A stretch of DNA of 64,000 nucleotides from a virus. Lineage: Duplodnaviria; Caudoviricetes. A program made the position numbers and the translations under genes. The stretch is taken from the IMG/VR virus record IMGVR_UViG_3300042294_003246; one strand, 5' to 3'. Positions 1 through 64,000 of this stretch are shown here, in pieces. The notes beneath the pieces were generated by a model that was not told the origin of the DNA, ran no database searches, and was given only the letters and a program-made list of their open reading frames with translations. How positions within the stretch are numbered: the stretch's first letter is position 1; the number at the start of each line of letters is the position of its first letter.

Positions 1-212
1 CACTTAAACTTCCAAAGTTGACTAAAAGATATCGTAATGGTAAAATAACGGAACAGTTCTCGACTTTTGAAATTGACTTTGATAATGGAACAAGAGTTAT
101 TCCTATGACACCAAGATGGAATTATGAAACACTTGAGTTCAATTCATGGCAAAACGAAATTTTAGATATGCAACAAGTTCCTGTGAATGATTTTTGGGAT
201 GAATTACCATAA
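1..212 (+). CDS. hypothetical protein, 5'-partial
   Basis: Frame of ORF 18..212 stays open back to base 3. Confidence 0.6.
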   Translation, partial: LKLPKLTKRYRNGKITEQFSTFEIDFDNGTRVIPMTPRWNYETLEFNSWQNEILDMQQVPVNDFWDELP

Positions 213-218
213 TTTTAT

Positions 219-226
219 TATATTTG
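219..226 (+). promoter_or_regulatory. Bacteroidota-type -7 box TATATTTG
   Basis: Matches TAnnTTTG; TTTG at 193-196; ATG at 242. Confidence 0.6.
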
Positions 227-241
227 TAAAAAACATATAAA

Positions 242-523
242 ATGACAGAAAGACAACAAGAACTTTTGATTGAAATGGTTACCAAAATTGATGAAGCCAG
301 AACTTATAATCTAATTTCAGGTGTCTTGACATTCTTGTGGTTATTTGAATTCATATACTTAATTTTTTGGGATAACAATCTCAATATAACTTTATATTTT
401 ACTATTTGGTTGGTTTGTATGGTTGGTTGGGTTCACATGGATAGAAAGTTTAAAAAGAGTATGAAAGAATATAACGAATTAAAAGACGAATACATAACAG
501 AATTTGGAGATGAAAACATATAA
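242..523 (+). CDS. small membrane protein
   Basis: Two hydrophobic segments (LISGVLTFLWLFEFIYLIFW; ITLYFTIWLVCMVGWV). Confidence 0.7.
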   Translation: MTERQQELLIEMVTKIDEARTYNLISGVLTFLWLFEFIYLIFWDNNLNITLYFTIWLVCMVGWVHMDRKFKKSMKEYNELKDEYITEFGDENI

Positions 524-1091
524 ACAACTACCGATCCCTGAAGACACGGCTTGGGATAGATCAACATTATACGGGAGATTACATTGGAGAATTAGAGATT
601 TTATAACCAGTTGTCATAACTTAATCAAGTGGTTTCCAACTATTTGGAACGATAGAGATTGGGATGATAGTTTTATCTTAAAGATTCTACAAAAGAAAAT
701 TGAATTTCAAAGAAAAGAACTTGTTAATTCCAACCGACACATGAGAATTGAACTTGATAATCGTGATATGACTTTAGCTCTTAATTTACTTGAAAGAGTA
801 AATGAAGAATACTACCAATTGGAGTGTATGGATTATTGGGATAACGATATGATATTCGACGATGTTCCTGATAAACCTGGATTTAAATCAATTGATTTTG
901 AGGAAAAGTGGGAAAAATATGATGAATACCTTTCTAAATATCCTTCTTCAGTTCGTGCGGTTGTTAAAGAACATGGAGAACAAGATGACAAAAAGCGTTT
1001 ATGTTTATTGGTTTCCCATTATAATCATAATAAAGCAAATAAACTACTATTCAGAGTGCTTGAGGAAAGACTTGCATTTTGGTGGGATTAA
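510..1091 (+). CDS. phage hypothetical protein
   Basis: ATG at 510 preferred over TTG 504; WNDRDWD motif; tight operon packing. Confidence 0.7.
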   Translation: MKTYKQLPIPEDTAWDRSTLYGRLHWRIRDFITSCHNLIKWFPTIWNDRDWDDSFILKILQKKIEFQRKELVNSNRHMRIELDNRDMTLALNLLERVNEEYYQLECMDYWDNDMIFDDVPDKPGFKSIDFEEKWEKYDEYLSKYPSSVRAVVKEHGEQDDKKRLCLLVSHYNHNKANKLLFRVLEERLAFWWD

Positions 1092-1102
1092 AAAATAAAA
1101 TT

Positions 1103-1279
1103 ATGGATAAAAGAATGATTCAAGGACAGTTAATGAATGAGCATCGTTTGATATCAAACGAGATTGCCGATATCAAAGCATCAAGTTTTGAATTAACTAA
1201 AGAACAAAAACAAAGAATCTCTGAACTTGAAATTAAATTAAAAGTAATTGCTCAAAAGTTATATACACTATACCTATAG
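1103..1279 (+). CDS. hypothetical coiled-coil protein
   Basis: ATG 1103 after an A-rich leader, in frame with the track ORF. Confidence 0.6.
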   Translation: MDKRMIQGQLMNEHRLISNEIADIKASSFELTKEQKQRISELEIKLKVIAQKLYTLYL

Positions 1280-1282
1280 TTT

Positions 1283-1534
1283 ATGGATGGATATTTGATA
1301 TTTTTCGAAAATCAATGGGTGGTAAAAAATTTATCCCAAAATGATAATAAAGTTTATCCAATATGGGAAGAAAACCAAGAATGGATCAATAAACCATCAA
1401 CAAAAAAAATACTTAAAGATGGTGTTGAGGTTGTATTTGACATCATAACTTCTGGTGAATATAGTGAAGAAAAACAACAAATTATTAAAACTGATTTTGC
1501 TAAAATTAAGGCAATTTATTTTGAAAGTTTATGA
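1283..1534 (+). CDS. hypothetical protein
   Basis: Operon packing; ATGA overlap with next gene. Confidence 0.65.
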   Translation: MDGYLIFFENQWVVKNLSQNDNKVYPIWEENQEWINKPSTKKILKDGVEVVFDIITSGEYSEEKQQIIKTDFAKIKAIYFESL

Positions 1535-1836
1535 AATTTGATAAAAGAATTTTAGATCTTAGTAAAACGATATATCAAACTTCGGTTATGTGTCATGAGT
1601 CCAAACAAGACCCAAATAAACAAATTGATAAAATAAAAACGATGATTCGTGAGTTTATTAGACTTGAGGTTGTTCCTTATGAGCTAACAGAACAAGAAAA
1701 AACAAGTTTTATTATTGAAAATGAATTAAAGATTATTGAGGCGGTTAGGAATGGGCACAAACCATGTGATAATGATGAATTTTCGAAAACAAGGGAAAAA
1801 ATAAATAAATACAGAAAAGATTTAAAATTAATATGA
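1531..1836 (+). CDS. hypothetical protein
   Basis: ATGA overlaps on both sides. Confidence 0.7.
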   Translation: MKFDKRILDLSKTIYQTSVMCHESKQDPNKQIDKIKTMIREFIRLEVVPYELTEQEKTSFIIENELKIIEAVRNGHKPCDNDEFSKTREKINKYRKDLKLI

Positions 1837-2120
1837 GCGAAGATAGAATACCTTACCCGTTAGACGACTCTCAAGGAGGTCCTGATGGTGCATTTAAAGA
1901 TAAAAATGTAAAATCAACTTGTATTGGTTCAGAAGGATATTACCACGACGACGAGGATATGTCAATTTGGGATAATACCCTTCGAGATGGATTACAGGAG
2001 TTTGAAGTTTATGAAACCATTCAAAAAATAAGAAACTATTATAATGGTCATCATAATATTGACGGAAGACCACCTTCAAGAAAAGATTTTAATGATTACC
2101 TTGATTCGTTAGAAAAATAG
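1833..2120 (+). CDS. hypothetical protein
   Basis: ATGA overlap with upstream gene. Confidence 0.65.
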   Translation: MSEDRIPYPLDDSQGGPDGAFKDKNVKSTCIGSEGYYHDDEDMSIWDNTLRDGLQEFEVYETIQKIRNYYNGHHNIDGRPPSRKDFNDYLDSLEK

Positions 2121-2135
2121 TTTTATTTTTAAACC

Positions 2136-2384
2136 ATGACAGAAAAAGAATTACATTTATTAGGATTCGATAAAGAATTTATCGACGAATACGAAGGAGA
2201 CGAAACTTATTATTACTACTACGAAATTGCCAGTGGTCTATCACTTATTTCTTGTTCAAGTGAAGATGTTGAAGACCATATGTGGTATGTTGAGGTCTTC
2301 AACACAGAACCATCAATTAGATTTACTGAGTTTGGACAACTACAAGGTCTTATTAATTTATTGACTTCTGCAATAGTAAAATGA
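2136..2384 (+). CDS. hypothetical acidic protein
   Basis: Operon packing. Confidence 0.65.
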   Translation: MTEKELHLLGFDKEFIDEYEGDETYYYYYEIASGLSLISCSSEDVEDHMWYVEVFNTEPSIRFTEFGQLQGLINLLTSAIVK

Positions 2385-2665
2385 GTAATCTAATTAAAAA
2401 TTACCCAAAGCCGGGTGAAAAATACCAACACTATAAAGGTGGTCAATACGAAGTTATTTGCATGTGTAATCACACAGATACTGACGAACCGCTAGTCATT
2501 TACAAATCACTTTCTTTTGGATCACAATATGCAAGACCATTTTCCGAGTGGAATGATCAAGTCGATACTCAAAACTACGGAGGTAAAGAACAACCAATTT
2601 TTAGATTTAAAAAAAATAGAAAAGTAATGATGAATAATTTAGTTATCAAAAAAGATAGTAATTGA
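2381..2665 (+). CDS. DUF1653-like protein
   Basis: YQHYKGGQYEV...DTDEPLVIYKSL...YARPFSEW matches recalled DUF1653 pattern. Confidence 0.75.
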   Translation: MSNLIKNYPKPGEKYQHYKGGQYEVICMCNHTDTDEPLVIYKSLSFGSQYARPFSEWNDQVDTQNYGGKEQPIFRFKKNRKVMMNNLVIKKDSN

Positions 2666-2686
2666 ATATAAAAATAAGATAGTAGA

Positions 2687-2694
2687 TATTTATA
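2687..2694 (+). promoter_or_regulatory. putative phage late promoter TATTTATA
   Basis: Motif recurs upstream of more than 25 genes in the window. Confidence 0.6.
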
Positions 2695-2707
2695 ATAAAC
2701 AAGTAAA

Positions 2708-3556
2708 ATGATTATCTATAAAATAACTAACAATCTTAATAATAAAATCTATATCGGTCAAGATAGAAATAATAACCCATCTTACTTCGGAAGTGGTAAA
2801 AAAATACAAAGAGCCATAAAAAAATATGGTAAAGAAAATTTTGTAAAAGAAATTTTAGAAGAGTGTGTTGATGAAAATCATATGAATGAAAGAGAAGTTT
2901 ACTGGATATTAAAATATAATAGTCAAGATAGAAAAATTGGTTATAATATAAGTAATGGTGGTAAAGAGGGTGACAGACAAATAGGTCAAGACATTACTAA
3001 AAACGGAATTTATAATTATTGGGTTGAAAAACACGGTCAGGAAGAAGCTGATATTAGAAAAAAACAACAAATTGAAAAAATCATAAAACATAACAAGGAA
3101 AACGGCACAGAACTAACTAAAAAAGGTCGTTATAGTTTATGGTTAGAAAAATATGGTAAAGAAGAGGCCGATAGAAGACATTTTGAATGGAGATTAAAAA
3201 TATCACAACATCAGCAATATAAATTAGAGAATGGGTGGAAGCATACTGACGAAGCCAAAGAAAAAATATCAAAGGCGGGTAAAGGTAGGAAACTATCTGA
3301 AGAAACAAAAAATAAAATGAGAAAACCTAAACCAAAAGGGTTTTCAGAAAAACTATCAAAATTGAAAAAAGGTGTGTCAACAGGATCATCAAAAAAAAGA
3401 TTACAGGTTTTACAATTTGATTTAAATGGTAATTTACTTTATACTTGGGATAGTATAACAGAAGTTGAAAAACAATTAAAAATATTCAATATATCTGCGG
3501 TATGTAAAGGAAAACAAGAAACCGCTGGTGGTTATAAATGGGAATATAAAAAATAA
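2708..3556 (+). CDS. GIY-YIG homing endonuclease (NUMOD3/NUMOD1-type tail)
   Basis: IIYKITN...IYIGQ; YFGSG; GYNISNGG; HTDEAKEKIS/LSEETKNKM; C-terminal VLQFDLNG...AGGYKW. Confidence 0.9.
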   Translation: MIIYKITNNLNNKIYIGQDRNNNPSYFGSGKKIQRAIKKYGKENFVKEILEECVDENHMNEREVYWILKYNSQDRKIGYNISNGGKEGDRQIGQDITKNGIYNYWVEKHGQEEADIRKKQQIEKIIKHNKENGTELTKKGRYSLWLEKYGKEEADRRHFEWRLKISQHQQYKLENGWKHTDEAKEKISKAGKGRKLSEETKNKMRKPKPKGFSEKLSKLKKGVSTGSSKKRLQVLQFDLNGNLLYTWDSITEVEKQLKIFNISAVCKGKQETAGGYKWEYKK

Positions 3557-3561
3557 CGAAA

Positions 3562-4656
3562 ATGAATAATTTAGACAAACAATACCAAGATTTACTTCAA
3601 GATATTTTGGATAATGGGGTAAAAAAAGAAACAAGAAATGGAGGAACCATCAGTGTTTTTGGTCGTCAGATCAGACACAACATGAGTGAAGGATTTCCTT
3701 TACTCACAACCAAGAAAATGTTTTGGAAAGGAATTGTAACTGAATTGATTTGGTTCCTACGTGGTGATACGAACATTAAATACCTTATAGATAATGATTG
3801 TCATATTTGGGACGGTGATGCTTATAAGAACTACGGTCAAAAGATTATCTCTGGAGGTTACCAAAATTTAGTTGCAATAGGATGGCCTAGTACACAAGAA
3901 GAGTTCATCAACAAAATCAAAACAGATGATGAGTTTGCTAAGAAGTGGGGAGATTTAGGTCCTGTGTATGGTAGACAATGGAGAGCGTGGGGTGGCTTTG
4001 ATAAAAAACCTTCAGGATGGAATCATGGGGCTGTTACTCATTTTTCTGAAGTGCCTAAACTTGACCAGATAAAAAATCTTATTCACGACCTTAAAACAAA
4101 TCCTGATAGCCGAAGATTGATGGTTACAGCTTGGAACCCATCGGAATTGGACCAGATGACTCTTCCACCTTGTCATTATGGATTTCAAATTTATACAAGA
4201 GAGTTCAGTTTACAGGAAAGAAAAGACATATATGATAAATCGTCTTATGTTAAAGATATTTTTCCGACAGATGAAAATGGATGGAATAGTTTATTCAATG
4301 ATTGTAGTATACCAACCAGGGCAATCTCTTTAATGTTCAATATGAGAAGCAATGATGTTCCGCTCGGGCTTCCATTTAATTTGGCTTCATATGGGTTACT
4401 TTTGATGATATTGGCAAAAGAGGTTAATATGGTACCTGAAGAATTGATTTCAAATATGGGAGATTGTCACATATATCTAAATCAAATTGATGGTGTGAAA
4501 GAACAATTAACAAGAGAACCATTTGAATTACCAACTCTTAATCAGTTCCCCACCTATGAAGGTTCAAGACCATCAATAGAATCTTATACTATTGGCGATT
4601 TCACACTTAAAAATTACAAATCACACCCAAGTATAAAAATGCCACTTTCTAACTAA
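3562..4656 (+). CDS. thyA: thymidylate synthase
   Basis: FPLLTTKK, GDLGPVYG, DSRRLMVTAWNP, catalytic PPCH, RSND..LGLPFN, GDCHIY; uninterrupted ORF with two insertions. Confidence 0.97.
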   Translation: MNNLDKQYQDLLQDILDNGVKKETRNGGTISVFGRQIRHNMSEGFPLLTTKKMFWKGIVTELIWFLRGDTNIKYLIDNDCHIWDGDAYKNYGQKIISGGYQNLVAIGWPSTQEEFINKIKTDDEFAKKWGDLGPVYGRQWRAWGGFDKKPSGWNHGAVTHFSEVPKLDQIKNLIHDLKTNPDSRRLMVTAWNPSELDQMTLPPCHYGFQIYTREFSLQERKDIYDKSSYVKDIFPTDENGWNSLFNDCSIPTRAISLMFNMRSNDVPLGLPFNLASYGLLLMILAKEVNMVPEELISNMGDCHIYLNQIDGVKEQLTREPFELPTLNQFPTYEGSRPSIESYTIGDFTLKNYKSHPSIKMPLSN

Positions 4657-4674
4657 CTTTTTATTATTTGAGGA

Positions 4675-4682
4675 TATTTATA
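4675..4682 (+). promoter_or_regulatory. putative late promoter TATTTATA
   Basis: Recurrent motif, upstream of the second GIY-YIG gene. Confidence 0.55.
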
Positions 4683-4711
4683 TTAAAGGATAAACCTTAA
4701 AGTAAATCAAT

Positions 4712-5545
4712 ATGAAGAAATTTTTAGTTTATGAAATAAAAAACAACATTAATGGTAAATCTTATGTCGGACAATATAGTGGATTATCATTTGAAAAATA
4801 TTTTGGGAGTGGAAAGTTGATTAAGTTAGCCATAAAAAAATATGGGTTAGAAAATTTCTCTAAAACTATTTTAGAAGAGTGTTCTAATAAAGATGAGTTG
4901 AATGAAAAAGAAATTTTTTGGATTGATAAACTCAAAACAATTGCAAACGGCTATAATTTAACTGAAGGTGGCACTGGTGGAGATTTATCTGAATTTATTA
5001 AGTATGATGAGAATTGGGTTGAAAACCAAAGACTCTCAACAAAAAAGTATTGGGACAATATCAGTGATGATGAAAGAAAAAAAAGAAGTGAAAGTGTATC
5101 TGGCGAAAAAAATGGAATGTATGGTAAAGAAGGATTTTGGAAAGGTAAGAAAATACCTAAAGAAATTGTAAAAAAATCATTAGATAATAGAAGAAGTTAT
5201 GATAAAGAACAAAATCCTAATTGGAAGGGAGGTTTAACTTATGTCTATTGTGAATGTGGTAAAAGAATAGGTTACGGTCACACTCATTGTAATAAATGTA
5301 GACCAAGAAGTAATGACGATAATCCATTTTTTGGTAAACAACATTCGGAAGAAACTAAAAATAAGTTAAGTGAAATCAGAAAAGGAACTTATAATGGAGA
5401 ACAGAATATACCAATAATAATTGATGATGTTGAATACCGTTCTGCTGGTGAGGCATCCAAAATACTTAATCTACCTATGGCAACGATAAGATGGAGGGTT
5501 TTAAGTAAAAATAAAAAATTTGACAATTACAAATACAAAGATTAA
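4712..5545 (+). CDS. GIY-YIG homing endonuclease
   Basis: LVYEIKNNINGKSYVGQ; YFGSG; GYNLTEGG; NUMOD3-like NPFFGKQHSEETKNKLS. Confidence 0.9.
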   Translation: MKKFLVYEIKNNINGKSYVGQYSGLSFEKYFGSGKLIKLAIKKYGLENFSKTILEECSNKDELNEKEIFWIDKLKTIANGYNLTEGGTGGDLSEFIKYDENWVENQRLSTKKYWDNISDDERKKRSESVSGEKNGMYGKEGFWKGKKIPKEIVKKSLDNRRSYDKEQNPNWKGGLTYVYCECGKRIGYGHTHCNKCRPRSNDDNPFFGKQHSEETKNKLSEIRKGTYNGEQNIPIIIDDVEYRSAGEASKILNLPMATIRWRVLSKNKKFDNYKYKD

Positions 5546-5557
5546 AATTAAATTAAT

Positions 5558-5695
5558 ATGACACACCACAATGTTTGGTTTAAAAGATGGTTTAACCCCA
5601 CGCTAAGAAAGATATTCAAAGTTGAGATATGTTCTTTAATTGATGGTGAAACTGTGATTGGGTATGGAATAAGAAAATATAAAAAGTTATGTTAG
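5558..5695 (+). CDS. small hypothetical protein (45 aa, not in track)
   Basis: MTHHNVWFKRWFNP...; fills the gap and overlaps the next start. Confidence 0.5.
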   Translation: MTHHNVWFKRWFNPTLRKIFKVEICSLIDGETVIGYGIRKYKKLC

Positions 5696-6372
5696 GATTA
5701 AGAAAGGTTGAACCTGGTAGATGGAGAAATGATTGGATGGAGTTTTACCCTGGATTCCATAAATGGAATTTAAGATACCTACCAAGTAATGGATTAAATT
5801 GGAAATTAGATTTTTGTTTTATTTGGGGTCAATTTTATATGACATTCAAAACAAACAAACCACCAAAATATAAGGATGAAAGACCAAAATATGGATTTTA
5901 TTTTTATTCGGTAGGTAGTTGGTTTCCTGATTCATTATGGATCCATAGAGGAACAAAAAAAATAAAATGTATTGATTTACCTTGGCAATATGATTGGGTA
6001 AGAACATCCAAATTTCTAAAAGATGGAACATGGGCACACCAAACCAAAAAAAATAAAATTGATTTTTATACTCCTGAATGGAAAGAAAAAATCCATAAAG
6101 AAACACATAAATACTATTACATTCACGACGATTTGTTCCAAGATACTGAGGCCACTTGTAAGTTAGAGGAAAGAGAATGGAGACCAAGAATGTTCAGGTG
6201 GACACGACTTTTTAGAAAAGTAAGACGAAGTATTGATGTTGATTTCAGTAATCCGATTGGGAAAGGTGTTGATTCATATAAAGGAGGAACTTATGGTGCG
6301 GGACACGACACTAATAAAGGTGAGACAATTAAACAATGTCTTAAAAGAATGATGAAAGAAAGAAAATTTTAA
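5689..6372 (+). CDS. phage hypothetical protein, Trp-rich
   Basis: 227-aa ORF in operon context. Confidence 0.7.
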   Translation: MLGLRKVEPGRWRNDWMEFYPGFHKWNLRYLPSNGLNWKLDFCFIWGQFYMTFKTNKPPKYKDERPKYGFYFYSVGSWFPDSLWIHRGTKKIKCIDLPWQYDWVRTSKFLKDGTWAHQTKKNKIDFYTPEWKEKIHKETHKYYYIHDDLFQDTEATCKLEEREWRPRMFRWTRLFRKVRRSIDVDFSNPIGKGVDSYKGGTYGAGHDTNKGETIKQCLKRMMKERKF

Positions 6373-6388
6373 CAACAAAAAATAAATT

Positions 6389-6700
6389 ATGACAGGAAAA
6401 TACCTAATTACAACAGACAGATATTTTGTCGCACCTGACGGAAAAACTTATACCGCAGTTTGGGGTGATGTTAATATTTTAGAAGACTCCATTCTCGGAG
6501 TTAAAACGAACAGAAATAGTGCCAACTGGTATGCGATGGTTGGTAAAAATGGTAAAGAAATTACTATTGCGGGATGTCAAATATTTTACGCTATTAAGTG
6601 TGAGGAAAAACCATACACAGAAGACGTGGAAGATTGGACGGTTGATAATGGTAAGTTTGATACATACGTAAGACCAACTAAAATTTACATCGCAGAATAA
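6389..6700 (+). CDS. hypothetical protein
   Basis: A-rich leader; operon context. Confidence 0.7.
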   Translation: MTGKYLITTDRYFVAPDGKTYTAVWGDVNILEDSILGVKTNRNSANWYAMVGKNGKEITIAGCQIFYAIKCEEKPYTEDVEDWTVDNGKFDTYVRPTKIYIAE

Positions 6701-6727
6701 CACTCAACAATTAAAGTTTATTAAATT

Positions 6728-7276
6728 ATGAAAAAAAAAATTTCACAAGAAGAAATTCAAGAAATTGAAAGATTAACAGGGGGAAAAATTGGAACACATA
6801 CATTTGGACCAAACAACGAAAACACATTGGAAAATTCATTCTTATCGCCTGATGGAACATATATCGGTAGTATTGATGAAGCAAGATGGTATGTTAAAAA
6901 TAAAATGATGGTTGATGAAAATTATCCCCACGGAGTTGCTGCGGTTATTATCGAAGATACATATGGAACTGATAACCCTGTTATCGAAGGGATGTATGGA
7001 TACACTCACAGAGGTGGTAGTCTTTTCAAAATCGGAGATAGATTATTTGATGGGGATTATGAACCCGTTAAAGAAGATTACCCTGAAGAACAATGGAATG
7101 AATACGAAACAAAGTTCGCGGATTTATATCAAGAAGAAGATGAACTTGGTAGAAAATGGATGGATGAAGACGGAATATCTTATGTAATACCATTCAAATT
7201 AAGAGGATCAAAATTGATTGAAACAATGGAAGAAGCATTTGAAGCCGCTAAAAATATGTCAAATTATTTAAGTTAA
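6728..7276 (+). CDS. hypothetical acidic protein
   Basis: 182-aa ORF in operon context. Confidence 0.7.
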   Translation: MKKKISQEEIQEIERLTGGKIGTHTFGPNNENTLENSFLSPDGTYIGSIDEARWYVKNKMMVDENYPHGVAAVIIEDTYGTDNPVIEGMYGYTHRGGSLFKIGDRLFDGDYEPVKEDYPEEQWNEYETKFADLYQEEDELGRKWMDEDGISYVIPFKLRGSKLIETMEEAFEAAKNMSNYLS

Positions 7277-7280
7277 TATT

Positions 7281-7718
7281 ATGAAAACAAAAGTATATTC
7301 AGCTTTCCCCGGTGTAGGGAAAACAACTTACTTCAATACAACAGATAGAAATGTATTGGATAGTGATAGTTCAAAGTTTGACAAGAAACATTTTCCTGAC
7401 AACTACATTGAACACATCGAAAGAAACGTAGAAGATCCAAAGGTTGATAAGATTCTTGTTTCATCACATAAAGATGTAAGAGATGCTCTATTAAAAAAAG
7501 GTATTCCATTCGTATTAGTTTATCCTGACAGAAGTCTAAAAGACGAATACATTCAACGATATAAAGAAAGAGGAAATAACGATTCGTTTGTTGACTTATT
7601 GGACAAAAATTGGGATAATTGGATGGACGAGATGGATCAAATGGAAGCACCTGAAGGTCAAACTTTATATAAGGTAAAATTAGGTCCGGGTCAATACTTA
7701 ACAGATGTAATAGATTAA
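7281..7718 (+). CDS. P-loop kinase-like protein
   Basis: N-terminal Walker A AFPGVGKT; size typical of a nucleotide kinase. Confidence 0.7.
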   Translation: MKTKVYSAFPGVGKTTYFNTTDRNVLDSDSSKFDKKHFPDNYIEHIERNVEDPKVDKILVSSHKDVRDALLKKGIPFVLVYPDRSLKDEYIQRYKERGNNDSFVDLLDKNWDNWMDEMDQMEAPEGQTLYKVKLGPGQYLTDVID

Positions 7719-7721
7719 AAA

Positions 7722-7958
7722 ATGAAAGAACAAAACGATTGGAATGATCCCATTTTATCAGATGGAGATTTTCCACAAGTAAACAAAACAAAATTCCAAG
7801 TAGGAGACAAGGCAGTAAAATTAAAAGGATATAAGTTTCCTTGCACCATCGTATCGGTATTTAAAACCGTAGAAGGAAATGTTAGAGTCGTAGGAGAAAT
7901 GGATGAACACGGACTTCTTCACATCTTCAACGAAGATCAATTAGAACGCACCAACTAA
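7722..7958 (+). CDS. small hypothetical protein
   Basis: FQVGDKAVKLKGYKFPCTIVSVF, small beta-barrel-like. Confidence 0.6.
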   Translation: MKEQNDWNDPILSDGDFPQVNKTKFQVGDKAVKLKGYKFPCTIVSVFKTVEGNVRVVGEMDEHGLLHIFNEDQLERTN

Positions 7959-7959
7959 A

Positions 7960-8139
7960 ATGAAAAATTTAAAAAAATATACAATCAAAGAAATTTTTAT
8001 TTCTGAGTTAGGTTATTTGATGGTGAAACTTTATAACAATGAAAAACAAGTTTTTACAACTTTAAATCTTGGTAATTGGAAAGACAATTTAAACTTTGAT
8101 TTATATAATATAAATCTTGATGAGGTGGGCAAAAAATAA
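7960..8139 (+). CDS. small hypothetical protein (59 aa, not in track)
   Basis: MKNLKKYTIKEIFISELGYLMVK...; starts 1 nt after previous stop. Confidence 0.55.
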   Translation: MKNLKKYTIKEIFISELGYLMVKLYNNEKQVFTTLNLGNWKDNLNFDLYNINLDEVGKK

Positions 8140-8171
8140 AACAATCAATATTTATTATTAAAACAATAGAT

Positions 8172-9056
8172 ATGAAAGTTCTAAAATTAGGATCTAAAGG
8201 TAAAGAAGTTGAAGATTTACAAAAATATTTAAAAATTAAGGTTGATGGTGATTTTGGACCAAAAACCGAAGAGTCGGTTAAAAAATTCCAAAAAGAAAAT
8301 AAACTAACCGCCGATGGTGTTGTTGGTGAAAAAACATGGAATGCCATGGGATTTGGTATTACCACCGACCTTCAAGAAACGACATTATCAACAGAAAAAC
8401 TGATTATAGATCAAAAATTTTTAGATAAAGACGAATACCTGATAGGACCAACAAAAAAAGAATATTTGTTTTTACATCACACCGCAGGTGGAAACAACCC
8501 ATACCAAGTTATTACAATGTGGAATAACGATACAAGAGGACGAATTGGAACTGAGTTTGTTTTAGGAGGACAATCTGTTTTTAACGGAAATGAAACTTAT
8601 GATGGGACAATCGTTCAGGCATTTCCTGAAGGTTGTTATGGTTGGCACTTAGGAGATAATGGATCACAACACATGCACTCACACTCAGTTGGAATTGAGG
8701 TATGTAATTTTGGTCAAATTAAAAATGGTTTAACTTATACAGGACAAAAAGCTGACCCAAAACAAATTGTGGAACTTAAACAATCATTTAGAGGGTATAA
8801 GTTCTGGCATAGATATTCAGACAAACAAATTGAGACATTGAGATCTTTAATTTTACATATTGCAAATAGAGACAGCATCGACATTCGAAAAGGTTTAATT
8901 GAAGAAATCAAAAATAAAGGAGCTTTAGGTTTTGAATTTAATTCTGACGCATATTATGGTAGAGTAAAAGGAATGTGGACTCACACAAACACCAGAAAAG
9001 ATAAGTTCGACATGTTCCCCCAACAAGAACTTATTGATATGTTATTATCTTTGTAA
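8172..9056 (+). CDS. endolysin: peptidoglycan-binding domain + N-acetylmuramoyl-L-alanine amidase
   Basis: LKLGSKG..V..LQ...DGDFGPKT...DGVVG; LHHTAG, SVGIEVCNFG, WTH...DMFP; TATTTATT at 8149-8156. Confidence 0.9.
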   Translation: MKVLKLGSKGKEVEDLQKYLKIKVDGDFGPKTEESVKKFQKENKLTADGVVGEKTWNAMGFGITTDLQETTLSTEKLIIDQKFLDKDEYLIGPTKKEYLFLHHTAGGNNPYQVITMWNNDTRGRIGTEFVLGGQSVFNGNETYDGTIVQAFPEGCYGWHLGDNGSQHMHSHSVGIEVCNFGQIKNGLTYTGQKADPKQIVELKQSFRGYKFWHRYSDKQIETLRSLILHIANRDSIDIRKGLIEEIKNKGALGFEFNSDAYYGRVKGMWTHTNTRKDKFDMFPQQELIDMLLSL

Positions 9057-9075
9057 TGTATTAAAAATATTATTT

Positions 9076-9104
9076 AAACCCCATCTCAACAGGTGGGGTT
9101 TTTT
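9076..9104 (+). terminator. intrinsic terminator
   Basis: AAACCCCATC-TCAACA-GGTGGGGTTT plus T-run. Confidence 0.85.
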
Positions 9105-9179
9105 GTTTTTACCTATTGACTATGATATTTATTTTTGTTAAAATTTATTAACAAATAAACCCTTAATAAAAGTCGAAAC

Positions 9180-9356
9180 ATGAAAAATGTATTTTTTGTA
9201 AGTTTGATGTTACTTGGGACTACACTTGGTGTTGTTTCTTGTGGTGAAAAAAAAGAAAACGAAACCACACAAGAAGCAAAATCTGAAGATTCAACAAAAA
9301 ATGTTGATACTCAAAGTGTAAAACAAGATACACTTGTGCTAGACAACCAGAAATAA
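9180..9356 (+). CDS. small lipoprotein (58 aa, not in track)
   Basis: MKNVFFVSLMLLGTTLGVVS-CGEKKENETTQE: signal peptide II with lipobox Cys and charged tail. Confidence 0.75.
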   Translation: MKNVFFVSLMLLGTTLGVVSCGEKKENETTQEAKSEDSTKNVDTQSVKQDTLVLDNQK

Positions 9357-9385
9357 TAATATGTATCAATTTGGATATTATTTCT

Positions 9386-9412
9386 CCCCCATCCTGTAAG
9401 GTGGGGTTTTTT
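9386..9412 (+). terminator. intrinsic terminator
   Basis: CCCCATC-CTGTAA-GGTGGGG plus T6. Confidence 0.85.
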
Positions 9413-9413
9413 G

Positions 9414-9445
9414 TTTGACATTTGTATTTAAATTTGTTATTTTTG
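9414..9445 (+). promoter_or_regulatory. Bacteroidota housekeeping-sigma promoter
   Basis: TTTG 9414-17, 20-nt spacer, TATTTTTG 9438-45, ATG 9453. Confidence 0.75.
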
Positions 9446-9452
9446 TTTTATT

Positions 9453-9776
9453 ATGACAGATCAAGAAATCATTAAATACGGAGAAATACAATACTTAAAG
9501 GGTAGGTTAGATGAACTATTCAAAGCTCTATCAACAATAACCAATATTGATAGAAAAAGAAGATTAGACCAACGAATTGAAAAATATTTCAACAAATTAA
9601 AAAAAGTTGATGAGGTTGCATTTCATTTATATCAAGTTGAGTTGGTAAACAGACAAAGGTCGAAAGAAAAGTCCAAGAACGAAATCAAAGACCTATTGGA
9701 ACAAATTCTAATTAATGAAAATATTACAAATGAAGATATTCTTGATAGAATTAAAAAACAAATAGATCTATACTGA
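9453..9776 (+). CDS. hypothetical helical protein
   Basis: Follows host-type promoter. Confidence 0.7.
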   Translation: MTDQEIIKYGEIQYLKGRLDELFKALSTITNIDRKRRLDQRIEKYFNKLKKVDEVAFHLYQVELVNRQRSKEKSKNEIKDLLEQILINENITNEDILDRIKKQIDLY

Positions 9777-10009
9777 TGAAAACCAAAATACATGTGAATC
9801 AACATCACATTAGGTCTAATAAAACAAAGAATACCGATTTACCTGTTATAACAATCAAACAAGGTAGAAGAAACACATATTGTAATGAGGTTGAAATTCT
9901 CGGACCTAGTAGGATTGTTTATTGTGGAAGTGGCGATGAAAAACCACTATTAAGTTGTGGGGCAAGAGTCGTAATAGAAACTGAGAGTGAAATTAAAATA
10001 ATAAGTTGA
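9776..10009 (+). CDS. phage hypothetical protein
   Basis: IHVNQH...PVITIK...KPLLSCGARVVIET; overlaps at both ends. Confidence 0.7.
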   Translation: MKTKIHVNQHHIRSNKTKNTDLPVITIKQGRRNTYCNEVEILGPSRIVYCGSGDEKPLLSCGARVVIETESEIKIIS

Positions 10010-10386
10010 TGAGCGATAAAAAACCTGATAATGTTTCTGATAACCCTGGTTTATTACCATATGGTAGTAATGTTGGTGCTCCGGCAATAAAGGTCACCAA
10101 TATGGAACATTGGAAGGAACCAAGAATTATAAATGTCAATCAACAATTTGAGGATAAATTTTTGGAACTCAAAGAGGAGTATGAAAAATTAATTGAAGAA
10201 TACAGATGGAATGAATTGGTTTACAAAGCAAATTTTAGTTTTGAACCGGTAATTGGTAAAGTTTATCACCTTTATTATTCCTCAGACGAAAAAATATTCT
10301 TATCTTTGATATCACCAAATGAATGGAATAAAAAATATATTGGGACTTTTAAATTTAATTATAATAATAAATGGACAAAACTATGA
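10006..10386 (+). CDS. DUF2452-like protein
   Basis: LLPYGSNVGAPAI; FSFEPVIGKVYHLY (recalled family pattern). Confidence 0.6.
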   Translation: MMSDKKPDNVSDNPGLLPYGSNVGAPAIKVTNMEHWKEPRIINVNQQFEDKFLELKEEYEKLIEEYRWNELVYKANFSFEPVIGKVYHLYYSSDEKIFLSLISPNEWNKKYIGTFKFNYNNKWTKL

Positions 10387-10577
10387 ATGCAAACAAAGAT
10401 TTTGAATTTGTGCTTAGAGTATTAAACTCAAGCGAAAACCGTGAACACATTAAAACTACAGATAAACTGTTTGAAAATTTCAAAAACAAGTGGAAACGAA
10501 ATATGGAATGTTATGAGCTTGTAGATTACATGTTCAAATATAAAGTAGAAAGAAAAAGAAATAAAAAAAATATATGA
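10371..10577 (+). CDS. hypothetical protein
   Basis: Operon packing; start may be 10383. Confidence 0.55.
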   Translation: MDKTMNANKDFEFVLRVLNSSENREHIKTTDKLFENFKNKWKRNMECYELVDYMFKYKVERKRNKKNI

Positions 10578-11266
10578 AACTTACAATAATTTCAGATACT
10601 CACAACAAACATAAACACGTTACCGGTGATTTACCGGGTGGTGACTTGTTAATTCATGCAGGAGACCTTAGTTCTATGGGTTATGAACACGAGATTCGTG
10701 AGTTCGCTAAGTGGTACAATGGGTTGGATAATTACACCAGTAAAGTTTTTATTGCTGGTAACCATGATTGGGGATTTCAAAACAATGTTGATAAAGTAAA
10801 AGAGATTGTTGGTTTCTATAATAATATAACTTATTTGGAAGATAGTTTTATGGGAATAATTGAAGGAGGGGAACCTGAAGTTAAAATTTGGGGTAGTCCT
10901 TGGCAACCTGTGTTTTATAATTGGGCATTTAATCTCCCACGAAATGGTGAGGAATTAAAGTCAAAATGGGATATGATACCTGAAGACATTGATATTCTAA
11001 TCACTCACGGTCCAGCTTGGGGGTTTTTGGATGATGTTGAAGGTCGTCGTGGACAACACTTGGGTTGTGAACTACTAACAGAACGAATTAAACAAATCAA
11101 ACCTAAAATTCATATCTGTGGACACATCCATAGTGGTTATGGACATTATTATGATGGACATACTCATTACTTCAACGCATCAGTATTGAATGAACGATAT
11201 CTTTATTCTCATTTACCTTGGAATATAGATTGGGATCCAATTACAAATGAGGTTAAGTTTTTATAA
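10574..11266 (+). CDS. calcineurin-like metallophosphoesterase
   Basis: SDTH, HAGD, AGNHD, ITHGP, GHIH motifs. Confidence 0.92.
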   Translation: MKLTIISDTHNKHKHVTGDLPGGDLLIHAGDLSSMGYEHEIREFAKWYNGLDNYTSKVFIAGNHDWGFQNNVDKVKEIVGFYNNITYLEDSFMGIIEGGEPEVKIWGSPWQPVFYNWAFNLPRNGEELKSKWDMIPEDIDILITHGPAWGFLDDVEGRRGQHLGCELLTERIKQIKPKIHICGHIHSGYGHYYDGHTHYFNASVLNERYLYSHLPWNIDWDPITNEVKFL

Positions 11267-11306
11267 CTTAATCTCATTTTGATATATTTATAATAAAATA
11301 TATATT

Positions 11307-11819
11307 ATGAATAAGTTTGATTTAACCGAAAAATTGAAAGAAGAATTAAAAAAAAGAAATCTTTGGGAACAAGAAGATGATGAAGATAATGATGATAATG
11401 AGTCTGATGATAATCAAGATGACGAAGATTCAGACGAAGATTCAGAAAATCATAACGAAGATTTCTGTGAAATGGTTTGTCAGTTATTACACTCACAAAC
11501 ACAAATTCATATTTTCCATTTAGGGACCAAATCATATGCCGAACATAAAGCATTACAGGGTTATTACGAAGGTATTGATGCTTTAACTGATGGTCTAATT
11601 GAATCTTATCAGGGTAAATATGGTCTTTTAACAAATTACAAATCATATAAGAATCAATCATACAAAAACAAAAACCAAGTATTAAAATATTTTACAAGTT
11701 TATTAAATATGATTGAAGAAAAAAGAGAATCGGTTGAGGACTCTTACATCCAAAACCAAATTGATACGGTTCAAGAATTGATTTATTCAACAATGTATAA
11801 GTTGAAATTTCTTAACTAA
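11307..11819 (+). CDS. ferritin/Dps-like protein with acidic N-terminal extension
   Basis: QIHIFHLGTKSYAEHKALQGYYEGIDALTDGLIESYQGKYG...YKLKFL; TATTTATA at 11285-92. Confidence 0.7.
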   Translation: MNKFDLTEKLKEELKKRNLWEQEDDEDNDDNESDDNQDDEDSDEDSENHNEDFCEMVCQLLHSQTQIHIFHLGTKSYAEHKALQGYYEGIDALTDGLIESYQGKYGLLTNYKSYKNQSYKNKNQVLKYFTSLLNMIEEKRESVEDSYIQNQIDTVQELIYSTMYKLKFLN

Positions 11820-12634
11820 TCTATTTCGTAAATATTATTTATTACATTCAGAGGATCTCCTTCACAATCACCTTCATAATTTCGGCATAGTTGGTCGACT
11901 TCAATCTTGTCGTCAACCTCACTGATATCAAGTAATATTGGTTCTGAATGATATATCATATTAACTTGATCATCGTTCAAGAATGTATCTACAGGTAATG
12001 ATTTAAGTTCAGGGTTCAAACCAAAAAAATCAATTTCATCTTCTGTATAGTATTCATCACTTGATTCATAGTCACCATTTCCATCACAATAATCACAATC
12101 AACTTGTCCATAACCATCACATCTATCACAGCCAAATTCACCTTTACCATCACACCAAGAACATTCAATTTCACCATTTCCTTGACAATCTGAACATGGT
12201 TCACCATCTACTTCACCAGATCCATCACAGTTTCTACATTCTTCAGTTCCATTTCCTGAACATCTATCACAATCTACATCACCACTACCATCACATGTGC
12301 TACAATATTCAGTTCCTGATCCATCACATTCATGACAAGTTATATCACGATAACCCAAATCTCTATAATGATACATTCCGATGTTTATAAGATTACCACG
12401 AACTTTAGAAAAAGAAGATTCAATATCTTTAGTTCGTGAAAAGAAGTAAACCATAAACGCGATCTCTACTTTTTCTATTCTTTTAACATTCTTCAAAAGA
12501 AGTTTCAATAGTTCATCACTATTGATATGACTCATAATTTGTTGAACATTCATATCATTATCACCATGTTCATCAACTAAATGATTATAAACTTGTTTTG
12601 TGAATACTTTATATTTTGAAGGTTGTAAGGACAT
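11816..12634 (-). CDS. protein with eight DnaJ-type CxxCxGxG zinc-finger repeats
   Basis: CHECDGSG, CSTCDGSG, CDRCSGNG, CRNCDGSG, CSDCQGNG, CSWCDGKG, CDRCDGYG, CDYCDGNG; no J domain. Confidence 0.8.
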   Translation of the reverse strand: MSLQPSKYKVFTKQVYNHLVDEHGDNDMNVQQIMSHINSDELLKLLLKNVKRIEKVEIAFMVYFFSRTKDIESSFSKVRGNLINIGMYHYRDLGYRDITCHECDGSGTEYCSTCDGSGDVDCDRCSGNGTEECRNCDGSGEVDGEPCSDCQGNGEIECSWCDGKGEFGCDRCDGYGQVDCDYCDGNGDYESSDEYYTEDEIDFFGLNPELKSLPVDTFLNDDQVNMIYHSEPILLDISEVDDKIEVDQLCRNYEGDCEGDPLNVINNIYEID

Positions 12635-12656
12635 TATTTAGTTTTATAAATAAATA

Positions 12657-12956
12657 TTGTATTTTTTAGTTATGAACGAATATCCATCAATTAATAAAGA
12701 TTTATTTTTCTATTTGGTTAGACACAATAAAGTGTTTTTTCCTCCTAATTCTTTATTTAATTCTAATAAACCCCATGTTGTAGTAGAGGATAGGTTCTTT
12801 CAAATTGAGAATAATAAAAAGTATTTGAAAAGAAAGATCTATAATCTAATAGAACAAGAAAAACCAGAGTTAGTAGAGGGAAAAGAAAATATTTCAAAAA
12901 CTAATAAAACAATTAAGTATTTTTTACAAGAATCAAATAAAATTAAAAAACTATAA
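12657..12956 (+). CDS. hypothetical protein
   Basis: Start may be 12672. Confidence 0.55.
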   Translation: MYFLVMNEYPSINKDLFFYLVRHNKVFFPPNSLFNSNKPHVVVEDRFFQIENNKKYLKRKIYNLIEQEKPELVEGKENISKTNKTIKYFLQESNKIKKL

Positions 12957-12960
12957 AATT

Positions 12961-13314
12961 ATGGCTCACCCGGTGCTTCACGCAAAATCAAATCAAAAAA
13001 AATTCGGAGGAAAATGGGAAGATTATATACATCTTCACGAATGGATGGATTCCACTAAATCGTGGTATGGACATTCATTACATAGAATGTGGAGACACCA
13101 CAGTGAAGGTATATTTGAGGCGGAATCAAAATTTGGGGTTTATTTTACAAATTCTGACGGGAAAGTGGTTTATACAAGATACTGTTTGGAAAGTCATGTC
13201 AAAGAAGATTGTGATGGAATTATACCATCGGCATCAGATTGGATGAGAATTCTAATATCAGGTGAAAGACCAACTTGGGCGACAAGATCAAAAAAGTTAG
13301 AGTTTGAAGATTAA
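12961..13314 (+). CDS. DUF6915-like protein
   Basis: MAHPVLHAKS...KFGG...HEWMDSTK...HRMWRHHSEGIFEAE..FG (recalled pattern). Confidence 0.65.
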   Translation: MAHPVLHAKSNQKKFGGKWEDYIHLHEWMDSTKSWYGHSLHRMWRHHSEGIFEAESKFGVYFTNSDGKVVYTRYCLESHVKEDCDGIIPSASDWMRILISGERPTWATRSKKLEFED

Positions 13315-13337
13315 AAGTATTTATAATAAAAGTTTAG

Positions 13338-14075
13338 ATGGAACTAACAGACAAACAAAAACATGATTTAAGAAGATTTTCTTTGATACTAAATTCCTTG
13401 AACATGGAAGATGGTGTAGAATGGGTATATAGACATTATGATGACTGGGAAAGTGATTATCCTGACGGACCTTATTATAGAAATAAAAATGTAAAAGGTG
13501 AATTAGATTTTTTACCAGGATCAATAGGACCTTTGTTTGATGAAATAAAAGAAAATTTTGATACTGATCTTTTTTATAATGATTACTACGACAATTACAC
13601 AGGAGGTCTTCAGATATTTGTAAACGCCGAAAAGAAAATGTTAATTGTGAAATATTATTATTACACAATGATCACAGAGGATAGCAGAATAGAAAGATCA
13701 TTCAAAGAATTATCTGAAACGACTAATCCATGGAGAAGGGGTGAAAGAGAATTAACCAAACTTACAAATGAAGACTTTTTAAACAGAATGAAAGAAGAAT
13801 ACGGTTCTTATGTTGAATTGAAATATGATGGTAGTGGTGATAGTGGGTGGATTGATGATAATGTAGATAGTGATAAAGGAAGTAAAGTTTCAACTAATCA
13901 ACTTGAAGATATTGCGTATGAGGCTTTAGAATTGTTTCATGCGGGATGGGAAATCAATGAAGGATCAAGCGGGACAATGACATTTAATTTTGAAAATCAA
14001 ACTTTTACTGTTGAACACTATCAAAATATTGAAGATGAAGCTGAAGACTTCTATAAATCTTTTTCCTTTGCTTAA
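13338..14075 (+). CDS. protein with C-terminal DUF6878-like domain
   Basis: YDGSGDSG...AYEAL...GWEINEGSSGT; TATTTATA at 13318-25. Confidence 0.6.
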   Translation: MELTDKQKHDLRRFSLILNSLNMEDGVEWVYRHYDDWESDYPDGPYYRNKNVKGELDFLPGSIGPLFDEIKENFDTDLFYNDYYDNYTGGLQIFVNAEKKMLIVKYYYYTMITEDSRIERSFKELSETTNPWRRGERELTKLTNEDFLNRMKEEYGSYVELKYDGSGDSGWIDDNVDSDKGSKVSTNQLEDIAYEALELFHAGWEINEGSSGTMTFNFENQTFTVEHYQNIEDEAEDFYKSFSFA

Positions 14076-14939
14076 ATGAACAAGTTAATTAAAGAAGAAA
14101 TACTAAGAATAAATGAGTTAATGAATACAAAAATTCTTAACGAATCGGAATATAAAGAATGCTCAAGATTTTCAGATTCTCCACAGAAATTACTTGTTTG
14201 TAGAAAAATCGCATCACTTAAAAGTTGGTTACACAAAGACGATGGATTTGGAATGAAAAATGTTATAAATAATAAAATTGAAGATTTAAAAACCGACATT
14301 CCTCAAAACTTAAAACAACAATTTATTCAAGGGGCAAACTTATTGTATTCACTAAATAAAATAAATGAAAGACAAAGGGATTACTTTATAGATAATAAAG
14401 TTAATTCAGCTAAATTGGTATACATAAACGGTGATTGGCAATTAATTAATAAGTTAAACACAAACTATTCTGATTTGGCAGAAATGTTAACAGATATGAT
14501 TTATAAAGGTGGAGATAGGGCTAGACCAATAATTCAAAATATTATTAGAGATCCTAAAGCTGCTTTGTCATCAATACAACCCAAAATAATAGAATTAGTT
14601 GATAAGTATTTTGAGGATCCTAATGTGTTAATTGACTATACAAAAAATATAGAAAGATCAACATCTATAGGTGAAATTGCTGAAAAACAAGTTGAAGATA
14701 AGTTAATCACAAAAGGTTTTACAACCGATTACGCTGGAGGTAATGGCGATCTAATCGATATGTCTTTTGGGACAGATTTAATCATGACATCACCGGAATA
14801 CGGGACAAAAACAATCCAAGTAAAAAATTCTGAAAAGGCTTGGAATAAGTCTGATGAATATCCTTACGTTGATTGGGTTATAATTTCAAACCCTTTTACC
14901 ATTTATGATAATAAAACAAAGGAAGTTGTTGAATTATGA
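14076..14939 (+). CDS. leader-bearing protein with putative PD-(D/E)xK nuclease C-terminus
   Basis: MNKLIKEEILRINELM leader; GEIAE...D..FGTD...TIQVK. Confidence 0.55.
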   Translation: MNKLIKEEILRINELMNTKILNESEYKECSRFSDSPQKLLVCRKIASLKSWLHKDDGFGMKNVINNKIEDLKTDIPQNLKQQFIQGANLLYSLNKINERQRDYFIDNKVNSAKLVYINGDWQLINKLNTNYSDLAEMLTDMIYKGGDRARPIIQNIIRDPKAALSSIQPKIIELVDKYFEDPNVLIDYTKNIERSTSIGEIAEKQVEDKLITKGFTTDYAGGNGDLIDMSFGTDLIMTSPEYGTKTIQVKNSEKAWNKSDEYPYVDWVIISNPFTIYDNKTKEVVEL

Positions 14940-15496
14940 AAATAATAATATCAGAACACCAATTTAATTTTCTTAACGAAAGTGATGTTAATAGAAATAT
15001 TGATGCTATCAAAAAGTATTGGAAAAGTGAATTGAAAAAAGGAAATCAAATTAGATTTAATAAAGACGAACTTGAATATTGGGGTATTATTAAAACTTCA
15101 GATGAAATACATGCTCAATTAGCATTTCAGATATTAGTTGGAGATGAGGAGTTCGCTAAAAAATTCATAAACAAATTATTAAATAAAACATTTTCAACAA
15201 AAGACTTTAGTGATAGAATTGTAGGTGGTTATGATTTTGAATGGATTATTACTCAAATGAATTATCAAGATTTTGATTTCTTTTTGTATGGTCAAACACT
15301 ACCAGGTGGAACTGTTAGTCTAATTATGATGGATGGTAGAAATCTGACTTTACAGGAAGCTTTAGAAGACGAAGATATTGGTTGGGAAATTCAAGAGGAA
15401 GTTAACAACGTTGTTCAGGACTGTATGAACGAAATAATTTTACCGGCCACAGGTTATGATGTAGAAGTTCCGGTTATTTATATTGCAGAAGAATGA
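14936..15496 (+). CDS. MKIIISE-leader family protein
   Basis: MKIIISEHQFNFLNES. Confidence 0.75.
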   Translation: MKIIISEHQFNFLNESDVNRNIDAIKKYWKSELKKGNQIRFNKDELEYWGIIKTSDEIHAQLAFQILVGDEEFAKKFINKLLNKTFSTKDFSDRIVGGYDFEWIITQMNYQDFDFFLYGQTLPGGTVSLIMMDGRNLTLQEALEDEDIGWEIQEEVNNVVQDCMNEIILPATGYDVEVPVIYIAEE

Positions 15497-15879
15497 AAAT
15501 AATAATTTCAGAACGACAACAAAAGTTATTAACCGAGTCAAAAAAACTTGAGTCGGCACAAAATCTTATTGATCAGGCATTTGAGGAATTAAGAGAAAAC
15601 TGTGAAAAAAATTGGGTTGAACAATATGCTTGTGATCAAATGGAAACCGTTGAAGAGATTAAAGTTGTTGCATCTGAAAAAGGATCAGCGACCACAAGAG
15701 GTCAAAAAACTAATTTTTGGTTGATTGAAGTTGACATATATTATTCATCATTAGGATATACACCTTTTGAAGATTTTATTTATCAAATCCAATGGGAAGT
15801 TAGAGAAATTGTCGGATCAAGAAATATTATTATAACCATCCGAGGTACTATAAACTCAAACAAAGACCTAAACTGGTAA
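15493..15879 (+). CDS. MKIIISE-leader family protein
   Basis: MKIIISERQQKLLTES. Confidence 0.75.
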   Translation: MKIIISERQQKLLTESKKLESAQNLIDQAFEELRENCEKNWVEQYACDQMETVEEIKVVASEKGSATTRGQKTNFWLIEVDIYYSSLGYTPFEDFIYQIQWEVREIVGSRNIIITIRGTINSNKDLNW

Positions 15880-16322
15880 TGAAAATAATAATATCAGAAT
15901 CACAATATAATTTACTTTTAGAATCAAAGTTGAAACAAAATCTTAAACAGGAAATTAAAGATTTTGGAGTAAAAGATACTGCTGAACTTGTTAATGGTTT
16001 CGATAATTTAATGGAAATTTTAAACATAAATTCTCCGATGGATTTTTTACATTTGTTTGATGACTTGGATGTTGTTCAAAGTGAAATGGACCCTGATTGG
16101 ACTTTATTTCGATATAAACCAAAACATAATTTGATGGTTCACAATAGAAAAAATAGAACTGTTTTCATTAATTACGAAGAAATTTGGAAACCTTTATTTG
16201 ATACTGGTCTTTTCGATCCTGACATAAAGGAACTTACAAAAGAGTGGTTGTCTAGTGTCTACAACTTAAGGGGAGTCACAACCGAAAGGTTTTATCAAGC
16301 TTCTCCATGGTTAGTTGTCTAG
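15879..16322 (+). CDS. MKIIISE-leader family protein
   Basis: MKIIISESQYNLLLES. Confidence 0.75.
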   Translation: MKIIISESQYNLLLESKLKQNLKQEIKDFGVKDTAELVNGFDNLMEILNINSPMDFLHLFDDLDVVQSEMDPDWTLFRYKPKHNLMVHNRKNRTVFINYEEIWKPLFDTGLFDPDIKELTKEWLSSVYNLRGVTTERFYQASPWLVV

Positions 16323-16336
16323 TGTCTACAATTTAA
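16247..16336 (+). repeat. 23-bp direct repeat pair, one mismatch
   Basis: GTTGTCTAGTGTCTACAA(C/T)TTAA at 16247 and 16314. Confidence 0.85.
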
Positions 16337-16347
16337 AAAAATAGAAT

Positions 16348-16749
16348 ATGAAAATAATAATTACAGAATCACAAGTTAGTCTTCTCAAAGAAAATTCCAT
16401 TGTGGATATGGATCTTCAACAACTATATGACAGGGCCATAAAATTAAAAAAAGTGGTTTCTAAAAATGTCCAAAGAGAGTTGGAAGATTATTCTTGGTTT
16501 GATGGATTACAGGTAAGTATTGATAGAGATTGGGGAGGACTACCTTATTATTTTTTTAACATAAAAACAAATTTGTCCCTAACAGAGGATGAATTTTATA
16601 GTCAAGAATTAGGTGATGAAATTTATGATAAAATTGGTGATGTTTTTGGTCACTTTTTTCCAGAGGTTAATAAAAATACACAATATAACTTAACTGGTGT
16701 TTGGGATGCTTCTATAACAGACAGACATGGTTATGTAACTCACATTTAG
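16348..16749 (+). CDS. MKIIITE-leader family protein
   Basis: MKIIITESQVSLLKEN. Confidence 0.75.
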   Translation: MKIIITESQVSLLKENSIVDMDLQQLYDRAIKLKKVVSKNVQRELEDYSWFDGLQVSIDRDWGGLPYYFFNIKTNLSLTEDEFYSQELGDEIYDKIGDVFGHFFPEVNKNTQYNLTGVWDASITDRHGYVTHI

Positions 16750-16764
16750 AACTATTTATTTAAT

Positions 16765-17454
16765 ATGAAAATCATCATTTCAGAAGATCAACAAAAAGTA
16801 TTACTTGAATCAAAACAAATTGATTCAGTTCAAAATCTTGTTGATATGGCGGTTGAAGATTATGTTGAAGGTTGTTCTAGAAGACATGCATTTAGAAATC
16901 TTGAACTTGCACTTTGTAAAGGGTTCAAGAACGGAACAACAAAACTTAAAGTTTTAGAAGTAAAAAAAATACACGACCATTATGATGTAAAACTTTCTAT
17001 ACACACAGATCAAGAATGGTTTCAAAGAGCGGACTTTCAAGATTTTGAAATCACATTAATACTTAAAGTTGCAAATATAATAGGAACACACAAATATGGG
17101 TTTGATATTAAGGACATGGAATTAAATGATCGTGATGAAGAAGTGATTTCTGAAAGTCGTGAAATGAGTACTAAACTAAGACGAAGATTTAGTGAACTTG
17201 AAAAAATTGGAGAGTCAATAGAGTATCAAACTGAAATACAAGATCCATGTGATTTTGAGGATGAGAATGACTATGCTGACTATTGTATTGGACAAGGACT
17301 TTATTTTTATTACAACGATGATGAAGATGAAGACTATGAATATCCACCAGACGAAATGGTTGAGGTTAGAGATGAGGTAGAAGAATATTTAGAAGAAAAA
17401 TACCACAATTATTTAGTAGATATTTATAATGACTTAGTAGAAAACTGTAACTAA
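16765..17454 (+). CDS. MKIIISE-leader family protein, two modules
   Basis: MKIIISEDQQKVLLES; internal VISES; TATTTATT at 16753-60. Confidence 0.75.
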   Translation: MKIIISEDQQKVLLESKQIDSVQNLVDMAVEDYVEGCSRRHAFRNLELALCKGFKNGTTKLKVLEVKKIHDHYDVKLSIHTDQEWFQRADFQDFEITLILKVANIIGTHKYGFDIKDMELNDRDEEVISESREMSTKLRRRFSELEKIGESIEYQTEIQDPCDFEDENDYADYCIGQGLYFYYNDDEDEDYEYPPDEMVEVRDEVEEYLEEKYHNYLVDIYNDLVENCN

Positions 17455-17759
17455 TGAAAATACTATTAACAGAAAAACAGGCCGATAGAATATTCAACGA
17501 AAAGATTGAATGCGAAAAGTGCGAACACTCTTGGAAAAAAGAAAATGATGACAAACATCCATTTCTTTGTCATGATTGTGGGTGGGACCAAAAAAAAGGT
17601 CTTTACGATAAAGAAAACTTATTTAAGTTTTGGAAAGGAAAATTATCTAAAGAACCAATTGAAGAAAAGTGGTCTGAAAAATATAAAAGATCAATCAACT
17701 GTAATAACCCAAAAGGTTTTAGTCAAAAGGCTCATTGTCAAGGGAGAAAGAAAAAATAA
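17454..17759 (+). CDS. leader family protein with Zn-finger and basic Cys module
   Basis: MKILLTEKQADRIFNE; CEKC...CHDC; EEKWSEKYKRSINCNNPKGFSQKAHC. Confidence 0.7.
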   Translation: MKILLTEKQADRIFNEKIECEKCEHSWKKENDDKHPFLCHDCGWDQKKGLYDKENLFKFWKGKLSKEPIEEKWSEKYKRSINCNNPKGFSQKAHCQGRKKK

Positions 17760-17760
17760 A

Positions 17761-18546
17761 ATGGAGTTTAAACAAGTTAAAATTTCTTCTAATTTATCAG
17801 AATTTTTTTCTGATAATTTCAAAAAAAAATGGAATTTAGTTGATTATTACGATACTAATAAACCGGCAATTTTTTTTGGTTTATACACAAATACAGATAG
17901 ATTGTTTTTGCAAAATCATAAAGGAAAAAGTTTGGTAATTTGGGGAGGTTCTGACTTAGATAGACCAAAATCTTTAAGTTTAGTTAAAAACTTAGTAGAT
18001 ATTGGTTCATGCTATACTTGGGTTTATCCAGGTTTTTTTTCGGAAGTATTAAGTAAATACAAAATAAAACATAAAAAAATTTTTGTTCCTATAAAAAACT
18101 ATGACGAGTTCCAACCAATTGAATGTGGGGATAAAATTTACGTTTATAAAGGAATTTTAGGCAACAGAAAAGATTATTTTAAATGGGACGAGGTAATCCA
18201 ACCAATAATAAACCATTTTGGTAAAGATAATATTTTGTATACTCAAAACGAAACAATTGAAACTTTAAAAAATAAATTTTATAAAAATTCTTTTGTGTAT
18301 ATTAAACCAAATGAAAAAGGTGGTTGTACTACCATGTTCGAAATGGCTTATATGGGAAGAAAAACAATAGGTTTAGGGTTTGAAAACTGTGAATTTTTTT
18401 CTACCTATAAAAACACTAACAACCTAATCCAACAAATCGAAGATGAATCAAAAAAAATTGGTAAAATAAATTATAAAACTTCAGAGTCTATAAAAAATAC
18501 CTTTATTTCGGATAATTCTTGGTTATACTCTAACTATTATGAATAA
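17761..18546 (+). CDS. glycosyltransferase-like protein
   Basis: True start likely ATG 17761; LVIWGGSD, GGCTTMFEMAYMG; heads the glycosylation cluster. Confidence 0.55.
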   Translation: MEFKQVKISSNLSEFFSDNFKKKWNLVDYYDTNKPAIFFGLYTNTDRLFLQNHKGKSLVIWGGSDLDRPKSLSLVKNLVDIGSCYTWVYPGFFSEVLSKYKIKHKKIFVPIKNYDEFQPIECGDKIYVYKGILGNRKDYFKWDEVIQPIINHFGKDNILYTQNETIETLKNKFYKNSFVYIKPNEKGGCTTMFEMAYMGRKTIGLGFENCEFFSTYKNTNNLIQQIEDESKKIGKINYKTSESIKNTFISDNSWLYSNYYE

Positions 18547-19303
18547 TGTTTTTTGTGAGGATTTCCGAGTAGGTAAAAATACTTTTATTTCACCTAAGGC
18601 AACTATAAAAGGAATAAATGGTAATGCAAAAAAAATAACAATAGGTGATAATACTTATATCGGCGACAATGTTCAAATAATAATTGATGAATTAGAAATT
18701 GGTGATTATTGTAAAATACACCATCACACAAATATTCATGGTTATTTACCTATGAAAATAGGACATAACGCATGGATTGGACAAGGTTGTATAATTGATT
18801 CTATAGGTGGAGTTACTATTGGAAACAATTGTGGTATTGGTGCCTATTCTCAATTGTGGAGTCATATTAAGTATGGGGATCCTTTAATTGGTTGTAACTA
18901 CAACGATAATAAACCTTTGACAATTGGGAATGATGTTTGGTTTGTTGGTCATTGTATTGTTTCACCAATACACGCAAAAGATAGATCAATGGCCTTGGTT
19001 GGTAGTGTAATAACAAAAGATATGGAAACAGATCAAGTTTACGCCGGAAGTCCTGCAAAAAATATAACTTCTAAAGTTAAACCACAATTTACCGACATAA
19101 CTTTACAGGAGAAATGGGATTTAATAAAAAAAATACCTAAAACTGATGATATTGAAATTGTTGAGTCAAATAGTGAAATTATTTGTAACAAAAAAAGTTA
19201 TTTTAATATAAATGAAAGAACCTACACAAAAAAAAATACAGATACTGAAATTGCCTTTATGAAAAAGTTACAATCTCAATTAATAAAATTTGTACCAAAA
19301 TAA
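18539..19303 (+). CDS. hexapeptide-repeat acyltransferase
   Basis: IGDNTYIGDNV, IGHNAWIG, IGNDVWF, VYAGSPAK. Confidence 0.88.
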   Translation: MNNVFCEDFRVGKNTFISPKATIKGINGNAKKITIGDNTYIGDNVQIIIDELEIGDYCKIHHHTNIHGYLPMKIGHNAWIGQGCIIDSIGGVTIGNNCGIGAYSQLWSHIKYGDPLIGCNYNDNKPLTIGNDVWFVGHCIVSPIHAKDRSMALVGSVITKDMETDQVYAGSPAKNITSKVKPQFTDITLQEKWDLIKKIPKTDDIEIVESNSEIICNKKSYFNINERTYTKKNTDTEIAFMKKLQSQLIKFVPK

Positions 19304-19308
19304 AAAAT

Positions 19309-19944
19309 ATGCCAATAAAAGAACATAACCCATACAAAATAGTAAAAATGTTTGAAGAAGAAATTGCTTCTTACACTGGTGCTAAATATGCAATATCTGT
19401 TGATAGTTGTACAAATGCCTTATTTTTGATGTGTAAATATCATCAAGTTAAAGAAGTTACGATTCCCTCAAAAACATATTTATCTGTCCCTATGAGTATA
19501 ATTAATGCTGGTGGTGAAGTTATTTTTGATAAAAGGGAAATTACAAATCATTGGAGCGGTTTATATCAATTAAAACCATATCCAATTTATGACTCAGCAA
19601 AAAGATTAACATCAAACATGTATATTCCTGGTTCTTATATGGGTTTATCTTTCCATATAAAAAAACAACTTGGTATTGGAAAAGGAGGTATGATACTAAC
19701 GGACGATGAAGTGGCCGCAAAGTGGTTTAAAAAGGCAAGATATGAGGGTAGAAGTGAAAAGTTTTATAAAGAAGATAATATTGAAACAATTGGTTGGAAT
19801 ATGTATATGACACCACAGGAAGCTGCTCATGGACTTTGCCTTTTACAAAATTATCCCGAAAACAATATAGATTTAAATGAAATAAATGGATATAGAGATC
19901 TAACTGATTTCCATATTTTTAAAGATTGTAAAGTAATTAAATAA
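19309..19944 (+). CDS. DegT/DnrJ-type PLP aminotransferase, short form
   Basis: YAISVDSCTNAL, IYDSA, LSFHIKK, GKGGMILTDD; only 211 aa. Confidence 0.85.
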   Translation: MPIKEHNPYKIVKMFEEEIASYTGAKYAISVDSCTNALFLMCKYHQVKEVTIPSKTYLSVPMSIINAGGEVIFDKREITNHWSGLYQLKPYPIYDSAKRLTSNMYIPGSYMGLSFHIKKQLGIGKGGMILTDDEVAAKWFKKARYEGRSEKFYKEDNIETIGWNMYMTPQEAAHGLCLLQNYPENNIDLNEINGYRDLTDFHIFKDCKVIK

Positions 19945-19945
19945 A

Positions 19946-20656
19946 ATGAAACATTCTGTAATTGTAACAGGATTCAATTGTGAGTTATATGCCGAAGAGT
20001 GTATTCGGTCAATTCTGAATCAAACATATGATAATTTTGAAATATTAATTTATAATGATGGGAGCGTTGATTCTACCAAAAAAGTTTTAGAGCAATTCAA
20101 ATCAAATAAAAATATAAAAATATATAACAATGAAACAAATATGGGTGCATTATATGGTAGGTATAACTTAAATAAATTAGCACAAGGTGAAATTGTTTCT
20201 TTTGTTGGTTTAGATGATAAATTAAGTTTAGATGCTTTGGAAATAGTTACTAATTATTATACACCAGAAATAAAAATGACATACGGCAATTGGGTTGATA
20301 TGGACACTAATGTTGTTTTTGAAGTTGAAGAATACAGTGAAGAAACTTTTGAATTAAAATTATTTAGAAAAACAAAATGGAAAGCTACTGCTTTAAACAC
20401 TTTTAGAAAAAGTTTGATTGATACGATACCTGAAACTATTTTAAAAATGGACGGTAATTTTTTTACAAATTGTACAGATTTGGCATACAGTTATCCATGT
20501 TTGGAACAGTGTTCAAAAAAAGAAGTGTCTGTAATAAAAGAACCAATTTATATTTATAGAAAAAATCACCCTAATACTACTTTAAAAAGACTAGGAAGAA
20601 CAAATAAAAATATGGTTAGAGAATATATATCTAAACAAAAAATTTTTAAAATTTAA
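19946..20656 (+). CDS. GT2 glycosyltransferase
   Basis: SVIVTGFN, SILNQTY, NDGSVD, GLDD. Confidence 0.85.
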   Translation: MKHSVIVTGFNCELYAEECIRSILNQTYDNFEILIYNDGSVDSTKKVLEQFKSNKNIKIYNNETNMGALYGRYNLNKLAQGEIVSFVGLDDKLSLDALEIVTNYYTPEIKMTYGNWVDMDTNVVFEVEEYSEETFELKLFRKTKWKATALNTFRKSLIDTIPETILKMDGNFFTNCTDLAYSYPCLEQCSKKEVSVIKEPIYIYRKNHPNTTLKRLGRTNKNMVREYISKQKIFKI

Positions 20657-20662
20657 TTCTCT

Positions 20663-21364
20663 ATGGGAAACCAAGTATTTGACTACTGCATCATAATCAC
20701 CACTTTTGATAGACAGTTGGCACTAAAAAACCTTTTAAAAAAAATTTTACATCAAAAAGGGGATAAAAAAATTCAAATCGTAGTTTTTGATGACGGAGGT
20801 AAAGAAAATCTTATTAATTACGATGAAAATATAAAATATATAAAATTTTCAAATAATCACGGTAAAAAAAAGTTTTGGTATATAATCGATCAGACTTTTA
20901 AATATATAAGGAATATTGAATCAAAATATTATATATACTTACAAGATGACTTATTAGTGGATGATAATTTTATTTTAGACGTTACAAATTTATATGAGAA
21001 TTTAAATGACCACAAAAAAATTTCTTTGGAGTTTAGAACCGATGTAAGAACAAAAAGACCAAATTGGTCAAACTTTACACCAAACATAATTGACAATTAC
21101 ATTCAAACACAATGGGTTGAATTAGATTTTATTGCGGAAAAAAAATTCTTTGAGGTTTTAGATTTCAAAATTAACCCCATTTCAGAAAACAGATGGAACA
21201 AAGACCCAAATTTAAGTTCAGGGGTTGGATACCAATTAACAAAAAGGTTAAATGATTTAGGTTATACAATGTATCATACCAAAGTATCATTAGTTAAACA
21301 TGGTTTTGAAAAATCAAAAATGAACATTAACGAAAGAATGGTTAATGACTTAAATATTTTTTAA
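20663..21364 (+). CDS. GT-A fold glycosyltransferase
   Basis: IIITTFDR, VVFDDG, YLQDD. Confidence 0.75.
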   Translation: MGNQVFDYCIIITTFDRQLALKNLLKKILHQKGDKKIQIVVFDDGGKENLINYDENIKYIKFSNNHGKKKFWYIIDQTFKYIRNIESKYYIYLQDDLLVDDNFILDVTNLYENLNDHKKISLEFRTDVRTKRPNWSNFTPNIIDNYIQTQWVELDFIAEKKFFEVLDFKINPISENRWNKDPNLSSGVGYQLTKRLNDLGYTMYHTKVSLVKHGFEKSKMNINERMVNDLNIF

Positions 21365-21365
21365 G

Positions 21366-22316
21366 ATGAGTAAAATTGTTGTGAATATATCATCATACAA
21401 AAGAAATGATGGTTTAGAAAAAGTAATAAATTCGGTAATTGAAGATTGTGACAAAATAAACGTTGCCTTAAATTCTTATGAAGGTGAAATACCAAAATTT
21501 CTTTTTGACAATAAGATTAATATTTTAATAACTGACAACTCAAAGGGAGATGCTTATAAGTTTTATTTTTTAAATAATACCGAAGATGCTTATTACATTA
21601 CATTAGACGATGATATAATTTACCCTAAAAATTTTATAAAAAAAATCATTCAAAAATGCGACTTTTACGAAAGAAAAAAAGTAATTACTTATCATGGAAG
21701 AAATTTTGAAAATTTCCCTATACAATCATATTACAAATCCAAATCAAAAAGATATCATTTTTTACAAGAGGTCTCGAAAGACACAAAAGTGCAATTTGGA
21801 GGAACAGGATTGATGTGTTTTCATACCAATTTACTTAAAATACCATTTGAATATTTTATATTTCCAAATATGGCCGATGTTTGGTTAGGAAAATATTGTA
21901 TGGAAAATAAAATTGAGATTATTTGTTTGAAACACCTAAAAGGTTATATACAATATATACCACAAAAAACCACAATTTATGATGTAGAATCTAAAAATGA
22001 TTTTATACAAACACAAGTTGTAAATTCTATTTTTAATAAAACGATTAACTTAGAAAATTTAAAAAACTATAATAAAAATAATTCGTTAGAACAAATTCCT
22101 AATATATCAATTCCGCAACCAACTCCACCACCACATGAACCGGTAAAAATTGAAAAAACTTTAGAAATAAATAAAAAAACAATTGATTACCAAAAAGTTA
22201 ATAGAATATTTTCAAATTTACAAAATAATACACAACAAAAACCACAGGTTAATACAAATAATCTGAAACTTAATTCAAAACAAATTTCAACATTTAATAA
22301 AAAGAAATTCAGATGA
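21366..22316 (+). CDS. GT-A fold glycosyltransferase
   Basis: ISSYKR, ITLDDDIIYP, GGTGLM, NMADVW. Confidence 0.75.
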   Translation: MSKIVVNISSYKRNDGLEKVINSVIEDCDKINVALNSYEGEIPKFLFDNKINILITDNSKGDAYKFYFLNNTEDAYYITLDDDIIYPKNFIKKIIQKCDFYERKKVITYHGRNFENFPIQSYYKSKSKRYHFLQEVSKDTKVQFGGTGLMCFHTNLLKIPFEYFIFPNMADVWLGKYCMENKIEIICLKHLKGYIQYIPQKTTIYDVESKNDFIQTQVVNSIFNKTINLENLKNYNKNNSLEQIPNISIPQPTPPPHEPVKIEKTLEINKKTIDYQKVNRIFSNLQNNTQQKPQVNTNNLKLNSKQISTFNKKKFR

Positions 22317-23269
22317 GTTTAAGTGTTATTATACCAACTTATAAAAATGTTATTTTTTTGGATGAACTTTTTTTATCTATAGAAAATAGTAGATATGATA
22401 ATGAATTTGAAGTTTTGATTGGAATTGATAATTGTTATGAAACGATCGATTACATTTATAATAAAGAATTTCCAAAAAACTTTAAGTTTTTTTTCTTTTT
22501 GGAAAATCAAGGTCCCTATCTAATTAAAAATACTTTAGTTGAAATAAGTCAGTATAATAAAATTTTGTTCTTTGATTCTGATGATGTTATTCTGCCAAAT
22601 TTATTTGAGGAAATTGACAGTCAATTAAACATATATGATTTGATCAAACCAAAATATATTGATTTTGAGGATAAGAACAATCAACGAGAGTTCAAACAAC
22701 AAAAAAATACATTTGGTGAGGGAGTTTTTGGGATTAAAAAAGACATATTTTTAAGTATTAATGGATTTGAGGGATGGAGAGTTGCCGCAGACTCAGATCT
22801 TATGTCTCGACTATATAAAATGAATTTAAAAATATTACATACGAATCATATTCTATTTCATAGAAGATTACACAAAAATTCTTTAACAATTCATCCTGAG
22901 ACAAACTTATCATCAAAAATTAGGGCTAAATATTTTTTCATTAGTAAAAATAAACCAAAACATTTTTTAAAATTGGAGGGGCTCAAAACGAGTGAATATA
23001 AAGTTGTTGATATTGAAAATAAAGAATTTACAAAATCTTTGATTGAGTTAAAAGAAGAACACGAAATAACCGAATATGAGAAAAAAAAGTTGAAACACGA
23101 ATCTATTTCTACGATTTTTTCTAATCAACCAAAAAGAGATATTCCGAAAGAACCAAAAAAAATAAATTATGATGCCATTAACAACAACAGATCGATGTTG
23201 TATCATCCTAATTTGAACTCTGCCTTAAAAAAGGCAAAACTTGATAATTTGAAAAAAAAATTTAGATAG
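22313..23269 (+). CDS. GT2 glycosyltransferase
   Basis: SVIIPTY, FFDSDD, GFEGWRVAADSD. Confidence 0.82.
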   Translation: MSLSVIIPTYKNVIFLDELFLSIENSRYDNEFEVLIGIDNCYETIDYIYNKEFPKNFKFFFFLENQGPYLIKNTLVEISQYNKILFFDSDDVILPNLFEEIDSQLNIYDLIKPKYIDFEDKNNQREFKQQKNTFGEGVFGIKKDIFLSINGFEGWRVAADSDLMSRLYKMNLKILHTNHILFHRRLHKNSLTIHPETNLSSKIRAKYFFISKNKPKHFLKLEGLKTSEYKVVDIENKEFTKSLIELKEEHEITEYEKKKLKHESISTIFSNQPKRDIPKEPKKINYDAINNNRSMLYHPNLNSALKKAKLDNLKKKFR

Positions 23270-23297
23270 AATAATATTTTTTCTTATCTTTGTTTTA

Positions 23298-23660
23298 ATG
23301 AAACACCCAAGAAAGGAAGGAAAGGTAATTAGTGATAAGGACATTAAGTTTGTTAAAAAACTTTTGAAAAAAAATCCTATTATTTTTGAAAGTAATATTC
23401 ATATTAAAGATGATTGCTTGGTTGAAATCACAAATATTAGAAAATATGCGAATAGTTGGTATTATGGTTCTAACGCTAAATTTGTGTATGAAGTGGATGT
23501 CAAAGTTAAAAAAAACGATTCTTCCCGTTGGTGTAACTACACAAACACTAACTATAAAAACAGAAGAATAAGATCTTGGAAAACGGAACAACTATTTCGA
23601 GAAGAGTTATGTTATTTTAACATTATGGACTTTTGTATATCAAAGATTTCCTACGAATAG
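23298..23660 (+). CDS. hypothetical protein
   Basis: TATCTTTG at 23285-92, 5 nt before ATG. Confidence 0.65.
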   Translation: MKHPRKEGKVISDKDIKFVKKLLKKNPIIFESNIHIKDDCLVEITNIRKYANSWYYGSNAKFVYEVDVKVKKNDSSRWCNYTNTNYKNRRIRSWKTEQLFREELCYFNIMDFCISKISYE

Positions 23661-23681
23661 AATTCGTCTATATTTATAGAC

Positions 23682-24599
23682 ATGAAAGTTTCACTTACAG
23701 AAGAACAATTTCAAAGAATCCAAACTAAATTCGTTTATGAAAGTATTATAGATGACATGGTGTTCAAACTATCATTAATCATAGAGAATGATGGTAAAAC
23801 CGAACCAGACATGGAATGGGACTTTGAAAATGTTAAAAAGGATATTGATTTAGCAAAATCTTGGGTTCAAACAAAAGAAGATGCCAAAGAGTTTTTACAG
23901 ACTTTGTCTAATAAAATAAAAAACCTACCTTCTCAAATTAAAAGAAAAATTATCAAATATGTGATTTTTTCTTTAATTGGTCTTATTAGTATTGGACAAA
24001 TAAAAAATTATTTAGAACCACCACTTGAAACTGCAGTTAAACAAGAAAAAGAAATTATTAAAAATGTCGTTAAGGATTTAAGGATTAGAAAGTCATCAGA
24101 CAAATTATTAAATCATTTAAAATGGGAAGAAGGTTCAATAATCCATAAAGGTGAACCAGTATTAACGGCTTATAATCTTGGTGATGGTGCAAAAACAATT
24201 GGTTATGGTCATGCTGTGTTTCCTGATGAAGAAGAATCGTTTGAATTTCTTCCAAGATATAATAAAATCATTTCAGGTAAAACCAAAATCACAAAAGAAC
24301 AAGCAGAAACACTACTTAAAGACGATATTAAAGAGGCAGAAAGTATTATCAATAGAATACTAGATCAGTGGGAAGAACAAGGAATTACGCCACCAATAAC
24401 TCAAAGTATGTATGATGCAATGGTGTCTATGGCATACAACATGGGACCTGGTATTAGAACATCCGATTTTATCCAATATGTTAAACGAGGTGATTTGGAA
24501 GGGGCAAAAAAGGAAATACTAAACACAAGTTCTCACATGTTTAACGAATACCCTGGTTTGAAAACAAGACGAGAAAGAGAATATAAAATGTTTGGGTAA
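23682..24599 (+). CDS. GH24 phage lysozyme with N-terminal leader domain
   Basis: LKWEEG...AYNLGDGAKTIGYGH; DAMVSMAYNMG; RREREY; leader MKVSLTEEQ...FVYES; TATTTATA at 23671-78. Confidence 0.85.
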   Translation: MKVSLTEEQFQRIQTKFVYESIIDDMVFKLSLIIENDGKTEPDMEWDFENVKKDIDLAKSWVQTKEDAKEFLQTLSNKIKNLPSQIKRKIIKYVIFSLIGLISIGQIKNYLEPPLETAVKQEKEIIKNVVKDLRIRKSSDKLLNHLKWEEGSIIHKGEPVLTAYNLGDGAKTIGYGHAVFPDEEESFEFLPRYNKIISGKTKITKEQAETLLKDDIKEAESIINRILDQWEEQGITPPITQSMYDAMVSMAYNMGPGIRTSDFIQYVKRGDLEGAKKEILNTSSHMFNEYPGLKTRREREYKMFG

Positions 24600-25255
24600 T
24601 GGATAACGAAAAAATATTAAAACTATTCAAACATTTTGCAGGTGATCCTTTGGACATACATGGTTTGGTTGTTACACCCGTTAAAGTAGAACCATCTGTT
24701 AGAAGAAATGGTAGAACTAACATGTATTTCAGAGTTCAAAACCCGAATGATGTTTCATATTTTTCACCAATTGTTGGGGATTATATTTATGATGAAACAG
24801 AAGACTTTGGGGATTTTGTAAATGAAAAAATTGATGTGTATTTTGTACCAAACTTTAAACAAGGAATTTATTTAAATGAAGAATTAAAATCAAGAATTCA
24901 AAAAGTGTTTAATTCCGTTAAAGAGATTAATTTTACATTAGGAACTCCTTTTATTGGTTATGAAAGATACAAATTATTTATTGAATCAGTTGGTGTATCA
25001 ACAAGTTATTGGGATAATGAAAGTTTTGGTTTATACAATAATGTGAAAGTAGTAAGAGCCGAAAAAGATGGTGAGTGGTGGGATCCTAAAGTTGTTGTAA
25101 GTGAATATCTTAATGACTTTCTACCTGACAAAGAAAGTTACTGGGAAACAGAAAATCTTTACCCCCAAATTGACAACATCTTAAACAATTATCCCCTATT
25201 TAGGGATCCATACGGCAACAATTTAGGTTACTACGATACCAAGTTTATCCAATAA
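24599..25255 (+). CDS. hypothetical protein
   Basis: Coupled to lysozyme stop; converges on uvrC. Confidence 0.7.
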   Translation: MDNEKILKLFKHFAGDPLDIHGLVVTPVKVEPSVRRNGRTNMYFRVQNPNDVSYFSPIVGDYIYDETEDFGDFVNEKIDVYFVPNFKQGIYLNEELKSRIQKVFNSVKEINFTLGTPFIGYERYKLFIESVGVSTSYWDNESFGLYNNVKVVRAEKDGEWWDPKVVVSEYLNDFLPDKESYWETENLYPQIDNILNNYPLFRDPYGNNLGYYDTKFIQ

Positions 25256-26519
25256 CTTTTTTTGATCTTTTTTTACGGTGAAAAGAAATCACAAATCTGT
25301 GAACTTCATTTTGAACTTCAGCAAGCAAAAATCCAAACTCATTTCGTGGAATATCAAATGACGACCCGTCAGTCAAGTGGATTGTTTGAGATTGGTGTTT
25401 GTCGTTTTTGGAAATAGAAATCAAATCAATACGAGATAACAAACCAAGAGATTCAAATACTTGTTTTGCAACACCCAACTGACCTTTACCACCATCAATA
25501 ACAACAAGTGAAGGTAACTCTTGTTTTTCGTTCAAAAGTCTTGTAAAACGACGAGAAAGAACTTCAGTGAATGAAGCGTAGTCATCAGGACCCTCAACAG
25601 TTTTGATGTTAAACTTACGGTAGTTTGACTTATCAGTTTTACCATTCTTGTAACGAACAAGAGCAGACACTTGACAGTCACCACTAGTGTGAGAATTGTC
25701 AAACGCCTCAATCAAAGTAGGAACATTGATAAGACCCAAAGATTCTTTAAACTGACGAGCAACATCATTATACTTTCTAACACGAAAAGGTTCAAGTTTC
25801 TTTTGAAGTGAATCAACAACAGAGATTTTAGTTTTGAACTCTTGAGCTTTCTCAAACTCCATAGAATCAGAAAAATATTTCATAGACTTTTTCAAACGAC
25901 TACGAACCTTGTCAAACTCAAAAGAAAATACTTCTTTCATCTCACTTACAATCTTCTTGTAGGAGAACTTTAGAATGTTTGAAATACAAGGTGCATTACA
26001 ACGACCAAGATGAAACTCCAAACAAGTTTTGAACTTTTCGTTTGAAATGTTTTCTTCAGTCAAGTTGTAAGAACAAGAACGAAGATTGAAGATGTCGTGA
26101 ACCATTTCATAGATCTCATAACAAGAGTTGGAACTTGTAGACTCAAGAAGGATCTGACCTGAAAAGTTAGAAGGATTACAAACTTGTAAACGAGGGAACT
26201 CCTCATCACTCAAAGTAATAAACCAACGACGAGATCTGTCGTCTTTTGCTTTGATGTTGTATTTTGGTTTCAAAGACTTGATAAGTTCGTCCTCCAACAA
26301 AAGAGCCTGTGACTCATCGTTAGTAGTCATGAACTCAACATCACGGATCTCACTCACAAGAGAAGTAGTCTTGATATCCTTGTGATTTTTTTGAAAGTAA
26401 GACTTCACTCGTTTCGGTAAAAACTTTGACTTACCCACATAGATGATCTGACCCTTCTCATTTTTGAAAAGGTAACAACCACTTGATTGGGGAATGTTTG
26501 AAAGTTTCTCTGTAATCAC
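25245..26519 (-). CDS. uvrC: excinuclease UvrC lacking the C-terminal HhH domain
   Basis: GCYLFK..IIYVGKS; CLEFHLGRCNAPC; UVR domain; IEAFDNSH, YRKFNIK, DDYASF, VIDGGKGQL; GTG start 26519 just after TATATTTG (26531-26524). Confidence 0.9.
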   Translation of the reverse strand: MITEKLSNIPQSSGCYLFKNEKGQIIYVGKSKFLPKRVKSYFQKNHKDIKTTSLVSEIRDVEFMTTNDESQALLLEDELIKSLKPKYNIKAKDDRSRRWFITLSDEEFPRLQVCNPSNFSGQILLESTSSNSCYEIYEMVHDIFNLRSCSYNLTEENISNEKFKTCLEFHLGRCNAPCISNILKFSYKKIVSEMKEVFSFEFDKVRSRLKKSMKYFSDSMEFEKAQEFKTKISVVDSLQKKLEPFRVRKYNDVARQFKESLGLINVPTLIEAFDNSHTSGDCQVSALVRYKNGKTDKSNYRKFNIKTVEGPDDYASFTEVLSRRFTRLLNEKQELPSLVVIDGGKGQLGVAKQVFESLGLLSRIDLISISKNDKHQSQTIHLTDGSSFDIPRNEFGFLLAEVQNEVHRFVISFHRKKRSKKVIG

Positions 26520-26614
26520 AATACAAATATAGTGAAAATCTTTCAAATAATAACATAAACATCATAAACTTTCATTGGCCCAAACCTAATTATTTTTTTG
26601 TCGTATTTATGTGT

Positions 26615-27670
26615 ATGAAACTAATATCTTTTATAGTATCTATATTTCTATTTTTCATTAGTTTATCACAAACTCAAACCGTAACTTTTAATTATACAGG
26701 TGCTGTTCAAACATGGGTTGTTCCACCTTGTGTTACTTCTATCAATGTAGTCGCCGCAGGAGCAAAAGGTGGAGGTGCTATTGGAGGAAACGGAGCAAGA
26801 ATAACCGCAACAATAGCCGTAACACCAGGTCAAACTCTGAATATATATGTTGGTGGAATGGGGACATGTGGAAATAATTCAGGAGGATGGAATGGTGGAG
26901 GAACAGGATATGCTTCTAACCCTGCGAATGTAACATATAATTCTTGTGGTGGTGGAGGTGCAACTGATATTAGAATTGGAGGAACCGCACTTGCAAATAG
27001 AGTAATTGTTGCAGGAGCGGGTGGTGGTAAAGGTGGAGGATCAAACACAAATACACCTGGTGGTGGAGCCTTATGTAATAACGGAGCAAACGGAGGAAAT
27101 ACCTTTGGTGCTGGCGGTGGAGGAGGAACACAAGTTGCAGGAGGAAATGGTGGTGCTCCTTGGGCAGGAACACCTCCTGGTGGTCAAGCAGGAACATTAG
27201 GTCAAGGTGGAAATGGTGGATTTTGGCAAACGGCATCAGGTGGCGGTGGCGGTGGCGGTCGTTATGGCGGTGGCGGTGGAGGAAATGATGGATGTTGCAC
27301 TGGTGCTAACGGTGGAGGTGGTGGCGGTGGAGGATCTTCACTTGTCCCTGTTGGAGGAACTTGTTTACCCACAAACAACACAGGACACGGATATTTAACA
27401 ATCACTTACACACCCGTTAATTTGGTGGTTAACCCAACCTCAACAAATGTCACATGTTTTGGATTATGTGATGGAACCGCAAACTCAAATGTAACAACAC
27501 CAGGGGCCACTTTTCTTTGGTCACCGGGAGGACAAACAACCCCTTCAATATCAAATCTTTGTCCTGGCACATATACCGTAACGGTAAATATAAGTGGTTG
27601 CACAGCAACAGGATCTGTAACTATAACCCAACCTAATCAAATATTGTTAGGTCCAATAAACCATAATTAA
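26615..27670 (+). CDS. secreted glycine-rich-domain protein with SprB-like repeat
   Basis: Signal peptide ending SLS-Q; TFNYTGAVQTW..GGGATDIR..VAGAGGG; TNVTCFGLCDG; ends LGPINHN; TATTTATG at 26604. Confidence 0.8.
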   Translation: MKLISFIVSIFLFFISLSQTQTVTFNYTGAVQTWVVPPCVTSINVVAAGAKGGGAIGGNGARITATIAVTPGQTLNIYVGGMGTCGNNSGGWNGGGTGYASNPANVTYNSCGGGGATDIRIGGTALANRVIVAGAGGGKGGGSNTNTPGGGALCNNGANGGNTFGAGGGGGTQVAGGNGGAPWAGTPPGGQAGTLGQGGNGGFWQTASGGGGGGGRYGGGGGGNDGCCTGANGGGGGGGGSSLVPVGGTCLPTNNTGHGYLTITYTPVNLVVNPTSTNVTCFGLCDGTANSNVTTPGATFLWSPGGQTTPSISNLCPGTYTVTVNISGCTATGSVTITQPNQILLGPINHN

Positions 27671-27679
27671 AATAAAAAA

Positions 27680-28246
27680 ATGAAAAAATTATTTGTATTA
27701 CTATTCATGTTTTTGACTACAACACTTTTTGGTCAATTAACAACAAACAATCCCGACACAATTTGTTTTCAATCAGGAACCCTTTCTCAATACACCGTTA
27801 CTTCAGTTGGTAATGGAAACTATAACTGGACAATCCCTGCGTGTGCAACAATCCAATCAGGGCAAGGAACAAATACAATATTTGTCAATTGGTCCAATTG
27901 TCCTGCGGGTCTTATCAATAATGGTGTGTCGGTTACTTATACAAGTCCTCAAGGGTGTTTTTCACCAGCGGTTAACCTAAATGTTTTAATTTATAATGTT
28001 GTTCCAACAATAACTCAAATTGGACCATTTTGTTCAACAGATCCATGTGTTCCTTTAGTTGGAACTCCTGCGGGTGGGATTTGGTCGGGACCTGGTGTTG
28101 TTAATGGTCAATTCTGTCCTCAAACTGCGGGAGCAGGAACACACACAATATCTTATTTATATTCAAACGGAGGATGTTCATTTTCAACAACAATAAACGT
28201 AGTTGTAAACCCATTACCAACATTAACACCAATATCACATAACTAA
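27680..28246 (+). CDS. secreted PKD/Ig-like protein
   Basis: Signal peptide ending LFG-Q; DTIC, YNWT, GPFC, GIWSG; ends LTPISHN. Confidence 0.78.
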   Translation: MKKLFVLLFMFLTTTLFGQLTTNNPDTICFQSGTLSQYTVTSVGNGNYNWTIPACATIQSGQGTNTIFVNWSNCPAGLINNGVSVTYTSPQGCFSPAVNLNVLIYNVVPTITQIGPFCSTDPCVPLVGTPAGGIWSGPGVVNGQFCPQTAGAGTHTISYLYSNGGCSFSTTINVVVNPLPTLTPISHN

Positions 28247-28815
28247 TGAAACAATTATTGTTTTTGTTTTTATTTTTTAGTTTAACTTGTTTTTCACAAC
28301 AAGAATTTGAAATATGTGAAAGTTCAAATACCGTGACATATTCAACTTCAATTGATATGAGTGGAACTATTGAATGGTTTTTGAATGGTTTCAGTTTAGG
28401 AAACGGAAACGATATGAGTATTACATATAGTCAACCTGGTGATTATCAAATAGTGGCGGTTGGTTATAATGATTTAGGATGTCCAGGTCCACCTGTTGTG
28501 TATAATGTGAGTGTAACAAAATGTGATCCCTTAATTTATTGGGTCCCAAATTCTTTTACACCCGATAATAATGAATTTAATCAAACGTGGGGACCAGTAA
28601 TAACAAGTGGGATTTCTTTAGAAAACTTTGAACTTACGGTTTATAATAGGTGGGGAAATATTGTTTGGCAAAGTAAAAACGCAAATACAAATTGGGACGG
28701 AACATATAATGGTAGTTTTGTTCCTGATGGAACATACTCTTGGATTATGAAAATTGACTTATTAGACTCTGATGAATTGAAAGTTATTTCAGGTTTTGTT
28801 ACTATTATCAAATAA
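28246..28815 (+). CDS. secreted protein with T9SS type B (gliding-motility C-terminal) domain
   Basis: Signal peptide ending CFS-Q; VPNSFTPD, VYNRWG, WDGTYNG, DGTYSW. Confidence 0.88.
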   Translation: MKQLLFLFLFFSLTCFSQQEFEICESSNTVTYSTSIDMSGTIEWFLNGFSLGNGNDMSITYSQPGDYQIVAVGYNDLGCPGPPVVYNVSVTKCDPLIYWVPNSFTPDNNEFNQTWGPVITSGISLENFELTVYNRWGNIVWQSKNANTNWDGTYNGSFVPDGTYSWIMKIDLLDSDELKVISGFVTIIK

Positions 28816-28824
28816 AATTGATAT

Positions 28825-29175
28825 ATGGAAATAACTAAAATAAATTATAAAGAAGTTTATGAAAACTTCAAGGAAGTAAAACCAGATCTTTTAGATGAAT
28901 ATGCGACTTACTACGGATGTTATATCAAAGACAAGTTAGTTGGAATTGTTTCTTATGTTGAACATGATTCAGTTATTTATTTGTGCCATGCTTATGTTTT
29001 AGAAGAGTATAGAGATAGGGGAATCTACAAATTACTTTGGAACTATAGAGATTCAAAAATACATGATACAGAAAAAACAATCTATGCTCACTGTAATGTT
29101 GATAGTTTGAAATACTTTATTAACAACGGTTTCTCTATTGAGAAAGCACTTTTCAAAGTTGTTAAAAACAAATAA
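28825..29175 (+). CDS. GNAT family acetyltransferase
   Basis: LVGIV...YVLEEYRDRGIY...YFINNGF. Confidence 0.7.
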   Translation: MEITKINYKEVYENFKEVKPDLLDEYATYYGCYIKDKLVGIVSYVEHDSVIYLCHAYVLEEYRDRGIYKLLWNYRDSKIHDTEKTIYAHCNVDSLKYFINNGFSIEKALFKVVKNK

Positions 29176-29229
29176 AAAAGTTTCAATATTTTCTTTTTTA
29201 TGTCATTTACATTTACTATATTTTAGTAT

Positions 29230-29547
29230 ATGTTAAGACATCAAAACCCAATTCAAATTAAAGCGACAACAACAGGATTTGCTTCACCAGCAGAAACCTA
29301 TGTTGATAAAAGGTTAGATCTAAACGACTTAATTGTTAAAGATCATTATACAACATTTTATTTTAAGTATTCAGGACCAAGTGTGTTTGGAATTAACCAA
29401 GGAGATACAATTGTAATTGACCGAACTGAGGATCCAAAAGATGGGGATTTGGTAGTTTTAACAGAAAAAACACACTTCAAACTTAGAGAATACAAAGGAC
29501 AAAAAAACTTATGGGGAAAAGTAACATGGATATTAAAGAAAATGTAA
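29230..29547 (+). CDS. umuD: UmuD-like S24 family protein, divergent
   Basis: TGFASPA..Y...LDLN..IV; GPSV; GDTIVIDR; directly upstream of umuC. Confidence 0.75.
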   Translation: MLRHQNPIQIKATTTGFASPAETYVDKRLDLNDLIVKDHYTTFYFKYSGPSVFGINQGDTIVIDRTEDPKDGDLVVLTEKTHFKLREYKGQKNLWGKVTWILKKM

Positions 29548-30743
29548 GAAAGATTGGAATTATTGACTGTAACAACTTTTATGTTAGTTGTGAACGGTTA
29601 TTTAACCCTGAGTCAATTGGAAGACCTACCGTTGTATTATCAAACAACGACGGATGTGTGATTGCCAGATCTCAAGAAGCAAAAGATCTTGGAATTAAAA
29701 TGGGTGAACCATTTTTCAAGAGCCGTGAGTTCATGGACCAACATAGATTTTGCGTCTATTCATCAAATTATAACTTGTATGGTGATATCTCAGATCGGGT
29801 TATGAAAGTGATTGGTGAGTTTGGAAATGACATTGAAGTGTATTCTATTGATGAAGCTTTTGTTGATTTTTCAAACATTCCTCTTGAAGATCTAACAGAA
29901 ACATTATTGGGAATCAAAGAAGAAGTAAGAAAGAAAGTTGGAATCCCTGTATCTATCGGTGTTGGTCCGAACAAAACCTTAGCTAAACTAACATCTTATT
30001 TAGCTAAACAACAGCTAAACTATAATGGTGTGTGTTCATACTGGGACTTACCAAACTTTAGAAATATTTGTTATGGAATTGATGTAGATGAAGTTTGGGG
30101 TATTGGTAGAAAATGGGCAAAAAAATTAAAAAACATCGGTGTTGAATCGGTAGGTCAGTTTATTAACACAAACGAATATACTGTTAGAAAGTTGATGAAT
30201 ATCAATGGTGTAAAAACACAATTGGAGTTAACAGAGATGTATTGTTTTCCAATTCAAAAAAAATCCAAACCAAAGAAGAATATCGCTTCCACTCGTTCAT
30301 TTGGAAAAGATGTACAGGACTTTGATCAATTGGGTGAAGCGATGTATACCTACATTAAAAACGGTGTAAAAAAACTAAGTCAAAACAAATTGTTTGCAAA
30401 TAAGGCAACCATATTTGTTTCAGGAAACTATCATAAAGGAGATAAGTATCACCATTCTAAAACAATCAAACTACAAACCCCAACAAGAGATCCCGATCTT
30501 ATTTGGTCTCAGATTCATGAACAATACAAAGTTCTTTGTAATAAATCTGAAAAATATAAAAAGTGTGGAATTGTTTTTAATGAACTAACTCCCGACACAA
30601 TTATTCAAACCTCTTTATTCAATGATGAGGTCCAAGTTGTTGAAGCACCACAGAATGAAACTCATGAGTGGGAAATGAGACAAGACTATATTACTCAAAA
30701 ATATACTACATCTTGGGATGAACTCCCTTATGTTTTTGTGTAG
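29526..30743 (+). CDS. umuC: Y-family DNA polymerase (Pol V catalytic subunit)
   Basis: IDCNNFYVSCER, VVLSNNDGC, YSIDEAF, GIPVSIG..KTLAK, VWGIG; C-terminal WEMRQ...YTTSW; start 29511 or 29526. Confidence 0.93.
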   Translation: MDIKENVRKIGIIDCNNFYVSCERLFNPESIGRPTVVLSNNDGCVIARSQEAKDLGIKMGEPFFKSREFMDQHRFCVYSSNYNLYGDISDRVMKVIGEFGNDIEVYSIDEAFVDFSNIPLEDLTETLLGIKEEVRKKVGIPVSIGVGPNKTLAKLTSYLAKQQLNYNGVCSYWDLPNFRNICYGIDVDEVWGIGRKWAKKLKNIGVESVGQFINTNEYTVRKLMNINGVKTQLELTEMYCFPIQKKSKPKKNIASTRSFGKDVQDFDQLGEAMYTYIKNGVKKLSQNKLFANKATIFVSGNYHKGDKYHHSKTIKLQTPTRDPDLIWSQIHEQYKVLCNKSEKYKKCGIVFNELTPDTIIQTSLFNDEVQVVEAPQNETHEWEMRQDYITQKYTTSWDELPYVFV

Positions 30744-30906
30744 AAAAGTATTTGAATGTAATTGTAAAACTTATTCGAAAAATCTTGAAGGAAAATGAAC
30801 CTAGATTACCCAAAAAATTATGAACCAAAAATCAAAATAAAAGTTGAGAGTAAAAAAACTTATAACAAAGGGAAAAAACTAGCTTATTAAATTACTAATT
30901 AAATAG

Positions 30907-31191
30907 TTACATATTTTTTAAAACCATCTCCAAAGTATATATAGACTCTTTATCTTTTTTAGTTTGGATCTTTTTAGATTTCAAATAAGATAGCGAATCC
31001 ATAATTTCTTGTTTTTTAGAAGTTGTAGGCTTTACCTCTTTGACGGAAGTTGTGTTTGAGTTCAAAACTTTTTTAACACTCGGAGTTTGTGAAGGTAAAT
31101 TTGTATTATATAACAAATTATAAATCTTCGCCGCAGTCGTAGTGTCCTTAGCAAATAAATAAATGAGAAAAAATTTAAATATCTTATACAT
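30907..31191 (-). CDS. hypothetical basic protein
   Basis: Track ORF; internal ATG 31191 avoids overlap with the neighbour. Confidence 0.5.
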   Translation of the reverse strand: MYKIFKFFLIYLFAKDTTTAAKIYNLLYNTNLPSQTPSVKKVLNSNTTSVKEVKPTTSKKQEIMDSLSYLKSKKIQTKKDKESIYTLEMVLKNM

Positions 31192-31201
31192 CCAAACAAA
31201 T

Positions 31202-31414
31202 TTAAAATAAACCAATTTCTTCAGCTTCCTCAACAGTTAGATTATCCAAACCGATTTTTAACATAGAGAAAAACTCCAAAACGGAAATATCAACACTTTT
31301 TTCTTCTTCAACTATTTCAACATAATCAGGTTCTTCATCAAACTCAAACATGCTATCTTCAAAACGTGAGTCAATAAACTCATAAATGCGGTCGGTAATT
31401 TTGTTCATCTTCAT
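31202..31414 (-). CDS. small acidic hypothetical protein
   Basis: TATCTTTG (31426-31419) 4 nt before ATG 31414. Confidence 0.6.
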   Translation of the reverse strand: MKMNKITDRIYEFIDSRFEDSMFEFDEEPDYVEIVEEEKSVDISVLEFFSMLKIGLDNLTVEEAEEIGLF

Positions 31415-31487
31415 ACAACAAAGATACAATTTTAAATGAAATAAATTACTTTTTTCATAAATAAATTTTCTAAAGTATTTATATGAT

Positions 31488-34325
31488 ATGAGAGATTTAA
31501 TAATTCAAGTAATAACTGAAGAATCTAAAAAACTACTTAAAGAAAGTGGTATCAGAGATATTAAAAAACTTTCCAAAAGATATCAAATGGCCAAAATCTA
31601 TTTTCATCAAGATTTAGATGGAGTTACCACGGCATTGGCAATGAAAAACTATTTGGAAAACAACGGAATCAAAGTTGTTGATGCCGAAATTATTCAATAT
31701 GGATCAAAAGAGTTTGCAATTCATAAACCTGAAGGTGAAGGTGATATAATGCCAGTCTTAGTGGATTTTGCTCACGGTAAACCGATGTTTGTAATTCACA
31801 CAGATCACCACGACACTCAAGCTGGTGTAGAACAGGGAACATCAACAAACTTCAAACCATCAAGATCGAATGTTGAAACAATTTCACAATCAATTTCACC
31901 AAGAGATATTTTTAGTCAAGACGATATCGAAACAATTTCTATGATTGACTCAGCAGATTTTGCAAAACATGATATTACTCCACAACAAGTTTTGAAATAT
32001 CTATTCCAAGTGGATAAAACAAAAGGAGTTAAAGAAAATAAAAAAATGATGGGACTTGTTGCTAACAAGTTATTATTAGCGTTTAAAAACAAACCTGGGT
32101 TTTTGAAAAAGTTAGTTATGGATGCAAAACCATCACTTCAGAGTATTTTATTAAATATAAAAGATATAATGGAAAAAGAAGGTTATGCGTCAATAGACCA
32201 ATTGATAAAAAACCAAGAGTCCTATATTGAATCAAGAAAAGAAAAAGGTGTTACTTATGAAGATGGTATTATTTCACAATATACATTAGGACCAACGCAA
32301 AAATCAGGTGGATATGATCGTTACACACCATTCATCAATCATCCTGACGCTGAGTTCTTAGTGACAGGACTTCCAATGGGAATGGTTCAAGCATCTTGTA
32401 ATCCATATAAAAAAGAAAGAGCGTTAAAGGGTGTTGATTTAGGTGAAATAAAAAATGAGGTATTAGAAAAGTTTAGACCTGAATTAGAAAAACAAAGAAT
32501 TTCATTTGGAACACTTAAAAGAATATCAGAAATGGACTCTGATAAAACTTCAGTTGGATTTACATTTAAAGACTTTTTAGCAATATATGGAAATTCACCA
32601 TCTTTGAAGATTTATGGGACAGAAAAACTTGAAAAATATCTTGATTACATGTCAAAAAAACTTTTCAAATCAATACCTGCGGAAGATAGAAAAGTATTTA
32701 ACAAGGCTTCTGTAAATGGTTATGATGTTATTATGGCTAATTCAGGAGGACATAAATGTATTACAAATATTTCTGGTATTAACTATCTATACTCTAATTC
32801 TAAGTTCCAAGAACCTGAACAAAGAGTTAGAGAATCTTATGTTGATTTGTTAAAAGACATTCAGGCTGAGTTTGTAAAAACTTTAAAAGAAAAAATAAAG
32901 TCTTCCACCAAAATACAAGAAAAATACATTACTAAAAAAAAAATATTAAGTAGCCCAACATCAATTCTTCTGAACCCAAAAAACCTAATAAAAGAACAAA
33001 AAATTAGTTTACCATTAATAATTAAAGATGGATATTCAGCACCCAAAGGGGATGCTGATGCTCTTCACTCATTTGAAAGAAGAAAAAAAGATGGTTTTGG
33101 GGGTAAAATGACAACAAAAATTGGAGAAAAGTTAAAAGAAATTTACAACGCAGGAATCAATCCCGACGTTGTGAATATAAACATAACAGTAGACTCTAAA
33201 AATTATACGGTTCAGTGGGAAGCAACTTTGGATGAAAGTCAAGATGGAAATGCTTACATGGGAGTTTCAACAAGAGGATCTGCAGGTGGTGGGGCCGATA
33301 TTAGAGCGTTGGGTCAAGTAGGACCATTAAAAAAAGAATTAGAAAAAATGGGAGCAAGAAACATTACACAAGTTTTAGACTTTAATAATAAGTCAGGAGT
33401 AAAAATCAGACAATATTTCTTTAAATACACTTTACCTGAAAAATATCCACCACATGAAACATCAGAAGGTTTATATTCTAAAACGACAGAACCGTCAGTT
33501 ATTAACTTATCCGACGACAAATCTTTAGAAACAAATCAAGGACAACTTGTTGGTGATATTTTAAATTTTGGATCGTTGAAGTCTAATCTTAGTCAAATAC
33601 TTAAAAACAAGATTGGTTCGTTGTTTGGATCCAAAGAAACATCAGATGAGGACGATACTAAATCAACACAGACATCAACCGCGACGGTTTCTCAAACATC
33701 AGGAAGTGATTCAGATTTTATGGAAATCACAAAAAAAGTGATTGCCAATTTTGAGGGCGGATATTGGAACGGATCAACGTCAAAAAATGAGAGCACAAGT
33801 AAATTAGGAATTTGTAAAAATCACCCGAAGGGAAGTATGGGTTCATCAACAGAAACTATGTTCGGGTTAGATAGATATAACGGTAACATAGAAAGCACCC
33901 CTGAGGGTAAACAATTTTTTGAAATTATAGACAACCAAAAAGAAGAATTGGGAATGGACGCTTTTTGTAAAAAATGGAAATGGTTATATCGAGGTGGTGA
34001 AAACGAAGAGGAATTAAAAGAATTGGCCGCTAAAATAATGAAAAGATCATTTGATAGAAATATGTCAAATTTTGTTAAAGACCAAGAAGTCAAAGACAAA
34101 ATTATGAAAAACAAAGGGCTTTTGGTTCATATGACTTATGCGTGTTGGAATGGACCTGGTTTCTTCAAAAAGTTTGCAAATGAATTAACCGATGCCGTAA
34201 AACAAGGGAAATCTGACTCAGAGTTGATAGATGTTGCGATTAATTCAAGGGCAAACACAAAATTGTTAAATAAAGATAAAGTGGCGGCGGCAATTAAAAA
34301 TCCCGACGGAATGAAGACCGCTTAA
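31488..34325 (+). CDS. 945-aa multidomain protein: leader + DHH phosphoesterase + unknown + putative muramidase
   Basis: MRDLIIQVITEESKKLLKES; YFHQDLDG, DFAHG, TDHH; late FEGGY...ETMFGLDR (GH108-like); TATTTATA at 31476-83. Confidence 0.75.
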   Translation: MRDLIIQVITEESKKLLKESGIRDIKKLSKRYQMAKIYFHQDLDGVTTALAMKNYLENNGIKVVDAEIIQYGSKEFAIHKPEGEGDIMPVLVDFAHGKPMFVIHTDHHDTQAGVEQGTSTNFKPSRSNVETISQSISPRDIFSQDDIETISMIDSADFAKHDITPQQVLKYLFQVDKTKGVKENKKMMGLVANKLLLAFKNKPGFLKKLVMDAKPSLQSILLNIKDIMEKEGYASIDQLIKNQESYIESRKEKGVTYEDGIISQYTLGPTQKSGGYDRYTPFINHPDAEFLVTGLPMGMVQASCNPYKKERALKGVDLGEIKNEVLEKFRPELEKQRISFGTLKRISEMDSDKTSVGFTFKDFLAIYGNSPSLKIYGTEKLEKYLDYMSKKLFKSIPAEDRKVFNKASVNGYDVIMANSGGHKCITNISGINYLYSNSKFQEPEQRVRESYVDLLKDIQAEFVKTLKEKIKSSTKIQEKYITKKKILSSPTSILLNPKNLIKEQKISLPLIIKDGYSAPKGDADALHSFERRKKDGFGGKMTTKIGEKLKEIYNAGINPDVVNINITVDSKNYTVQWEATLDESQDGNAYMGVSTRGSAGGGADIRALGQVGPLKKELEKMGARNITQVLDFNNKSGVKIRQYFFKYTLPEKYPPHETSEGLYSKTTEPSVINLSDDKSLETNQGQLVGDILNFGSLKSNLSQILKNKIGSLFGSKETSDEDDTKSTQTSTATVSQTSGSDSDFMEITKKVIANFEGGYWNGSTSKNESTSKLGICKNHPKGSMGSSTETMFGLDRYNGNIESTPEGKQFFEIIDNQKEELGMDAFCKKWKWLYRGGENEEELKELAAKIMKRSFDRNMSNFVKDQEVKDKIMKNKGLLVHMTYACWNGPGFFKKFANELTDAVKQGKSDSELIDVAINSRANTKLLNKDKVAAAIKNPDGMKTA

Positions 34326-34339
34326 TTGAATTACAAACA

Positions 34340-34759
34340 ATGAAACAAAAAATTAGAAAAATATTAAAAGAAGAAGACGGGGGACTCAAAGAAAGATTTC
34401 TCAGAAATATGAAATCACTTGAGTATATTATTCAAAGTAATGTGAATAATGATATTGAAGAAATTGAATTTGTTGATGTTGATTTTTACGAAAGATATAA
34501 AGATATCACTGCAACAATTAAAGTCAAATCTTATTGTGAGGATCCTGACATTTATGAATTATCTACCCAAATGAAAAAAGTTGAAGATCAAATTTACCAA
34601 ATTATCGGAAAATACGAATTTTCAAAAAACGGTAAATTGAATAAAGTTGATGGTGATAGTTATCTCATGTTTTTTGCTATTAAAGTAAATTGGGAAAGTA
34701 ATAATGGTGAATTATATATTGAATTTTATTTACACCAAGATGATTATAGAACTGAATAA
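34340..34759 (+). CDS. ILKE-leader family protein
   Basis: MKQKIRKILKEE. Confidence 0.72.
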   Translation: MKQKIRKILKEEDGGLKERFLRNMKSLEYIIQSNVNNDIEEIEFVDVDFYERYKDITATIKVKSYCEDPDIYELSTQMKKVEDQIYQIIGKYEFSKNGKLNKVDGDSYLMFFAIKVNWESNNGELYIEFYLHQDDYRTE

Positions 34760-35223
34760 TGAGAAATTTAATTAAACAAATATTAAAAGAAGAAACAAGT
34801 CCTGACGATATTCGTAAAGGAATTGACATTACCGTTATAATGTTAAAAAAACAATATCCTTTTGTTGTGGGTTGGGAATATTCTGATTCACCCGATAAAT
34901 GGACTTATAAAATATATATCGACCTTGAAATTGATCACTCGAAAATGATGGAGTTTTATGGTTTGAAACCACACCCAAAATGGTATAATTTTTTGAAAAA
35001 GGATATCGAAACACGAGAAAAATACCCATATCCGTATTCTCAAACAAATTATGAGGAAGATGAAAACTTTGATACCGATGAATATAGAATATTACAAAAT
35101 GACTTAGAGAGTTTTTATGAGGAAATGATACCAAACAAACTCAAAATGAAACGATCACGGGCTGTTTTTAATCAAAATGAACCTAAAGATTTGGGTGTTG
35201 ATAATTACATTTTTGTTAAATGA
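34759..35223 (+). CDS. ILKE-leader family protein
   Basis: MRNLIKQILKEE. Confidence 0.72.
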   Translation: MRNLIKQILKEETSPDDIRKGIDITVIMLKKQYPFVVGWEYSDSPDKWTYKIYIDLEIDHSKMMEFYGLKPHPKWYNFLKKDIETREKYPYPYSQTNYEEDENFDTDEYRILQNDLESFYEEMIPNKLKMKRSRAVFNQNEPKDLGVDNYIFVK

Positions 35224-36089
35224 GAGAGTTAATTAGATATATCTTAAAAGAGTCTTCAGCACTTTCAAACATACTTGATGTAATTAAAGATGAGGGTATA
35301 TTTGTTGCTGCTGAAATGGTTGGTGGAATAAATAATCTTAAAAGAATGATGAAACCATTTCCTGATCTTACGGACATGATAGATTCACTCAAAGGAAAGT
35401 TGGATCTTTTAGGACATTTCAAAAATGATATAATTGAATTCCCATTTGAATTTGAAGTTGTTGGTATTGCTAAAAATATACATGAAACGAACTCTTGGCC
35501 AATACTTAATTTGATTTATGATGATTCTAACTTAAATGAAAGTGATAAAAAATTGTTGGAGCAATTTATTTACTCCTCAATTGCTGATTTAAACATAGGT
35601 AAACTTGATATAAAACCTGAAGTAAGAGACATGTACAAAGATGGGTATTATGTTTCTATTGACTTTGTAAATGGAAAAGACTGGGAAAGTTTGGACCACG
35701 ACATTAGGTATAATTACAATGATATTAAAAACTTACATCGTGAGTATTACAATAAAATTAATATGAACGAATCGAAGACACTTCAAGAAAACGAAGAAGA
35801 CCCAACTCAAAAGATATTAAACTTTCTTTTAAGAAGATATAAAGTGGAGGAAAGAAATTTTGGTGATGAAGAAAAACCAATAATATTTAAGACAATATTT
35901 TTTGATGTTAACGGAGAAACATATACCATATCAACATTTCAAAACAAACAAGAACAAAGAATGACAATTATTAAAATGTTGATAGAACATGATGTAATTG
36001 AACCCTTCAATTTTTATGAAAGACACCTTGACTCTTACGCTCAAAATGTGGTAAGAGCTGTTAAAACATTCTTAAACCAAGTAATGTAA
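35220..36089 (+). CDS. ILKE-leader family protein, two modules
   Basis: MRELIRYILKES; internal MNESKTLQENE. Confidence 0.72.
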   Translation: MRELIRYILKESSALSNILDVIKDEGIFVAAEMVGGINNLKRMMKPFPDLTDMIDSLKGKLDLLGHFKNDIIEFPFEFEVVGIAKNIHETNSWPILNLIYDDSNLNESDKKLLEQFIYSSIADLNIGKLDIKPEVRDMYKDGYYVSIDFVNGKDWESLDHDIRYNYNDIKNLHREYYNKINMNESKTLQENEEDPTQKILNFLLRRYKVEERNFGDEEKPIIFKTIFFDVNGETYTISTFQNKQEQRMTIIKMLIEHDVIEPFNFYERHLDSYAQNVVRAVKTFLNQVM

Positions 36090-36091
36090 TT

Positions 36092-37120
36092 GTGAATCAA
36101 CTTAGACAACATATTAAAAATGTTCTTGTTGAGGAAAACCAAAACAATAAAGTTAATTTGGTTAAACAAATGATATATGATTTGTTTGATGAGGTTTCTT
36201 TTATTGAGCAATCCACATATGATGATAAACCACTCCTTAAAATTTACTTTGACTCCGACGATCCTGCCGCAAACATCACATCTTGGTTTGCGGAACACAT
36301 ATCAGACGAAATCATGCAAATTACAGGTGGTCATGTTGTTGTTTGTCCTTATTGGGCTTTTCATTGGGATTTTAGACATAAAATTGTTGATGTTTACATT
36401 GACACTGAAAAGTTGAAATATGATAATTTGGGAAATGTTATTAACGAATCTGAAAAAAAGAAAAAATTAGAAAAACCAATTAAATACTTCTACAAAAACT
36501 TTTTACATGAACAACCAGTTGAATATAAAGGAATAATTTTACAACCAAATTATCACGAAGAATATGATGTTATTACTTGGATTATTGAAAACCCTGAGGA
36601 TTATTCTTTCAATGGGGAATTGATTAAAGAAGTGGCGGTTGATGAGTTTAGAGATTTTTGTTCTTTTGTTAATTTAGATTTTTATGGGTTATACAAACAA
36701 ATGAATGTTATAGAAAACATGCCAAACGGTCGGTATTACTTAAACAAAAATGATGAAAACTTTATTGAAACAACATTAAAAAATAAAAAGTATTTAGAAT
36801 TCGACGCCTATAAATCTCAGTATATGTTAAACTTTGAATTTGTAAGATATCAAATTCACATAAACAGTGATACTATTGAAATTACCACAAGGGGATATTT
36901 TGAGGGTGTTAAAATAACTGAAGACGGTAAAGAAGAACAAGTTGACGATAATTTCATTGAAGAAATGACTGACTTTGAGTTCGATGATTTCAGGGAGTAT
37001 TTTTCATTCAATGATTTTTATGGTGAAGTATTAAATCGTTTACGAACAAACCCGAGATTTTATGATCCTCGTATAGATATGTTTGATGTAGAAATAGTGC
37101 CATTAAGAAGTAGGGACTAA
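36092..37120 (+). CDS. leader family protein, two modules
   Basis: GTG start; NQLRQHIKNVLVEE; internal VINES. Confidence 0.7.
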   Translation: MNQLRQHIKNVLVEENQNNKVNLVKQMIYDLFDEVSFIEQSTYDDKPLLKIYFDSDDPAANITSWFAEHISDEIMQITGGHVVVCPYWAFHWDFRHKIVDVYIDTEKLKYDNLGNVINESEKKKKLEKPIKYFYKNFLHEQPVEYKGIILQPNYHEEYDVITWIIENPEDYSFNGELIKEVAVDEFRDFCSFVNLDFYGLYKQMNVIENMPNGRYYLNKNDENFIETTLKNKKYLEFDAYKSQYMLNFEFVRYQIHINSDTIEITTRGYFEGVKITEDGKEEQVDDNFIEEMTDFEFDDFREYFSFNDFYGEVLNRLRTNPRFYDPRIDMFDVEIVPLRSRD

Positions 37121-37147
37121 TTGGTTTTTTTTAATATTTATTAAGTA

Positions 37148-38392
37148 ATGGATCTAAAACAACATATCAAAAATATACTCAAAGAAGAAACTAATGAAAG
37201 TTTATTAGATGATCTTGGTAATTTTTTCAGGTTTAAAAAAAGGGTAGAAGTTGATCCTAGTACAATACAATCAGAAAAAGAAAAATTCACATGCGAAGAT
37301 TGCGGAGATCCCAATTATCAAATGTACATGGTCGACGATGATATTTGGCGTGAATTCGGAAACAATACCAATACACTTTGTATGTCTTGTTTAGAAAAAC
37401 GAATGGGAAGAAAATTAACCAAACACGATTTTTCTCAACACCGTAGTGCTCCTGTAAATAAACATAATTTAGAAGTTCAGGATATTCTAACAGAATCAGT
37501 GAAAGAACATGTAAGTGATCTTAAAAAACCTTTCATGAAATATGAAAAACTAATTAACAAGTTAGTTTATGATGTATTTGATGAAGGTATTTGTGGGTTA
37601 AGTTGGGATGTAATCAAACTACATCATAGAGAAGGAATTTCAATAAGGATCATTTTATATTTTACTTATGATAGTTTGAAAGATTTTGGTTATGAAAGAT
37701 ACGGACAATCTAAACAAGAACTTAAAGGATTAATTGAAGATTATTTACCAAAGTTTGACGGGATATATATTGCTTACGACACAACAAAATGTGATGATAC
37801 TCATAAAGAAGAAGAAACCGAAGGTGTTGGTGGTTATGCCGCACCTGCATTTGAAATGAAACCAGATCATGTTCATTTCAAACACCAATATAATGAAGAA
37901 ACAGAACTTACAGAGAAATGTTGGAAAGGATATACTCAAAAAGGTATGAAGACAATGTTTGGTAAGAGATATCCTAATTGTGTTAAAAAGAAAAATAAAT
38001 CATTAAAAGAATATTGGACTCCAAAAGAAGAAGACTATTCCAATATAGAAAGTGCGATCAACAAAATTATACCAAAGAGTTTTTCTTGGTTTAAAGAAAT
38101 AGAAATAGATAATATTAGTTATTCTGAATTTTCCAACACATTAACAATTTACGGAGAATTAAAAGTAGATGAAAAGTGGGGAGCAAAACAATGGAGAGAA
38201 TATTATGAATATAAACCTTTCCCTTCAAATAGTGGATGGGAAGAAGAAGATCCCGTTAGATTAGGTGATATTATAGGAAAAGGAGAACTTGATGATTTAA
38301 ACGACGAATTAGAACTTATAGTATCATCAGTTGGTGGTTACTCAATTATAGATACCATGAGATTAGGACAACTAAAATTATATTTTGTATGA
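37148..38392 (+). CDS. ILKE-leader mosaic protein
   Basis: MDLKQHIKNILKEETNES; CEDC..CMSC; ILTES; LTEKCWKGY..PNCVK; SLKEYW; TATTTATT at 37135-42. Confidence 0.75.
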   Translation: MDLKQHIKNILKEETNESLLDDLGNFFRFKKRVEVDPSTIQSEKEKFTCEDCGDPNYQMYMVDDDIWREFGNNTNTLCMSCLEKRMGRKLTKHDFSQHRSAPVNKHNLEVQDILTESVKEHVSDLKKPFMKYEKLINKLVYDVFDEGICGLSWDVIKLHHREGISIRIILYFTYDSLKDFGYERYGQSKQELKGLIEDYLPKFDGIYIAYDTTKCDDTHKEEETEGVGGYAAPAFEMKPDHVHFKHQYNEETELTEKCWKGYTQKGMKTMFGKRYPNCVKKKNKSLKEYWTPKEEDYSNIESAINKIIPKSFSWFKEIEIDNISYSEFSNTLTIYGELKVDEKWGAKQWREYYEYKPFPSNSGWEEEDPVRLGDIIGKGELDDLNDELELIVSSVGGYSIIDTMRLGQLKLYFV

Positions 38393-38410
38393 TAAAGATA
38401 AAAGAACAAA

Positions 38411-38457
38411 TAATTTGATCCTCCACTTGTAAAAATGGGGGATTTTTTTTATCTTAG
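38411..38457 (+). terminator. terminator-promoter unit, copy 1 (diverged)
   Basis: ATCCTCCAC-TTGTAAAA-ATGGGGGAT plus T-run, then TATCTTAG 20 nt after CTTG. Confidence 0.75.
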
Positions 38458-38462
38458 CGTTA

Positions 38463-38714
38463 GTGAAAGATTTATCCAAATATATAGAGTCGTTGCTCGA
38501 TGATCATATGCCCGACAAAAAAGTTGAGGTTAAAAAATATAACGATAAGTATTCAATTAAAATCACCATAACTAAGGAGAATTTTAATCCTGAAACACAA
38601 GATTCTTACCAATATATTATGTCGTTTACCACCGACTATACAATAAATGACATTATGAAAACTTTTTTACCTGATAACCAAGTTATGTTTTACACAACTT
38701 ATATTTTTGTTTAA
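38463..38714 (+). CDS. hypothetical protein (paralog of next)
   Basis: GTG start; KDLSKYIESLLDD. Confidence 0.65.
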   Translation: MKDLSKYIESLLDDHMPDKKVEVKKYNDKYSIKITITKENFNPETQDSYQYIMSFTTDYTINDIMKTFLPDNQVMFYTTYIFV

Positions 38715-39017
38715 ATGAAAGACTTAACCGAATACATAGAATCTTTGTTTGATGACATTAATTTGCCATTAAAAATTTCTTTACAGGAAGATGGATCATA
38801 TTTTATTTCTATAACAAAAGATTTAAAAGGTAGTCATGTATTCTATAGTATGGCTATTGAAAACGCAGAACCAAACATTAGATACATAAGAAATCAAATA
38901 AAAAGATACTTACCAAATCTTAAAGTCAAATTGTTGGTGGAATATATTAATTACCCGAACATTAATTTAAAACCAATGCTTAAAGAATATAAATACGGAG
39001 CATGGAAAATAAATTAG
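38715..39017 (+). CDS. hypothetical protein
   Basis: MKDLTEYIESLFDD. Confidence 0.65.
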   Translation: MKDLTEYIESLFDDINLPLKISLQEDGSYFISITKDLKGSHVFYSMAIENAEPNIRYIRNQIKRYLPNLKVKLLVEYINYPNINLKPMLKEYKYGAWKIN

Positions 39018-39259
39018 ATAAACTTATATTGGACTATTTCAAACTGATCATACCACATGATTATGATGATTTAAAATTCAGATATAGTGCAAACAAAAAA
39101 ATATTTTTCATTACTGTGCATTGTGATACGGCCCAAAAGGCACATAAGTTCTTCGGGAGAAAAGGAAGGGATTTAAATATACTAAAACAATTAGAGGAAG
39201 ATATGTCAAATATGTTCCCATTTGATTTTTATATCACTTGCGAATTTAAAGTTTCTTAG
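39002..39259 (+). CDS. small protein, possible KH-like fold
   Basis: FFGRKGRDLNILKQL resembles a KH GxxG loop. Confidence 0.4.
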   Translation: MENKLDKLILDYFKLIIPHDYDDLKFRYSANKKIFFITVHCDTAQKAHKFFGRKGRDLNILKQLEEDMSNMFPFDFYITCEFKVS

Positions 39260-39272
39260 ATATTTATTAGAT

Positions 39273-39548
39273 ATGAACCTACAAGAACAAATATCAAGAA
39301 TACAAGAAATGATGGGGGTTATTAATGAACAAACCACAGGTGACACAAACACCATCATTAAAAATATAATCAATAAACCAGTAACATTGATGGGTGTTGA
39401 GCCCATAAAAACTGAAGTTCATAAAGTGGATATATTAAACGATGGGTCTTTAGATATACATTTCAAAAATGGTCAAAACATGAATATATCACAAGAAAGG
39501 TTCAGATCAATTAATTTAAAAATTCCACTTAAATTTCATTTAAAATAA
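39273..39548 (+). CDS. leader family protein
   Basis: MNLQEQISRIQEMMGVINEQ; TATTTATT at 39261-68. Confidence 0.7.
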   Translation: MNLQEQISRIQEMMGVINEQTTGDTNTIIKNIINKPVTLMGVEPIKTEVHKVDILNDGSLDIHFKNGQNMNISQERFRSINLKIPLKFHLK

Positions 39549-39592
39549 TTTAATCCTCCGTTTGTTTTAATGGGGGATTTTTTATATATTTG
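39546..39592 (+). terminator. terminator-promoter unit, copy 2
   Basis: AATCCTCC...GGGGGATT hairpin plus T-run; TTTG 39561-64, 20 nt, TATATTTG 39585-92. Confidence 0.85.
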
Positions 39593-39610
39593 TGTTAAAT
39601 AGATAAACAA

Positions 39611-40297
39611 ATGGGTATAAAAAAAGGGGCGTCTCCTGCACAAATAATCGAAATCATAGAAAATTTAATTAATTTAGGTCTGAATATTAATTCACGAGAA
39701 TTCAAAGACAAAGTTATTTACGAATATAATAAGATTTTTTCTAAAAATTCCAAAGATACTATTATCGCAAATCTTAGAGAGGATGCTTTAATAAATTTCC
39801 AAGAAGACAGAGTTATTGTTAAATTACCACAGGATACTACTAAAGTCGATTTAATGGCGGTAAAGATCATTGATGGTATTGTTGACATTAGAGTTTCACA
39901 ACAAAAAGGTAATGATGCGTCTTTTAACACTTCCTCATTGTATAGCACACTTAAAGGTTTAAATGATTTCATAAATCAAGATAAAGTATCTAATTATTTT
40001 CATTTGTTACCTAATCATCTTAATCCTAACTTAAATGGATTACCATATAAAGTAGACGTTGTTATTGGCATGATTTTAGCCTGCGGGGATGGTGTTAAAG
40101 GTAATGTTAATGTGGTCACAAATAATAAATATTTAGAGTATATGGGTATATTAAATACTGATATTTGTGAAGTTGATTATTGGGTTCACAAAGAATTTAA
40201 AAAAAGAGAGCATGCATATTCGGCTATTGATAAATGTCATAATTTTGATATTATTTATAATAAATGTATTGATATTATTTTAAATCATGGAAATTAA
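39611..40297 (+). CDS. hypothetical protein, candidate restriction endonuclease
   Basis: Overlaps the MTase start; KVDLMAVK...VSQQK could be a PD-(D/E)xK variant. Confidence 0.4.
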   Translation: MGIKKGASPAQIIEIIENLINLGLNINSREFKDKVIYEYNKIFSKNSKDTIIANLREDALINFQEDRVIVKLPQDTTKVDLMAVKIIDGIVDIRVSQQKGNDASFNTSSLYSTLKGLNDFINQDKVSNYFHLLPNHLNPNLNGLPYKVDVVIGMILACGDGVKGNVNVVTNNKYLEYMGILNTDICEVDYWVHKEFKKREHAYSAIDKCHNFDIIYNKCIDIILNHGN

Positions 40298-41105
40298 TAA
40301 AACTTATAACGAGAGTTGTTTAAAAACAATGGGTTCTATGGCCAATAATTTTATCGACTTAACAATCACATCACCACCTTATGATGAAATAAGAAATTAT
40401 AATAAAAAGGTTGGTAAATTAAGTAATGAATTTAACGGATACTCATTCCCATTCGAAGATATTGCAAATGAGCTGTATAGAGTAACTAAAAAAGGGGGAG
40501 TTGTTGTTTGGGTGGTTAATGATAGCATGATTGATGGTTCAGAATCTTTAAACTCATTTAGACAAGCACTTTATTTCAAAGAGATTGGATTTAAAGTTCA
40601 TGATACGATGATATATAGGAAATTAAACCCTATGCCTAATGCTGGTATAAGATATCAACAGATGTTTGAGTATATGTTTGTCTTCTCTAAAGGCAAACCT
40701 AAAACGACTAACATAGAATTACGGGAAAGAAGTAATAAATGTAATGACAAACGAGTTTATAGAAAGAAAAAGTTTTCAAGGAATCAAGATGGAGATTTTA
40801 ATCAAAATGATTATTTTGTTAAAGAAATGGTGCCTGATTACAATATATGGGATTTTTATGTTGGTGGTGGAAATAGCACTCATGATAAGGTCGCATTCGA
40901 ACACCCCGCAATATTTCCTGAAGAGTTAGTAAGGAGACACATAATTAGTTGGTCAAATGAAGGTGATTTAATATATGACCCGTTTATGGGTAGTGGAACC
41001 ACCTCTAAAATGTCAATTTTAAACAATAGAAATTATATAGGGTCAGAATTATCTGAAGAGTATTGTGAAATAGAAAGAAAAAGATTATCGTTAATTGGTA
41101 AATAA
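40287..41105 (+). CDS. beta-class N4/N6 DNA methyltransferase
   Basis: TSPPY precedes HPAIFP and DPFMGSGTT; YIGSE. Confidence 0.93.
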   Translation: MEINKTYNESCLKTMGSMANNFIDLTITSPPYDEIRNYNKKVGKLSNEFNGYSFPFEDIANELYRVTKKGGVVVWVVNDSMIDGSESLNSFRQALYFKEIGFKVHDTMIYRKLNPMPNAGIRYQQMFEYMFVFSKGKPKTTNIELRERSNKCNDKRVYRKKKFSRNQDGDFNQNDYFVKEMVPDYNIWDFYVGGGNSTHDKVAFEHPAIFPEELVRRHIISWSNEGDLIYDPFMGSGTTSKMSILNNRNYIGSELSEEYCEIERKRLSLIGK

Positions 41106-41170
41106 TACAATATATTATGGTATGATACAAAACTAAATGTTGAGTTTTATAATTAAACAAAAAGAATAAA

Positions 41171-41217
41171 TAATTCAATCCTCCGTTTGTTTTAATGGGG
41201 GATTTTTTATATAATTA
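41171..41217 (+). terminator. terminator-promoter unit, copy 3
   Basis: 37 bp identical to 39552-39588; -7 box degenerate. Confidence 0.85.
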
Positions 41218-41221
41218 AGTT

Positions 41222-41914
41222 ATGAAAGTTTTAGTGTTAGGTAATGGAAAATTAGGTCAAGAGATCATCAACCAAACAGGGTGGGATTTTTTATCAAGAA
41301 AGAAAGATAATATTGATATCACAACGTTTGATGAATGGATTTATAAACTACAAGGATATGACGTGATTCTTAATTGTATTGCAAACACAAATACATATTC
41401 AGATGATTATGAATCGGTCATTAAAGACAATTATGAGTTTGTTACGTATTTGGTTACGTTCTGTAATGAAGCGGGATCAAAACTAATTCATATATCAACA
41501 GATTATGTTTATGCGAGATCACAAAAAAATGCTAACGAGAACAGTGTTCCAGCACCTGACAACACTTGGTATAGTTTATCTAAAGTTTTGGCTGATGAAC
41601 ATATTAGATTATTCTCCAAAGATTATTTAATATGTAGATTGTCTCATAAACCAAAACCATTCCCATATGATTCAGCATGGACTGATGTGGTAACAAATGC
41701 TGACTACACAGACGTTATATCTTCATTGGTAATAGAACTAATTAAAAAAGACGCAAAAGGTTTATACAATGTAGGAACGGATCAAAAAACGATATATGAT
41801 TTAGCCAAACAAACAAATCCAAATGTAAAAGAATCATTGGCACCTACACATATACCTAAAAATGTTACAATGGATTTAACAAAGATGAAAAAGTTTTTAT
41901 CTATGGTAAGTTAA
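41222..41914 (+). CDS. rmlD: dTDP-4-dehydrorhamnose reductase-like SDR
   Basis: VLGNGKLG, IHISTDYVY, YSLSK. Confidence 0.8.
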   Translation: MKVLVLGNGKLGQEIINQTGWDFLSRKKDNIDITTFDEWIYKLQGYDVILNCIANTNTYSDDYESVIKDNYEFVTYLVTFCNEAGSKLIHISTDYVYARSQKNANENSVPAPDNTWYSLSKVLADEHIRLFSKDYLICRLSHKPKPFPYDSAWTDVVTNADYTDVISSLVIELIKKDAKGLYNVGTDQKTIYDLAKQTNPNVKESLAPTHIPKNVTMDLTKMKKFLSMVS

Positions 41915-41963
41915 AGAGTGTAGGATAAAGTGGGGGAATATGAGTATCTTTAAATAAAAAACA

Positions 41964-42479
41964 ATGAAAAATCTATTATTGACATTTATCCTTGTTCTTA
42001 TGTCTTTTATGACATTTTCACAAGTTCCTGCAAACATTTATATCTCCAATCAAAATGAATGCCTTTACGGATTAACCAATACTTATGTTTCAGAAGTAGG
42101 ATCTGGCAGTATGATACCTACATCTATTGATAGTATGCAATCTCAAAATGTTCATCATTATATTATTGATGTTCCAGTTTCGAACAATGGAGTTGCGTTT
42201 TATCCTATCACAGTAACAGTTTGTTTGTATGTAGGTGCAACACAAGAACCATTCCCACCCCAAACACCACAATGTTTTACACAAACAACAAATTTCACAA
42301 TCTTTATTAACTTTGTTGTTGATTGTTCAGTATTAGAACTTAATGAAGTAACGGTAAATAAAAAAGAAATTGTAAAGGTTGTAGATTTTATGGGAAGAGA
42401 AACAACTACTATGTTTAATCAACCAATGATCTATGTTTATAGTGATGGATCAAAAGAGATAAGGTATATTAACGAGTAA
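41964..42479 (+). CDS. secreted protein with putative T9SS type A-like C-terminal domain
   Basis: Signal peptide ending TFS-Q; tail IVKVVDFMGRE...NQPMIYVYSDGSKE. Confidence 0.7.
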   Translation: MKNLLLTFILVLMSFMTFSQVPANIYISNQNECLYGLTNTYVSEVGSGSMIPTSIDSMQSQNVHHYIIDVPVSNNGVAFYPITVTVCLYVGATQEPFPPQTPQCFTQTTNFTIFINFVVDCSVLELNEVTVNKKEIVKVVDFMGRETTTMFNQPMIYVYSDGSKEIRYINE

Positions 42480-42503
42480 TAATATAATTCATTCACTCAC
42501 TAC

Positions 42504-42535
42504 AAAAGGGAGACTCCATACGGGTCTCCTTTTTT
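42504..42535 (+). terminator. intrinsic terminator
   Basis: GGAGAC-9 nt-GTCTCC plus T6. Confidence 0.8.
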
Positions 42536-42580
42536 CATTCATTCATGTATTATATTATTACATTTCTATATAGGATATGT

Positions 42581-43158
42581 CCCACTAATTACCACATATA
42601 TTAAACAGTAATGTAATCCCCCCACTAAATGAAAGACCCCCATTTATAAGTGACACAATTAAAGAAGACGTTATGGTGATCAGTTTATTGGTGATTTCAC
42701 AAATGGGGAACAAAGTTCCCCCACTTATTACCACCAACTTTAGTAGATCAAAGAGTAATCCTAGATGAGGTGTTCACTACAGATTAATGTTCAGTGGCAC
42801 TCCACTGGCGTGTCGGTCTACGATGCTGAACACAGGGAAATAATGAACAGTTAAGTAGATTATTTACAAGTCTAAATAATGTGTCTATTATTAGGGGGTC
42901 GAATGTTAAGTTGGATCTAAGTAAAACACTAAAGTGGTCGTTGAAGTTATATATAATATACCATTCTAACGTCCTAAAGGACTGTCCACGCTTCTTGTTC
43001 TTTAACTATACTTTTTTAGCTGGAAAATATAAGTAGTTAAAAAAGTGGTCCTGTAGGGGTCAAGAGAGGGGATTTTTTCACTCTCAGTATAGCAACAGGA
43101 CCAATAATGGTGGTAGAAAGTGGTAATGAATTGTGGGAGTTTGTGGTATAAAAGTGGG
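42581..43158. ncRNA. candidate large structured RNA or origin-like element
   Basis: No ORF of 60 aa or more; at least 8 hairpins or nested inverted repeats. Confidence 0.4.
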
Positions 43159-43294
43159 TGAGGGGATTGTGTTGTGAAGCGAGCAAGACTGACTTTTTGT
43201 CATTTCCAAATTTTTTAACATAAAGTTATTAACAAAAATCCCCTCTGTTGATAACTTAATGAGTATTTATAATATAAAATATTATTAAAAAGTT

Positions 43295-43915
43295 ATGGAT
43301 AAAATATGCACCATATGTGAGTTAAATAAAAATATTGACGAATTTCTCAAGTGTGATCCTTGTAAAGATGGTTATAGAAATCAATGTAAAGATTGTATCA
43401 AAAATAGGAACATTAAATGGAGAGAGGAAAACCCCGAATACCATAGAGATTGGGTCTCAAACAATAAGGAGAAAGACACACTCAGAAAAAAAATTCATTA
43501 TGAATTAAATAGGGAAAAATACATACAAAATAGTAATGACTATAGAAAGAATAATAAAGATAGAGTAAATAAGGTTGTGTCTGATTACAGGAAAAAAAGA
43601 TTCACTGAGGATGAGGTTTTTAAATTAACATTTACTGTGCGAAGTAGAATACGTAATTTTTTAAAATTATCGGGGGGGATTAAAAAAGACACAACATTTG
43701 ATTTAATTGGGTGTTCCCCAACAGAATTAGTAAAACATATTGAGGATAAGTTTACAGATGGGATGACATGGGATAATCATGGTGAATGGCATATCGATCA
43801 TATAATACCTTTATCTTCCGCTAAAAATTACGATGAACTTAAAAAACTATCACACTACACTAATCTACAACCATTATGGGCTAAAGATAATTTAACTAAG
43901 AGTAATAAACTATGA
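43295..43915 (+). CDS. HNH endonuclease
   Basis: CTIC..CKDC; GMTWDNHGEWHIDHIIPLS..HYTNLQPLWAKDN; TATTTATA at 43264-71. Confidence 0.88.
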   Translation: MDKICTICELNKNIDEFLKCDPCKDGYRNQCKDCIKNRNIKWREENPEYHRDWVSNNKEKDTLRKKIHYELNREKYIQNSNDYRKNNKDRVNKVVSDYRKKRFTEDEVFKLTFTVRSRIRNFLKLSGGIKKDTTFDLIGCSPTELVKHIEDKFTDGMTWDNHGEWHIDHIIPLSSAKNYDELKKLSHYTNLQPLWAKDNLTKSNKL

Positions 43916-44220
43916 TACAACTAATAGACAAATTCGAAACAACTGTAAGTGAAAATAATGGTTCCATAATGGTCAATTATAGATATGACACTCTGTCACT
44001 CGACTCAGAGTCTCGGTCTGTGACGGGAACTTGTGAATATAGAATAATTGAGGTCAATAACAGGTTTCAACAAAAAGCATGGTTACTTATCAACACAGAC
44101 ATGGCAGACGTTATTGAATTCATTCATTCCAATTCCCCATTAAGTGATGACGATTTAATGACGGTTAATAAACTTATAAGAGATCACTCACTTCTTAGGG
44201 TTCAAGATCTTCATCGGTAA
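43912..44220 (+). CDS. hypothetical protein
   Basis: ATGA overlap with the HNH stop. Confidence 0.55.
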   Translation: MIQLIDKFETTVSENNGSIMVNYRYDTLSLDSESRSVTGTCEYRIIEVNNRFQQKAWLLINTDMADVIEFIHSNSPLSDDDLMTVNKLIRDHSLLRVQDLHR

Positions 44221-44359
44221 CAATATGTTTTTTCAACCATAGCGAAACCTTTGAGTTGGGGAACTTGGAAACCATAACAATGGAAAAGATCATTCCAATA
44301 AAAAGGGGGACAAAAAAGATGGAGACAACAATCCCCAAGTAATATAGAATATCAATCAT
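44195..44359 (-). CDS. small membrane protein (54 aa, not in track)
   Basis: MIDILYYLGIVVSIFFVPLFIGMIFSIVMVSK...; TATTTATA on minus strand 5 nt upstream. Confidence 0.55.
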   Translation of the reverse strand: MIDILYYLGIVVSIFFVPLFIGMIFSIVMVSKFPNSKVSLWLKKHIVTDEDLEP

Positions 44360-44501
44360 AATAATATAAATATACGAATATTATTTCACACCATCAAATT
44401 AAATATTGGGGGATCAATAATAATATATTAGTGCAGATTGGAGTCTACACTCCAAGAGGTGTTTCTCCCCCAGCCCGAATATGTGATCATCACCTTCAAT
44501 A

Positions 44502-44533
44502 CAAAGATAGAAATTTATTTTGACATAAACAAA
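44502..44533 (-). promoter_or_regulatory. Bacteroidota promoter with no substantial ORF downstream
   Basis: TTTG-N20-TATCTTTG. Confidence 0.7.
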
Positions 44534-44564
44534 TAAACCATTGATCTTTTTTAAAAGAATAATA

Positions 44565-44728
44565 TATTTATAATAAGAATCTTATTTTCCCCACAGTTGG
44601 GAATTAGTTAATCAATGATCCAAGTGACATGTAAAGATTAAGATGAGGTTTAAAACAAATAAGACATACGAACTTCTAACGAGGGGTTCTTTAATCTAAT
44701 CTCTTTCTAATAGGTGGGGAATTTTTTT
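44565..44728 (+). ncRNA. candidate late small RNA
   Basis: TATTTATA 44565-72; TTCCCCAC/GTGGGGAA closing stem plus T7; inner AGATTAAGA/TCTTAATCT stem. Confidence 0.35.
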
Positions 44729-44827
44729 ATGCTTGTATGTTTCTAAACTATAAGGCAGGATGGAGTCTACTCGGTCCCCCTCGTTAATGAAGGTTACAAT
44801 ACTCAACTGACGTATCGGTCTATGACA

Positions 44828-44859
44828 CAAAGGTAGTGAAAAAAAATGAGATGATCAAA
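44828..44859 (-). promoter_or_regulatory. Bacteroidota promoter with no ORF downstream
   Basis: TTTG-N20-TACCTTTG. Confidence 0.7.
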
Positions 44860-45087
44860 TAACGGATCACTTAATTGTCAATTAAAGTTATTAACAAACC
44901 ACTCCCTCCCTTCTTCTTTGGCATGGGCCCCTACCTTATTATATACCCCCTCCCCCCTACCGTATTCCCCCCATAAGTGACATTCTGTCAGGGGAAAGGG
45001 GGGTTCAATCCCCTCTATAAAGTATTCGTAAAAAAATTTCTGGAAAAAAATTGATATTTTTCCCTATGTCTTATTAAGGGTGGAGGT

Positions 45088-45145
45088 TTTCTAAAACACG
45101 ACCCCCCTTTTTGAAAAAAGGTCATATATACTAAAAAAAATTTTT
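45088..45145 (+). repeat. C6/A-tract element, copy 1
   Basis: TTTCTAAAACA(C/A)GACCCCCCTTTTT 24/25 identical to 46898-46922, then A8-10T4-5. Confidence 0.8.
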
Positions 45146-45202
45146 AGAATTTTATGGGAAAAATTGACCCCTATTTATGTTATATCTATATATTTAAGTT
45201 AT

Positions 45203-45826
45203 ATGGAAAATAGAAAATGTGTTGATTGTAAAGAGTCTAAACTTAAATGTGATTTCTATGTTAAGAATATAAAGTCGGGGACATTACAGAGTTATTGTAA
45301 AATGTGTTCAAACATACGAAGAAGAAAAAGAGATAAAATATTTAGATCTAAAAACCTACATAAAAGAACACCAAATAAAATAGAGTGTTTAACGACTTGT
45401 AGTTGTTGTGGTGAAAGAAAAATTACAACTGAAAACTTCCGTATTCAAACAAACGGGATTAATTATGAAAAGGTTTGTAAGTCCTGTAAAAATGTTAAAA
45501 GAAAAGAAAGAATGGATAATGACCCAATCTTTAAATTCAAAATTCGTCTTAGAAAAACAATAAAGGAATCCGTAAAAAGAAGGGGTTATACAAAAAAATC
45601 AAAAACCTATGATATATTGGGAATTGATTTTATGGGTTTCAGAGCTCACATTGAGAATTTATTCTTGGAGGGGATGACTTGGGATAATCACGGGGAATGG
45701 CACTATGATCACATTATTCCATTGTCAACTGCCACCACTTATGAGGAGGTCATTAAATTAAATCATTATACTAACTTCCAACCCCTATGGGCTGAAGATA
45801 ATCTAAAGAAAGGATCTAAATTTTAA
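45203..45826 (+). CDS. HNH endonuclease, paralog of 43295
   Basis: CVDC, CKMC, CSCC, CKSC; GMTWDNHGEWHYDHIIPLS..HYTNFQPLWAEDN. Confidence 0.88.
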   Translation: MENRKCVDCKESKLKCDFYVKNIKSGTLQSYCKMCSNIRRRKRDKIFRSKNLHKRTPNKIECLTTCSCCGERKITTENFRIQTNGINYEKVCKSCKNVKRKERMDNDPIFKFKIRLRKTIKESVKRRGYTKKSKTYDILGIDFMGFRAHIENLFLEGMTWDNHGEWHYDHIIPLSTATTYEEVIKLNHYTNFQPLWAEDNLKKGSKF

Positions 45827-45828
45827 TT

Positions 45829-45860
45829 CTCCCTCCTTTTAAAGAGGGGGGGTTTTATTT
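45829..45860 (+). terminator. intrinsic terminator
   Basis: CTCCCTCCTTTTAAAGAGGGGGG plus T-run. Confidence 0.75.
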
Positions 45861-45891
45861 TATCATATATTTATTACTAAAGAATTTTATT

Positions 45892-46383
45892 ATGAAAAAA
45901 ATTGTATCTATTACTGAATCACAACTAACCAATATAATTAAACAAGTTCTCAAAGAAAATGAAACAAAAGATAGTTTAATTGATATGATCAAAGAAGATG
46001 GGTGGAAAGAATCATCCGGAATGGTTGGGGGTTCAGATAACTTAAAAAAATTGTCTGGTATTGATACCCCAATGAAATACCTTAGTTTATTCAACGACTT
46101 AAATAGTATGACCGATGAATTAAGACCTACTTGGAAAATGTTTTTTTATCATGAAAATAAACCAACTATGATGTTAATTTCAAATAAAGAAGAAAACAAG
46201 GTCTATATGAATATCGGGTTTATGGATCAATTTTTAAGGGCCTTTAATTTAGATCTTAATGAATCTAGAGAATATATTAAAGATTGGTTGTTAAACTCTT
46301 ATGATTATGACGTAGATACTTCAAATATTATTATGAGAAGAGGTTACCCATTTAATAATTTTAGAAGTGAGAGTATGACATAA
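45892..46383 (+). CDS. leader family protein
   Basis: MKKIVSITESQLTNIIKQVLKEN; TATTTATT at 45868-75. Confidence 0.75.
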   Translation: MKKIVSITESQLTNIIKQVLKENETKDSLIDMIKEDGWKESSGMVGGSDNLKKLSGIDTPMKYLSLFNDLNSMTDELRPTWKMFFYHENKPTMMLISNKEENKVYMNIGFMDQFLRAFNLDLNESREYIKDWLLNSYDYDVDTSNIIMRRGYPFNNFRSESMT

Positions 46384-46432
46384 TAATATTTTTTTATTTA
46401 ACTAATAATTTTTAATCCAAAATAAATTATAT

Positions 46433-46461
46433 CCCCCATCTCTCAACAGTTGGGGTTTTTT
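46433..46461 (+). terminator. intrinsic terminator, related to 9076
   Basis: CCCCATCTCTCAACAGTTGGGG plus T6. Confidence 0.75.
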
Positions 46462-46484
46462 ATTTTCCATTATATTTATCTAAT

Positions 46485-46904
46485 ATGAAAATCATTATAA
46501 CTGAAGATCAATACGGACAATTAACTAACCTCGTTAAACGAGTGATTCGTGAAAATGACTCTATGTTAGAAAAAAACAAAAAGTTTTTAAAAAACAAGTT
46601 GGGTATTGATTTTACAAATGTCATTCAACAAATAACCTCAACTTATGATATTCCAATGGAATTTGCTGGATATATTTCACCTGGATTGATTAATCGTTAT
46701 TTAAACAAATATGGACCTATGTATCTTTTTGAACTTGACGGGAAAAAATATCTTTATTTAGATGTGGGGGATCATGAGAAGTTTATTGATGAGAATGGAA
46801 ATATATATATTGAAAATGAAATACCCGAACAACTTGGAATCGCAATAATGGGTTTAAGATTCTCAGATATTATTGATCTGTATTTTAAAGAAGAGGATTT
46901 CTAA
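46485..46904 (+). CDS. leader family protein
   Basis: MKIIITEDQYGQLTNLVKRVIREN. Confidence 0.75.
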   Translation: MKIIITEDQYGQLTNLVKRVIRENDSMLEKNKKFLKNKLGIDFTNVIQQITSTYDIPMEFAGYISPGLINRYLNKYGPMYLFELDGKKYLYLDVGDHEKFIDENGNIYIENEIPEQLGIAIMGLRFSDIIDLYFKEEDF

Positions 46905-46966
46905 AACAAGACCCCCCTTTTTAAAAAGAACTGAAATCTTAAAAAAAAAATTTTGAAAAAATTTCC
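46898..46966 (+). repeat. C6/A-tract element, copy 2
   Basis: 1810 bp downstream of copy 1. Confidence 0.8.
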
Positions 46967-47007
46967 CTTAATTTGATTAGTGGATTTATTTAAATTACAT
47001 TTTTATT

Positions 47008-47592
47008 ATGAATCACAACTTGAATTTTGAAATGAAACTTAGAGATGAGTATGCTACTCATGTGATGAGTCATACCTATAGTTCTTATTCTGAGTTTAAA
47101 TTAATACAGGAGGAAGAAAAACTTAGATACCTTATCCATAGAAAATATCTTAAGTTGTTGGGTAAGTTTATTGAATCTACTTACCCTGGTTTGAAGTTTG
47201 ATGTTTTTATTAGACACCGAGATCCAAAGATTAAAAATCCTCAGTGGTATGGTCAAACCTATATGGAACTTAGAATCTATGATATAATTTCTTTACCCTC
47301 TTATGCTCCACAAACATTTTCTCAAGTGTATAAAACCCCACATTATAATGGGTATATCGGAGGTGAGGAAATATATAATGAAATTGAGAATTTTATTTCT
47401 GAACTAAATAAACATATTTTAATCACTTTTAGACCTCTTATTTCCCCACATACACCCATTCATAATATTGATATGTTTGATCCTAAACCATTTGAATGTT
47501 GGGGGGAATATTTTGCTCGTGAATACCATAGAGCCGCAATATCTTCTAGTTACCAAGACAATTGGATCCATCCTGATAGATTTGGTTTGTAG
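47008..47592 (+). CDS. hypothetical protein
   Basis: 194-aa ORF. Confidence 0.65.
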   Translation: MNHNLNFEMKLRDEYATHVMSHTYSSYSEFKLIQEEEKLRYLIHRKYLKLLGKFIESTYPGLKFDVFIRHRDPKIKNPQWYGQTYMELRIYDIISLPSYAPQTFSQVYKTPHYNGYIGGEEIYNEIENFISELNKHILITFRPLISPHTPIHNIDMFDPKPFECWGEYFAREYHRAAISSSYQDNWIHPDRFGL

Positions 47593-47607
47593 TAGTATTT
47601 ATAGAGT

Positions 47608-48057
47608 ATGAAAATAATCATCTCTAAAGATCAGTATAGAAGAGTTCTTTTAAAATTCCTTGATAGTTTTATTAAAGGTTTCGATGTGGATCCTTACGAA
47701 GAAGAAAGTTCGTATAGAAATGTTAAAACTTCTGATGGAGATGACTTTGCAACTCTTTGGCATGATGAGCCAATTACTAAGGGGTGTAAAAGAGAATTAT
47801 CATTAGATAACCAATTTACTAATGATTTTGAAAGTTTTATTCCCATTAATAGAAAAAAAGTTTTTTCAGAAGTAGTTCTTGAATATTTCACATCAAAAAC
47901 GGGTATCAAATGTGATTGTGTTGAGTTTAGTTATTTTACAGGAAAATATAAAGAATTAGAAAGGTATGATGATGATTCAGATGAGGTAATCTCCTATACT
48001 GATAAAGAATTCGATCACTACCATTATAAAAAACCTAAAAGATCTAAAAAACGATAA
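47608..48057 (+). CDS. leader family protein
   Basis: MKIIISKDQY; TATTTATA at 47596-47603. Confidence 0.7.
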   Translation: MKIIISKDQYRRVLLKFLDSFIKGFDVDPYEEESSYRNVKTSDGDDFATLWHDEPITKGCKRELSLDNQFTNDFESFIPINRKKVFSEVVLEYFTSKTGIKCDCVEFSYFTGKYKELERYDDDSDEVISYTDKEFDHYHYKKPKRSKKR

Positions 48058-48093
48058 TTCTTCCTTTTAAATGGGGGCCATATACCGCGGATC

Positions 48094-48143
48094 CCGACTT
48101 CGTCGGTTTTTTTTTACCGACCGAACCCTTCGGGTTTTATTTT
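48094..48143 (+). terminator. tandem hairpins / double terminator
   Basis: CCGAC-TTC-GTCGG plus T9; AACC-cUUCGg-GTT plus T-run. Confidence 0.65.
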
Positions 48144-48396
48144 GTCTTATATAATGTCTTACTTAATAGATCACTTAAAAAAAGGGTCGGTTTTTATTTG
48201 TTGATATATTTAAAATTGTATGTCAAAAATAATAAACAAACCAAAAATAAGGGAATTCTATTCTTCGGGGATCTCAGAAGATACACTTAAGTTTAAGAAA
48301 TTCAAAAAAGTTATTAAACCCTCCGATAAGAAAAATGAGACAACCACAAAATAAACCTTTTTTTTCTTTTGACTATATTTATAATTAAAGTTCATT

Positions 48397-49083
48397 ATGA
48401 AAAAAATCGTTAGATTGAGTGAGTCAGATTTAACAAGAGTAGTTAGACGTGTAATAAACGAAGGGTTTTCAGATATCGATTGGACAAACATTTGGTTAAA
48501 ATTAAGAAGACTTTCTGAAAGTTTTCATTATCCTAATGATGACGGAATCATTTTTTCTTATGGGGGACTAGATTTTGAAATTTCAAAAGATGGGGATAGT
48601 TTGCATCTTATGGAATTTTATAGAAACCCAAGAGAGTGGGACTCAAAATATAGAGATGGAGAAGAAGTTTTGGAAAATTATTTTAATAAAATAAAAAAAT
48701 TTGTTGACGAGTTTAATGATAAATATGATTTCCCTTTTGAACTTATGTTTGAAATGGGACCACGATTTGAAATGATATTCTATTGTAATTTTGAAAATAA
48801 TCTATATGAGTCAAATATTACGTCGTCCGTTATTTCGATTTTAAACGAAGATCGTAGTAAAACAATTACAAAACCTAGTGGATTTGATAACTATAATAAA
48901 AAATGTAAAAATAAAACCAAAGGGATTTTTGACATTGTTTTAAATAAGGTTAGATTTTCATGTATGACAAGTGAGGATAATACAAACTCATTTAATTCAC
49001 GTGAATCAAATCCTTTTACGGGAAAAACCAGAGGAAATTATAATGTTAATGGAAATAATATTACATTATCAACCACCTTATAA
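48397..49083 (+). CDS. leader family protein, two modules
   Basis: MKKIVRLSESDLTRVVRRVINEG; internal NLYES, ILNED. Confidence 0.75.
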   Translation: MKKIVRLSESDLTRVVRRVINEGFSDIDWTNIWLKLRRLSESFHYPNDDGIIFSYGGLDFEISKDGDSLHLMEFYRNPREWDSKYRDGEEVLENYFNKIKKFVDEFNDKYDFPFELMFEMGPRFEMIFYCNFENNLYESNITSSVISILNEDRSKTITKPSGFDNYNKKCKNKTKGIFDIVLNKVRFSCMTSEDNTNSFNSRESNPFTGKTRGNYNVNGNNITLSTTL

Positions 49084-49115
49084 TTTATAATAATATTTAT
49101 AATTAAACAATTAGT

Positions 49116-49784
49116 ATGAAACATTTATTAAACGATTTATCTAACGAAGAAAAAAATAGAATTAGAGAACAATACGAAGGTAGTCTGTTAGTGAATACCT
49201 CAAGATTTAAAAAACTTTTGGAATCTCACCTTGGTAATGTTAAACCATTACTAACCGAAAATCCAACAGGTGACACTGGAAATCAAGAAGTCGTTGGTGG
49301 AGGAGGTCAAGGCTCACCACAGGATGTATATTCTGTAACCGCAAGAATCCAAAATCAGTGTAGACCCGAGGCAGTAACTGCCTATAAATCCGAAGCACAA
49401 CAAGCACCTCAATTTGCAACAACAAACAAAGCAGGTCTTCCAGTTAAAATTGATGAAAAAACAATTGAGTTTACAAAAAAATTATATGATGGTATGACAT
49501 ATAAAGGAAATATAAAATATAGATATAATTGTGTAGATTTGGATAATTCAGCTACCGCAGTTGGGTTGAATGTTAATGCCGCCAAACCTAATGAATTTAC
49601 CGCAGTTCCTGCTTGGGTTGGAAATTATAAAACTTCGGTTATAACTCAGGCAAATCCTAAGGGATTTTTAAGATCTTTTTGCGCATATGCTCTTACTGAT
49701 ATACCAACAATAAATAATGTGAATAAAAAGTTAGAATATTGTTGTAAGGATGGATCTGGAGCTCAATCAAGTGTTCCTTGTTAA
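49116..49784 (+). CDS. leader family protein
   Basis: LSNEEKNRIREQY...LLES...LLTEN. Confidence 0.72.
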   Translation: MKHLLNDLSNEEKNRIREQYEGSLLVNTSRFKKLLESHLGNVKPLLTENPTGDTGNQEVVGGGGQGSPQDVYSVTARIQNQCRPEAVTAYKSEAQQAPQFATTNKAGLPVKIDEKTIEFTKKLYDGMTYKGNIKYRYNCVDLDNSATAVGLNVNAAKPNEFTAVPAWVGNYKTSVITQANPKGFLRSFCAYALTDIPTINNVNKKLEYCCKDGSGAQSSVPC

Positions 49785-49813
49785 AAAAATATTGTGAATT
49801 AAAAAATAATAAC

Positions 49814-50164
49814 ATGTATCTCAACAAAAGAAAAACACAAAACATACAAAAATCTAATCTTATCTTAGAACAGAGATATTTGAAGGAACAAGCCCCGCCG
49901 CCACCTGCACCTCCTGCCGCTCCGGCACCTGCCGCTCCAGCGGATTCACCTACCACACCATCTAGTAGTTCAACAAGAACTCCAATTAAACCTATGGTAA
50001 AAGCATCAGGACCAAAATCAATTAAAGGTAATGATGGTAAAGTTATTGAATGGGAAAAACAGACTGAAGATCAGAAAAAAAATGTTGCAACTAAATGTGG
50101 TCACAAATCCGTGGACGAATATGAAAAGTCTGAATGGAAATGTGCGGTCCAAGAGGTTAAATAA
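49814..50164 (+). CDS. leader family protein with Pro/Ala linker
   Basis: NLILEQRYLKEQ then APPPPAPPAAPAPAAP; ATG 49814. Confidence 0.68.
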   Translation: MYLNKRKTQNIQKSNLILEQRYLKEQAPPPPAPPAAPAPAAPADSPTTPSSSSTRTPIKPMVKASGPKSIKGNDGKVIEWEKQTEDQKKNVATKCGHKSVDEYEKSEWKCAVQEVK

Positions 50165-50221
50165 TTTTTTCATTATTTAAAGAATTTTACATTTATAAAA
50201 CTATTTATAAAAAAAAGTTTT

Positions 50222-51130
50222 ATGAAAAAGAATTTATTTGTATTATCGGAAAATGAAAAAAATCGGATTTTAAACATGCACAAATCCGCAACTAAACAAA
50301 ATTATGTTTTTGAACAAGCCGCACCGGTTGTAGATCCCAATAAACCAAATGTAGATGCTGTTACAGGAAACCAAGGAACTCCTGTTGTAGGAGCGGTTAC
50401 ACCTCAATCCTCAGTGTCTAATATCCCAACACAAACAGCACCAGCGGCAGGAGCGACTCCAGCGGCAGGAGCGACCCCAGCGGCAGGAGCAACACCCGAT
50501 AAAAAAACAATAATGTTACATGATCTTGATTATGATTATAAAAAAGAAGGTGACAAATACTTCTTTAAAATTAAGGCGGACGCTGTATCACCAAATTTAC
50601 AAAAACTTTTCAAACAGGGTAAGTTCAAAGATTTTACAGAGGCTAAACCAGGAACTAAATCATTTGACGCCATCAGCAAACTTAATTGGGCTAAAGGAGA
50701 TAAACTTGATGTAAAACCGGCGTCCTCAATGAAAGTATCGTCACCTAGTTTAACCGCATCTCCACAAGGAGGTGCTGCACCCGCAGCCGGATCAAACTCA
50801 ACAACATTACAAGACCCTGTTGGAGAAGCAAAAAAACTTATGCCAAATATTAGTTCATTAGATCCTGCGAAACAAAAAGAAGTTGCCACATGGTCAAAAT
50901 CACCGGCAGGAGAGTATATTCTAAAACTTCCGCCAGATCAGAGAGAAAAGGCTTTAGATAATTTAGAAAAGAAAAGTGGTGATCAAACAACAAAGGCATT
51001 AAAATCAGATATTAGAACCGCACTTGGAATGGCTGCCGACACGGCATTTCAAAGATTAGGTCAAGGAATAAAAGGAGCGGTTGCTGGATTCAAAGCAGGA
51101 GCTCAAGGACAACAACCACCAACAGCCTAA
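50222..51130 (+). CDS. leader family protein, low complexity
   Basis: LSENEKNRILNMH...VFEQ; PAAGAT x3. Confidence 0.75.
   Translation: MKKNLFVLSENEKNRILNMHKSATKQNYVFEQAAPVVDPNKPNVDAVTGNQGTPVVGAVTPQSSVSNIPTQTAPAAGATPAAGATPAAGATPDKKTIMLHDLDYDYKKEGDKYFFKIKADAVSPNLQKLFKQGKFKDFTEAKPGTKSFDAISKLNWAKGDKLDVKPASSMKVSSPSLTASPQGGAAPAAGSNSTTLQDPVGEAKKLMPNISSLDPAKQKEVATWSKSPAGEYILKLPPDQREKALDNLEKKSGDQTTKALKSDIRTALGMAADTAFQRLGQGIKGAVAGFKAGAQGQQPPTA
50441..50494 (+). repeat. 18-bp tandem repeat x3 (PAAGAT)
   Basis: CCAGCGGCAGGAGCRACN three times. Confidence 0.9.
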
Positions 51131-51137
51131 TTAGGGT

Positions 51138-51620
51138 ATGAAAAGACTTATAATTACAGAAGACGAAAAAAAAAGAATCAAACTTCTTTATGAGCAATCA
51201 ACTTTTGTGAAAGATATGGCAAAAACTTTTAACTCATCTGAGGAATCTTTTTTGCCGTTGGATTGGTCGACTTTGGAAAAAACCGATCCTAAAAGGGCTG
51301 AGTATGGTCAAAATTTATCTAAAGTAAAAACCGCGTTTCAAAACTTCACAAATAAGGCGTGGAATGGTAAAACTGATATTTCAAAAACTATATCATATTT
51401 ACAAAACTATAATATCGATAATAAATACCAAAAACGATGGTTAGATTCCGCAGTTAAAACTTTACAACATTTACAAAACCAAATAAAAAGTAGCGATAAC
51501 ACCCAAAGTAAAACTAATACTACCACAACAAATACCACAACTAATTCTACAAACGTAACAACACCATCGTTTTCGGATTGGAGATCAAAATTAAATCAAC
51601 AGTTTGGCATAAATTCATAA
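51138..51620 (+). CDS. leader family protein
   Basis: MKRLIITEDEKKRIKLLYEQ. Confidence 0.72.
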   Translation: MKRLIITEDEKKRIKLLYEQSTFVKDMAKTFNSSEESFLPLDWSTLEKTDPKRAEYGQNLSKVKTAFQNFTNKAWNGKTDISKTISYLQNYNIDNKYQKRWLDSAVKTLQHLQNQIKSSDNTQSKTNTTTTNTTTNSTNVTTPSFSDWRSKLNQQFGINS

Positions 51621-51624
51621 AATA

Positions 51625-52101
51625 ATGTTTACCATCAAAAAAAGAAACTTATTAAATCTCATAAGTGAATCTTCTAATTACGTTTCCGACATTTACACAG
51701 AAGAAAAATTAAGACGAGTTAATAAGATAATTAAAGACATGGTTTTTACTTTCGAAGGTCAACTTTCAATAGGTCTCGATTGGAAAGCAAAATTTGATTA
51801 TCAGTTTCAAATCAAAGGGGTTAGACAAATGATCTCAGTTGGTGAATTATATGATTATTTAATGGTTGATGTTACAATTATTGATGGAGATAAAATGTTT
51901 TTGGTTTCTGCTAAATTGATGGGGTCTTCAATTACTAATGAATATCGACTCAAAAATAATTTATCAACTAGTATATCCGAAGAACTCCAATACTTTTTTG
52001 GTTCAGATTATGTTAGAGTAACATTAGATAAAGACAAAAGTTCAATAAAACTAAGTGACGAACTAAAGGAAAAAATAGATAACTTTATTTTTGAAAGATA
52101 A
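51625..52101 (+). CDS. hypothetical protein, possible leader
   Basis: NLLNLISES. Confidence 0.65.
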   Translation: MFTIKKRNLLNLISESSNYVSDIYTEEKLRRVNKIIKDMVFTFEGQLSIGLDWKAKFDYQFQIKGVRQMISVGELYDYLMVDVTIIDGDKMFLVSAKLMGSSITNEYRLKNNLSTSISEELQYFFGSDYVRVTLDKDKSSIKLSDELKEKIDNFIFER

Positions 52102-52124
52102 AAAAAAATGAAGTATTTATTAAT

Positions 52125-52469
52125 ATGAAAAATAATTTAACAGAATCAGACATCAATAGAATCGTATTTGATGTTATAAATGAATCTGAAGAAGTAAAAG
52201 AAGGTTGGTTTAGTAATTTGTTTAAAGATAAATATACAATTTACTCGGAGGAGCTTGAAGAAATAATGCAAGATTTAATCAAAAACGTTTACTCCGATCG
52301 AGATATTATTTCCAACATCAAAGAACTATATTCCAAAATTCAAAGTTCTGATATGGATAGAAGAGACAAGAGAGAATTACTCGAAATAATGTATGAACTT
52401 TATCAGTTGATAAATGAAACTCAAACAAAGGTAAATCGATATATTCATAGATTACAACGATTAAGATAA
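52125..52469 (+). CDS. leader family protein
   Basis: MKNNLTESDINRIVFDVINES. Confidence 0.72.
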   Translation: MKNNLTESDINRIVFDVINESEEVKEGWFSNLFKDKYTIYSEELEEIMQDLIKNVYSDRDIISNIKELYSKIQSSDMDRRDKRELLEIMYELYQLINETQTKVNRYIHRLQRLR

Positions 52470-52474
52470 ATATT

Positions 52475-52945
52475 GTGAAACCATATCAAAAATATTCTGA
52501 TAGAGCACTCATACCGATTCTCAAAGACATTATTGAATCTTTAGAATCCAATAATATGTATTTGGAAGATATAGATGATGTTAATCATAACCTTGGAGAG
52601 TTGTCAGAAATTATAACAGATGAATTAACTTCTTACTTTACAAATGTTGATTTTGAAGATGTGACATTTTTTATGGCACTTATAATAATGAATGATGATT
52701 TCGAATCGCCTCTCAAAAGGCCTGAGTTAAGAACATTTGAAATTACTCATGTTTATCAAAGGGTGGAAACGGTAAATTATACTTATAGAAATGAGATGAA
52801 AAGTTTCATACCATTAGATAATTCCATTTTAGGTGAATTACAAAGTAGTGGTGAATATGAACCATTTGAAGGTGAATCAATTGACGAAGACACTGTTGAT
52901 GGTGATTATGGTGATGATTGGATAGAACATATTGAAGAAATCTAA
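52475..52945 (+). CDS. acidic hypothetical protein
   Basis: GTG start; operon context. Confidence 0.62.
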   Translation: MKPYQKYSDRALIPILKDIIESLESNNMYLEDIDDVNHNLGELSEIITDELTSYFTNVDFEDVTFFMALIIMNDDFESPLKRPELRTFEITHVYQRVETVNYTYRNEMKSFIPLDNSILGELQSSGEYEPFEGESIDEDTVDGDYGDDWIEHIEEI

Positions 52946-52965
52946 AAATTTTCTATATTTGTATT

Positions 52966-53280
52966 GTGAAAAAAGCAAGTTCCAGTTTATTTGATTTGGT
53001 CTATGGAGACCTTATACCCGTAGAGTCAACGATATTTGGTAAAATGTGTTTTATCTTTTACACGGTGGAGGAGGACTTAAAATCTAAAATCTTATATTAC
53101 CCCTCCACTAAAGAAGTTAAGACTCTTAGATCCCTTGAAATTGAGTTCTCAGAGTTTATACCACTTCATAGAGATGAGTTTATAAAACAATTTTCAGAAT
53201 GGATGAGATCAAGATACTCTGACGAAATGATTTTTAGAGGGGTTGAGTATGTGGATTTTTTAGAAGAATTACTTGTGTGA
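52966..53280 (+). CDS. hypothetical protein
   Basis: TATATTTGTATTGTG start context, identical to uvrC. Confidence 0.62.
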   Translation: MKKASSSLFDLVYGDLIPVESTIFGKMCFIFYTVEEDLKSKILYYPSTKEVKTLRSLEIEFSEFIPLHRDEFIKQFSEWMRSRYSDEMIFRGVEYVDFLEELLV

Positions 53281-53291
53281 TATTTATTTAT

Positions 53292-53633
53292 ATGAAAATC
53301 AACGAAGAATTAAACCAAATCAAATATCTTTTAGAGTATAAAAGAGGACAAGAAATTAACGAAATGGTTTTTTCTAATTTACCCGGTGTTCAGCCTGATA
53401 AAATGGATTATAGAAGACCAATACCTGATCCTGATATTATACCTGATTGTTTTACTCAAATGTTAAAATCAGATTTAAACATGGTTTCTTTTGATAAAAA
53501 CACGTTAAAAGATGAATCACAAAAAAGAGTTAATGGTGTTGATATGATTTTTAATCCTGATAGTCCATCTGACGAATTGGGTATTACAATAATAAAAGAT
53601 GGAAAACCTTTTTGTTTTGTAAAAAAATTTTAA
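53292..53633 (+). CDS. leader family protein
   Basis: MKINEELNQIKYLL...EINE; TATTTATT at 53281-88. Confidence 0.7.
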   Translation: MKINEELNQIKYLLEYKRGQEINEMVFSNLPGVQPDKMDYRRPIPDPDIIPDCFTQMLKSDLNMVSFDKNTLKDESQKRVNGVDMIFNPDSPSDELGITIIKDGKPFCFVKKF

Positions 53634-53685
53634 AAAAAAATAGTTTTTTATCTGAAATCAAATATTTATAAACAAAACAAAAATT

Positions 53686-54198
53686 ATGGGAAGAAAAATT
53701 AGACTTACAGAATCTGAATTTCATTCTTTAGTAAGAAGACTTGTTCGTGAGGCTGAAGAAGAAATGATGTCAATTACAATGGATGATGAAGAATCCGAAG
53801 GAATGTCAAAAGAAGACACCGTTCATGCGGTTGCTGACTTCTTTAAAAGAAAATTAAGAAGATTAGATAGTGACGAAATCGAAGAACTTGAGGATATGGT
53901 TGTTAATTCTGAAACAGAAGATCTAACTGAAATGTTTTTAAGAGAAGACATTTCTGATAGAAAAAAATCTTTTAAAGAAAAGGCAATGATTCGTGGTGGA
54001 ATTGGTATGATGGGAGCAGGAATACTTGGAATGATTAGTCAAGCAATGGGTTATACTGATGCTGGAGACCTTATGATTGCGGTTCACGATTACGTTGACA
54101 AAATGGGTGGTGGTCCTGTGAGCACCGCAGTATTAATTGCTGGTTTAGTTATGGCACTTAAAGGTGCTGCTGACAGAGGCCTTAGAACAGGAAGATAA
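53686..54198 (+). CDS. leader family protein with hydrophobic C-terminus
   Basis: MGRKIRLTESEFHSLVRRLVREA; two Gly-rich hydrophobic segments. Confidence 0.72.
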   Translation: MGRKIRLTESEFHSLVRRLVREAEEEMMSITMDDEESEGMSKEDTVHAVADFFKRKLRRLDSDEIEELEDMVVNSETEDLTEMFLREDISDRKKSFKEKAMIRGGIGMMGAGILGMISQAMGYTDAGDLMIAVHDYVDKMGGGPVSTAVLIAGLVMALKGAADRGLRTGR

Positions 54199-54200
54199 TA

Positions 54201-54229
54201 AAATCCCCTCTATAAAGAGGGGTTTTTTT
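54201..54229. terminator. bidirectional terminator
   Basis: AAATCCCCTC-TATAAA-GAGGGGTTTT between convergent genes. Confidence 0.85.
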
Positions 54230-54554
54230 ATTTCTTTTCTTTAAGATGTTCTTGTAAGATTTCAATAATCTGATCGATTTCTTCTTTTTCCTTTTTGTCC
54301 GAAGACTTAAAGTTTGTCGTTTTATAAAGTATTTCCCAATAAAAAATGTAATGTAACAGAAACATTATTAACAGGGAATTATACGAAACTCCAAAAAAGA
54401 ATAAAAAAGTCCCACCAAAAGTTAAAATCGTATATAAAAAATAATATAACTCTGAGTTTGTAAAAGACAAAAACTTATATTGTCTAATTATTTTTTTTAA
54501 CTTTTCTTTTGGTAGGTCTTTGTATAAATCAACCTCTTCTCTTAATTTTGACAT
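54228..54554 (-). CDS. membrane protein
   Basis: Two hydrophobic segments; both promoter motifs upstream. Confidence 0.68.
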   Translation of the reverse strand: MSKLREEVDLYKDLPKEKLKKIIRQYKFLSFTNSELYYFLYTILTFGGTFLFFFGVSYNSLLIMFLLHYIFYWEILYKTTNFKSSDKKEKEEIDQIIEILQEHLKEKK

Positions 54555-54619
54555 ATCAATAAATATTTTAGTTATCCTGTATTACTACAAAGATAAATAA
54601 AAATAATTGATATAAAAAA

Positions 54620-55045
54620 TTAATTTACAGAAACAAGTTCTAAATCAAAAATTAATTTTTTTCCTGCCAATGGGTGATTAGCGTCCAAAACAACATTAGT
54701 TTCGTTTACTTCTTTAACCATAACATTCATAGGTCCTTGTTGTGTCATAGTTTGTAACATTTGGCCTACCTCAACATTTTCAGGAACTCTGTCTTTTGGA
54801 ACCTCAACAACTAAATCTTCTCTAAGATCCCCATATGCTTCAGTATGATCCATCTCAATAGTTTTTTTATCACCTTCTTTCATACCCAAAAGACCTTTTT
54901 CAAAACCAGGAATTAAAGAACCTTGACCCAAAGTTGCCGATAATGGTTCACGACCTTCCATTAATGAAGTGTCAAAAACAGATCCATCTTCTAATTTTCC
55001 CGTGTAATTAACAGTCACGGTGCTGTTTACCTCAACAATTTTCAT
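54620..55045 (-). CDS. FKBP-type peptidyl-prolyl isomerase (SlyD/SlpA-like)
   Basis: YTGKLEDGSVFDTS, LIPGFEKGL, EAYG, LDANHPLAGK. Confidence 0.93.
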   Translation of the reverse strand: MKIVEVNSTVTVNYTGKLEDGSVFDTSLMEGREPLSATLGQGSLIPGFEKGLLGMKEGDKKTIEMDHTEAYGDLREDLVVEVPKDRVPENVEVGQMLQTMTQQGPMNVMVKEVNETNVVLDANHPLAGKKLIFDLELVSVN

Positions 55046-55105
55046 AAATTTTTTTTTCTAATCATAAAACAAAAAAATGTTTTTGTAAAACTATATTTAT
55101 AATAT

Positions 55106-55300
55106 ATGTTAGATTTTTTAAAACATTTATATTTAACTCTTATAAATAAATACGGATCCTTTATGTGGTTTGGAGTCCATATGGGAGTGACACAAGTTGA
55201 TTGGCATTGGTTTTTAGAATTTTTTTTGTGCGTGTTGATTAATTCCATGGTTTTACATACAATTTACCTTGAGTGGAAAGATGCGAAGTCCAAAAATTAG
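55106..55300 (+). CDS. small membrane protein
   Basis: Hydrophobic; TATTTATA at 55094-55101. Confidence 0.55.
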   Translation: MLDFLKHLYLTLINKYGSFMWFGVHMGVTQVDWHWFLEFFLCVLINSMVLHTIYLEWKDAKSKN

Positions 55301-55363
55301 CATTTATATTGATTGGACTTTTATTCAATAACAACTTAACAAGATAAATAACGTATTTAAATT

Positions 55364-57814
55364 ATGAAACACATTTTATTTTTATTTTTATTCCCCCTTT
55401 TTATTTATTCTCAGTATTGTCCTTATATTGGACCTGACTTAACTTTACCTTGTGGTGTAAACTCAACAACGTTAACTGCTGATCCATCACAATGTGGTCA
55501 AGGAGCCCTTCCTCAAGGAACCTCTAATTACGGAGTTACTAACATACCTTATGTTGTACAAGTTAATAACGGAACATTGGTACAACTTAGTGATGATTCA
55601 CAATCTAATACGTTTAATATTGGGTTTACTTTTTGTTTTTACGGTTCTAATTATACACAGTTTCGTATAGGATCAAATGGATGGATTTCGTTGGGTGCTG
55701 GAGTTCAACCAGCCACTTTTGCCACTCAAGCAATACCTTCAGCAAATGCCGCAGTTCCCAAAAATTGTATTATGGGTCCGTGGCAAGATTGGAATCCAAG
55801 TTTAGGGGGTCAAATTAGATATCAAGTACAAGGAACTGCCCCTTGTCGTAAATTAGTAGTCAGTTGGATAGGTGTTCCTATGTTTTCTTGTACAAACCTT
55901 CAGGGAACTTTTCATATTATTCTTTACGAATCAACTAACGTGATTGAAAATCATATTGCAAATAAACCCGCATGTAATCAATGGGCAGGAGGAACCGCAG
56001 TTCAGGGTATTCACAACCTTTTAGGAAATGCGGCAGTTCCTGTTGCAGGTAGAAACTCAACACAATGGACCACTGTTAACAATGCTTATCGTTGGACGCC
56101 AAGTGGAGGTGTAATTCAGCCAACATGGACTTGGTATCAGGTTGGAAACCCTAACCCAATTGGTACGGGATTGAGTATTACTGTTACTCCTCCAATCGGA
56201 GGAGCTTATTATACCTGCCAACCAGTGTTCCCTTCTTGTAATGCTGGTTGGTCCTCTTGTAACGCAGGAGTTGGACAAGGTCCTGATACAATTTTAGTAA
56301 CACCAACACCAAATTTACCACCTCCCACAATTACTCCAACAGATCCTTTGTGTAATAATGGTTGTAATGGATCAATAGTTGTAACTCCTGTTGGCGGATT
56401 AGGTCCTTATATTATCAATTGGTCTAATGGGTCAAACACTCTAACATTAAATAATTTGTGTTCAGGGACATATAATTTCTCTTTGACCGATGCAAATGGG
56501 TGTGTATATAACGGAACTTCAACTTTATTAAACCCACCACCATTACAATTACCAACAGTAACGTCAACTAACCCAACTTGTTTTGGTTATTGTGACGGAT
56601 CATCAATTGTTAATCCTATAGATGGACTTGCACCATACACATATCTTTGGAATGATGGTCAAACCACTCAAACGGCAACTAATTTATGTTCGGGAAACTA
56701 TTCTGTGACTGTTACAGACGCAAATAACTGTCCTGTAACTCAAACCACAACGTTAGTTGATCCTCCACTTGTAACAATTAACCCGATTACAGGATCAGAC
56801 ACAGTTTGTTTTAACTCTACAGGTAATTTATACAACGTCTCAAGTGTTTTTCCTAACCTAAACTACGTATGGACTAACACGATGGGAAATATCTCGTCAG
56901 GACAAGGGACAAATCAAATAAATTTGGACGTAACTGGTGTGAATGGGGGTCTATATTCCAATACTTTATCAGTTATTGGTGTAAATCAAGTTGGATGTCA
57001 GTCACAACCTCAAACTTTTTCTATTGTTGTATTGAATATACTACCTGTAATTACACCTATCGGTCCGTTTTGTGAATATGACAACTGTATTAACTTAATT
57101 GCAACCCCACCTAATGGAATTTTCAGTGGATTAAACGTTTGGGGTAATCAATATTGTCCTGACAATGGGTTTATTGGGTTAGATTTTGTAAATTATATGT
57201 ATTCTCAGTCAGGATGTTGGTTTGATACGTCAATTAACGTTCAAGTTTATCCACGACCTAACATTTTACCTGTGACAAATGGTGTTGTTGATGAGAATTT
57301 AGAGTATCATCAAATATGTGAGGGTGATACTGTATCAGATGTGTTTAGTTTATCATCAGTTAGTGGTGGATATAACGAATGGTATGTGTTTGGGGATACA
57401 ATTACTAACAATACGTTAAATATAACGTGGGATATGGACGGTATATTCACTTTTCAGGGAGTAAGATGGGACAATGGGTGTGTTTCTAACCCCCAATCCT
57501 TCACCATAACCTTAGAATTGTGTCCAAATGAGATATTTTACATCCCAAATGCCTTTACACCCGATGGTGATGAAAGAAATAACATATTAAAACCAATAAT
57601 CACCTCAGGAGTGGACATTTTTAACTACTCTTTTGTGGTTTTTAATAGGTGGGGACAGATTGTATGGGAATCTTTTAATACCAATGTGGGTTGGGATGGG
57701 ACATATAACAATATTCCTTGTCAAGATGGGGTTTATACGTGGAAATTAAAATTTAAAAGTCCCAAAACCGATGAAATCAAAGAATTTTACGGTAGTTTTA
57801 CGCTTATTAAGTAA
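55364..57814 (+). CDS. secreted adhesin-like protein: SprB repeats, PKD-like domains, T9SS type B C-terminal domain
   Basis: Signal peptide ending IYS-Q; YSVTVTDANNC; IPNAFTPDGD, FNRWG, WDGTYN, DGVYTW. Confidence 0.9.
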   Translation: MKHILFLFLFPLFIYSQYCPYIGPDLTLPCGVNSTTLTADPSQCGQGALPQGTSNYGVTNIPYVVQVNNGTLVQLSDDSQSNTFNIGFTFCFYGSNYTQFRIGSNGWISLGAGVQPATFATQAIPSANAAVPKNCIMGPWQDWNPSLGGQIRYQVQGTAPCRKLVVSWIGVPMFSCTNLQGTFHIILYESTNVIENHIANKPACNQWAGGTAVQGIHNLLGNAAVPVAGRNSTQWTTVNNAYRWTPSGGVIQPTWTWYQVGNPNPIGTGLSITVTPPIGGAYYTCQPVFPSCNAGWSSCNAGVGQGPDTILVTPTPNLPPPTITPTDPLCNNGCNGSIVVTPVGGLGPYIINWSNGSNTLTLNNLCSGTYNFSLTDANGCVYNGTSTLLNPPPLQLPTVTSTNPTCFGYCDGSSIVNPIDGLAPYTYLWNDGQTTQTATNLCSGNYSVTVTDANNCPVTQTTTLVDPPLVTINPITGSDTVCFNSTGNLYNVSSVFPNLNYVWTNTMGNISSGQGTNQINLDVTGVNGGLYSNTLSVIGVNQVGCQSQPQTFSIVVLNILPVITPIGPFCEYDNCINLIATPPNGIFSGLNVWGNQYCPDNGFIGLDFVNYMYSQSGCWFDTSINVQVYPRPNILPVTNGVVDENLEYHQICEGDTVSDVFSLSSVSGGYNEWYVFGDTITNNTLNITWDMDGIFTFQGVRWDNGCVSNPQSFTITLELCPNEIFYIPNAFTPDGDERNNILKPIITSGVDIFNYSFVVFNRWGQIVWESFNTNVGWDGTYNNIPCQDGVYTWKLKFKSPKTDEIKEFYGSFTLIK

Positions 57815-57829
57815 TAGATATTTATTTAT

Positions 57830-58489
57830 ATGAGTAAAAAGAAAAATCCTGAGTTAAAAGAGGGTGATCGCATTGTTTTAATCTACATGCCAGGTGAAGA
57901 TATTGATACAGGAACCAAAGGAAGGGTTAAAAGTATTGGTCAAGCACCATCTTTCGGGGAATCACCTAGTTATATGTATAATGTAGAGTGGTTAGATGAC
58001 GATGGTAAGGTAATTAGCACCCTTTCTTTACTTCCTGAGGCCGATTCTTGGATATTAGATCCCGAATTTACTCAAAATGACCTAAATGAGGCCAAAAATC
58101 GTGTAATAACTGACTTAGATGAGTTAATTAGACGACATGAGTGGTCGAGACTCTTTAAAAAGTCCGATTTGAAGTATATTTTAGACTATTTGGAGGTAAT
58201 TAGACAGTTAGGTGTGGTAAATATGTTCCAATCAGGTCAATTTTTAGGTCAAACTAAAGATTATTTAACAAAATACTTTGATTTATACCGAATGCAACGT
58301 GAATTAGACGATAATGATGAAGAAAAAATAGAAAAAATCTTAGAAATGTCTGAAAACGTAAGAAATATCATGATTTCAGCCGCAATTACCGATTTAGAGC
58401 AAAAAAATGTAGAAATTACAGGTAGATCAGCAACAAATAGGGTAAATAAACTAACAACTGAACTTGTAAAACACTTTATGGGTAGATAA
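57830..58489 (+). CDS. two-module protein (DUF4314-like + DUF5049-like)
   Basis: GDRIVL..M...GTKGRV..YNVEW..LSL; linker LNEA; IRQLGVVNMF. Confidence 0.45.
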   Translation: MSKKKNPELKEGDRIVLIYMPGEDIDTGTKGRVKSIGQAPSFGESPSYMYNVEWLDDDGKVISTLSLLPEADSWILDPEFTQNDLNEAKNRVITDLDELIRRHEWSRLFKKSDLKYILDYLEVIRQLGVVNMFQSGQFLGQTKDYLTKYFDLYRMQRELDDNDEEKIEKILEMSENVRNIMISAAITDLEQKNVEITGRSATNRVNKLTTELVKHFMGR

Positions 58490-58561
58490 TCGTGTTTTTT
58501 TTACCTAAAAACTTGATTATATCACAAAAATTGACGATTTTTTCATAAAAACACACATATT

Positions 58562-58855
58562 ATGACATTATTATCAATTTCTTTATTAGTTTTTAGTATT
58601 ATTATCCTTTTTACTACCATTTTATTCATTATTTGGTGGAAAAAATACGGAAAATCACTATTTTCTACCCTAAAAGACCTAAAAAACATGCAAAATCCGT
58701 CAAATTTCGTTCAAAATCTTGGAAATTTGGATAATTTAGAGGATTTTTATCAAAATATTGGTAATTTTGGGGGTCAAATGGGTAATTTTAACGAAAATAT
58801 TACTAAATTTAACCAAAGAATGAGTGAAATTGGTAAAAAAATGGGTCAAAAGTAG
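58562..58855 (+). CDS. single-pass membrane protein
   Basis: Hydrophobic N-terminus, WWKKY stop-transfer, N/F/G-rich tail. Confidence 0.68.
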   Translation: MTLLSISLLVFSIIILFTTILFIIWWKKYGKSLFSTLKDLKNMQNPSNFVQNLGNLDNLEDFYQNIGNFGGQMGNFNENITKFNQRMSEIGKKMGQK

Positions 58856-58910
58856 ATAAAAACACCGAAAAAAGACCTATTTTAGGTCGTTTTTTGTCTC
58901 TATATATACA

Positions 58911-58937
58911 AAAAAACCCCCTATTTTGGGGGTTTTT
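58911..58937. terminator. bidirectional terminator
   Basis: AAAAAACCCCC-TATTTT-GGGGGTTTTT; second hairpin at 58868-58895. Confidence 0.85.
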
Positions 58938-58957
58938 ACGTTAAAATAGGGGTATTT

Positions 58958-59206
58958 TTACTCGTTTTCAGGATTATCTTCTTTAAAGAAATTGGTTAAA
59001 AACTTACCAACAACACCAAATATAATAGACGATACTATCATAGACTTTATTTCTAAGGGTGTAAATATGTCTTTTAAGTTGTCGAATTGCCATAAACCAC
59101 CTATCGCAAGAACAGAAGCGATTGCCAATAAAGAATCACCCCATTTTCTCCATTTTTTGGGTGTTGGTTTCCAATAATCACTAGTCATTTTTTTTAACTT
59201 TGTCAT
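58958..59206 (-). CDS. holin-like two-TM protein
   Basis: YWKPTPKKWRKWGD followed by two hydrophobic helices. Confidence 0.45.
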   Translation of the reverse strand: MTKLKKMTSDYWKPTPKKWRKWGDSLLAIASVLAIGGLWQFDNLKDIFTPLEIKSMIVSSIIFGVVGKFLTNFFKEDNPENE

Positions 59207-59207
59207 T

Positions 59208-59735
59208 TTAGATTCCTTTAATAAGGTTTATTGATTGTTTTAGGTATTCTTTAGCTCTTGGGGACGGAGTATATTCATCATCCTTAGTTTGAAGGTTTAA
59301 AACCCTTTCAATGTCCTTAACTAACTCAGTTCCGTGTTCATTTTCTTTATATAACTCGATGATCTTATCCATGGCTTTATTGCATTCACCTGTAGTCTCG
59401 TCATAATAGTTTTTATTCCTAAACTTATTCAAATGATTCATCATTTCATATGCCAAATGTGTTCCACCGTCTTTAATGTCTTTAAACAAACGGATATTAT
59501 TCAAAATCCCTAAAGTATCAACCATAGAGTTAACCCCTGTAATTCTTTTGGTAATCCCTGGTGTGTATTTATCAAATTCACCCGCTCTCCCGACTATTTC
59601 GTCTAGAGGCATAACATTTTCAGGAATACACTTAGGTTTTTCCTTTTTATTTTTTTTTCCTTCCATTTCGTTTTCTAAAAGAACTTTTCTAATGACTCTA
59701 TTTAGGTCACGGTTATTAAATTGATTTCGTTTCAT
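59208..59735 (-). CDS. leader family protein
   Basis: NRDLNRVIRKVLLEN. Confidence 0.7.
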   Translation of the reverse strand: MKRNQFNNRDLNRVIRKVLLENEMEGKKNKKEKPKCIPENVMPLDEIVGRAGEFDKYTPGITKRITGVNSMVDTLGILNNIRLFKDIKDGGTHLAYEMMNHLNKFRNKNYYDETTGECNKAMDKIIELYKENEHGTELVKDIERVLNLQTKDDEYTPSPRAKEYLKQSINLIKGI

Positions 59736-59789
59736 CTTATAATATATTTTAAAAACTTTAAGTATTTATAATAATAAATATTAGATAAT

Positions 59790-60161
59790 ATGAAAAATAT
59801 TAATGACATTATAAGGAAAGTATTGATTGAGTCATTTTTAAGACCTAAGTTTATTTTTGAGGATTTCTATGGGTCGGTTGAAGATGTTGATTTTTTAAAT
59901 GAAGCCGAATATCAAGGAAGAAAAGTTCAACTTGGTAAAATAATGCAGGGTGACGTAAAAAAGTTTAAGGTTTATGTTAAAAATGACAAAGGTAAAGTTG
60001 TTAAAGTTAATTTTGGTTTTGGTGGTAAATCAGCAAAAGGGAAAAGAATGGTTATTAAAAAAAATAACCCAGAAAGACGACGATCTTTCAGAGCAAGACA
60101 CAATTGCGATAATCCTGGACCAAGATGGAAACCAAGATATTGGGCTTGTAGAACTTGGTAA
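59790..60161 (+). CDS. leader + basic Cys module protein (DUF6321-like)
   Basis: IIRKVLIES...FLNE-AEYQGRKV...RRSFRARHNC..RYWAC; TATTTATA at 59763-70. Confidence 0.72.
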   Translation: MKNINDIIRKVLIESFLRPKFIFEDFYGSVEDVDFLNEAEYQGRKVQLGKIMQGDVKKFKVYVKNDKGKVVKVNFGFGGKSAKGKRMVIKKNNPERRRSFRARHNCDNPGPRWKPRYWACRTW

Positions 60162-60225
60162 TAAATAACTAAATTAACACAATTTTATTTTGGGTAATTA
60201 TTTTTTAGCAAAAAAAATAGATTTA

Positions 60226-60813
60226 ATGGAGAGTTATAGATATGACTCATTAGTTCGACAGATTATAAAGGATATTGTTCTTATGTATAAAAAAGAATCT
60301 GACGGGCATTTTTATTTACCCTACGATGTTGATGAAGAGTCTGACGAATACGACTTTAAAGACATATTTGTTTCTGTTGAATTAATTTTGGAAGAGTCAA
60401 ATACGGTTGACGATTTTTTATTAAACGCCGATTTTTATCCCGATGATGATACTATTGTTGTAAAAATAGTATATAATCCAGAATTTAAAACTAAAAATAT
60501 CTACAACATGGTCGGAGAATTAAACGAACTCATTGCACACGAACTTAGACATAGTCACCAAAAAAATACCGGTCTATTTGATTTGGATTCTGACATGGAT
60601 GTTGATGAAGAAAAAGGTTTCGAGTATTATACAAGACCTGAGGAAATTGACGCTCAATATTACGGATTCAAAAGAATGTCAAAAATCACAAAAAAACCTT
60701 TCGATGAATTAGTTAAAAATTGGTTCAAAAAGTATAAGGATGTTCATCAAATGGATGATTCTGAAGTTGAAGAAACTGTATCGATGATATTAAATTACAG
60801 ACCTAAGATTTAA
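60226..60813 (+). CDS. HExxH zinc-metalloprotease-like protein
   Basis: LIAHELRHSHQ...EEIDA; ATG 60226. Confidence 0.55.
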   Translation: MESYRYDSLVRQIIKDIVLMYKKESDGHFYLPYDVDEESDEYDFKDIFVSVELILEESNTVDDFLLNADFYPDDDTIVVKIVYNPEFKTKNIYNMVGELNELIAHELRHSHQKNTGLFDLDSDMDVDEEKGFEYYTRPEEIDAQYYGFKRMSKITKKPFDELVKNWFKKYKDVHQMDDSEVEETVSMILNYRPKI

Positions 60814-61423
60814 ACCTATCTATAATCTTTTTGACTAGCATATAAACAATATGTGATGTAAAAATCCCGCCTAAATAGTGTCCTACACCCATCGCTAATA
60901 ATTTAATTTGTTTTTCACCTATTGATAAATCTGAAAGATCTTTCAATATTGGAACTAATGGGACCAAAAACGTGTAGGCGATCATATTAGAGACTTTTGA
61001 AAAAGTTAAATTCAAACTTTCTAAAAAACCGAAAAGAGCATCTCTTAAATCATAGGATTTTGAAAGTGCTCTATCAAAAAACGTAATTAATTTTTTTTCT
61101 TTTATTAGTTCTAACACCTCACGTAATTTTTCCTTATTCGAGGAAAAAAAAGTTAAAATTATACCAAAAGATATTAGGGTTATGTCTGTTTCTGTTAGGT
61201 TTGGATATCTACCACTCATATATTTTGAAACAGGTCCCACAAATCCCCCTATTACAGAACCCCAAGTTCCCAAAAAAACAAAATCAATTCCAAATTGTTT
61301 TTTTACGTCTTCGATAATTTTTTTTGTAAAGTTTTTCGAATTAGTAAAAATATCCGACATGGCATTTTCTTTAGATTCTTGTAGAACTTTAATGTATTGC
61401 GATTCTGTTAAAATTATATCCAT
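60803..61423 (-). CDS. leader family membrane protein
   Basis: MDIILTESQYIKVLQES; several hydrophobic segments. Confidence 0.7.
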   Translation of the reverse strand: MDIILTESQYIKVLQESKENAMSDIFTNSKNFTKKIIEDVKKQFGIDFVFLGTWGSVIGGFVGPVSKYMSGRYPNLTETDITLISFGIILTFFSSNKEKLREVLELIKEKKLITFFDRALSKSYDLRDALFGFLESLNLTFSKVSNMIAYTFLVPLVPILKDLSDLSIGEKQIKLLAMGVGHYLGGIFTSHIVYMLVKKIIDRFKS

Positions 61424-61535
61424 ACTATATGTAAATATCTTTATATGGAATAATAATTTATAAATTATAAACTTAAATTATATTTCTATTTTAATTTATA
61501 TCGTAGTTGAGATATTTATATAAAAAAATATAGTT

Positions 61536-62150
61536 ATGAATTCATACTTTTTTAAAATGAACAAACAAGAAAGAGAGAACATCTTGGATCAACATAAACA
61601 TGTATATGATGGTTATGTAACAAAATACAATCAACAATCAAACCAATATCCTCTTTATGTTCAGGATTTGGCAAATGATAAAAATGGTATTACGGTAAAT
61701 AATAAAGGATTGGTTAAGACTTATACTAACGTAGGTATTAATGAAGGTCTTTTAGATATGATTGCCGATGGGCCTATGGACTTAGAAAACGGAACGATAG
61801 ATATTGATAGTGTGAGTCAAACAAATTCAATCAATAAAAAAATGTTGGACCAATATTATCCATCACCCAACGAGGAAGAAGAAGAATTTGTAACCTATGG
61901 TAAAATCTCAGATGAAGAGGACATACCAAACACAAGCTTACAAAACTTAGATAGGTTTGAATATGATATTGACGAACTTGAGGACTATTCAGCGAGCAAA
62001 GATTATGACAATACAGACGAAGAATATTTAACTTACAGTGAAAGACTACAAGATACACTACAAAATGTTGATGAAGAAATACTACCTGAATTAGTTCAAC
62101 AATTGTATGAGTCGAGACACATGTTCGAAAGATTCAAAAAATACAACTAA
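61536..62150 (+). CDS. leader family acidic protein
   Basis: MNKQERENILDQH...GINE; TATTTATA at 61513-20. Confidence 0.7.
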   Translation: MNSYFFKMNKQERENILDQHKHVYDGYVTKYNQQSNQYPLYVQDLANDKNGITVNNKGLVKTYTNVGINEGLLDMIADGPMDLENGTIDIDSVSQTNSINKKMLDQYYPSPNEEEEEFVTYGKISDEEDIPNTSLQNLDRFEYDIDELEDYSASKDYDNTDEEYLTYSERLQDTLQNVDEEILPELVQQLYESRHMFERFKKYN

Positions 62151-62151
62151 A

Positions 62152-62451
62152 ATGGAAATTCAAGAATTGATTTTTTTTTATCTACACGAAAACACAAACA
62201 CCATAGAAGTTCAATTTAGATTAAATGTCGATTCTGAGGATGAAATTAGAATTGATAATATCAATTTAAATGAGGCTTCTGATTTTGGTTATGATTTGAT
62301 ATTAGAGGAAATTGAATCATATGACGATGATGACGAAGAAAATTTATATTGGTTTGATTCCCCATCAATTGACGAAGACAATCTAATTAGTTTTCTAAAT
62401 GAATATTATATAGTGAGCCCCGAAAAACTACCAAAACCCGAGTTAATCTAA
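62152..62451 (+). CDS. acidic hypothetical protein
   Basis: ATG 62152, 1 nt after previous stop. Confidence 0.65.
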   Translation: MEIQELIFFYLHENTNTIEVQFRLNVDSEDEIRIDNINLNEASDFGYDLILEEIESYDDDDEENLYWFDSPSIDEDNLISFLNEYYIVSPEKLPKPELI

Positions 62452-62948
62452 GGACCAACTCGAGTTAAAAACATGGTTGTGGTTTCACCACTGCTGTTTG
62501 AACCATAATCATAGCTTCCTGATGTTCTAATAACAAGACTTTCAGGACCATCATCAATTATTTTCCAAACTCTACGAGTTCCATCGTAATCAAAAACAAT
62601 ATATCCCAAATCATATACGTTTCTTTGACCATGAACGTAATATGTGAATTTTTTAGTCCAAGTTGTCCCACCACTGGGTAAATCAATAGGATAGAAATAA
62701 ATTACAGAATAGTCCAAAGCAAGTCTTGTAAACCCAACCTCAATAGAATCCAAAGGTTTTGTTTCACTTTCATTTACGTAAAGCGTTCCGGGGTAAAAAA
62801 CTTGGTTCAACCCTGAATAGTCTCGGTTTTCATAAGTAATTTTATCTATACGATATTCTCCACTTAAACTAAGAAGTGGTGGTTGTGCATACTTTACACA
62901 AGAGCTTATAACAAGAGATAAAATAAGAATTGATAAAATGTTTTTCAT
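62448..62948 (-). CDS. lipoprotein
   Basis: MKNILSILILSLVISS-C lipobox; TATATTTG at 62972-62965. Confidence 0.8.
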   Translation of the reverse strand: MKNILSILILSLVISSCVKYAQPPLLSLSGEYRIDKITYENRDYSGLNQVFYPGTLYVNESETKPLDSIEVGFTRLALDYSVIYFYPIDLPSGGTTWTKKFTYYVHGQRNVYDLGYIVFDYDGTRRVWKIIDDGPESLVIRTSGSYDYGSNSSGETTTMFLTRVGP

Positions 62949-63011
62949 ATGGTTTTAATTTCTACAAATATAAATATATTTTTTTAATTACAAGGACTAT
63001 TTATTAAAAAA

Positions 63012-63245
63012 ATGGAATTAGACGAAATAATTTATTTACTGAAAAGATATACAACAACCGAATCGAAAGATGAGATTGGAGAACAAGATGCTGGAGGATC
63101 GGGAGGTGGTGGCGGAGCTGCTTATCCTACGGTTACAAAATGGGAAACAGGACTAACGAGAAGTGTTGCAAATCAAATAGATTATAAGGCTAAGTGGAAA
63201 GATTTGAACAAACTGACTAGAGGGAAGGCAAATACTTTATTATAA
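63012..63245 (+). CDS. small leader-type protein
   Basis: EIGEQ then GGSGGGGG, KWETGLTR, RGKAN; TATTTATT at 62998. Confidence 0.68.
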   Translation: MELDEIIYLLKRYTTTESKDEIGEQDAGGSGGGGGAAYPTVTKWETGLTRSVANQIDYKAKWKDLNKLTRGKANTLL

Positions 63246-63275
63246 ACATTTTTTAATGATATTTATAAAAAAACT

Positions 63276-64000
63276 ATGAACTACAATAATTTAAAATTGG
63301 TCGGTATATCTCACGATGTAAAATATATTTTTACAAATGAGGGTATATTAGAGACCAATTCTTTTTTTTCAAATTCCAAAACAAATTTAATCGAATATTC
63401 TTACGAAAACCTTCACTTAGGTATTCAAATGTTAAAGGAACATTATTCGACATTTTATAAGGCGAATCAAATATCTCTTATAGAGTATTCCAATTCACCT
63501 AGAAGATCTTTATATAGATTACTCGAGATCTTTGAATTGAAAAACTACACAACCATTATAAAGGAATGGGAAGAAGTTTATGGAAACAAATTACTTCTAA
63601 TCAATGAATCAGTAGATAAACTACTTGTTGAAAGTAGGGTAAATGATGCTTGGAATAGTATCTCAAACATTTTACATGAAAATATGATTGGGGATTTCTT
63701 TAGTGACCCTATTGGATCAATCGGTAGAGGTGTAAAAAATGTTGGTAGTTGGGTTTACGATCAAGGAAAAAAGGCCGTTGATTGGACTGTAGATCAGGCA
63801 AAACAAATTAGAGATAAAGGATTTTTTACATGGGCAGGAGAAAAAGTTAGTAACGCTTGGAATTATGTTAAAGATGCGGTTGCAAGGGCATGGAATTGTT
63901 TAACAAATAATTTCTTTGAGTGTTTAATGGAGGGAATTAGAGACGCATCATTTTCTGCCGTGGGAATGGGAGTTATGACCGCAATTTCATTTATTCCTGG
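63276..64000 (+). CDS. large protein, 3'-partial (not in track)
   Basis: MNYNNLKLVGIS... open to window end; LINES, LLVES, ILHEN sites; TATTTATA at 63260-67. Confidence 0.75.
   Translation, partial: MNYNNLKLVGISHDVKYIFTNEGILETNSFFSNSKTNLIEYSYENLHLGIQMLKEHYSTFYKANQISLIEYSNSPRRSLYRLLEIFELKNYTTIIKEWEEVYGNKLLLINESVDKLLVESRVNDAWNSISNILHENMIGDFFSDPIGSIGRGVKNVGSWVYDQGKKAVDWTVDQAKQIRDKGFFTWAGEKVSNAWNYVKDAVARAWNCLTNNFFECLMEGIRDASFSAVGMGVMTAISFIP

Follow-up and report, generated by a model that had tools for sequence, protein, structure and literature searches.

The 64,000-nucleotide stretch of phage DNA analysed here (the window) encodes a series of unrelated proteins that share N-terminal leaders ending in [LIV]-x-E. 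The window is from a bS21-encoding freshwater jumbo phage of Bacteroidota, uncultured and T4-related. On balance, we consider these leaders to be capsid-targeting propeptides of a T4-superfamily jumbo phage, probably a version of T4 capsid targeting that has expanded greatly. As the tags end in the cutting motif of a T4-type head protease, packaging into the capsid and trimming inside it are the most likely fate of the proteins bearing them; from sequence, we infer their docking, cleavage, packaging and injection.

A sequence-only reading had proposed about 30 unrelated proteins with shared leaders, and the N-termini it described are present at all 29 starts it named. Leader profile HMMs, which it had suggested as a check, recovered 24 of these 29 ORFs at our membership threshold of E<0.01. 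The five below threshold (17454, 31488, 14076, 39273 and 53292) are leader-like by eye or orthology: 31488 is backed by its orthologues despite a weak HMM score, and 14076, 39273 and 53292 share another variant, of the 'NLQEQIxRIxEMMG' type, which relatives have as well. The starts at 39273 and 53292 are internal ATGs inside longer TTG/GTG ORFs, each with TATTTAT just upstream. For the minus-strand genes, the low coordinates had been given (60803 and 59208); their true starts are 61423 and 59735. In the following list, a slash marks the leader end and 'HMM' denotes recovery by the profile.

14936..15496, +, leader gene, short form, MKIIISEHQFNFLNE/S; HMM E 1.9e-9
15493..15879, +, leader gene, MKIIISERQQKLLTE/S; HMM; TATTTAT 15475-15481
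15879..16322, +, leader gene, MKIIISESQYNLLLE/S; HMM; relatives have this payload family with different leaders or without one
16348..16749, +, leader gene, MKIIITESQVSLLKE/N; HMM
16765..17454, +, leader gene, MKIIISEDQQKVLLE/S; HMM; TATTTAT 16753-16759
17454..17759, +, zinc-ribbon protein, leader-like MKILLTEKQADRIFNE/K; below HMM threshold
23682..24599, +, leader MKVSLTEEQFQRIQTKFVYE/S, likely TM segment ~90-108, phage lysozyme domain 161-300; HMM; TATTTAT 23671-23677
31488..34325, +, DHH/DHHA1 phosphoesterase, 945 aa, leader MRDLIIQVITEESKKLLKE/S; orthologues; TATTTAT 31476-31482
34340..34759, +, leader gene, helix-only, MKQKIRKILKE/E; HMM
34759..35223, +, leader gene, MRNLIKQILKE/E; HMM
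35220..36089, +, leader gene, MRELIRYILKE/S; HMM
36092..37120, +, leader gene, GTG start, MNQLRQHIKNVLVE/E; HMM
37148..38392, +, leader gene, MDLKQHIKNILKE/E; HMM; TATTTAT 37135-37141
45892..46383, +, long leader MKKIVSITESQLTNIIKQVLKE/N; HMM; TATTTAT 45868-45874
46485..46904, +, long leader MKIIITEDQYGQLTNLVKRVIRE/N; HMM; TATTTAT 46473-46479
47608..48057, +, leader start MKIIISKDQYRRVLLKF, without clear h-x-E end; HMM; TATTTAT 47596-47602
48397..49083, +, long leader MKKIVRLSESDLTRVVRRVINE/G; HMM; TATTTAT 48376-48382
49116..49784, +, EEKNRI-type leader MKHLLNDLSNEEKNRIREQYE/G; HMM; TATTTAT 49094-49100
50222..51130, +, EEKNRI-type leader MKKNLFVLSENEKNRILNMH...; HMM; TATTTAT 50202-50208
51138..51620, +, EEKNRI-type leader MKRLIITEDEKKRIKLLYE/Q; HMM
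52125..52469, +, long leader MKNNLTESDINRIVFDVINE/S; HMM; TATTTAT 52114-52120
53686..54198, +, long leader MGRKIRLTESEFHSLVRRLVRE/A, likely TM segment near 140-158; HMM; TATTTAT 53663-53669
59208..59735, -, long leader MKRNQFNNRDLNRVIRKVLLE/N; HMM
59790..60161, +, helix-only leader MKNINDIIRKVLIE/S; HMM
60803..61423, -, leader gene, MDIILTESQYIKVLQE/S; HMM
61536..62150, +, EEKNRI-type leader MNSYFFKMNKQERENILDQH; HMM; TATTTAT 61513-61519
14076..14939, +, weak candidate leader MNKLIKEEILRINELMNTKILNE/S; below HMM threshold
39273..39548, +, weak candidate leader MNLQEQISRIQEMMGVINE/Q; variant in relatives G001 and G006; TATTTAT 39261-39267
53292..53633, +, weak candidate leader MKINEELNQIKYLLEYKRGQEINE/M; TATTTAT 53285-53291

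The profile is specific to protein starts. In the window and relative G001 it matched the N-termini of 43 genes, and among 6,500 internal 36-residue segments it hit just two, of which one was a wrongly called start and the other a genuine internal copy. Simple leader regexes within the first 30 residues gave 11/14 and 13/14 cases against ~2.3 expected. By chance, roughly half of proteins would contain h-x-E anywhere in their first 35 residues; the significant feature of the leader motif is its fixed, aligned position, not its mere presence. E9 and E22 of the long leader are each at least 90% conserved. Some members (47608 and 61536) have no well-placed h-x-E, which speaks against the capsid-targeting reading. 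After residue 28, the bodies show no BLASTP relatedness to one another, except 15879 and 45892.

Three leader classes had been distinguished; they are variants or halves of one module rather than separate systems. In this module an extended strand leads into an amphipathic, N-capped helix whose last residues are [LIV]-x-Glu; structure prediction for a leader modelled alone gave a strand at residues 1–8 and a helix at 9–25 (pLDDT 81). The idea of a portable N-terminal zip-code holds insofar as a shuffled [LIV]-x-E tag occurs on unrelated proteins, but the motif also lies inside multi-domain proteins, which had not been predicted. Such internal copies, well conserved and common before each domain, are no known property of the T4 capsid-targeting sequence (CTS); a helix for general docking would account for them too. 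The module could be an uncleaved docking or oligomerisation element, with Glu residues for binding rather than proteolysis. Many late proteins would then be brought to one shared partner that is not the prohead: the cell membrane, for instance, some host machine, or a site of phage assembly or replication. The amphipathic, basic helix, TM segments in some payloads and a leader sequence unrelated to the T4 CTS also favour this reading, which we regard as unlikely while giving it appreciable weight.

Orthologues of the DHH enzyme argue against docking. Across six of them, leaders of 6–19 residues differ in sequence, each ends in [LI]-x-E, and this motif directly adjoins the conserved body (S/G)G(I/L)R(D/N)I. 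Five orthologues of 31488 have different leaders of only 6–9 residues, in which the sole constant is [LI]-x-E at the junction; such a stub is too short for a docking helix and sufficient for a cut site. DNA homology between 31488 and its relatives starts at nt 43–67, around the end of the 57-nt leader. Judged from these sequences, the module boundary falls exactly after the Glu of [LIV]-x-E. Swaps occur elsewhere: the G001 orthologue of 59790 has a 90% identical body with the leader MNMEIIISESQYKRLVLE/N instead, orthologues of 59208 in G006 and G009 combine ~80% identical bodies with variant leaders, and 37148 has a relative in G006 with a different leader. The 61536 leader is conserved in the orthologues of G001, G006 and G009. 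In one payload family the leader can be of class 1, of class 2, long or absent, and the existence of leader-less paralogues also speaks against docking.

The capsid-targeting reading draws further support from the phage lineage. Relatives have the gene order terminase, T4 portal, S77 protease, acidic scaffold and Gp23 capsid protein. The prohead protease whose identification had been proposed as a check is a T4 gp21-type (S77) enzyme in relatives; that of the window's own phage could not be located, which counts against the reading. S77 is encoded in five of six leader-bearing viral contigs that are at least 90% complete, the sixth being a shorter copy of two S77-encoding ones, a co-occurrence confounded by phylogeny. 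In the relatives' capsid protein, an invariant L-I-N-E/(A or S) aligns with FLTE/AE of T4 gp23 and LLRE/S of gp24, and the sequence right after it is variable. That the capsid maturation site bears the leader motif is a further point against docking elsewhere; the tie to a T4-type protease and a virion-gene upstream motif fits the prohead better. The relatives belong to the clade of Chen et al. 2022, with which they share the terminase-portal-bS21(reverse)-protease-capsid module, 293–331 kb genomes, 31–34% GC and an origin in lake metagenomes; nothing is said there of N-terminal leaders, of promoters or of internal proteins (PMC9723584).

TATTTAT had been noted at many leader genes, and indeed 19 of the 29 have it no more than 45 nt upstream; those without their own copy are mostly in tight tandem arrays behind a TATTTAT gene. 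The motif is over-represented upstream of leader genes (odds ratio ~5.7; p = 3e-4 in the window, 1.7e-5 in G001). In G001 it also stands ahead of the genes for tail sheath, baseplate wedge, head-tail adaptor, scaffold and protease. It is also found upstream of a DnaB-like helicase gene, so that the leader genes can be called 'late' only putatively. TATTTAT is often only 4–6 nt before the ATG, bS21 is encoded in the clade's head module (PMC9723584), and the first 21 nt are near-identical in the 14936-16765 array, as had been observed for the 14936-16348 genes. These points would suit a 5' cassette (TATTTAT, a 5' UTR that is short or missing, A-rich initial codons) acting as a late-gene expression module in a host that does not use Shine-Dalgarno sequences. 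Ribosomes with phage bS21 would perhaps read it, and the peptide would be largely a by-product spreading by recombination. We consider this improbable. The 21-nt near-identity of 14936-16348 is mostly what AT-rich codon bias would yield, and synonymous codons vary at conserved leader residues, which indicates that selection acts on the peptide. Moreover, the conserved stretch extends over the first 15–22 residues and its Glu positions are near-invariant, copies of the peptide turn up a long way from any start codon, and bona fide late structural genes carry the upstream motif, not the peptide.

The payloads are diverse. A lysozyme domain in 23682 was confirmed (Pfam 1e-20), as was the DHH phosphoesterase 31488, which has HQDLDG, DHH at 106 and GGH at 420, a weak Pfam match and an Atlas lead. 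Membrane payloads were borne out by likely TM segments in two proteins (23682 and 53686); a 'nuclease-like' payload was not confirmed. The 37148 payload includes a zinc-ribbon mini-domain common to cyanophage proteins. A TM segment together with a lysozyme domain is a make-up known for ejection proteins, and by analogy their combination in 23682 may count toward head-packaged, injected cargo. Leader-guided modification has the same pattern, a single short and conserved N-terminal sequence shared by many small, unrelated proteins, and the leader could be the recognition sequence of a multi-substrate, RiPP-like modifying enzyme. This is highly improbable: the payloads are large, folded enzymes, the longest having 945 residues, no conserved enzyme gene adjoins the leader genes in the window or G001, and a radical-SAM gene was found in 0/5 leader-bearing genomes (four at least 98% complete), with a control search matching 14/14 reference genomes.

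Mullaney and Black reportedly described the T4 CTS and propeptide removal by the prohead protease gp21 in 1996. The T4 CTS, MKTYQEFIAE on internal proteins IPI-III and Alt, and the 10-20-residue propeptides of gp24, gp67 and gp68 are removed by gp21 after Glu, and both targeting and cleavage are established (PMC3012670, PMC5694885). The T4 genome has two identical 30-nt copies encoding MKTYQEFIAE. Both systems have a short N-terminal tag on unrelated proteins ending hydrophobic-x-Glu, variable and shuffled tag-bearing genes, tag DNA repeated within the genome, a gp21-family protease in the lineage and a capsid protein with the same motif at the homologous cut site. The leader profile gave no match when run against T4, and there is no sequence homology to the CTS. 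The leaders are basic, whereas the CTS is acidic; they are longer (up to 22–25 residues), comprise two modules each able to occur alone, also lie internally between domains and number 26–57 genes per genome against about 4–8 in T4.

In phiKZ, 201phi2-1 and SPN3US, gp21-related proteases remove propeptides from head and ejection proteins, the cut sites being S/A/G-x-E or A-x-E (PMC5694885, PMC10052503). These jumbo phages likewise have a T4-related protease cutting after Glu, tens of head-internal proteins, TM helices in some processed proteins and paralogues with identical N-termini. They differ in that their propeptides are mostly >100 residues with no common portable tag, P3 is small (A/S/G) rather than hydrophobic, and they fall outside the T4 gp23 capsid lineage of the window's relatives. 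Encapsulin cargo-loading peptides and the Dar system of phage P1 likewise load unrelated enzymes into an HK97-fold shell by a short terminal peptide or ordered pathway. Unlike the leaders, encapsulin tags are usually C-terminal and uncleaved, and Dar loading depends on specific proteins, not a shared cleavable leader.

Under the capsid-targeting reading, genes behind TATTTAT(A) would yield precursors late in infection, whose residues 1 to 6-25 would form the short extended strand and N-capped amphipathic helix. This tag would dock the precursor onto the assembling prohead scaffold or core, and the gp21-type (Peptidase S77) prohead protease would cut where the helix ends, just behind the conserved [LIV]-x-E glutamate, with a possible second cut after the Glu of [IL]-[ST]-E at the helix start. 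Mature payloads, including the membrane-anchored lysozyme, DHH phosphoesterase, zinc-ribbon proteins and many orphans, would remain in the head with the DNA and exit with it at infection. The tag is a portable cassette exchanged between payloads; where it lies between domains of fused multi-cassette proteins, cutting would release separate cargo.

Searches for a cultured phage with these leaders and for a published description of them found none. The leader was confirmed in at least 491 IMG/VR stretches, against a yield of two very small MAG contigs from 185,579 cellular genomes, and its distribution is virus-only. In complete relatives it occurs on 8–14% of genes. Cargo species number 44–57 per genome, far above T4, which weighs against the capsid-targeting reading. 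A search of 1.84 billion proteins matched 5,962 cluster representatives at E<=1e-3; in the best 150 of these 5,962, the match began at residue 1 in 133.

A sequence-only reading had named 29 genes whose products begin with a short shared leader ending in [LIV]-x-E, and the described N-termini are present at 29/29 of these starts. Leader profile HMMs were run against all candidate N-termini of the window and of G001, a distant IMG/VR relative (294,914 bp, 98% complete; scattered stretches of 68–94% nucleotide identity with the window), and 43 genes matched N-terminally. As a control we used 6,500 internal 36-residue segments, in which the only two matches came from a wrongly called start and from a genuine copy inside a protein, ruling out chance or low complexity as the origin of the leaders. 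Three leader profiles are passed at E < 0.01 by 26 window genes, including 24 of the 29 named ones. The five other named genes were weaker in the profile search; 31488 (genes are called by their start in the window) was rescued through its orthologues. Genes 14076, 39273 and 53292 bear a further leader variant that relatives also have. Beyond residue 28, the bodies are unrelated by BLASTP, with the pair 15879/45892 as the sole exception. Pfam and PHROGs lack a family covering the leader and leave most payloads unassigned as well, and we found no published description of such a leader system, a literature search with the peptide strings returning nothing relevant.

The leaders had been sorted into three classes: MKIII(S/T)ExQ-type (class 1), helix-only IKxILKE (class 2) and EE..RI or EK.RI (class 3). 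This division gave way to a single module, as profiles of either class 2 or class 3 detect long leaders. The long form, MKKIVRLTESDLTRIVRRVIxE, combines both halves: a class 1 start (hydrophobic run, [ST]-E, x, Q/D/E) and a class 2 helix (h-h-+-+-h-h-x-E). The proposed fixed-position [LIV]-x-E end holds in an alignment of 15 long leaders, where E9 and E22 are ≥90% conserved and P3 is I, L or V, but 47608 and 61536 lack it. Structure prediction of the leader on its own gave an extended segment (residues 1–8) followed by a helix (9–25), with a pLDDT of 81. We take this strand and capped helix to resemble the N-terminal half of a ribbon-helix-helix fold, a candidate that we set aside because the leader has no conserved second helix. 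At conserved leader residues, synonymous codons vary between genes, so selection acts on the leader peptide. A DNA-level element is contradicted by this variation and by internal copies of the motif; on the same grounds we regard an expression cassette as very unlikely.

Evidence for a module boundary and for leader swapping is strongest for the 945-residue protein of 31488, which has orthologues in five relatives. Its earlier assignment as a DHH phosphoesterase (DHH/DHHA1) was borne out, against the family's motif set of DxD, D, DHH and GGGH, by HQDLDG at residues 40–45, DHH at 106 and GGH at 420, and likewise in the G001 orthologue; the Pfam DHH match (E 0.0035) lies below the cut-off, and the Atlas gives a lead. 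A conserved (I/L)R(D/N)I... follows the leader in all six orthologues. The leaders themselves differ in length and sequence, the sole constant being the [LI]-x-E junction (6/6).

Table. N-termini of the DHH phosphoesterase orthologues in the window and five related phage genomes; a slash marks the putative cut after Glu.
Window: MRDLIIQVITEESKKLLKE/SG
G003: MKKGILVE/SG
G009: MRKNLILE/SG
G008: MKKIISE/GG
G007: MKLLKE/SG
G001: MKRLIKE/SG

Other payloads also change leaders. The leader of 59790 is helix-only, whereas its G001 orthologue, 90% identical, bears a MxxIIISESQ leader; the 15879/45892 payload family occurs in relatives with a class 1, class 2, long or no leader; and leader types differ between 37148 and its relative in genome G006. 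Several leader proteins contain a mobile-looking, zinc-ribbon-like mini-domain, C..C..W.W....DDKHP[FY]LCH.CG, with a neighbouring 35-residue block. This unit lies in window genes 17454–17759 and 37148–38392 (residues ~220–290) and in G001 genes starting at 171563 and 192274, and is 70–88% identical to short stretches of hypothetical proteins from many Synechococcus and Prochlorococcus T4-like phages.

In many database proteins the motif occurs twice or three times, once N-terminally and otherwise inside, where each copy stands before a further domain. One example is encoded in G001:

245877–247343, minus strand: 488-residue protein that starts in class 2-like fashion with MRNIETHIDEIVSKVLAE/A and has a complete leader inside as well, IQLTEDELIDLIEKIVNE/Q, at residues ~265–290.

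To our knowledge, internal copies have no counterpart among the capsid targeting sequences (CTS) of T4 internal proteins. They fit fused cassettes that would be cut apart in the head. They also fit the main rival explanation, in which the tag is a docking helix that stays uncleaved, an explanation that we consider unlikely.

A prohead protease of the Peptidase S77 (T4 gp21) family is encoded by G001 (109010–109741), by a second relative (G002) and by 11 of 20 leader-bearing viral contigs, including four of the five contigs in that set that are ≥90% complete. Among six leader-bearing contigs of ≥90% completeness, five encode S77, and the one without it is a shorter version of two S77-positive contigs. 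The core of the protease can be aligned to T4 gp21, and three protease variants were traced to contigs of other phages of the clade (P0024, P0067 and P0376). On the window's own 297-kb contig, neither the best 80 loci of a metagenome scan nor a cluster listing revealed a protease. The G001 capsid protein contains HLINE/ASS, which aligns with FLTE/AEIGG of T4 gp23 and MAKINELLRE/S of T4 gp24, where the cut positions are established knowledge. All 31 distinct capsid-protein N-termini from the clade share L-I-N-E followed by A or S, with variable residues directly after it. Proteases of the gp21 family from T4 and giant phages cut after Glu, and T4 propeptides of 10–20 residues serve as capsid targeting sequences (PMC5694885, PMC3012670). 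Prediction of a complex between a G001-type protease and a leader gave a score of 0.00, with a partner pLDDT of <40, an outcome that weighs neither for nor against an interaction. A different role, as a RiPP-like modification tag recognized by a radical SAM maturase, was rejected: five leader-bearing genomes gave zero PF04055 (radical SAM) matches, and the control was positive in 14/14 reference genomes, making this explanation highly improbable.

As the best reading, we consider it moderately probable that the leaders form a strongly expanded, modular version of the T4-type system of capsid-targeting propeptides. Like the T4 CTS, the leader is a short N-terminal sequence common to unrelated proteins (24–29 window genes), and as in T4 the capsid protein bears an L/I-x-E motif at the position aligned with the gp23 and gp24 sites. 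The resemblance is one of pattern: a search of T4 with the leader profile revealed no sequence homology to the T4 CTS MKTYQEFIAE. In the proposed mechanism, late precursors would be docked to the prohead core by the tag, the S77 protease would cut after the Glu, and the payloads would be kept in the head and ejected at infection. A leader protein of ~156 residues found throughout the clade adjoins the capsid gene (102905–103375 in G001; 11912–12388 in the related contig L032). Its body motif, RYMFFSNLEQ, starts a few variable residues past the Glu, and the protein is a candidate conserved head-internal protein.

The sequence-only reading had noted TATTTAT at many leader genes, which agrees with our count of 19/29, most of the others sitting in a tight array behind such a gene. 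Counted in sense orientation within 45 nt upstream, the motif precedes 30/106 window genes and 77/367 G001 genes, compared with 10 and 29 in the antisense control. The motif is overrepresented at leader genes (odds ratio ~5.7; window p = 3e-4, G001 p = 1.7e-5). In G001 it also stands before the tail sheath, baseplate wedge subunit, head–tail adaptor, scaffold-like and protease genes, as well as before a DnaB-like helicase gene. This genomic pattern is compatible with late co-expression. The sole runs labelled RNA-Seq are probably DNA and contain 90–95% relatives as short contigs.

The T4 late box core, read as its reverse complement, gives TATTTAT, which often ends just 4–6 nt before the ATG (16753–16759, 23671–23677, 31476–31482, 39261–39267, 46473–46479, 47596–47602 and 52114–52120). 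As a -10-like element it would give late mRNAs with little or no 5' leader; it may instead be a translation-initiation signal in a host without Shine-Dalgarno use. In the region 44001–64000, contigs of 90–95% relatives connect the upstream stretches or first codons of one leader gene to those of another (for example, 52125 to 61534, 53297 to 48394 and 46465 to 45865), with short matching sides of 19–31 nt. Such joins may simply reflect the repeated promoter–leader sequence, or a reshuffling of cassettes in relatives.

The window has 30% GC, zero tRNA genes and dense, co-oriented ORFs, and one of its proteins is encoded identically on several lake-metagenome contigs, among them a JGI contig of 297,378 bp (Ga0335011_0000007) and a 107,086-bp contig of an NCBI MAG. 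In G001 and many related contigs the head module comprises the large terminase, a T4-type portal, bS21 on the opposite strand, the Peptidase_S77 protease, an acidic scaffold-like protein of ~530 residues and a Gp23-family capsid protein. The bS21 gene lies between portal and protease in all relatives (5240–5434 in L032; the same place in L033–L046 and L132–L141). Because of this bS21-containing head module, we assign the clade to the bS21-encoding jumbo phages of freshwater Bacteroidota (Chen et al. 2022, PMC9723584), a description that makes no mention of N-terminal leaders, promoters or internal proteins. In contigs L034 (8684–10569) and L041 (8684–10567), gene calling splits the Gp23 capsid gene into two or three parts with small ORFs of 78–99 aa in between, which suggests insertion of an intron or homing element, or else a frameshift or assembly artefact.

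Among 1.84 billion proteins, a profile built from 15 long leaders retrieved 5,962 cluster representatives at E ≤ 1e-3. For 133 of the best 150 representatives the match starts at residue 1; in the others the motif follows an N-terminal extension and has a Met at its own start, or another copy lies N-terminally. The tag is restricted to viruses: at least 491 leader stretches were confirmed in IMG/VR, and 185,579 species-representative cellular genomes yielded just two leader matches, on MAG contigs of 3–4 kb. Complete relatives carry leaders on 57/397 (G009), 44/381 (G006) and 30/367 (G001) genes. The leader profile and leader-rich proteins had no match in Flavobacterium phage immuto, Microcystis phage Mel-JY01, P-TIM68 or T4; the GenBank phage collection gave no significant leader match, and an uncultured 484-kb phage record gave one weak match.

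We also make a broader proposal, which we hold tentatively and at somewhat below an even chance. In a widespread group of uncultured T4-related jumbo phages, one portable strand–helix cassette with the protease site at its end would act as a general loading-and-release tag on 8–14% of genes (up to 57 per genome, ~6,000 protein clusters), and between domains too, giving fused 'polyprotein' cargo cut inside the head. This would be by far the largest and fastest-shuffled arsenal of injected effectors known in the T4 lineage, and the tag alone would suffice to list it from sequence. Head-carried, injected phage proteins can normally be identified only by proteomics of cultured phages. If the tag marks head cargo, the injected proteins of abundant uncultured lake phages could be listed from sequence only. 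There would be dozens in each genome, with a DHH phosphoesterase, a membrane-anchored lysozyme and orphan families in their thousands among them, and the list would be a guide to new counter-defence or takeover functions that act early. The T4 capsid-targeting principle would then be scalable about tenfold and usable in modular, even internal, form, a point of practical interest where capsids are to be loaded with foreign proteins.

Several other window genes deserve mention. The products of 26609–28815 and 55364–57814 have N-terminal signal peptides together with PKD, CHU_C or ALK_LTK_GRD matches and are possible phage-encoded substrates of type IX secretion. The stretch 29230–30743 encodes a UmuD/LexA-like protein of the Peptidase_S24 family and, after it, a UmuC/DinB-like translesion polymerase of the IMS family. 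Two ORFs with N-termini that look GIY-YIG-like by inspection (2708–3556 and 4712–5545) flank a 364-residue ORF (3562–4656) and have the TATTTAT motif 14 and 30 nt upstream.

Follow-up and report, generated by a model that had tools for sequence, protein, structure and literature searches.

Three adjacent genes in the window, by which we mean the whole 64,000-nucleotide stretch of viral DNA analyzed here, are collinear with a single-chain paralogue encoded elsewhere in the same DNA, and we consider it probable that they are the parts of a gene-fissioned type IX secretion system (T9SS) adhesin that is reassembled by donor-strand complementation, exported on the signal of its last part and fitted with swappable heads. 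We refer to the three products as tip, middle and anchor (Table 1). An earlier note on this DNA had pointed out the collinearity, and three BLASTP matches, in order and spanning residues 400-816 of the paralogue, bear it out: tip 277-350 matches 400-475 (44% identity, E = 2e-11), middle 13-187 matches 461-639 (42%, E = 4e-32) and anchor 19-189 matches 647-816 (38%, E = 7e-33). The C-terminal domain of the tip aligns to the second SprB repeat of the paralogue. The cut sites align exactly in 21 single-chain relatives (G-P-I-x-x-x / D-T-V-C and P-I-T-P-S / D-E-F-x-E-L-C). By its profile coordinates the Pfam PKD_6 domain begins upstream of D-T-V-C, so that the tail of the tip falls within the domain model for the gene that follows it. 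In an AF2 model of paralogue residues 385-816 (pLDDT 81), I634 and T638, which correspond to L182 and S186 of the middle, are beta-bridge positions ahead of a low-confidence linker. The best structural matches to this model in Foldseek are fragments of the Aureispira protein GhpA (E = 3e-13 to 4e-10), and the C-terminal domain of the anchor matches that of GhpA by sequence (E = 2e-11).

Table 1. Positions of the three genes, their tails and the single-chain paralogue in the window
Feature	Position	Strand	Basis
Tip subunit, 353 aa	26609..27670	+	ORF call; homologues' starts point to 26615
Tip tail L-G-P-I-N-H-N, then TAA stop	27647..27670	+	Sequence
Middle subunit, 188 aa	27680..28246	+	ORF call and Pfam
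Middle tail L-T-P-I-S-H-N, then TAA	28223..28246	+	Sequence; residues 177-188 are the predicted interface
Anchor subunit, 189 aa	28246..28815	+	ORF call and Pfam PF13585
Anchor strand predicted to accept the tail of the middle, residues 30-38 (invariant Y32 among them)	28333..28359	+	Complex prediction, alignment
Single-chain paralogue, 816 aa	55364..57814	+	BLASTP, Pfam, AF2

The domain content of the three proteins fits their order. The tip has a signal peptide, an ALK_LTK-type glycine-rich head (PF12810, E = 4.3e-09), one SprB-type repeat and the C-terminal tail; the middle has a signal peptide (1-18), a PKD_6 domain (E = 7.8e-07), a second Ig-like domain and its tail; and the anchor has a signal peptide (1-17), a small Ig-like domain (18 to ~95) that is the putative acceptor, and a CHU_C domain (100-187 of 189). 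This last domain, the T9SS type B domain (PF13585, E = 9.8e-17), lies at the extreme C-terminus. Among the trio Pfam finds CHU_C only in the anchor, in keeping with the earlier statement that the type B tail is limited to the last gene. The paralogue has it too, at the end of a chain made up of a signal peptide, a ~300 aa uncharacterised head, two SprB repeats, PKD_6, an Ig-like domain and a small Ig-like domain. Tip and middle, in which Pfam detects neither CHU_C nor Por_Secre_tail, end at I-x-H-N straight after the Ig-like domain. By inspection, each part has the Gln-type signal peptide of its own that had been ascribed to it (M-K-x, a hydrophobic stretch, then Gln). For the anchor this reads M-K-Q, 13 hydrophobic or small residues and S|Q-Q, a pattern that is kept in the alignment. 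Cleavage is predicted at G|Q, S|Q and S|Q, and none of the three sites has a lipobox Cys at +1.

The three proteins add up to ~730 aa. Tip and middle share a frame in the window, with one TAA and 9 nt between them, and middle and anchor are in different frames, joined by a TAATG overlap in which the last base of the middle stop is the A of the anchor's ATG. The true start of the tip is likely the second ATG, at 26615, because homologues begin with MKL. A scan of 26300-29300 detected no terminator on the + strand between the genes of the trio, in weak agreement with a single operon, and promoter-like sites in the same region are not in excess of the shuffled expectation. Contigs of a 90-97% identical relative in one metatranscriptome extend over parts of all three genes, in a library that may hold DNA and with contigs that give no expression level. 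The neighbors of the trio are a GNAT acetyltransferase and UmuD/UmuC-like genes; PorP is not among them.

The split arrangement is widespread. Of 80 viral loci, 41 contain the trio, in every instance with a single copy of tip, middle and anchor. Most middle-anchor pairs show the TAATG overlap, and a TAA stop closes all H[ND] genes of those loci. At least five unrelated tip heads occur on one and the same middle and anchor chassis, and the earlier idea of an interchangeable tip is thereby supported. The family is seen in lake metagenomes from 2016 to 2024, and the source of the window is a freshwater jumbo phage. In an isolated-phage database, distant relatives occur only in one uncultured 634-kb phage record (LR745206.1). 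Scans of bacterial genomes with protein and alignment queries did not return the split module, a result of peptide-pattern scans that does not prove absence; what they gave were relatives of the repeat domain within giant adhesins and nothing else. Most of the 7527 relatives of that domain are giant proteins with many repeats, and the closest bacterial ones are from Fluviicola, Crocinitomicaceae and other Flavobacteriales MAGs, no more than a hint at the host.

The tails are the most conserved part of these otherwise diverging proteins. Middle homologues number 365 (183-198 aa, 55-94% identity), and all 118 full-length ones end in P-x-L-[STQ]-P-I-[QS]-H-[ND], with H(-2) and I(-4) in every case; Asp replaces the terminal Asn in ~10% of middles. 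The invariant positions of the middle include Q19, P25, D26, T27, C29, P180, L182, P184, I185 and H187. Tips of an unrelated class end in L-G-x-I-x-H-[ND] (H in 120/120, I in 119/120), and tip homologues in five loci end in GPI[NS]HN. The earlier note had described the motif as PI(N/S)HN and had made its conservation in homologues one of the points on which the idea would stand or fall. That conservation is found in middles and unrelated tips alike. The core of the motif is I-x-H-[ND] with a preceding Leu, and the Pro of the original description is dispensable in tips. Two positions separate the classes: position -6 is Gly in 119/120 tips and in 0/118 middles, and the His is preceded by Gln or Ser in middles but by any residue in tips. 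The difference at -6 would fix the order of assembly. All 45 anchor homologues carry CHU_C, begin the mature protein with Q-Q-x-F-E-I-C and lack an H[ND] tail; Y32 is invariant in their alignment.

Several comparisons support the view that the tail is a conserved functional element specific to the split form and no product of chance. The position equivalent to the His is His in none of the 21 single-chain relatives. An H[ND] C-terminus occurs only in tip and middle among the 111 window ORFs of at least 80 aa, and in none of 415 ORFs in 38 bacterial loci with a related repeat domain. The acceptors in turn have conserved residues that are missing in the single chains (Q18 and N75 in the anchor; S36, Q31 and T22 in the middle). 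Inspection by eye of 34 unique trios gave no clear pattern of covariation, beyond lineage, between the variable residues of the tail and the acceptor strand.

Multimer structure prediction, a check that the earlier note had suggested along with the idea of strand donation, places the tail of the middle on the anchor. With mature middle and mature anchor as input and our own alignments, the complex prediction gave ipSAE values of 0.72, 0.71 and 0.73, against 0.00 for the best of three controls. In the calibration of the method, which applies only roughly to runs on our own alignments, 58 of 80 solved complexes attain this mark, as do 2 of 110 mismatched pairs. At least 98% of contacts recur between the runs, and the pLDDT of the partners does not fall below 80. 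The predicted interface comprises residues 177-188, 116 and 118-120 of the middle and 19, 30-38, 40, 42, 69, 71-75, 77-82 and 84-86 of the anchor. In it the last 12 residues of the middle are modeled as an antiparallel strand on the N-terminal domain of the anchor (contacts middle:anchor 180:38, 181:37, 182:36, 183:35, 185:33 and 186:32; expected error 0.6-1.0 A). By sequence there is no homologous complex in the PDB, which makes it unlikely that the predictor reproduced a complex already solved. In an AF2 model of a read-through fusion (TAA as Gly; last domain of the tip, signal peptide and middle), built to probe the contact of tip and middle, tail and linker have pLDDT below 50. By analogy, the tip may contact the middle in the way the middle is predicted to contact the anchor.

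Based on this evidence, we propose that an Ig-repeat T9SS type B cargo was cut by gene fission at two inter-domain points, giving three genes, and that each part would reach the periplasm through its own Sec signal peptide. The last residues of tip and middle, (L)-x-x-I-x-H-[N/D]-COOH, would be the first beta-strand of the Ig-like domain encoded next door. In the periplasm this tail would insert beside the second strand of the downstream N-terminal domain and cover its core, which is donor-strand complementation; His, the terminal Asn/Asp and the free carboxylate would replace the lost covalent link, although this detail is a guess. The resulting 1:1:1 tip-middle-anchor rod would keep the domain order of the single-chain paralogue, cross the outer membrane through the T9SS of the host on the single type B C-terminal domain of the anchor, and stay held on the surface of the infected cell as an adhesin. 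The split would permit heads to be swapped on a constant middle and anchor chassis within the phage lineage. A cognate PorP/SprF-like outer-membrane partner is often encoded beside type B cargo (PMC9143113). Neither the window nor its relatives yielded a PorP/SprF-type partner for the type B domain; a PF11751 (PorP_SprF) search of four related phage records gave no match, and the control genomes gave no response either. In the literature searched, we found no precedent for T9SS export of a non-covalent complex, and no such module was described in connection with T9SS and phage, donor strand, hitch-hiking or split adhesins.

A wider reading, which we put forward only tentatively, is that the I-x-H-[N/D]-COOH tail and its acceptor form a natural, portable docking pair and that proteins without a C-terminal domain (CTD) ride one type B subunit across the outer membrane. 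This might then be the first multi-subunit, hitch-hiking T9SS cargo, through which freshwater Flavobacteriales jumbo phages display varied binding heads on infected cells by means of a plug-in chassis, with a junction that is perhaps kinetically locked or even covalent.

We weighed these results against other readings of the split and of the tail. In the window, the frame shared by tip and middle might suggest an artefact or decay, with a single-chain gene either broken by a nonsense mutation or restored by read-through or frameshifting. We give this practically no credence. The same three ORFs, every one headed by a signal peptide, persist across hundreds of homologues that are 55-94% identical; the anchor is read in another frame than the middle; tip and middle frames differ in three loci, and another has TAATAA; and a fused chain would have no use for an internal signal peptide. 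The comparative data thus already refute a pseudogene or read-through, and the earlier contention that the split is no frameshift holds. A rather unlikely reading is that the tail is a C-terminal signal for some further protein (a chaperone, for instance, a PDZ-type protein of the periplasm, or a component of T9SS or other export); tip and middle would then be sorted or stabilised each by itself, with no need for binding to the following subunit. PDZ-type domains read peptides by the extreme C-terminus with its free carboxylate, which is where the motif lies; two different proteins share the I-x-H-[ND] core; and the association of the subunits is itself predicted. However, the cuts fall exactly where the single chain runs on into the next domain, the acceptors carry conserved residues specific to the split, the tail docks on the anchor in the complex model (score 0.72; best control 0.00), and one shared reader would have no need of a systematic difference at -6 between tips and middles. 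A sortase, exosortase or rhombosortase signal was rejected: the motif is the last five residues, and no transmembrane helix and basic tail follow it.

Two further readings keep the contact between subunits and change its nature. As in type V or chaperone-usher pili, the acceptor domain of the middle could receive the middle tail as well, which would give a pilus-like polymer, tip-(middle)n-anchor. The tails of tip and middle are nearly identical (LGPINHN and LTPISHN), the gene order of tip, shaft and anchor resembles that of pilus operons, and the anchor resembles a terminator subunit in having no donor tail. We nevertheless find a polymer unlikely. The domain order is that of the monomeric single-chain paralogue, the TAATG translational coupling of most middle and anchor genes suggests equal amounts, and a Gly at -6 that is near universal in tips and never seen in middles is consistent with exclusion of the middle tail from the middle acceptor. 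With always exactly one middle gene, coupled to the anchor, the modular filament pictured in the earlier note is not borne out. The ligation that it offered beside strand donation fares no better, and we regard as very unlikely that the junction is sealed covalently after docking, by an isopeptide or ester at the terminal Asn/Asp or by a peptide bond that an enzyme would make to the N-terminal Gln of the subunit that follows. Lys-Asn/Asp isopeptide chemistry does tolerate alternation of Asn and Asp, as in CnaB and SpyTag domains, and such alternation is seen at the last position. The His is invariant, the C-terminus of the donor adjoins the N-terminus of the acceptor in the model, and residue 19 of the anchor touches the tail. 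Against this, the acceptor domains have no invariant Lys and no Thr/Gln pair common to both; the variable residue before the His means that a Thr-Gln ester is not conserved; the free C-terminus has no leaving group past the terminal Asn/Asp and the periplasm has no ATP; and N-terminal Gln in Bacteroidota is usually cyclised and would then be blocked.

To our knowledge, every T9SS cargo described so far has a C-terminal domain of its own. A CTD found only on the last gene of a conserved module implies that the T9SS may export pre-assembled non-covalent complexes; if this is true, cargo prediction based on the CTD alone would miss subunits. The trio would also be a clean natural case of gene fission within an Ig-repeat chain that is repaired by strand donation, and its tail of ~7 residues, with key positions invariant across hundreds of sequences, is a candidate for a compact docking tag that protein engineers could use. 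In phage biology the trio would represent a family of host-surface proteins, encoded by phages, that is widespread, persistent and equipped with swappable heads, and it points to remodelling of the infected-cell surface (adhesion, aggregation, receptor masking) as a trait that may be under selection in Bacteroidota jumbo phages.

The closest known proteins are single-chain T9SS type B Ig-repeat cargo, such as SprB of Flavobacterium johnsoniae, the CHU large proteins and the Aureispira grappling hook GhpA (PDB 9flp and related entries), which also combine a Sec signal, SprB/PKD-type repeats and CHU_C. These are one polypeptide, whereas the trio is three small phage-borne genes with the CTD only on the last, and its cut ends bear an invariant I-x-H-[ND] that the single-chain relatives lack. 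In the type V pili of Bacteroidota (FimA/Mfa1; PMC4789730, PMC8512630), C-terminal strands likewise complete the fold of the next subunit, and the trio shares with them the logic of tip, body and anchor, the donor-less anchor and the phylum-level setting. However, type V pilins are lipoproteins that polymerise after proteolysis removes an N-terminal strand, whereas the signal peptides of the trio have no lipobox Cys, no processing step is evident, the folds are PKD-/SprB-type Ig domains with a T9SS CTD, and the evidence favors a fixed heterotrimer. Chaperone-usher pili also have an incomplete Ig-like fold that is completed in trans by the terminal strand of a neighbor, as predicted here, but their donor is an N-terminal extension and they require a periplasmic chaperone and an outer-membrane usher, neither of which is encoded beside the trio. 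Inteins end in the same two residues, His-Asn, as the tails of the trio. This likeness is superficial, and an intein was rejected: Pfam finds no Hint domain, TAA rather than a Cys/Ser/Thr extein residue follows the Asn in every locus, and Asp is allowed. Lastly, in engineered split Ig-like domains (SpyTag/SpyCatcher) a cut terminal strand rebinds the rest of its domain, as predicted for the trio; SpyTag and SpyCatcher form a Lys-Asp/Lys-Asn isopeptide, whereas the trio has no conserved Lys, and its split is natural and conserved.

Three adjacent genes in the window, here called tip, middle and anchor, encode the parts of a putative split adhesin, and we find that their matches run collinear along a single chain of the same domain order, the 816-aa paralogue at 55364-57814. 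All three ORFs begin with M-K-x, a hydrophobic stretch and Gln. The tip ends in L-G-P-I-N-H-N and the middle in L-T-P-I-S-H-N, each followed by TAA, and the stop of the middle overlaps the anchor ATG as TAATG. Such H[ND] ends are found in only these two of the 111 window ORFs of at least 80 aa. By Pfam, the tip has a glycine-rich ALK_LTK-type domain and the middle PKD_6, and the anchor is the only part with CHU_C, the type B C-terminal domain of the T9SS. The earlier note had described this arrangement correctly in every particular, as judged from the ORF ends, domains and BLASTP matches. It had also placed the start of the tip at the second of two in-frame ATGs (26609 and 26615; M-C-M-K), which is probably the true start because homologues begin M-K-L at the equivalent of 26615. 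The head (N-terminal domain) of the 816-aa paralogue spans ~300 aa after the signal peptide, starts Q-Y-C-P-Y-I-G-P-D and has no Pfam family. Because many viral contigs (L022 and L023 among them) encode 654-820-aa single chains with the same start, this head represents a second conserved family of phage-borne type B cargo.

Parts of the putative split adhesin, their matches to the 816-aa paralogue, and classes of tip head
Feature	Position	Strand	Length or identity	Basis
Tip	26609-27670	+	353 aa	ORF
Middle	27680-28246	+	188 aa	ORF
Anchor	28246-28815	+	189 aa	ORF
Tip residues 277-350	816-aa residues 400-475		44% identity	BLASTP
Middle residues 13-187	816-aa residues 461-639		42% identity	BLASTP
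Anchor residues 19-189	816-aa residues 647-816		38% identity	BLASTP
Tip head, glycine-rich			348-452 aa	
Tip head, Q-C-N-G type			193-216 aa	
Tip head, 262-aa type				
Tip head, 322-aa type				
Tip head, 428-aa type				

The terminal motif, or tail, is kept in homologues. Homologues of the middle number 365 (183-198 aa; lowest identity 55%), and all 118 full-length middles among the matches listed end in P-x-L-[STQ]-P-I-[QS]-H-[ND]. For a 197-aa tip of unrelated fold (locus L001; 266 homologues), L-G-x-I-x-H-[ND] is the end of 120/120 listed homologues. Anchors (n = 45 homologues) have no I-x-H-[ND]-type tail and share the mature N-terminus Q-Q-x-F-E-I-C. An anchor alignment gathered 80 viral loci. 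The split trio is present at 41 of them, a count that allows for GTG starts and contig ends, and a 654-820-aa single chain at another 38; no locus has a second middle, and in none does a tip immediately precede an anchor. Every H[ND]-ending gene at these loci stops with TAA, at one locus as TAATAA, and the frames of neighbouring genes vary between loci. These features exclude read-through, frameshifting and recent decay, and the claim that the split is not a frameshift stands. Both cuts map exactly in 21 single-chain relatives, the first to G-P-I-x-x-x / D-T-V-C and the second to P-I-T-P-S / D-E-F-x-E-L-C, and none of the 21 has His at the equivalent of the invariant His. In the acceptors (the N-terminal domains of the next subunits), Q18 and N75 of the anchor and S36, Q31 and a T-rich N-terminal extension of the middle are conserved in the split form but absent from single chains. 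At the level of sequence, the tails are a conserved feature found only in the split form.

The neighbours of the trio in the window are a phage lysozyme, a UvrC-like nuclease, a GNAT acetyltransferase and a UmuD/UmuC-like pair. The UvrC-like nuclease (GIY-YIG plus UvrC RNase H domain; 25245-26546, -) on one side, and the UmuD-like S24 peptidase and Y-family polymerase (29230-30743, +) on the other, represent phage-encoded DNA repair and translesion synthesis. The GNAT gene (116 aa; 28825-29175) may be co-transcribed with the anchor, because it starts 9 nt past the anchor stop with no terminator between; it is not kept 3' of the trio at other loci, and L013 has a different gene there. In L001 (157-kb contig; 910-11034) the trio sits within the tail structural block: two tail-sheath genes and a tube-like gene (162 aa) lie on one side of it and, on the other, a tape-measure-like gene (816 aa) called from our own sequence reading without annotation. 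The position differs from phage to phage, as for an inserted accessory gene cassette. At L026 (909-3359) and L015 (2473-4932), an 816-819-aa protein with Ig_7 and Por_Secre_tail (type A T9SS) is encoded directly upstream of the trio, so these phages have cargo genes of both T9SS types next to each other. Lake-water metagenomes spanning 2016 to 2024 contain near-identical DNA, and relatives occur on IMG/VR contigs as long as 436 kb. Contigs of a relative in one RNA library, a kind of library that may also contain DNA, give a hint of expression. The only record with relatives in the deposited phage collection is LR745206.1 (unannotated uncultured phage, 634,780 bp), at about 16817-17128 and 26971-27441, where part of the glycine-rich domain is matched at 75% nucleotide identity and the middle at 42% protein identity. 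Window positions 27183-27356, which are GGT-rich and encode the poly-Gly part of the tip, draw many unrelated metagenome contigs and show depth spikes and many loose ends, making read-based depth unreliable there. Pattern-based scans of 185,579 bacterial species genomes did not find the split module and returned repeat-domain relatives only, mostly from Fluviicola, Crocinitomicaceae and other Flavobacteriales, which hints at the host group.

On the simplest reading, each cut would leave the first strand of an Ig-like domain on one subunit and the remainder on the next, to which the strand would be donated back in trans. Along the tails, conserved residues (-6, Gly/Ser; -4, Ile; -2, His) alternate with variable ones (-5 and -3, in tips), a pattern consistent with a strand that buries one of its faces. 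The PKD_6 profile starts upstream of D-T-V-C, so the tip tail falls inside the domain model of the next gene. Complex prediction with mature middle and mature anchor gave ipSAE of 0.72, 0.71 and 0.73, against at best 0.00 for controls (n = 3), with at least 98% of contacts in common between runs and partner pLDDT of at least 80. The mark was reached by 58/80 solved complexes versus 2/110 mismatched pairs in calibration, counts that apply only roughly here because we supplied the alignments. The multimer prediction proposed as a check thus supports binding of middle to anchor, although a model does not itself demonstrate it. The predicted interface comprises the last twelve residues of the middle (177-188), plus 116 and 118-120, and anchor residues 19, 30-38, 40, 42, 69, 71-75, 77-82 and 84-86. 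Its best-defined middle:anchor pairs (180:38, 181:37, 182:36, 183:35, 185:33 and 186:32) show, in the model, the middle tail in antiparallel beta pairing with anchor strand 30-38; L182 and I185 additionally contact core strands. AF2 modelled the single chain at pLDDT 81 and put the residues corresponding to L182 and S186 at beta-bridge positions directly before a low-confidence linker. By sequence, the PDB holds no complex homologous to middle-anchor.

At least five tip architectures, most with heads lacking a Pfam family, share one tail type and the same middle and anchor, as expected of the interchangeable tip that had been suggested. Position -6 is Gly in 119/120 listed tips and 0/118 listed full-length middles, and could restrict tip to middle and middle to anchor. 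This difference, the usual TAATG coupling of middle-anchor pairs and the identical domain order of the single-chain paralogue favour a 1:1:1 rod over a polymer such as the filament envisaged in the earlier note.

Since tip and middle lack a T9SS domain, they would by themselves get no further than the periplasm. The T9SS transports proteins in folded form, and a strand-complemented rod would look to it like the single-chain paralogue as a substrate; we infer that tip and middle are exported as part of the rod. Type B cargo is retained by PorP-like proteins (PMC9143113). An uninformative search identified no PorP-like gene near the trio. In the literature, our searches turned up no description of T9SS cargo made of several subunits, nor of any T9SS cargo with donor strands.

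The terminal His-Asn resembles the end of an intein only superficially, and we reject an intein since Pfam shows no Hint domain and no residue follows the tail. Sortase-type signals require a membrane helix after the motif; none follows the tail, and we reject this reading as well. Among solved structures, the closest folds are those of fragments of GhpA, the grappling-hook protein of Aureispira and itself a single-chain type B cargo. As predicted here, the trio shares the principle of strand donation with type V and chaperone-usher pili, but differs from both in fold, signal peptide type, processing, helper proteins and polymerisation.

Follow-up and report, generated by a model that had tools for sequence, protein, structure and literature searches.

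Bacteriophages are known to place leader RNAs before small genes, as in the pL-nutL-N region of lambda, the CI RNA of P4, the c4 RNA of P1, and the leader of T4 gene 32; the P4 CI and P1 c4 RNAs are processed from their leaders. Origins that employ R-loops or iterons have been described as well, among them ori(uvsY) and ori(34) of T4, the RNA II system of ColE1, the mitochondrial CSBs, and the iterons of P4 ori and crr. A third kind of element found between phage genes is the free-standing homing endonuclease, exemplified by the mob and seg genes of T4, for which the signature of "intronless homing" is an insertion polymorphism accompanied by a diverged flank. The locus we describe here recalls all three. 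Our comparisons support its conserved part as an unclassified functional noncoding element, which we place, as a new member, among phage noncoding regulatory elements.

The locus lies in a window of 64,000 nucleotides (64 kb), the whole stretch of DNA that was analyzed, with about 30% G+C and almost all of its genes on the plus strand. One of the proteins encoded there (816 aa) carries SprB, PKD, and CHU_C domains of type IX secretion, and its only relatives in the phage database belong to two uncultured "huge phages" (634 and 642 kb; 50% and 39% identity, respectively). Because of these relatives, and because the exact window sequence recurs in lake-water metagenomes collected from 2016 to 2024, we take the window to derive from a large freshwater phage that has not been cultured. 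The host probably belongs to the Bacteroidota, as judged solely from the secretion-signal domain. Elsewhere in the window, positions 26609-27670 have a G+C content of 0.43, against roughly 0.30 for the window, and the gene there encodes a protein of 353 aa in which Pfam recognizes an ALK/LTK glycine-rich domain (E 4e-9).

Between a 171-aa gene, which has no relatives among viral contigs, and an HNH gene at 43295-43915 is an 815-nt stretch (42480-43294) whose longest ORF is at most 51 aa. The original prediction of an ORF-free element at this place is borne out, and every inverted repeat that it listed is present in the sequence. These include 42721-36 with 43108-23 (16 nt, 88%), the 12-bp stem formed by 43010-21 and 43035-46, and TGGTCCTGT (43046-54) with ACAGGACCA (43095-103). 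A terminator-like hairpin and T run (GGGAGACTCC..GGGTCTCC TTTTTT; 42508-42535, plus strand), as read from the sequence, would end the upstream gene; its counterpart occupies the equivalent position in locus L001. When homologs are compared, the stretch is seen to consist of two parts, a conserved noncoding core on the right and a lineage-specific mosaic on the left.

Two loci whose noncoding DNA resembles that of the window were reached first, by way of IMG/VR relatives of the HNH protein. A search pattern composed of two invariant blocks gave 11 viral and 92 metagenomic stretches, and a profile of the core matched 70 metagenomic loci with nhmmer; made non-redundant at a 98.5% threshold, the set comprises 42 homologs with a mean identity of 67%. 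What is held in common is a noncoding unit of about 380 nt (42861-43243, plus strand), within which the core itself, presumably a transcribed leader or ncRNA, spans 42895-43182 as defined by the nhmmer loci and by alignments A3, A5, and A6. It occurs once per window or contig, and its invariant blocks are GGTCGTTGAAG, CTAACG, GCTGG, and AAAAAAGTGGTCCT. A blastn search of GenBank phages with the region gave no match. A pattern scan of the 185,579 prokaryote genomes of GTDB returned 26 matches, which we attribute to chance since none of them fits the core HMM. The Rfam search that accompanied the original prediction as a check has now been made, and it found no family at gathering score in the window and nothing relevant between 42000 and 46000 at E values up to 10. 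No tRNA or tmRNA was found, and a full-text literature search turned up no description of the element. The phage clade throughout which the core is found reappears in lake metagenomes over the same 2016 to 2024 period.

The constant neighbor of the core is a gene for an acidic protein of about 91-104 aa, here called ORF102 (43912-44220, plus strand). More than 50 homologous loci have the core and ORF102 side by side and lack the HNH gene; in such loci, with the whole ORF aligned by tblastn, the gap is 2-34 nt (mostly 2-7 nt) and both lie on the same strand. Wherever enough sequence is available, tblastn finds ORF102 (91-104 aa) downstream, except in L124, L162, and L166, which are among the most divergent core matches. 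The genes beyond ORF102 vary from locus to locus. At the nucleotide level the core is better conserved than the gene it precedes, with mean identities of 70% and 61%, respectively, and a higher value for the core in 133 of 153 pairs. Noncoding DNA that outconserves its own protein gene must act in a sequence-specific manner.

ORF102 belongs to a family of 1525 clusters, all of them hypothetical, and identity among the proteins encoded by our homologs falls to 24-40%. The protein matches no Pfam or PHROG family. Its AlphaFold (AF2) model, with a pLDDT of 86, has four strands and two helices; fold searches against the PDB, AFDB clusters, and the full VIA set yielded nothing significant (best Z 5.2, within the noise range), and a search of the Atlas returned only unnamed viral clusters. 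By our count the net charge is about -6, and because the protein is this acidic it is unlikely to bind nucleic acid.

Conservation among the homologs begins at a promoter. This promoter, P_core (TTTACA, 17 nt, TATTAT; 42863-42891, plus strand), is the best sigma-70-type match between 41800 and 45400, scoring 10 of 12, and the pattern TTTAC[AT]-N16/17-TAnnnT is kept in all 42 homologs (with TTGATT in one). Its geometry also resembles the Bacteroidetes arrangement TTTG-N19-21-TAnnTTTG, with two or three mismatches; the strict form (TTTG-N18-22-TAnnTTTG) is absent from both strands of the ORF-free region, which we call region A. A transcript would start in the G run at about 42895-42899. A second promoter-like box lies just 5' of the ORF102 start codon in most homologs, reading TTGACA-N18-TATTTA or TATATT in 32 of 42; the window's own version, TTGTCA-N18-TAAAGT, brings the count to 33. 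In the window it falls in a tract (43183-43252, plus strand) that replaces the usual box with a diverged version, beside the HNH insertion discussed below.

Some RNA evidence, though weak, is available from a relative. The sequencing runs that contain the exact window sequence include no RNA run; four runs with small shares of it were compared with the window. In a fish-gut metatranscriptome, contigs from a relative, which are unstranded, lack defined ends, and may include DNA carry-over, cover 42975-43084 at a depth of 62 and join 43063-43182 directly to 43911-43972, with no HNH gene, at a depth of 25; ORF102 itself is covered about 4-fold, and nothing else is covered between 41000 and 46500. 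This uneven depth fits an abundant RNA, and the core is probably transcribed. We infer that the transcript is of the plus strand, starts in the G run near 42895, and continues into ORF102.

The original prediction had described the region as densely base paired, and the single sequence does fold better than its shuffles (z of -3.4 for the plus strand and -5.5 for the minus strand); in 15 homologs the z-scores are about -3, with both strands alike. The nested fold itself is not conserved. RNAalifold applied to the 42 homologs finds 23 pairs over about 400 nt (-11 kcal/mol), and when pairing probabilities are taken for each homolog by itself, just two helices come up repeatedly. Two longer-range pairings were considered and rejected. 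A closing helix between the 5' G run and the C run before the ATG fails to covary in three of the four informative homologs. A helix between the left CCAC motif and the right GTGG motif is thermodynamically favored in most homologs; the spacers of the two copies do not covary, and the left copy precedes the conserved promoter.

What the homologs do share is a small number of short stems on the plus strand. Hairpin a (42927-36) and hairpin b (42971-74 with 42979-82) both have UAAA loops. The arms of hairpin a change across lineages, pairing CAC with GTG, CCC with GGG, or GATCC with GGATC; these compensatory changes were judged by eye, and the only formally counted ones are those of hairpin b, in which TCC/GGA switches to ACA/TGT, with no hybrid alleles, across three ORF102 clades. 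When 3' partners were exchanged between sequences in 500 trials, the scores were 0/500 for hairpin b, 6/500 for stem S (43010-46), and 24/500 for helix H1 (43046-54 with 43095-103); hairpins c and e were not significant in this partner-swap test. Stem S and H1 are two further stems with weak support, and in one clade the 3' strand of H1 changes without compensation. The only variation in hairpin e (43064-68 with 43081-85) is that of G-C with G-U, a pattern that favors an RNA of the plus strand. With 57 sequences placed on covariance model R1, 95% of cells pair over the whole structure; shuffled data give 89.8% (0/500), and sliding the partners lowers the figure to 44-68%. Of the 31 cells in which both sides change, 29 come from hairpin b, a single 3-bp hairpin with two alleles, and recombination could carry both of its arms together. 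The covariation check proposed at the outset returns a few short helices and no dense nested fold. The core consists of a few short helices set between long invariant stretches, and it is not a densely paired large RNA. The suggestion of an unclassified large RNA holds for an unclassified functional noncoding element and fails for large size and dense pairing.

With about even confidence, we suspect that the core is transcribed from its promoter into a plus-strand noncoding RNA, either a leader or an ncRNA belonging to the ORF102 unit, and that the motifs and hairpins of this RNA serve as recognition sites. The promoter at 42863-91 would drive a noncoding transcript of about 300 nt, which would pass through a G-rich tract and the second promoter-like box and then enter ORF102. 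The product, either a long sequence-constrained 5' leader or a processed ncRNA, would belong to the ORF102 unit and would contain a few short hairpins (two with UAAA loops) and no global fold. The AAGUGG motif, the GUGG-N6-GUGG repeats, and the invariant unpaired blocks would be recognized by a protein or by a further RNA, and this partner might control ORF102 expression or the fate of the RNA itself. We infer the transcription, strand, binding, and regulatory role of the core in this proposal. ORF102, being acidic, is unlikely to be the binding protein. No boxA or boxB motif was found in the core, and no complementary target sites were found.

The repeats of the locus can also be read at the level of DNA. 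In the 64-kb window GTGG-N6-GTGG occurs only at 43110 and 43133, and its complement, CCAC-N6-CCAC, occurs at 42582 and 42721 and at one unrelated site. In nearly all homologs one or two copies fall at core positions ~240-300, and an inverted copy precedes the promoter by 7-280 nt. An RNA that begins at 42895 would not include the CCAC-N6-CCAC copies, and the conserved inverted layout would then call for a DNA-level explanation. Four copies of AAGTGG, all in a single orientation, fall within 220 nt, whereas the window as a whole has 0.5 per kb. Tandem units of 11 nt of the TAAGTGATCTA type occupy 42945-66 (plus strand; columns 125-165 of alignment A5); among relatives there are one to four copies of T(A/T)(A/T)GT(G/T)ATCTA, the unit sequence being homogenized within each genome.

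The left part of the stretch (about 320 nt, 42540-42860) is rich in hairpins, varies with lineage, and cannot be aligned across homologs. It contains C runs, the two CCAC-N6-CCAC copies, a GGGGAAC/GTTCCCC hairpin, and nested TGTTCA hairpins that surround the module CACTCCACTGGCGTGTCGGTCTACGATGC (42798-42826). Modules of this segment shift their place between relatives and are found in either orientation: CCCACTAATTACCAC (within 42557-42617) is flipped inside an ATATGT/ACATAT stem in L082, and the module of about 30 nt, CACTCCACTG..GTGTCGGTCTACGA (42798-42826), is inverted in L086 and L001. Inversions of hairpin loops are known from chloroplast spacers, and the module flips seen here show a similar pattern.

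A DNA-level regulatory region, in which the GTGG-N6-GTGG sequences are operators for a phage or host regulator, possibly with looping, is in our estimation rather unlikely. The half-sites would stand one helical turn apart, the sites would occur in opposite orientation upstream of both promoters, the 11-nt tandem units would form a second binding array, and the whole would function in duplex DNA and not in RNA. Such a role is in keeping with a motif that is nearly unique to the locus in 64 kb and whose arrangement, a single inverted copy upstream with one or two downstream, persists in nearly all homologs. The left copy adjoins the -35 box in several homologs, and in L082 it flips inside a hairpin yet stays present; the 11-nt units, variable in number and homogenized within genomes, are also what a binding array might show. 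Operators do not, however, account for hairpins a and b, whose two arms change together as a protein site would not require, nor for the long invariant blocks between the motifs. There is also no linked DNA-binding gene, because the neighbors vary and ORF102 is acidic and without a DNA-binding fold match.

Downstream of ORF102 is region B (44221-45163). Its minus strand carries two of the nine strict Bacteroidetes-type promoters of the window (TTTG-N18-22-TAnnTTTG), one at 44859-44828 and the other at 44533-44502. They are followed on the same strand by terminator-like hairpins at 44451-44430 and 44337-44320. The minus-strand promoters recur at the corresponding place in most relatives, and the downstream sequence ..GTCGGGCTGGGGGAG..GGAGTGTAGACTCC.. 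is conserved; the units they head are probably small RNA genes. These candidates have no Rfam match. Pairing between them and the core was assessed with RNAduplex and gave no consistent signal above shuffles. The homolog that diverges most, L166, has a tRNA-like sequence (..GGTTCGAATCCTGTCCTGACTACA) about 1.2 kb past its core, behind a minus-strand promoter, in the place that relatives give to the region-B small RNAs. Region A and region B share TCGGTCTA, of which there are two copies only in the 64 kb: one at 42813, in region A, and one at 44815, where a minus-strand promoter of region B has its start site. The loops GGUCUAC of region A (plus strand) and AUAGACC/GUAGAC of the region-B minus-strand RNAs are complementary. 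This complementarity could allow a kissing-loop contact, or the two could simply be paralogous modules.

Region B enters a further proposal, which we consider improbable: the core as a new class of abundant phage RNA, about 300 nt long, that acts beyond its own operon, for example as a decoy, in anti-defense, or as a replication primer, and that forms one conserved module with ORF102 and the promoter-driven minus-strand small RNAs of region B. The GUAGAC-type loops of those RNAs complement the GGUCUAC loop of a module in the left part of region A.

Replication is also the basis of a rather improbable explanation in which the locus is an origin, with a transcript through the G-rich tract leaving a persistent R-loop primer beside an AT-rich unwinding segment and with the GTGG repeats as iterons. 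The composition is suggestive. Some 215 nt past the promoter is a G-rich, C-poor tract (43105-43170, plus strand) that carries the GTGG-N6-GTGG repeats (G 38%, C 4%), followed by a segment of 86% AT that the repeat arrays, both GTGG-N6-GTGG and 11-nt units, adjoin. The repeats are inverted in the manner of iterons, the 11-nt units vary in number, and the element is present in one copy per window or contig. Against an origin, cumulative GC skew runs monotonically across the window without inflection, genes point in the same direction on both sides, no linked initiator, helicase, or primase gene was found, and the strict coupling to the start of ORF102, at a distance of 2-4 nt, would be unexpected. 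The original prediction had offered an origin with inverted iterons as its second possibility; of this, the inverted GTGG layout proved to be conserved, and neither a skew signal nor a recognizable initiator gene was seen.

The HNH gene was the other focus of that prediction, and its history at the locus can be read from relatives. The encoded protein (206 aa, 43295-43915, plus strand) matches PHROG phrog_1035, "endonuclease VII" (E 1e-22), and gives a weak Pfam HNH match (18.9 bits, E 0.0018, below the 21.4 cut-off); it has 119 relatives in viral contigs. A domain search found no RuvC or other IscB domain, in agreement with the view that this HNH protein is not IscB-like. An HNH gene at the core site is confined to the window and the L001 group and is absent from more than 50 loci. 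The closest relative without it, L177, lacks a 659-nt insert that lies in the window exactly between ..CCCTCT and the ORF102 ATG; the junction in HNH-less loci of the L177 type reads TTATTAACAATTCCCTCTTATG. The L001 group carries an HNH insert of about 660 nt at the identical site. The inserted cassette (43253-43911, plus strand) comprises the gene and its own AT-rich upstream region. Window and L177 are 94% identical over the 655 nt upstream, 91% in ORF102, and 97% at the start of region B; in the 55-59 nt beside the insertion (within 43183-43252), identity is 63%. This diverged 43183-43252 tract is probably a co-conversion or target-immunity tract.

From this combination of a one-site insertion polymorphism and a diverged flank, we identify the HNH gene as a probable free-standing homing endonuclease whose insertion separated the leader from the start codon of ORF102. 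As an insertion it is not the partner of the element. A second HNH/endonuclease VII-like paralog (phrog_1035, E 4e-20) lies 1.9 kb away at 45164-45826 and, like the first, is preceded by a similar AAAGTTATTAACAAA motif, in its case at 44883; because relatives carry other genes after region B, this one too has probably been inserted. A 62-nt stretch is repeated with 81% identity at 45083-45144 and 46893-46954, about 1.8 kb apart, in the A/T-tract region that precedes the second HNH gene.

These observations bear on the proposal with which the study of this DNA began, that an RNA of about 700 nt, densely paired, might work with the adjacent HNH protein as HEARO/omega RNA does with IscB. The element is indeed directly upstream of an HNH gene in the window, long-range inverted repeats exist, and the single sequence folds better than shuffles. 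The adjacency is incidental, however, being absent in more than 50 loci: HNH is missing in all but two lineages, while core and ORF102 stay joined. The left arm of the supposed RNA is unconserved, the consensus fold amounts to 23 pairs, no HEARO (RF02033) or other Rfam match appears at E values up to 10, and the protein has 206 aa where an IscB-type protein, with split RuvC plus HNH, has about 400-500. We consider the partnership extremely unlikely; it is contradicted by the distribution and effectively excluded. As the case illustrates, a nuclease gene found next to such an element can have arrived recently as a selfish insertion and be no functional partner at all. Least credible is a decayed or recoded protein-coding sequence (a pseudogene or another genetic code), since although individual homologs show stop-free runs of 35-105 codons, close relatives differ in which frames are open, the core homologs have no conserved reading frame and no period-3 pattern in their variation, and all three stop codons are so frequent in all six frames (15-26 per frame across 42480-43294) that neither code 4 nor TAG=Q, nor code 11, opens any frame, with the result that a hidden gene is effectively excluded.

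The element in its preferred form, a promoter, an RNA of about 300 nt, and a small acidic protein, offers a defined candidate for regulation, anti-defense, or replication priming in uncultured large phages. Compared with large structured RNAs, it has in common with HEARO/omega, GOLLD, ROOL, and OLE a length of several hundred nucleotides, carriage by phage, and conservation exceeding that of its neighbors. RNAs of the GOLLD, ROOL, and OLE type show many covarying helices, whereas the core shows few short ones, and the covariance models of GOLLD, ROOL, OLE, and HEARO do not match it. The HNH insertion resembles the mob and seg genes of T4 in that a small HNH/endonuclease VII-like ORF sits between two genes, varies in its presence, and has a diverged flank. 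The T4 genes lie between or inside conserved enzyme genes; that of the window, in contrast, lies at a junction of promoter and start codon past a noncoding element. With T4 ori(uvsY) and ori(34), ColE1, and P4 ori the core shares the succession of a promoter, a non-template strand rich in G, and an AT-rich segment, together with direct and inverted repeats; unlike them, it has no linked initiator gene and is tied to the start codon of a small gene.

Known phage leaders differ from the core in several respects, since it extends for about 300 nt and contains long invariant unpaired blocks and repeated GUGG motifs, and lambda N is basic and disordered whereas ORF102 is acidic and folded. In its order of parts, the core is nevertheless like them: a promoter is followed by an untranslated RNA with short hairpins, whose stems covary while their loops remain constant, and then by a gene for a protein of about 100 aa.
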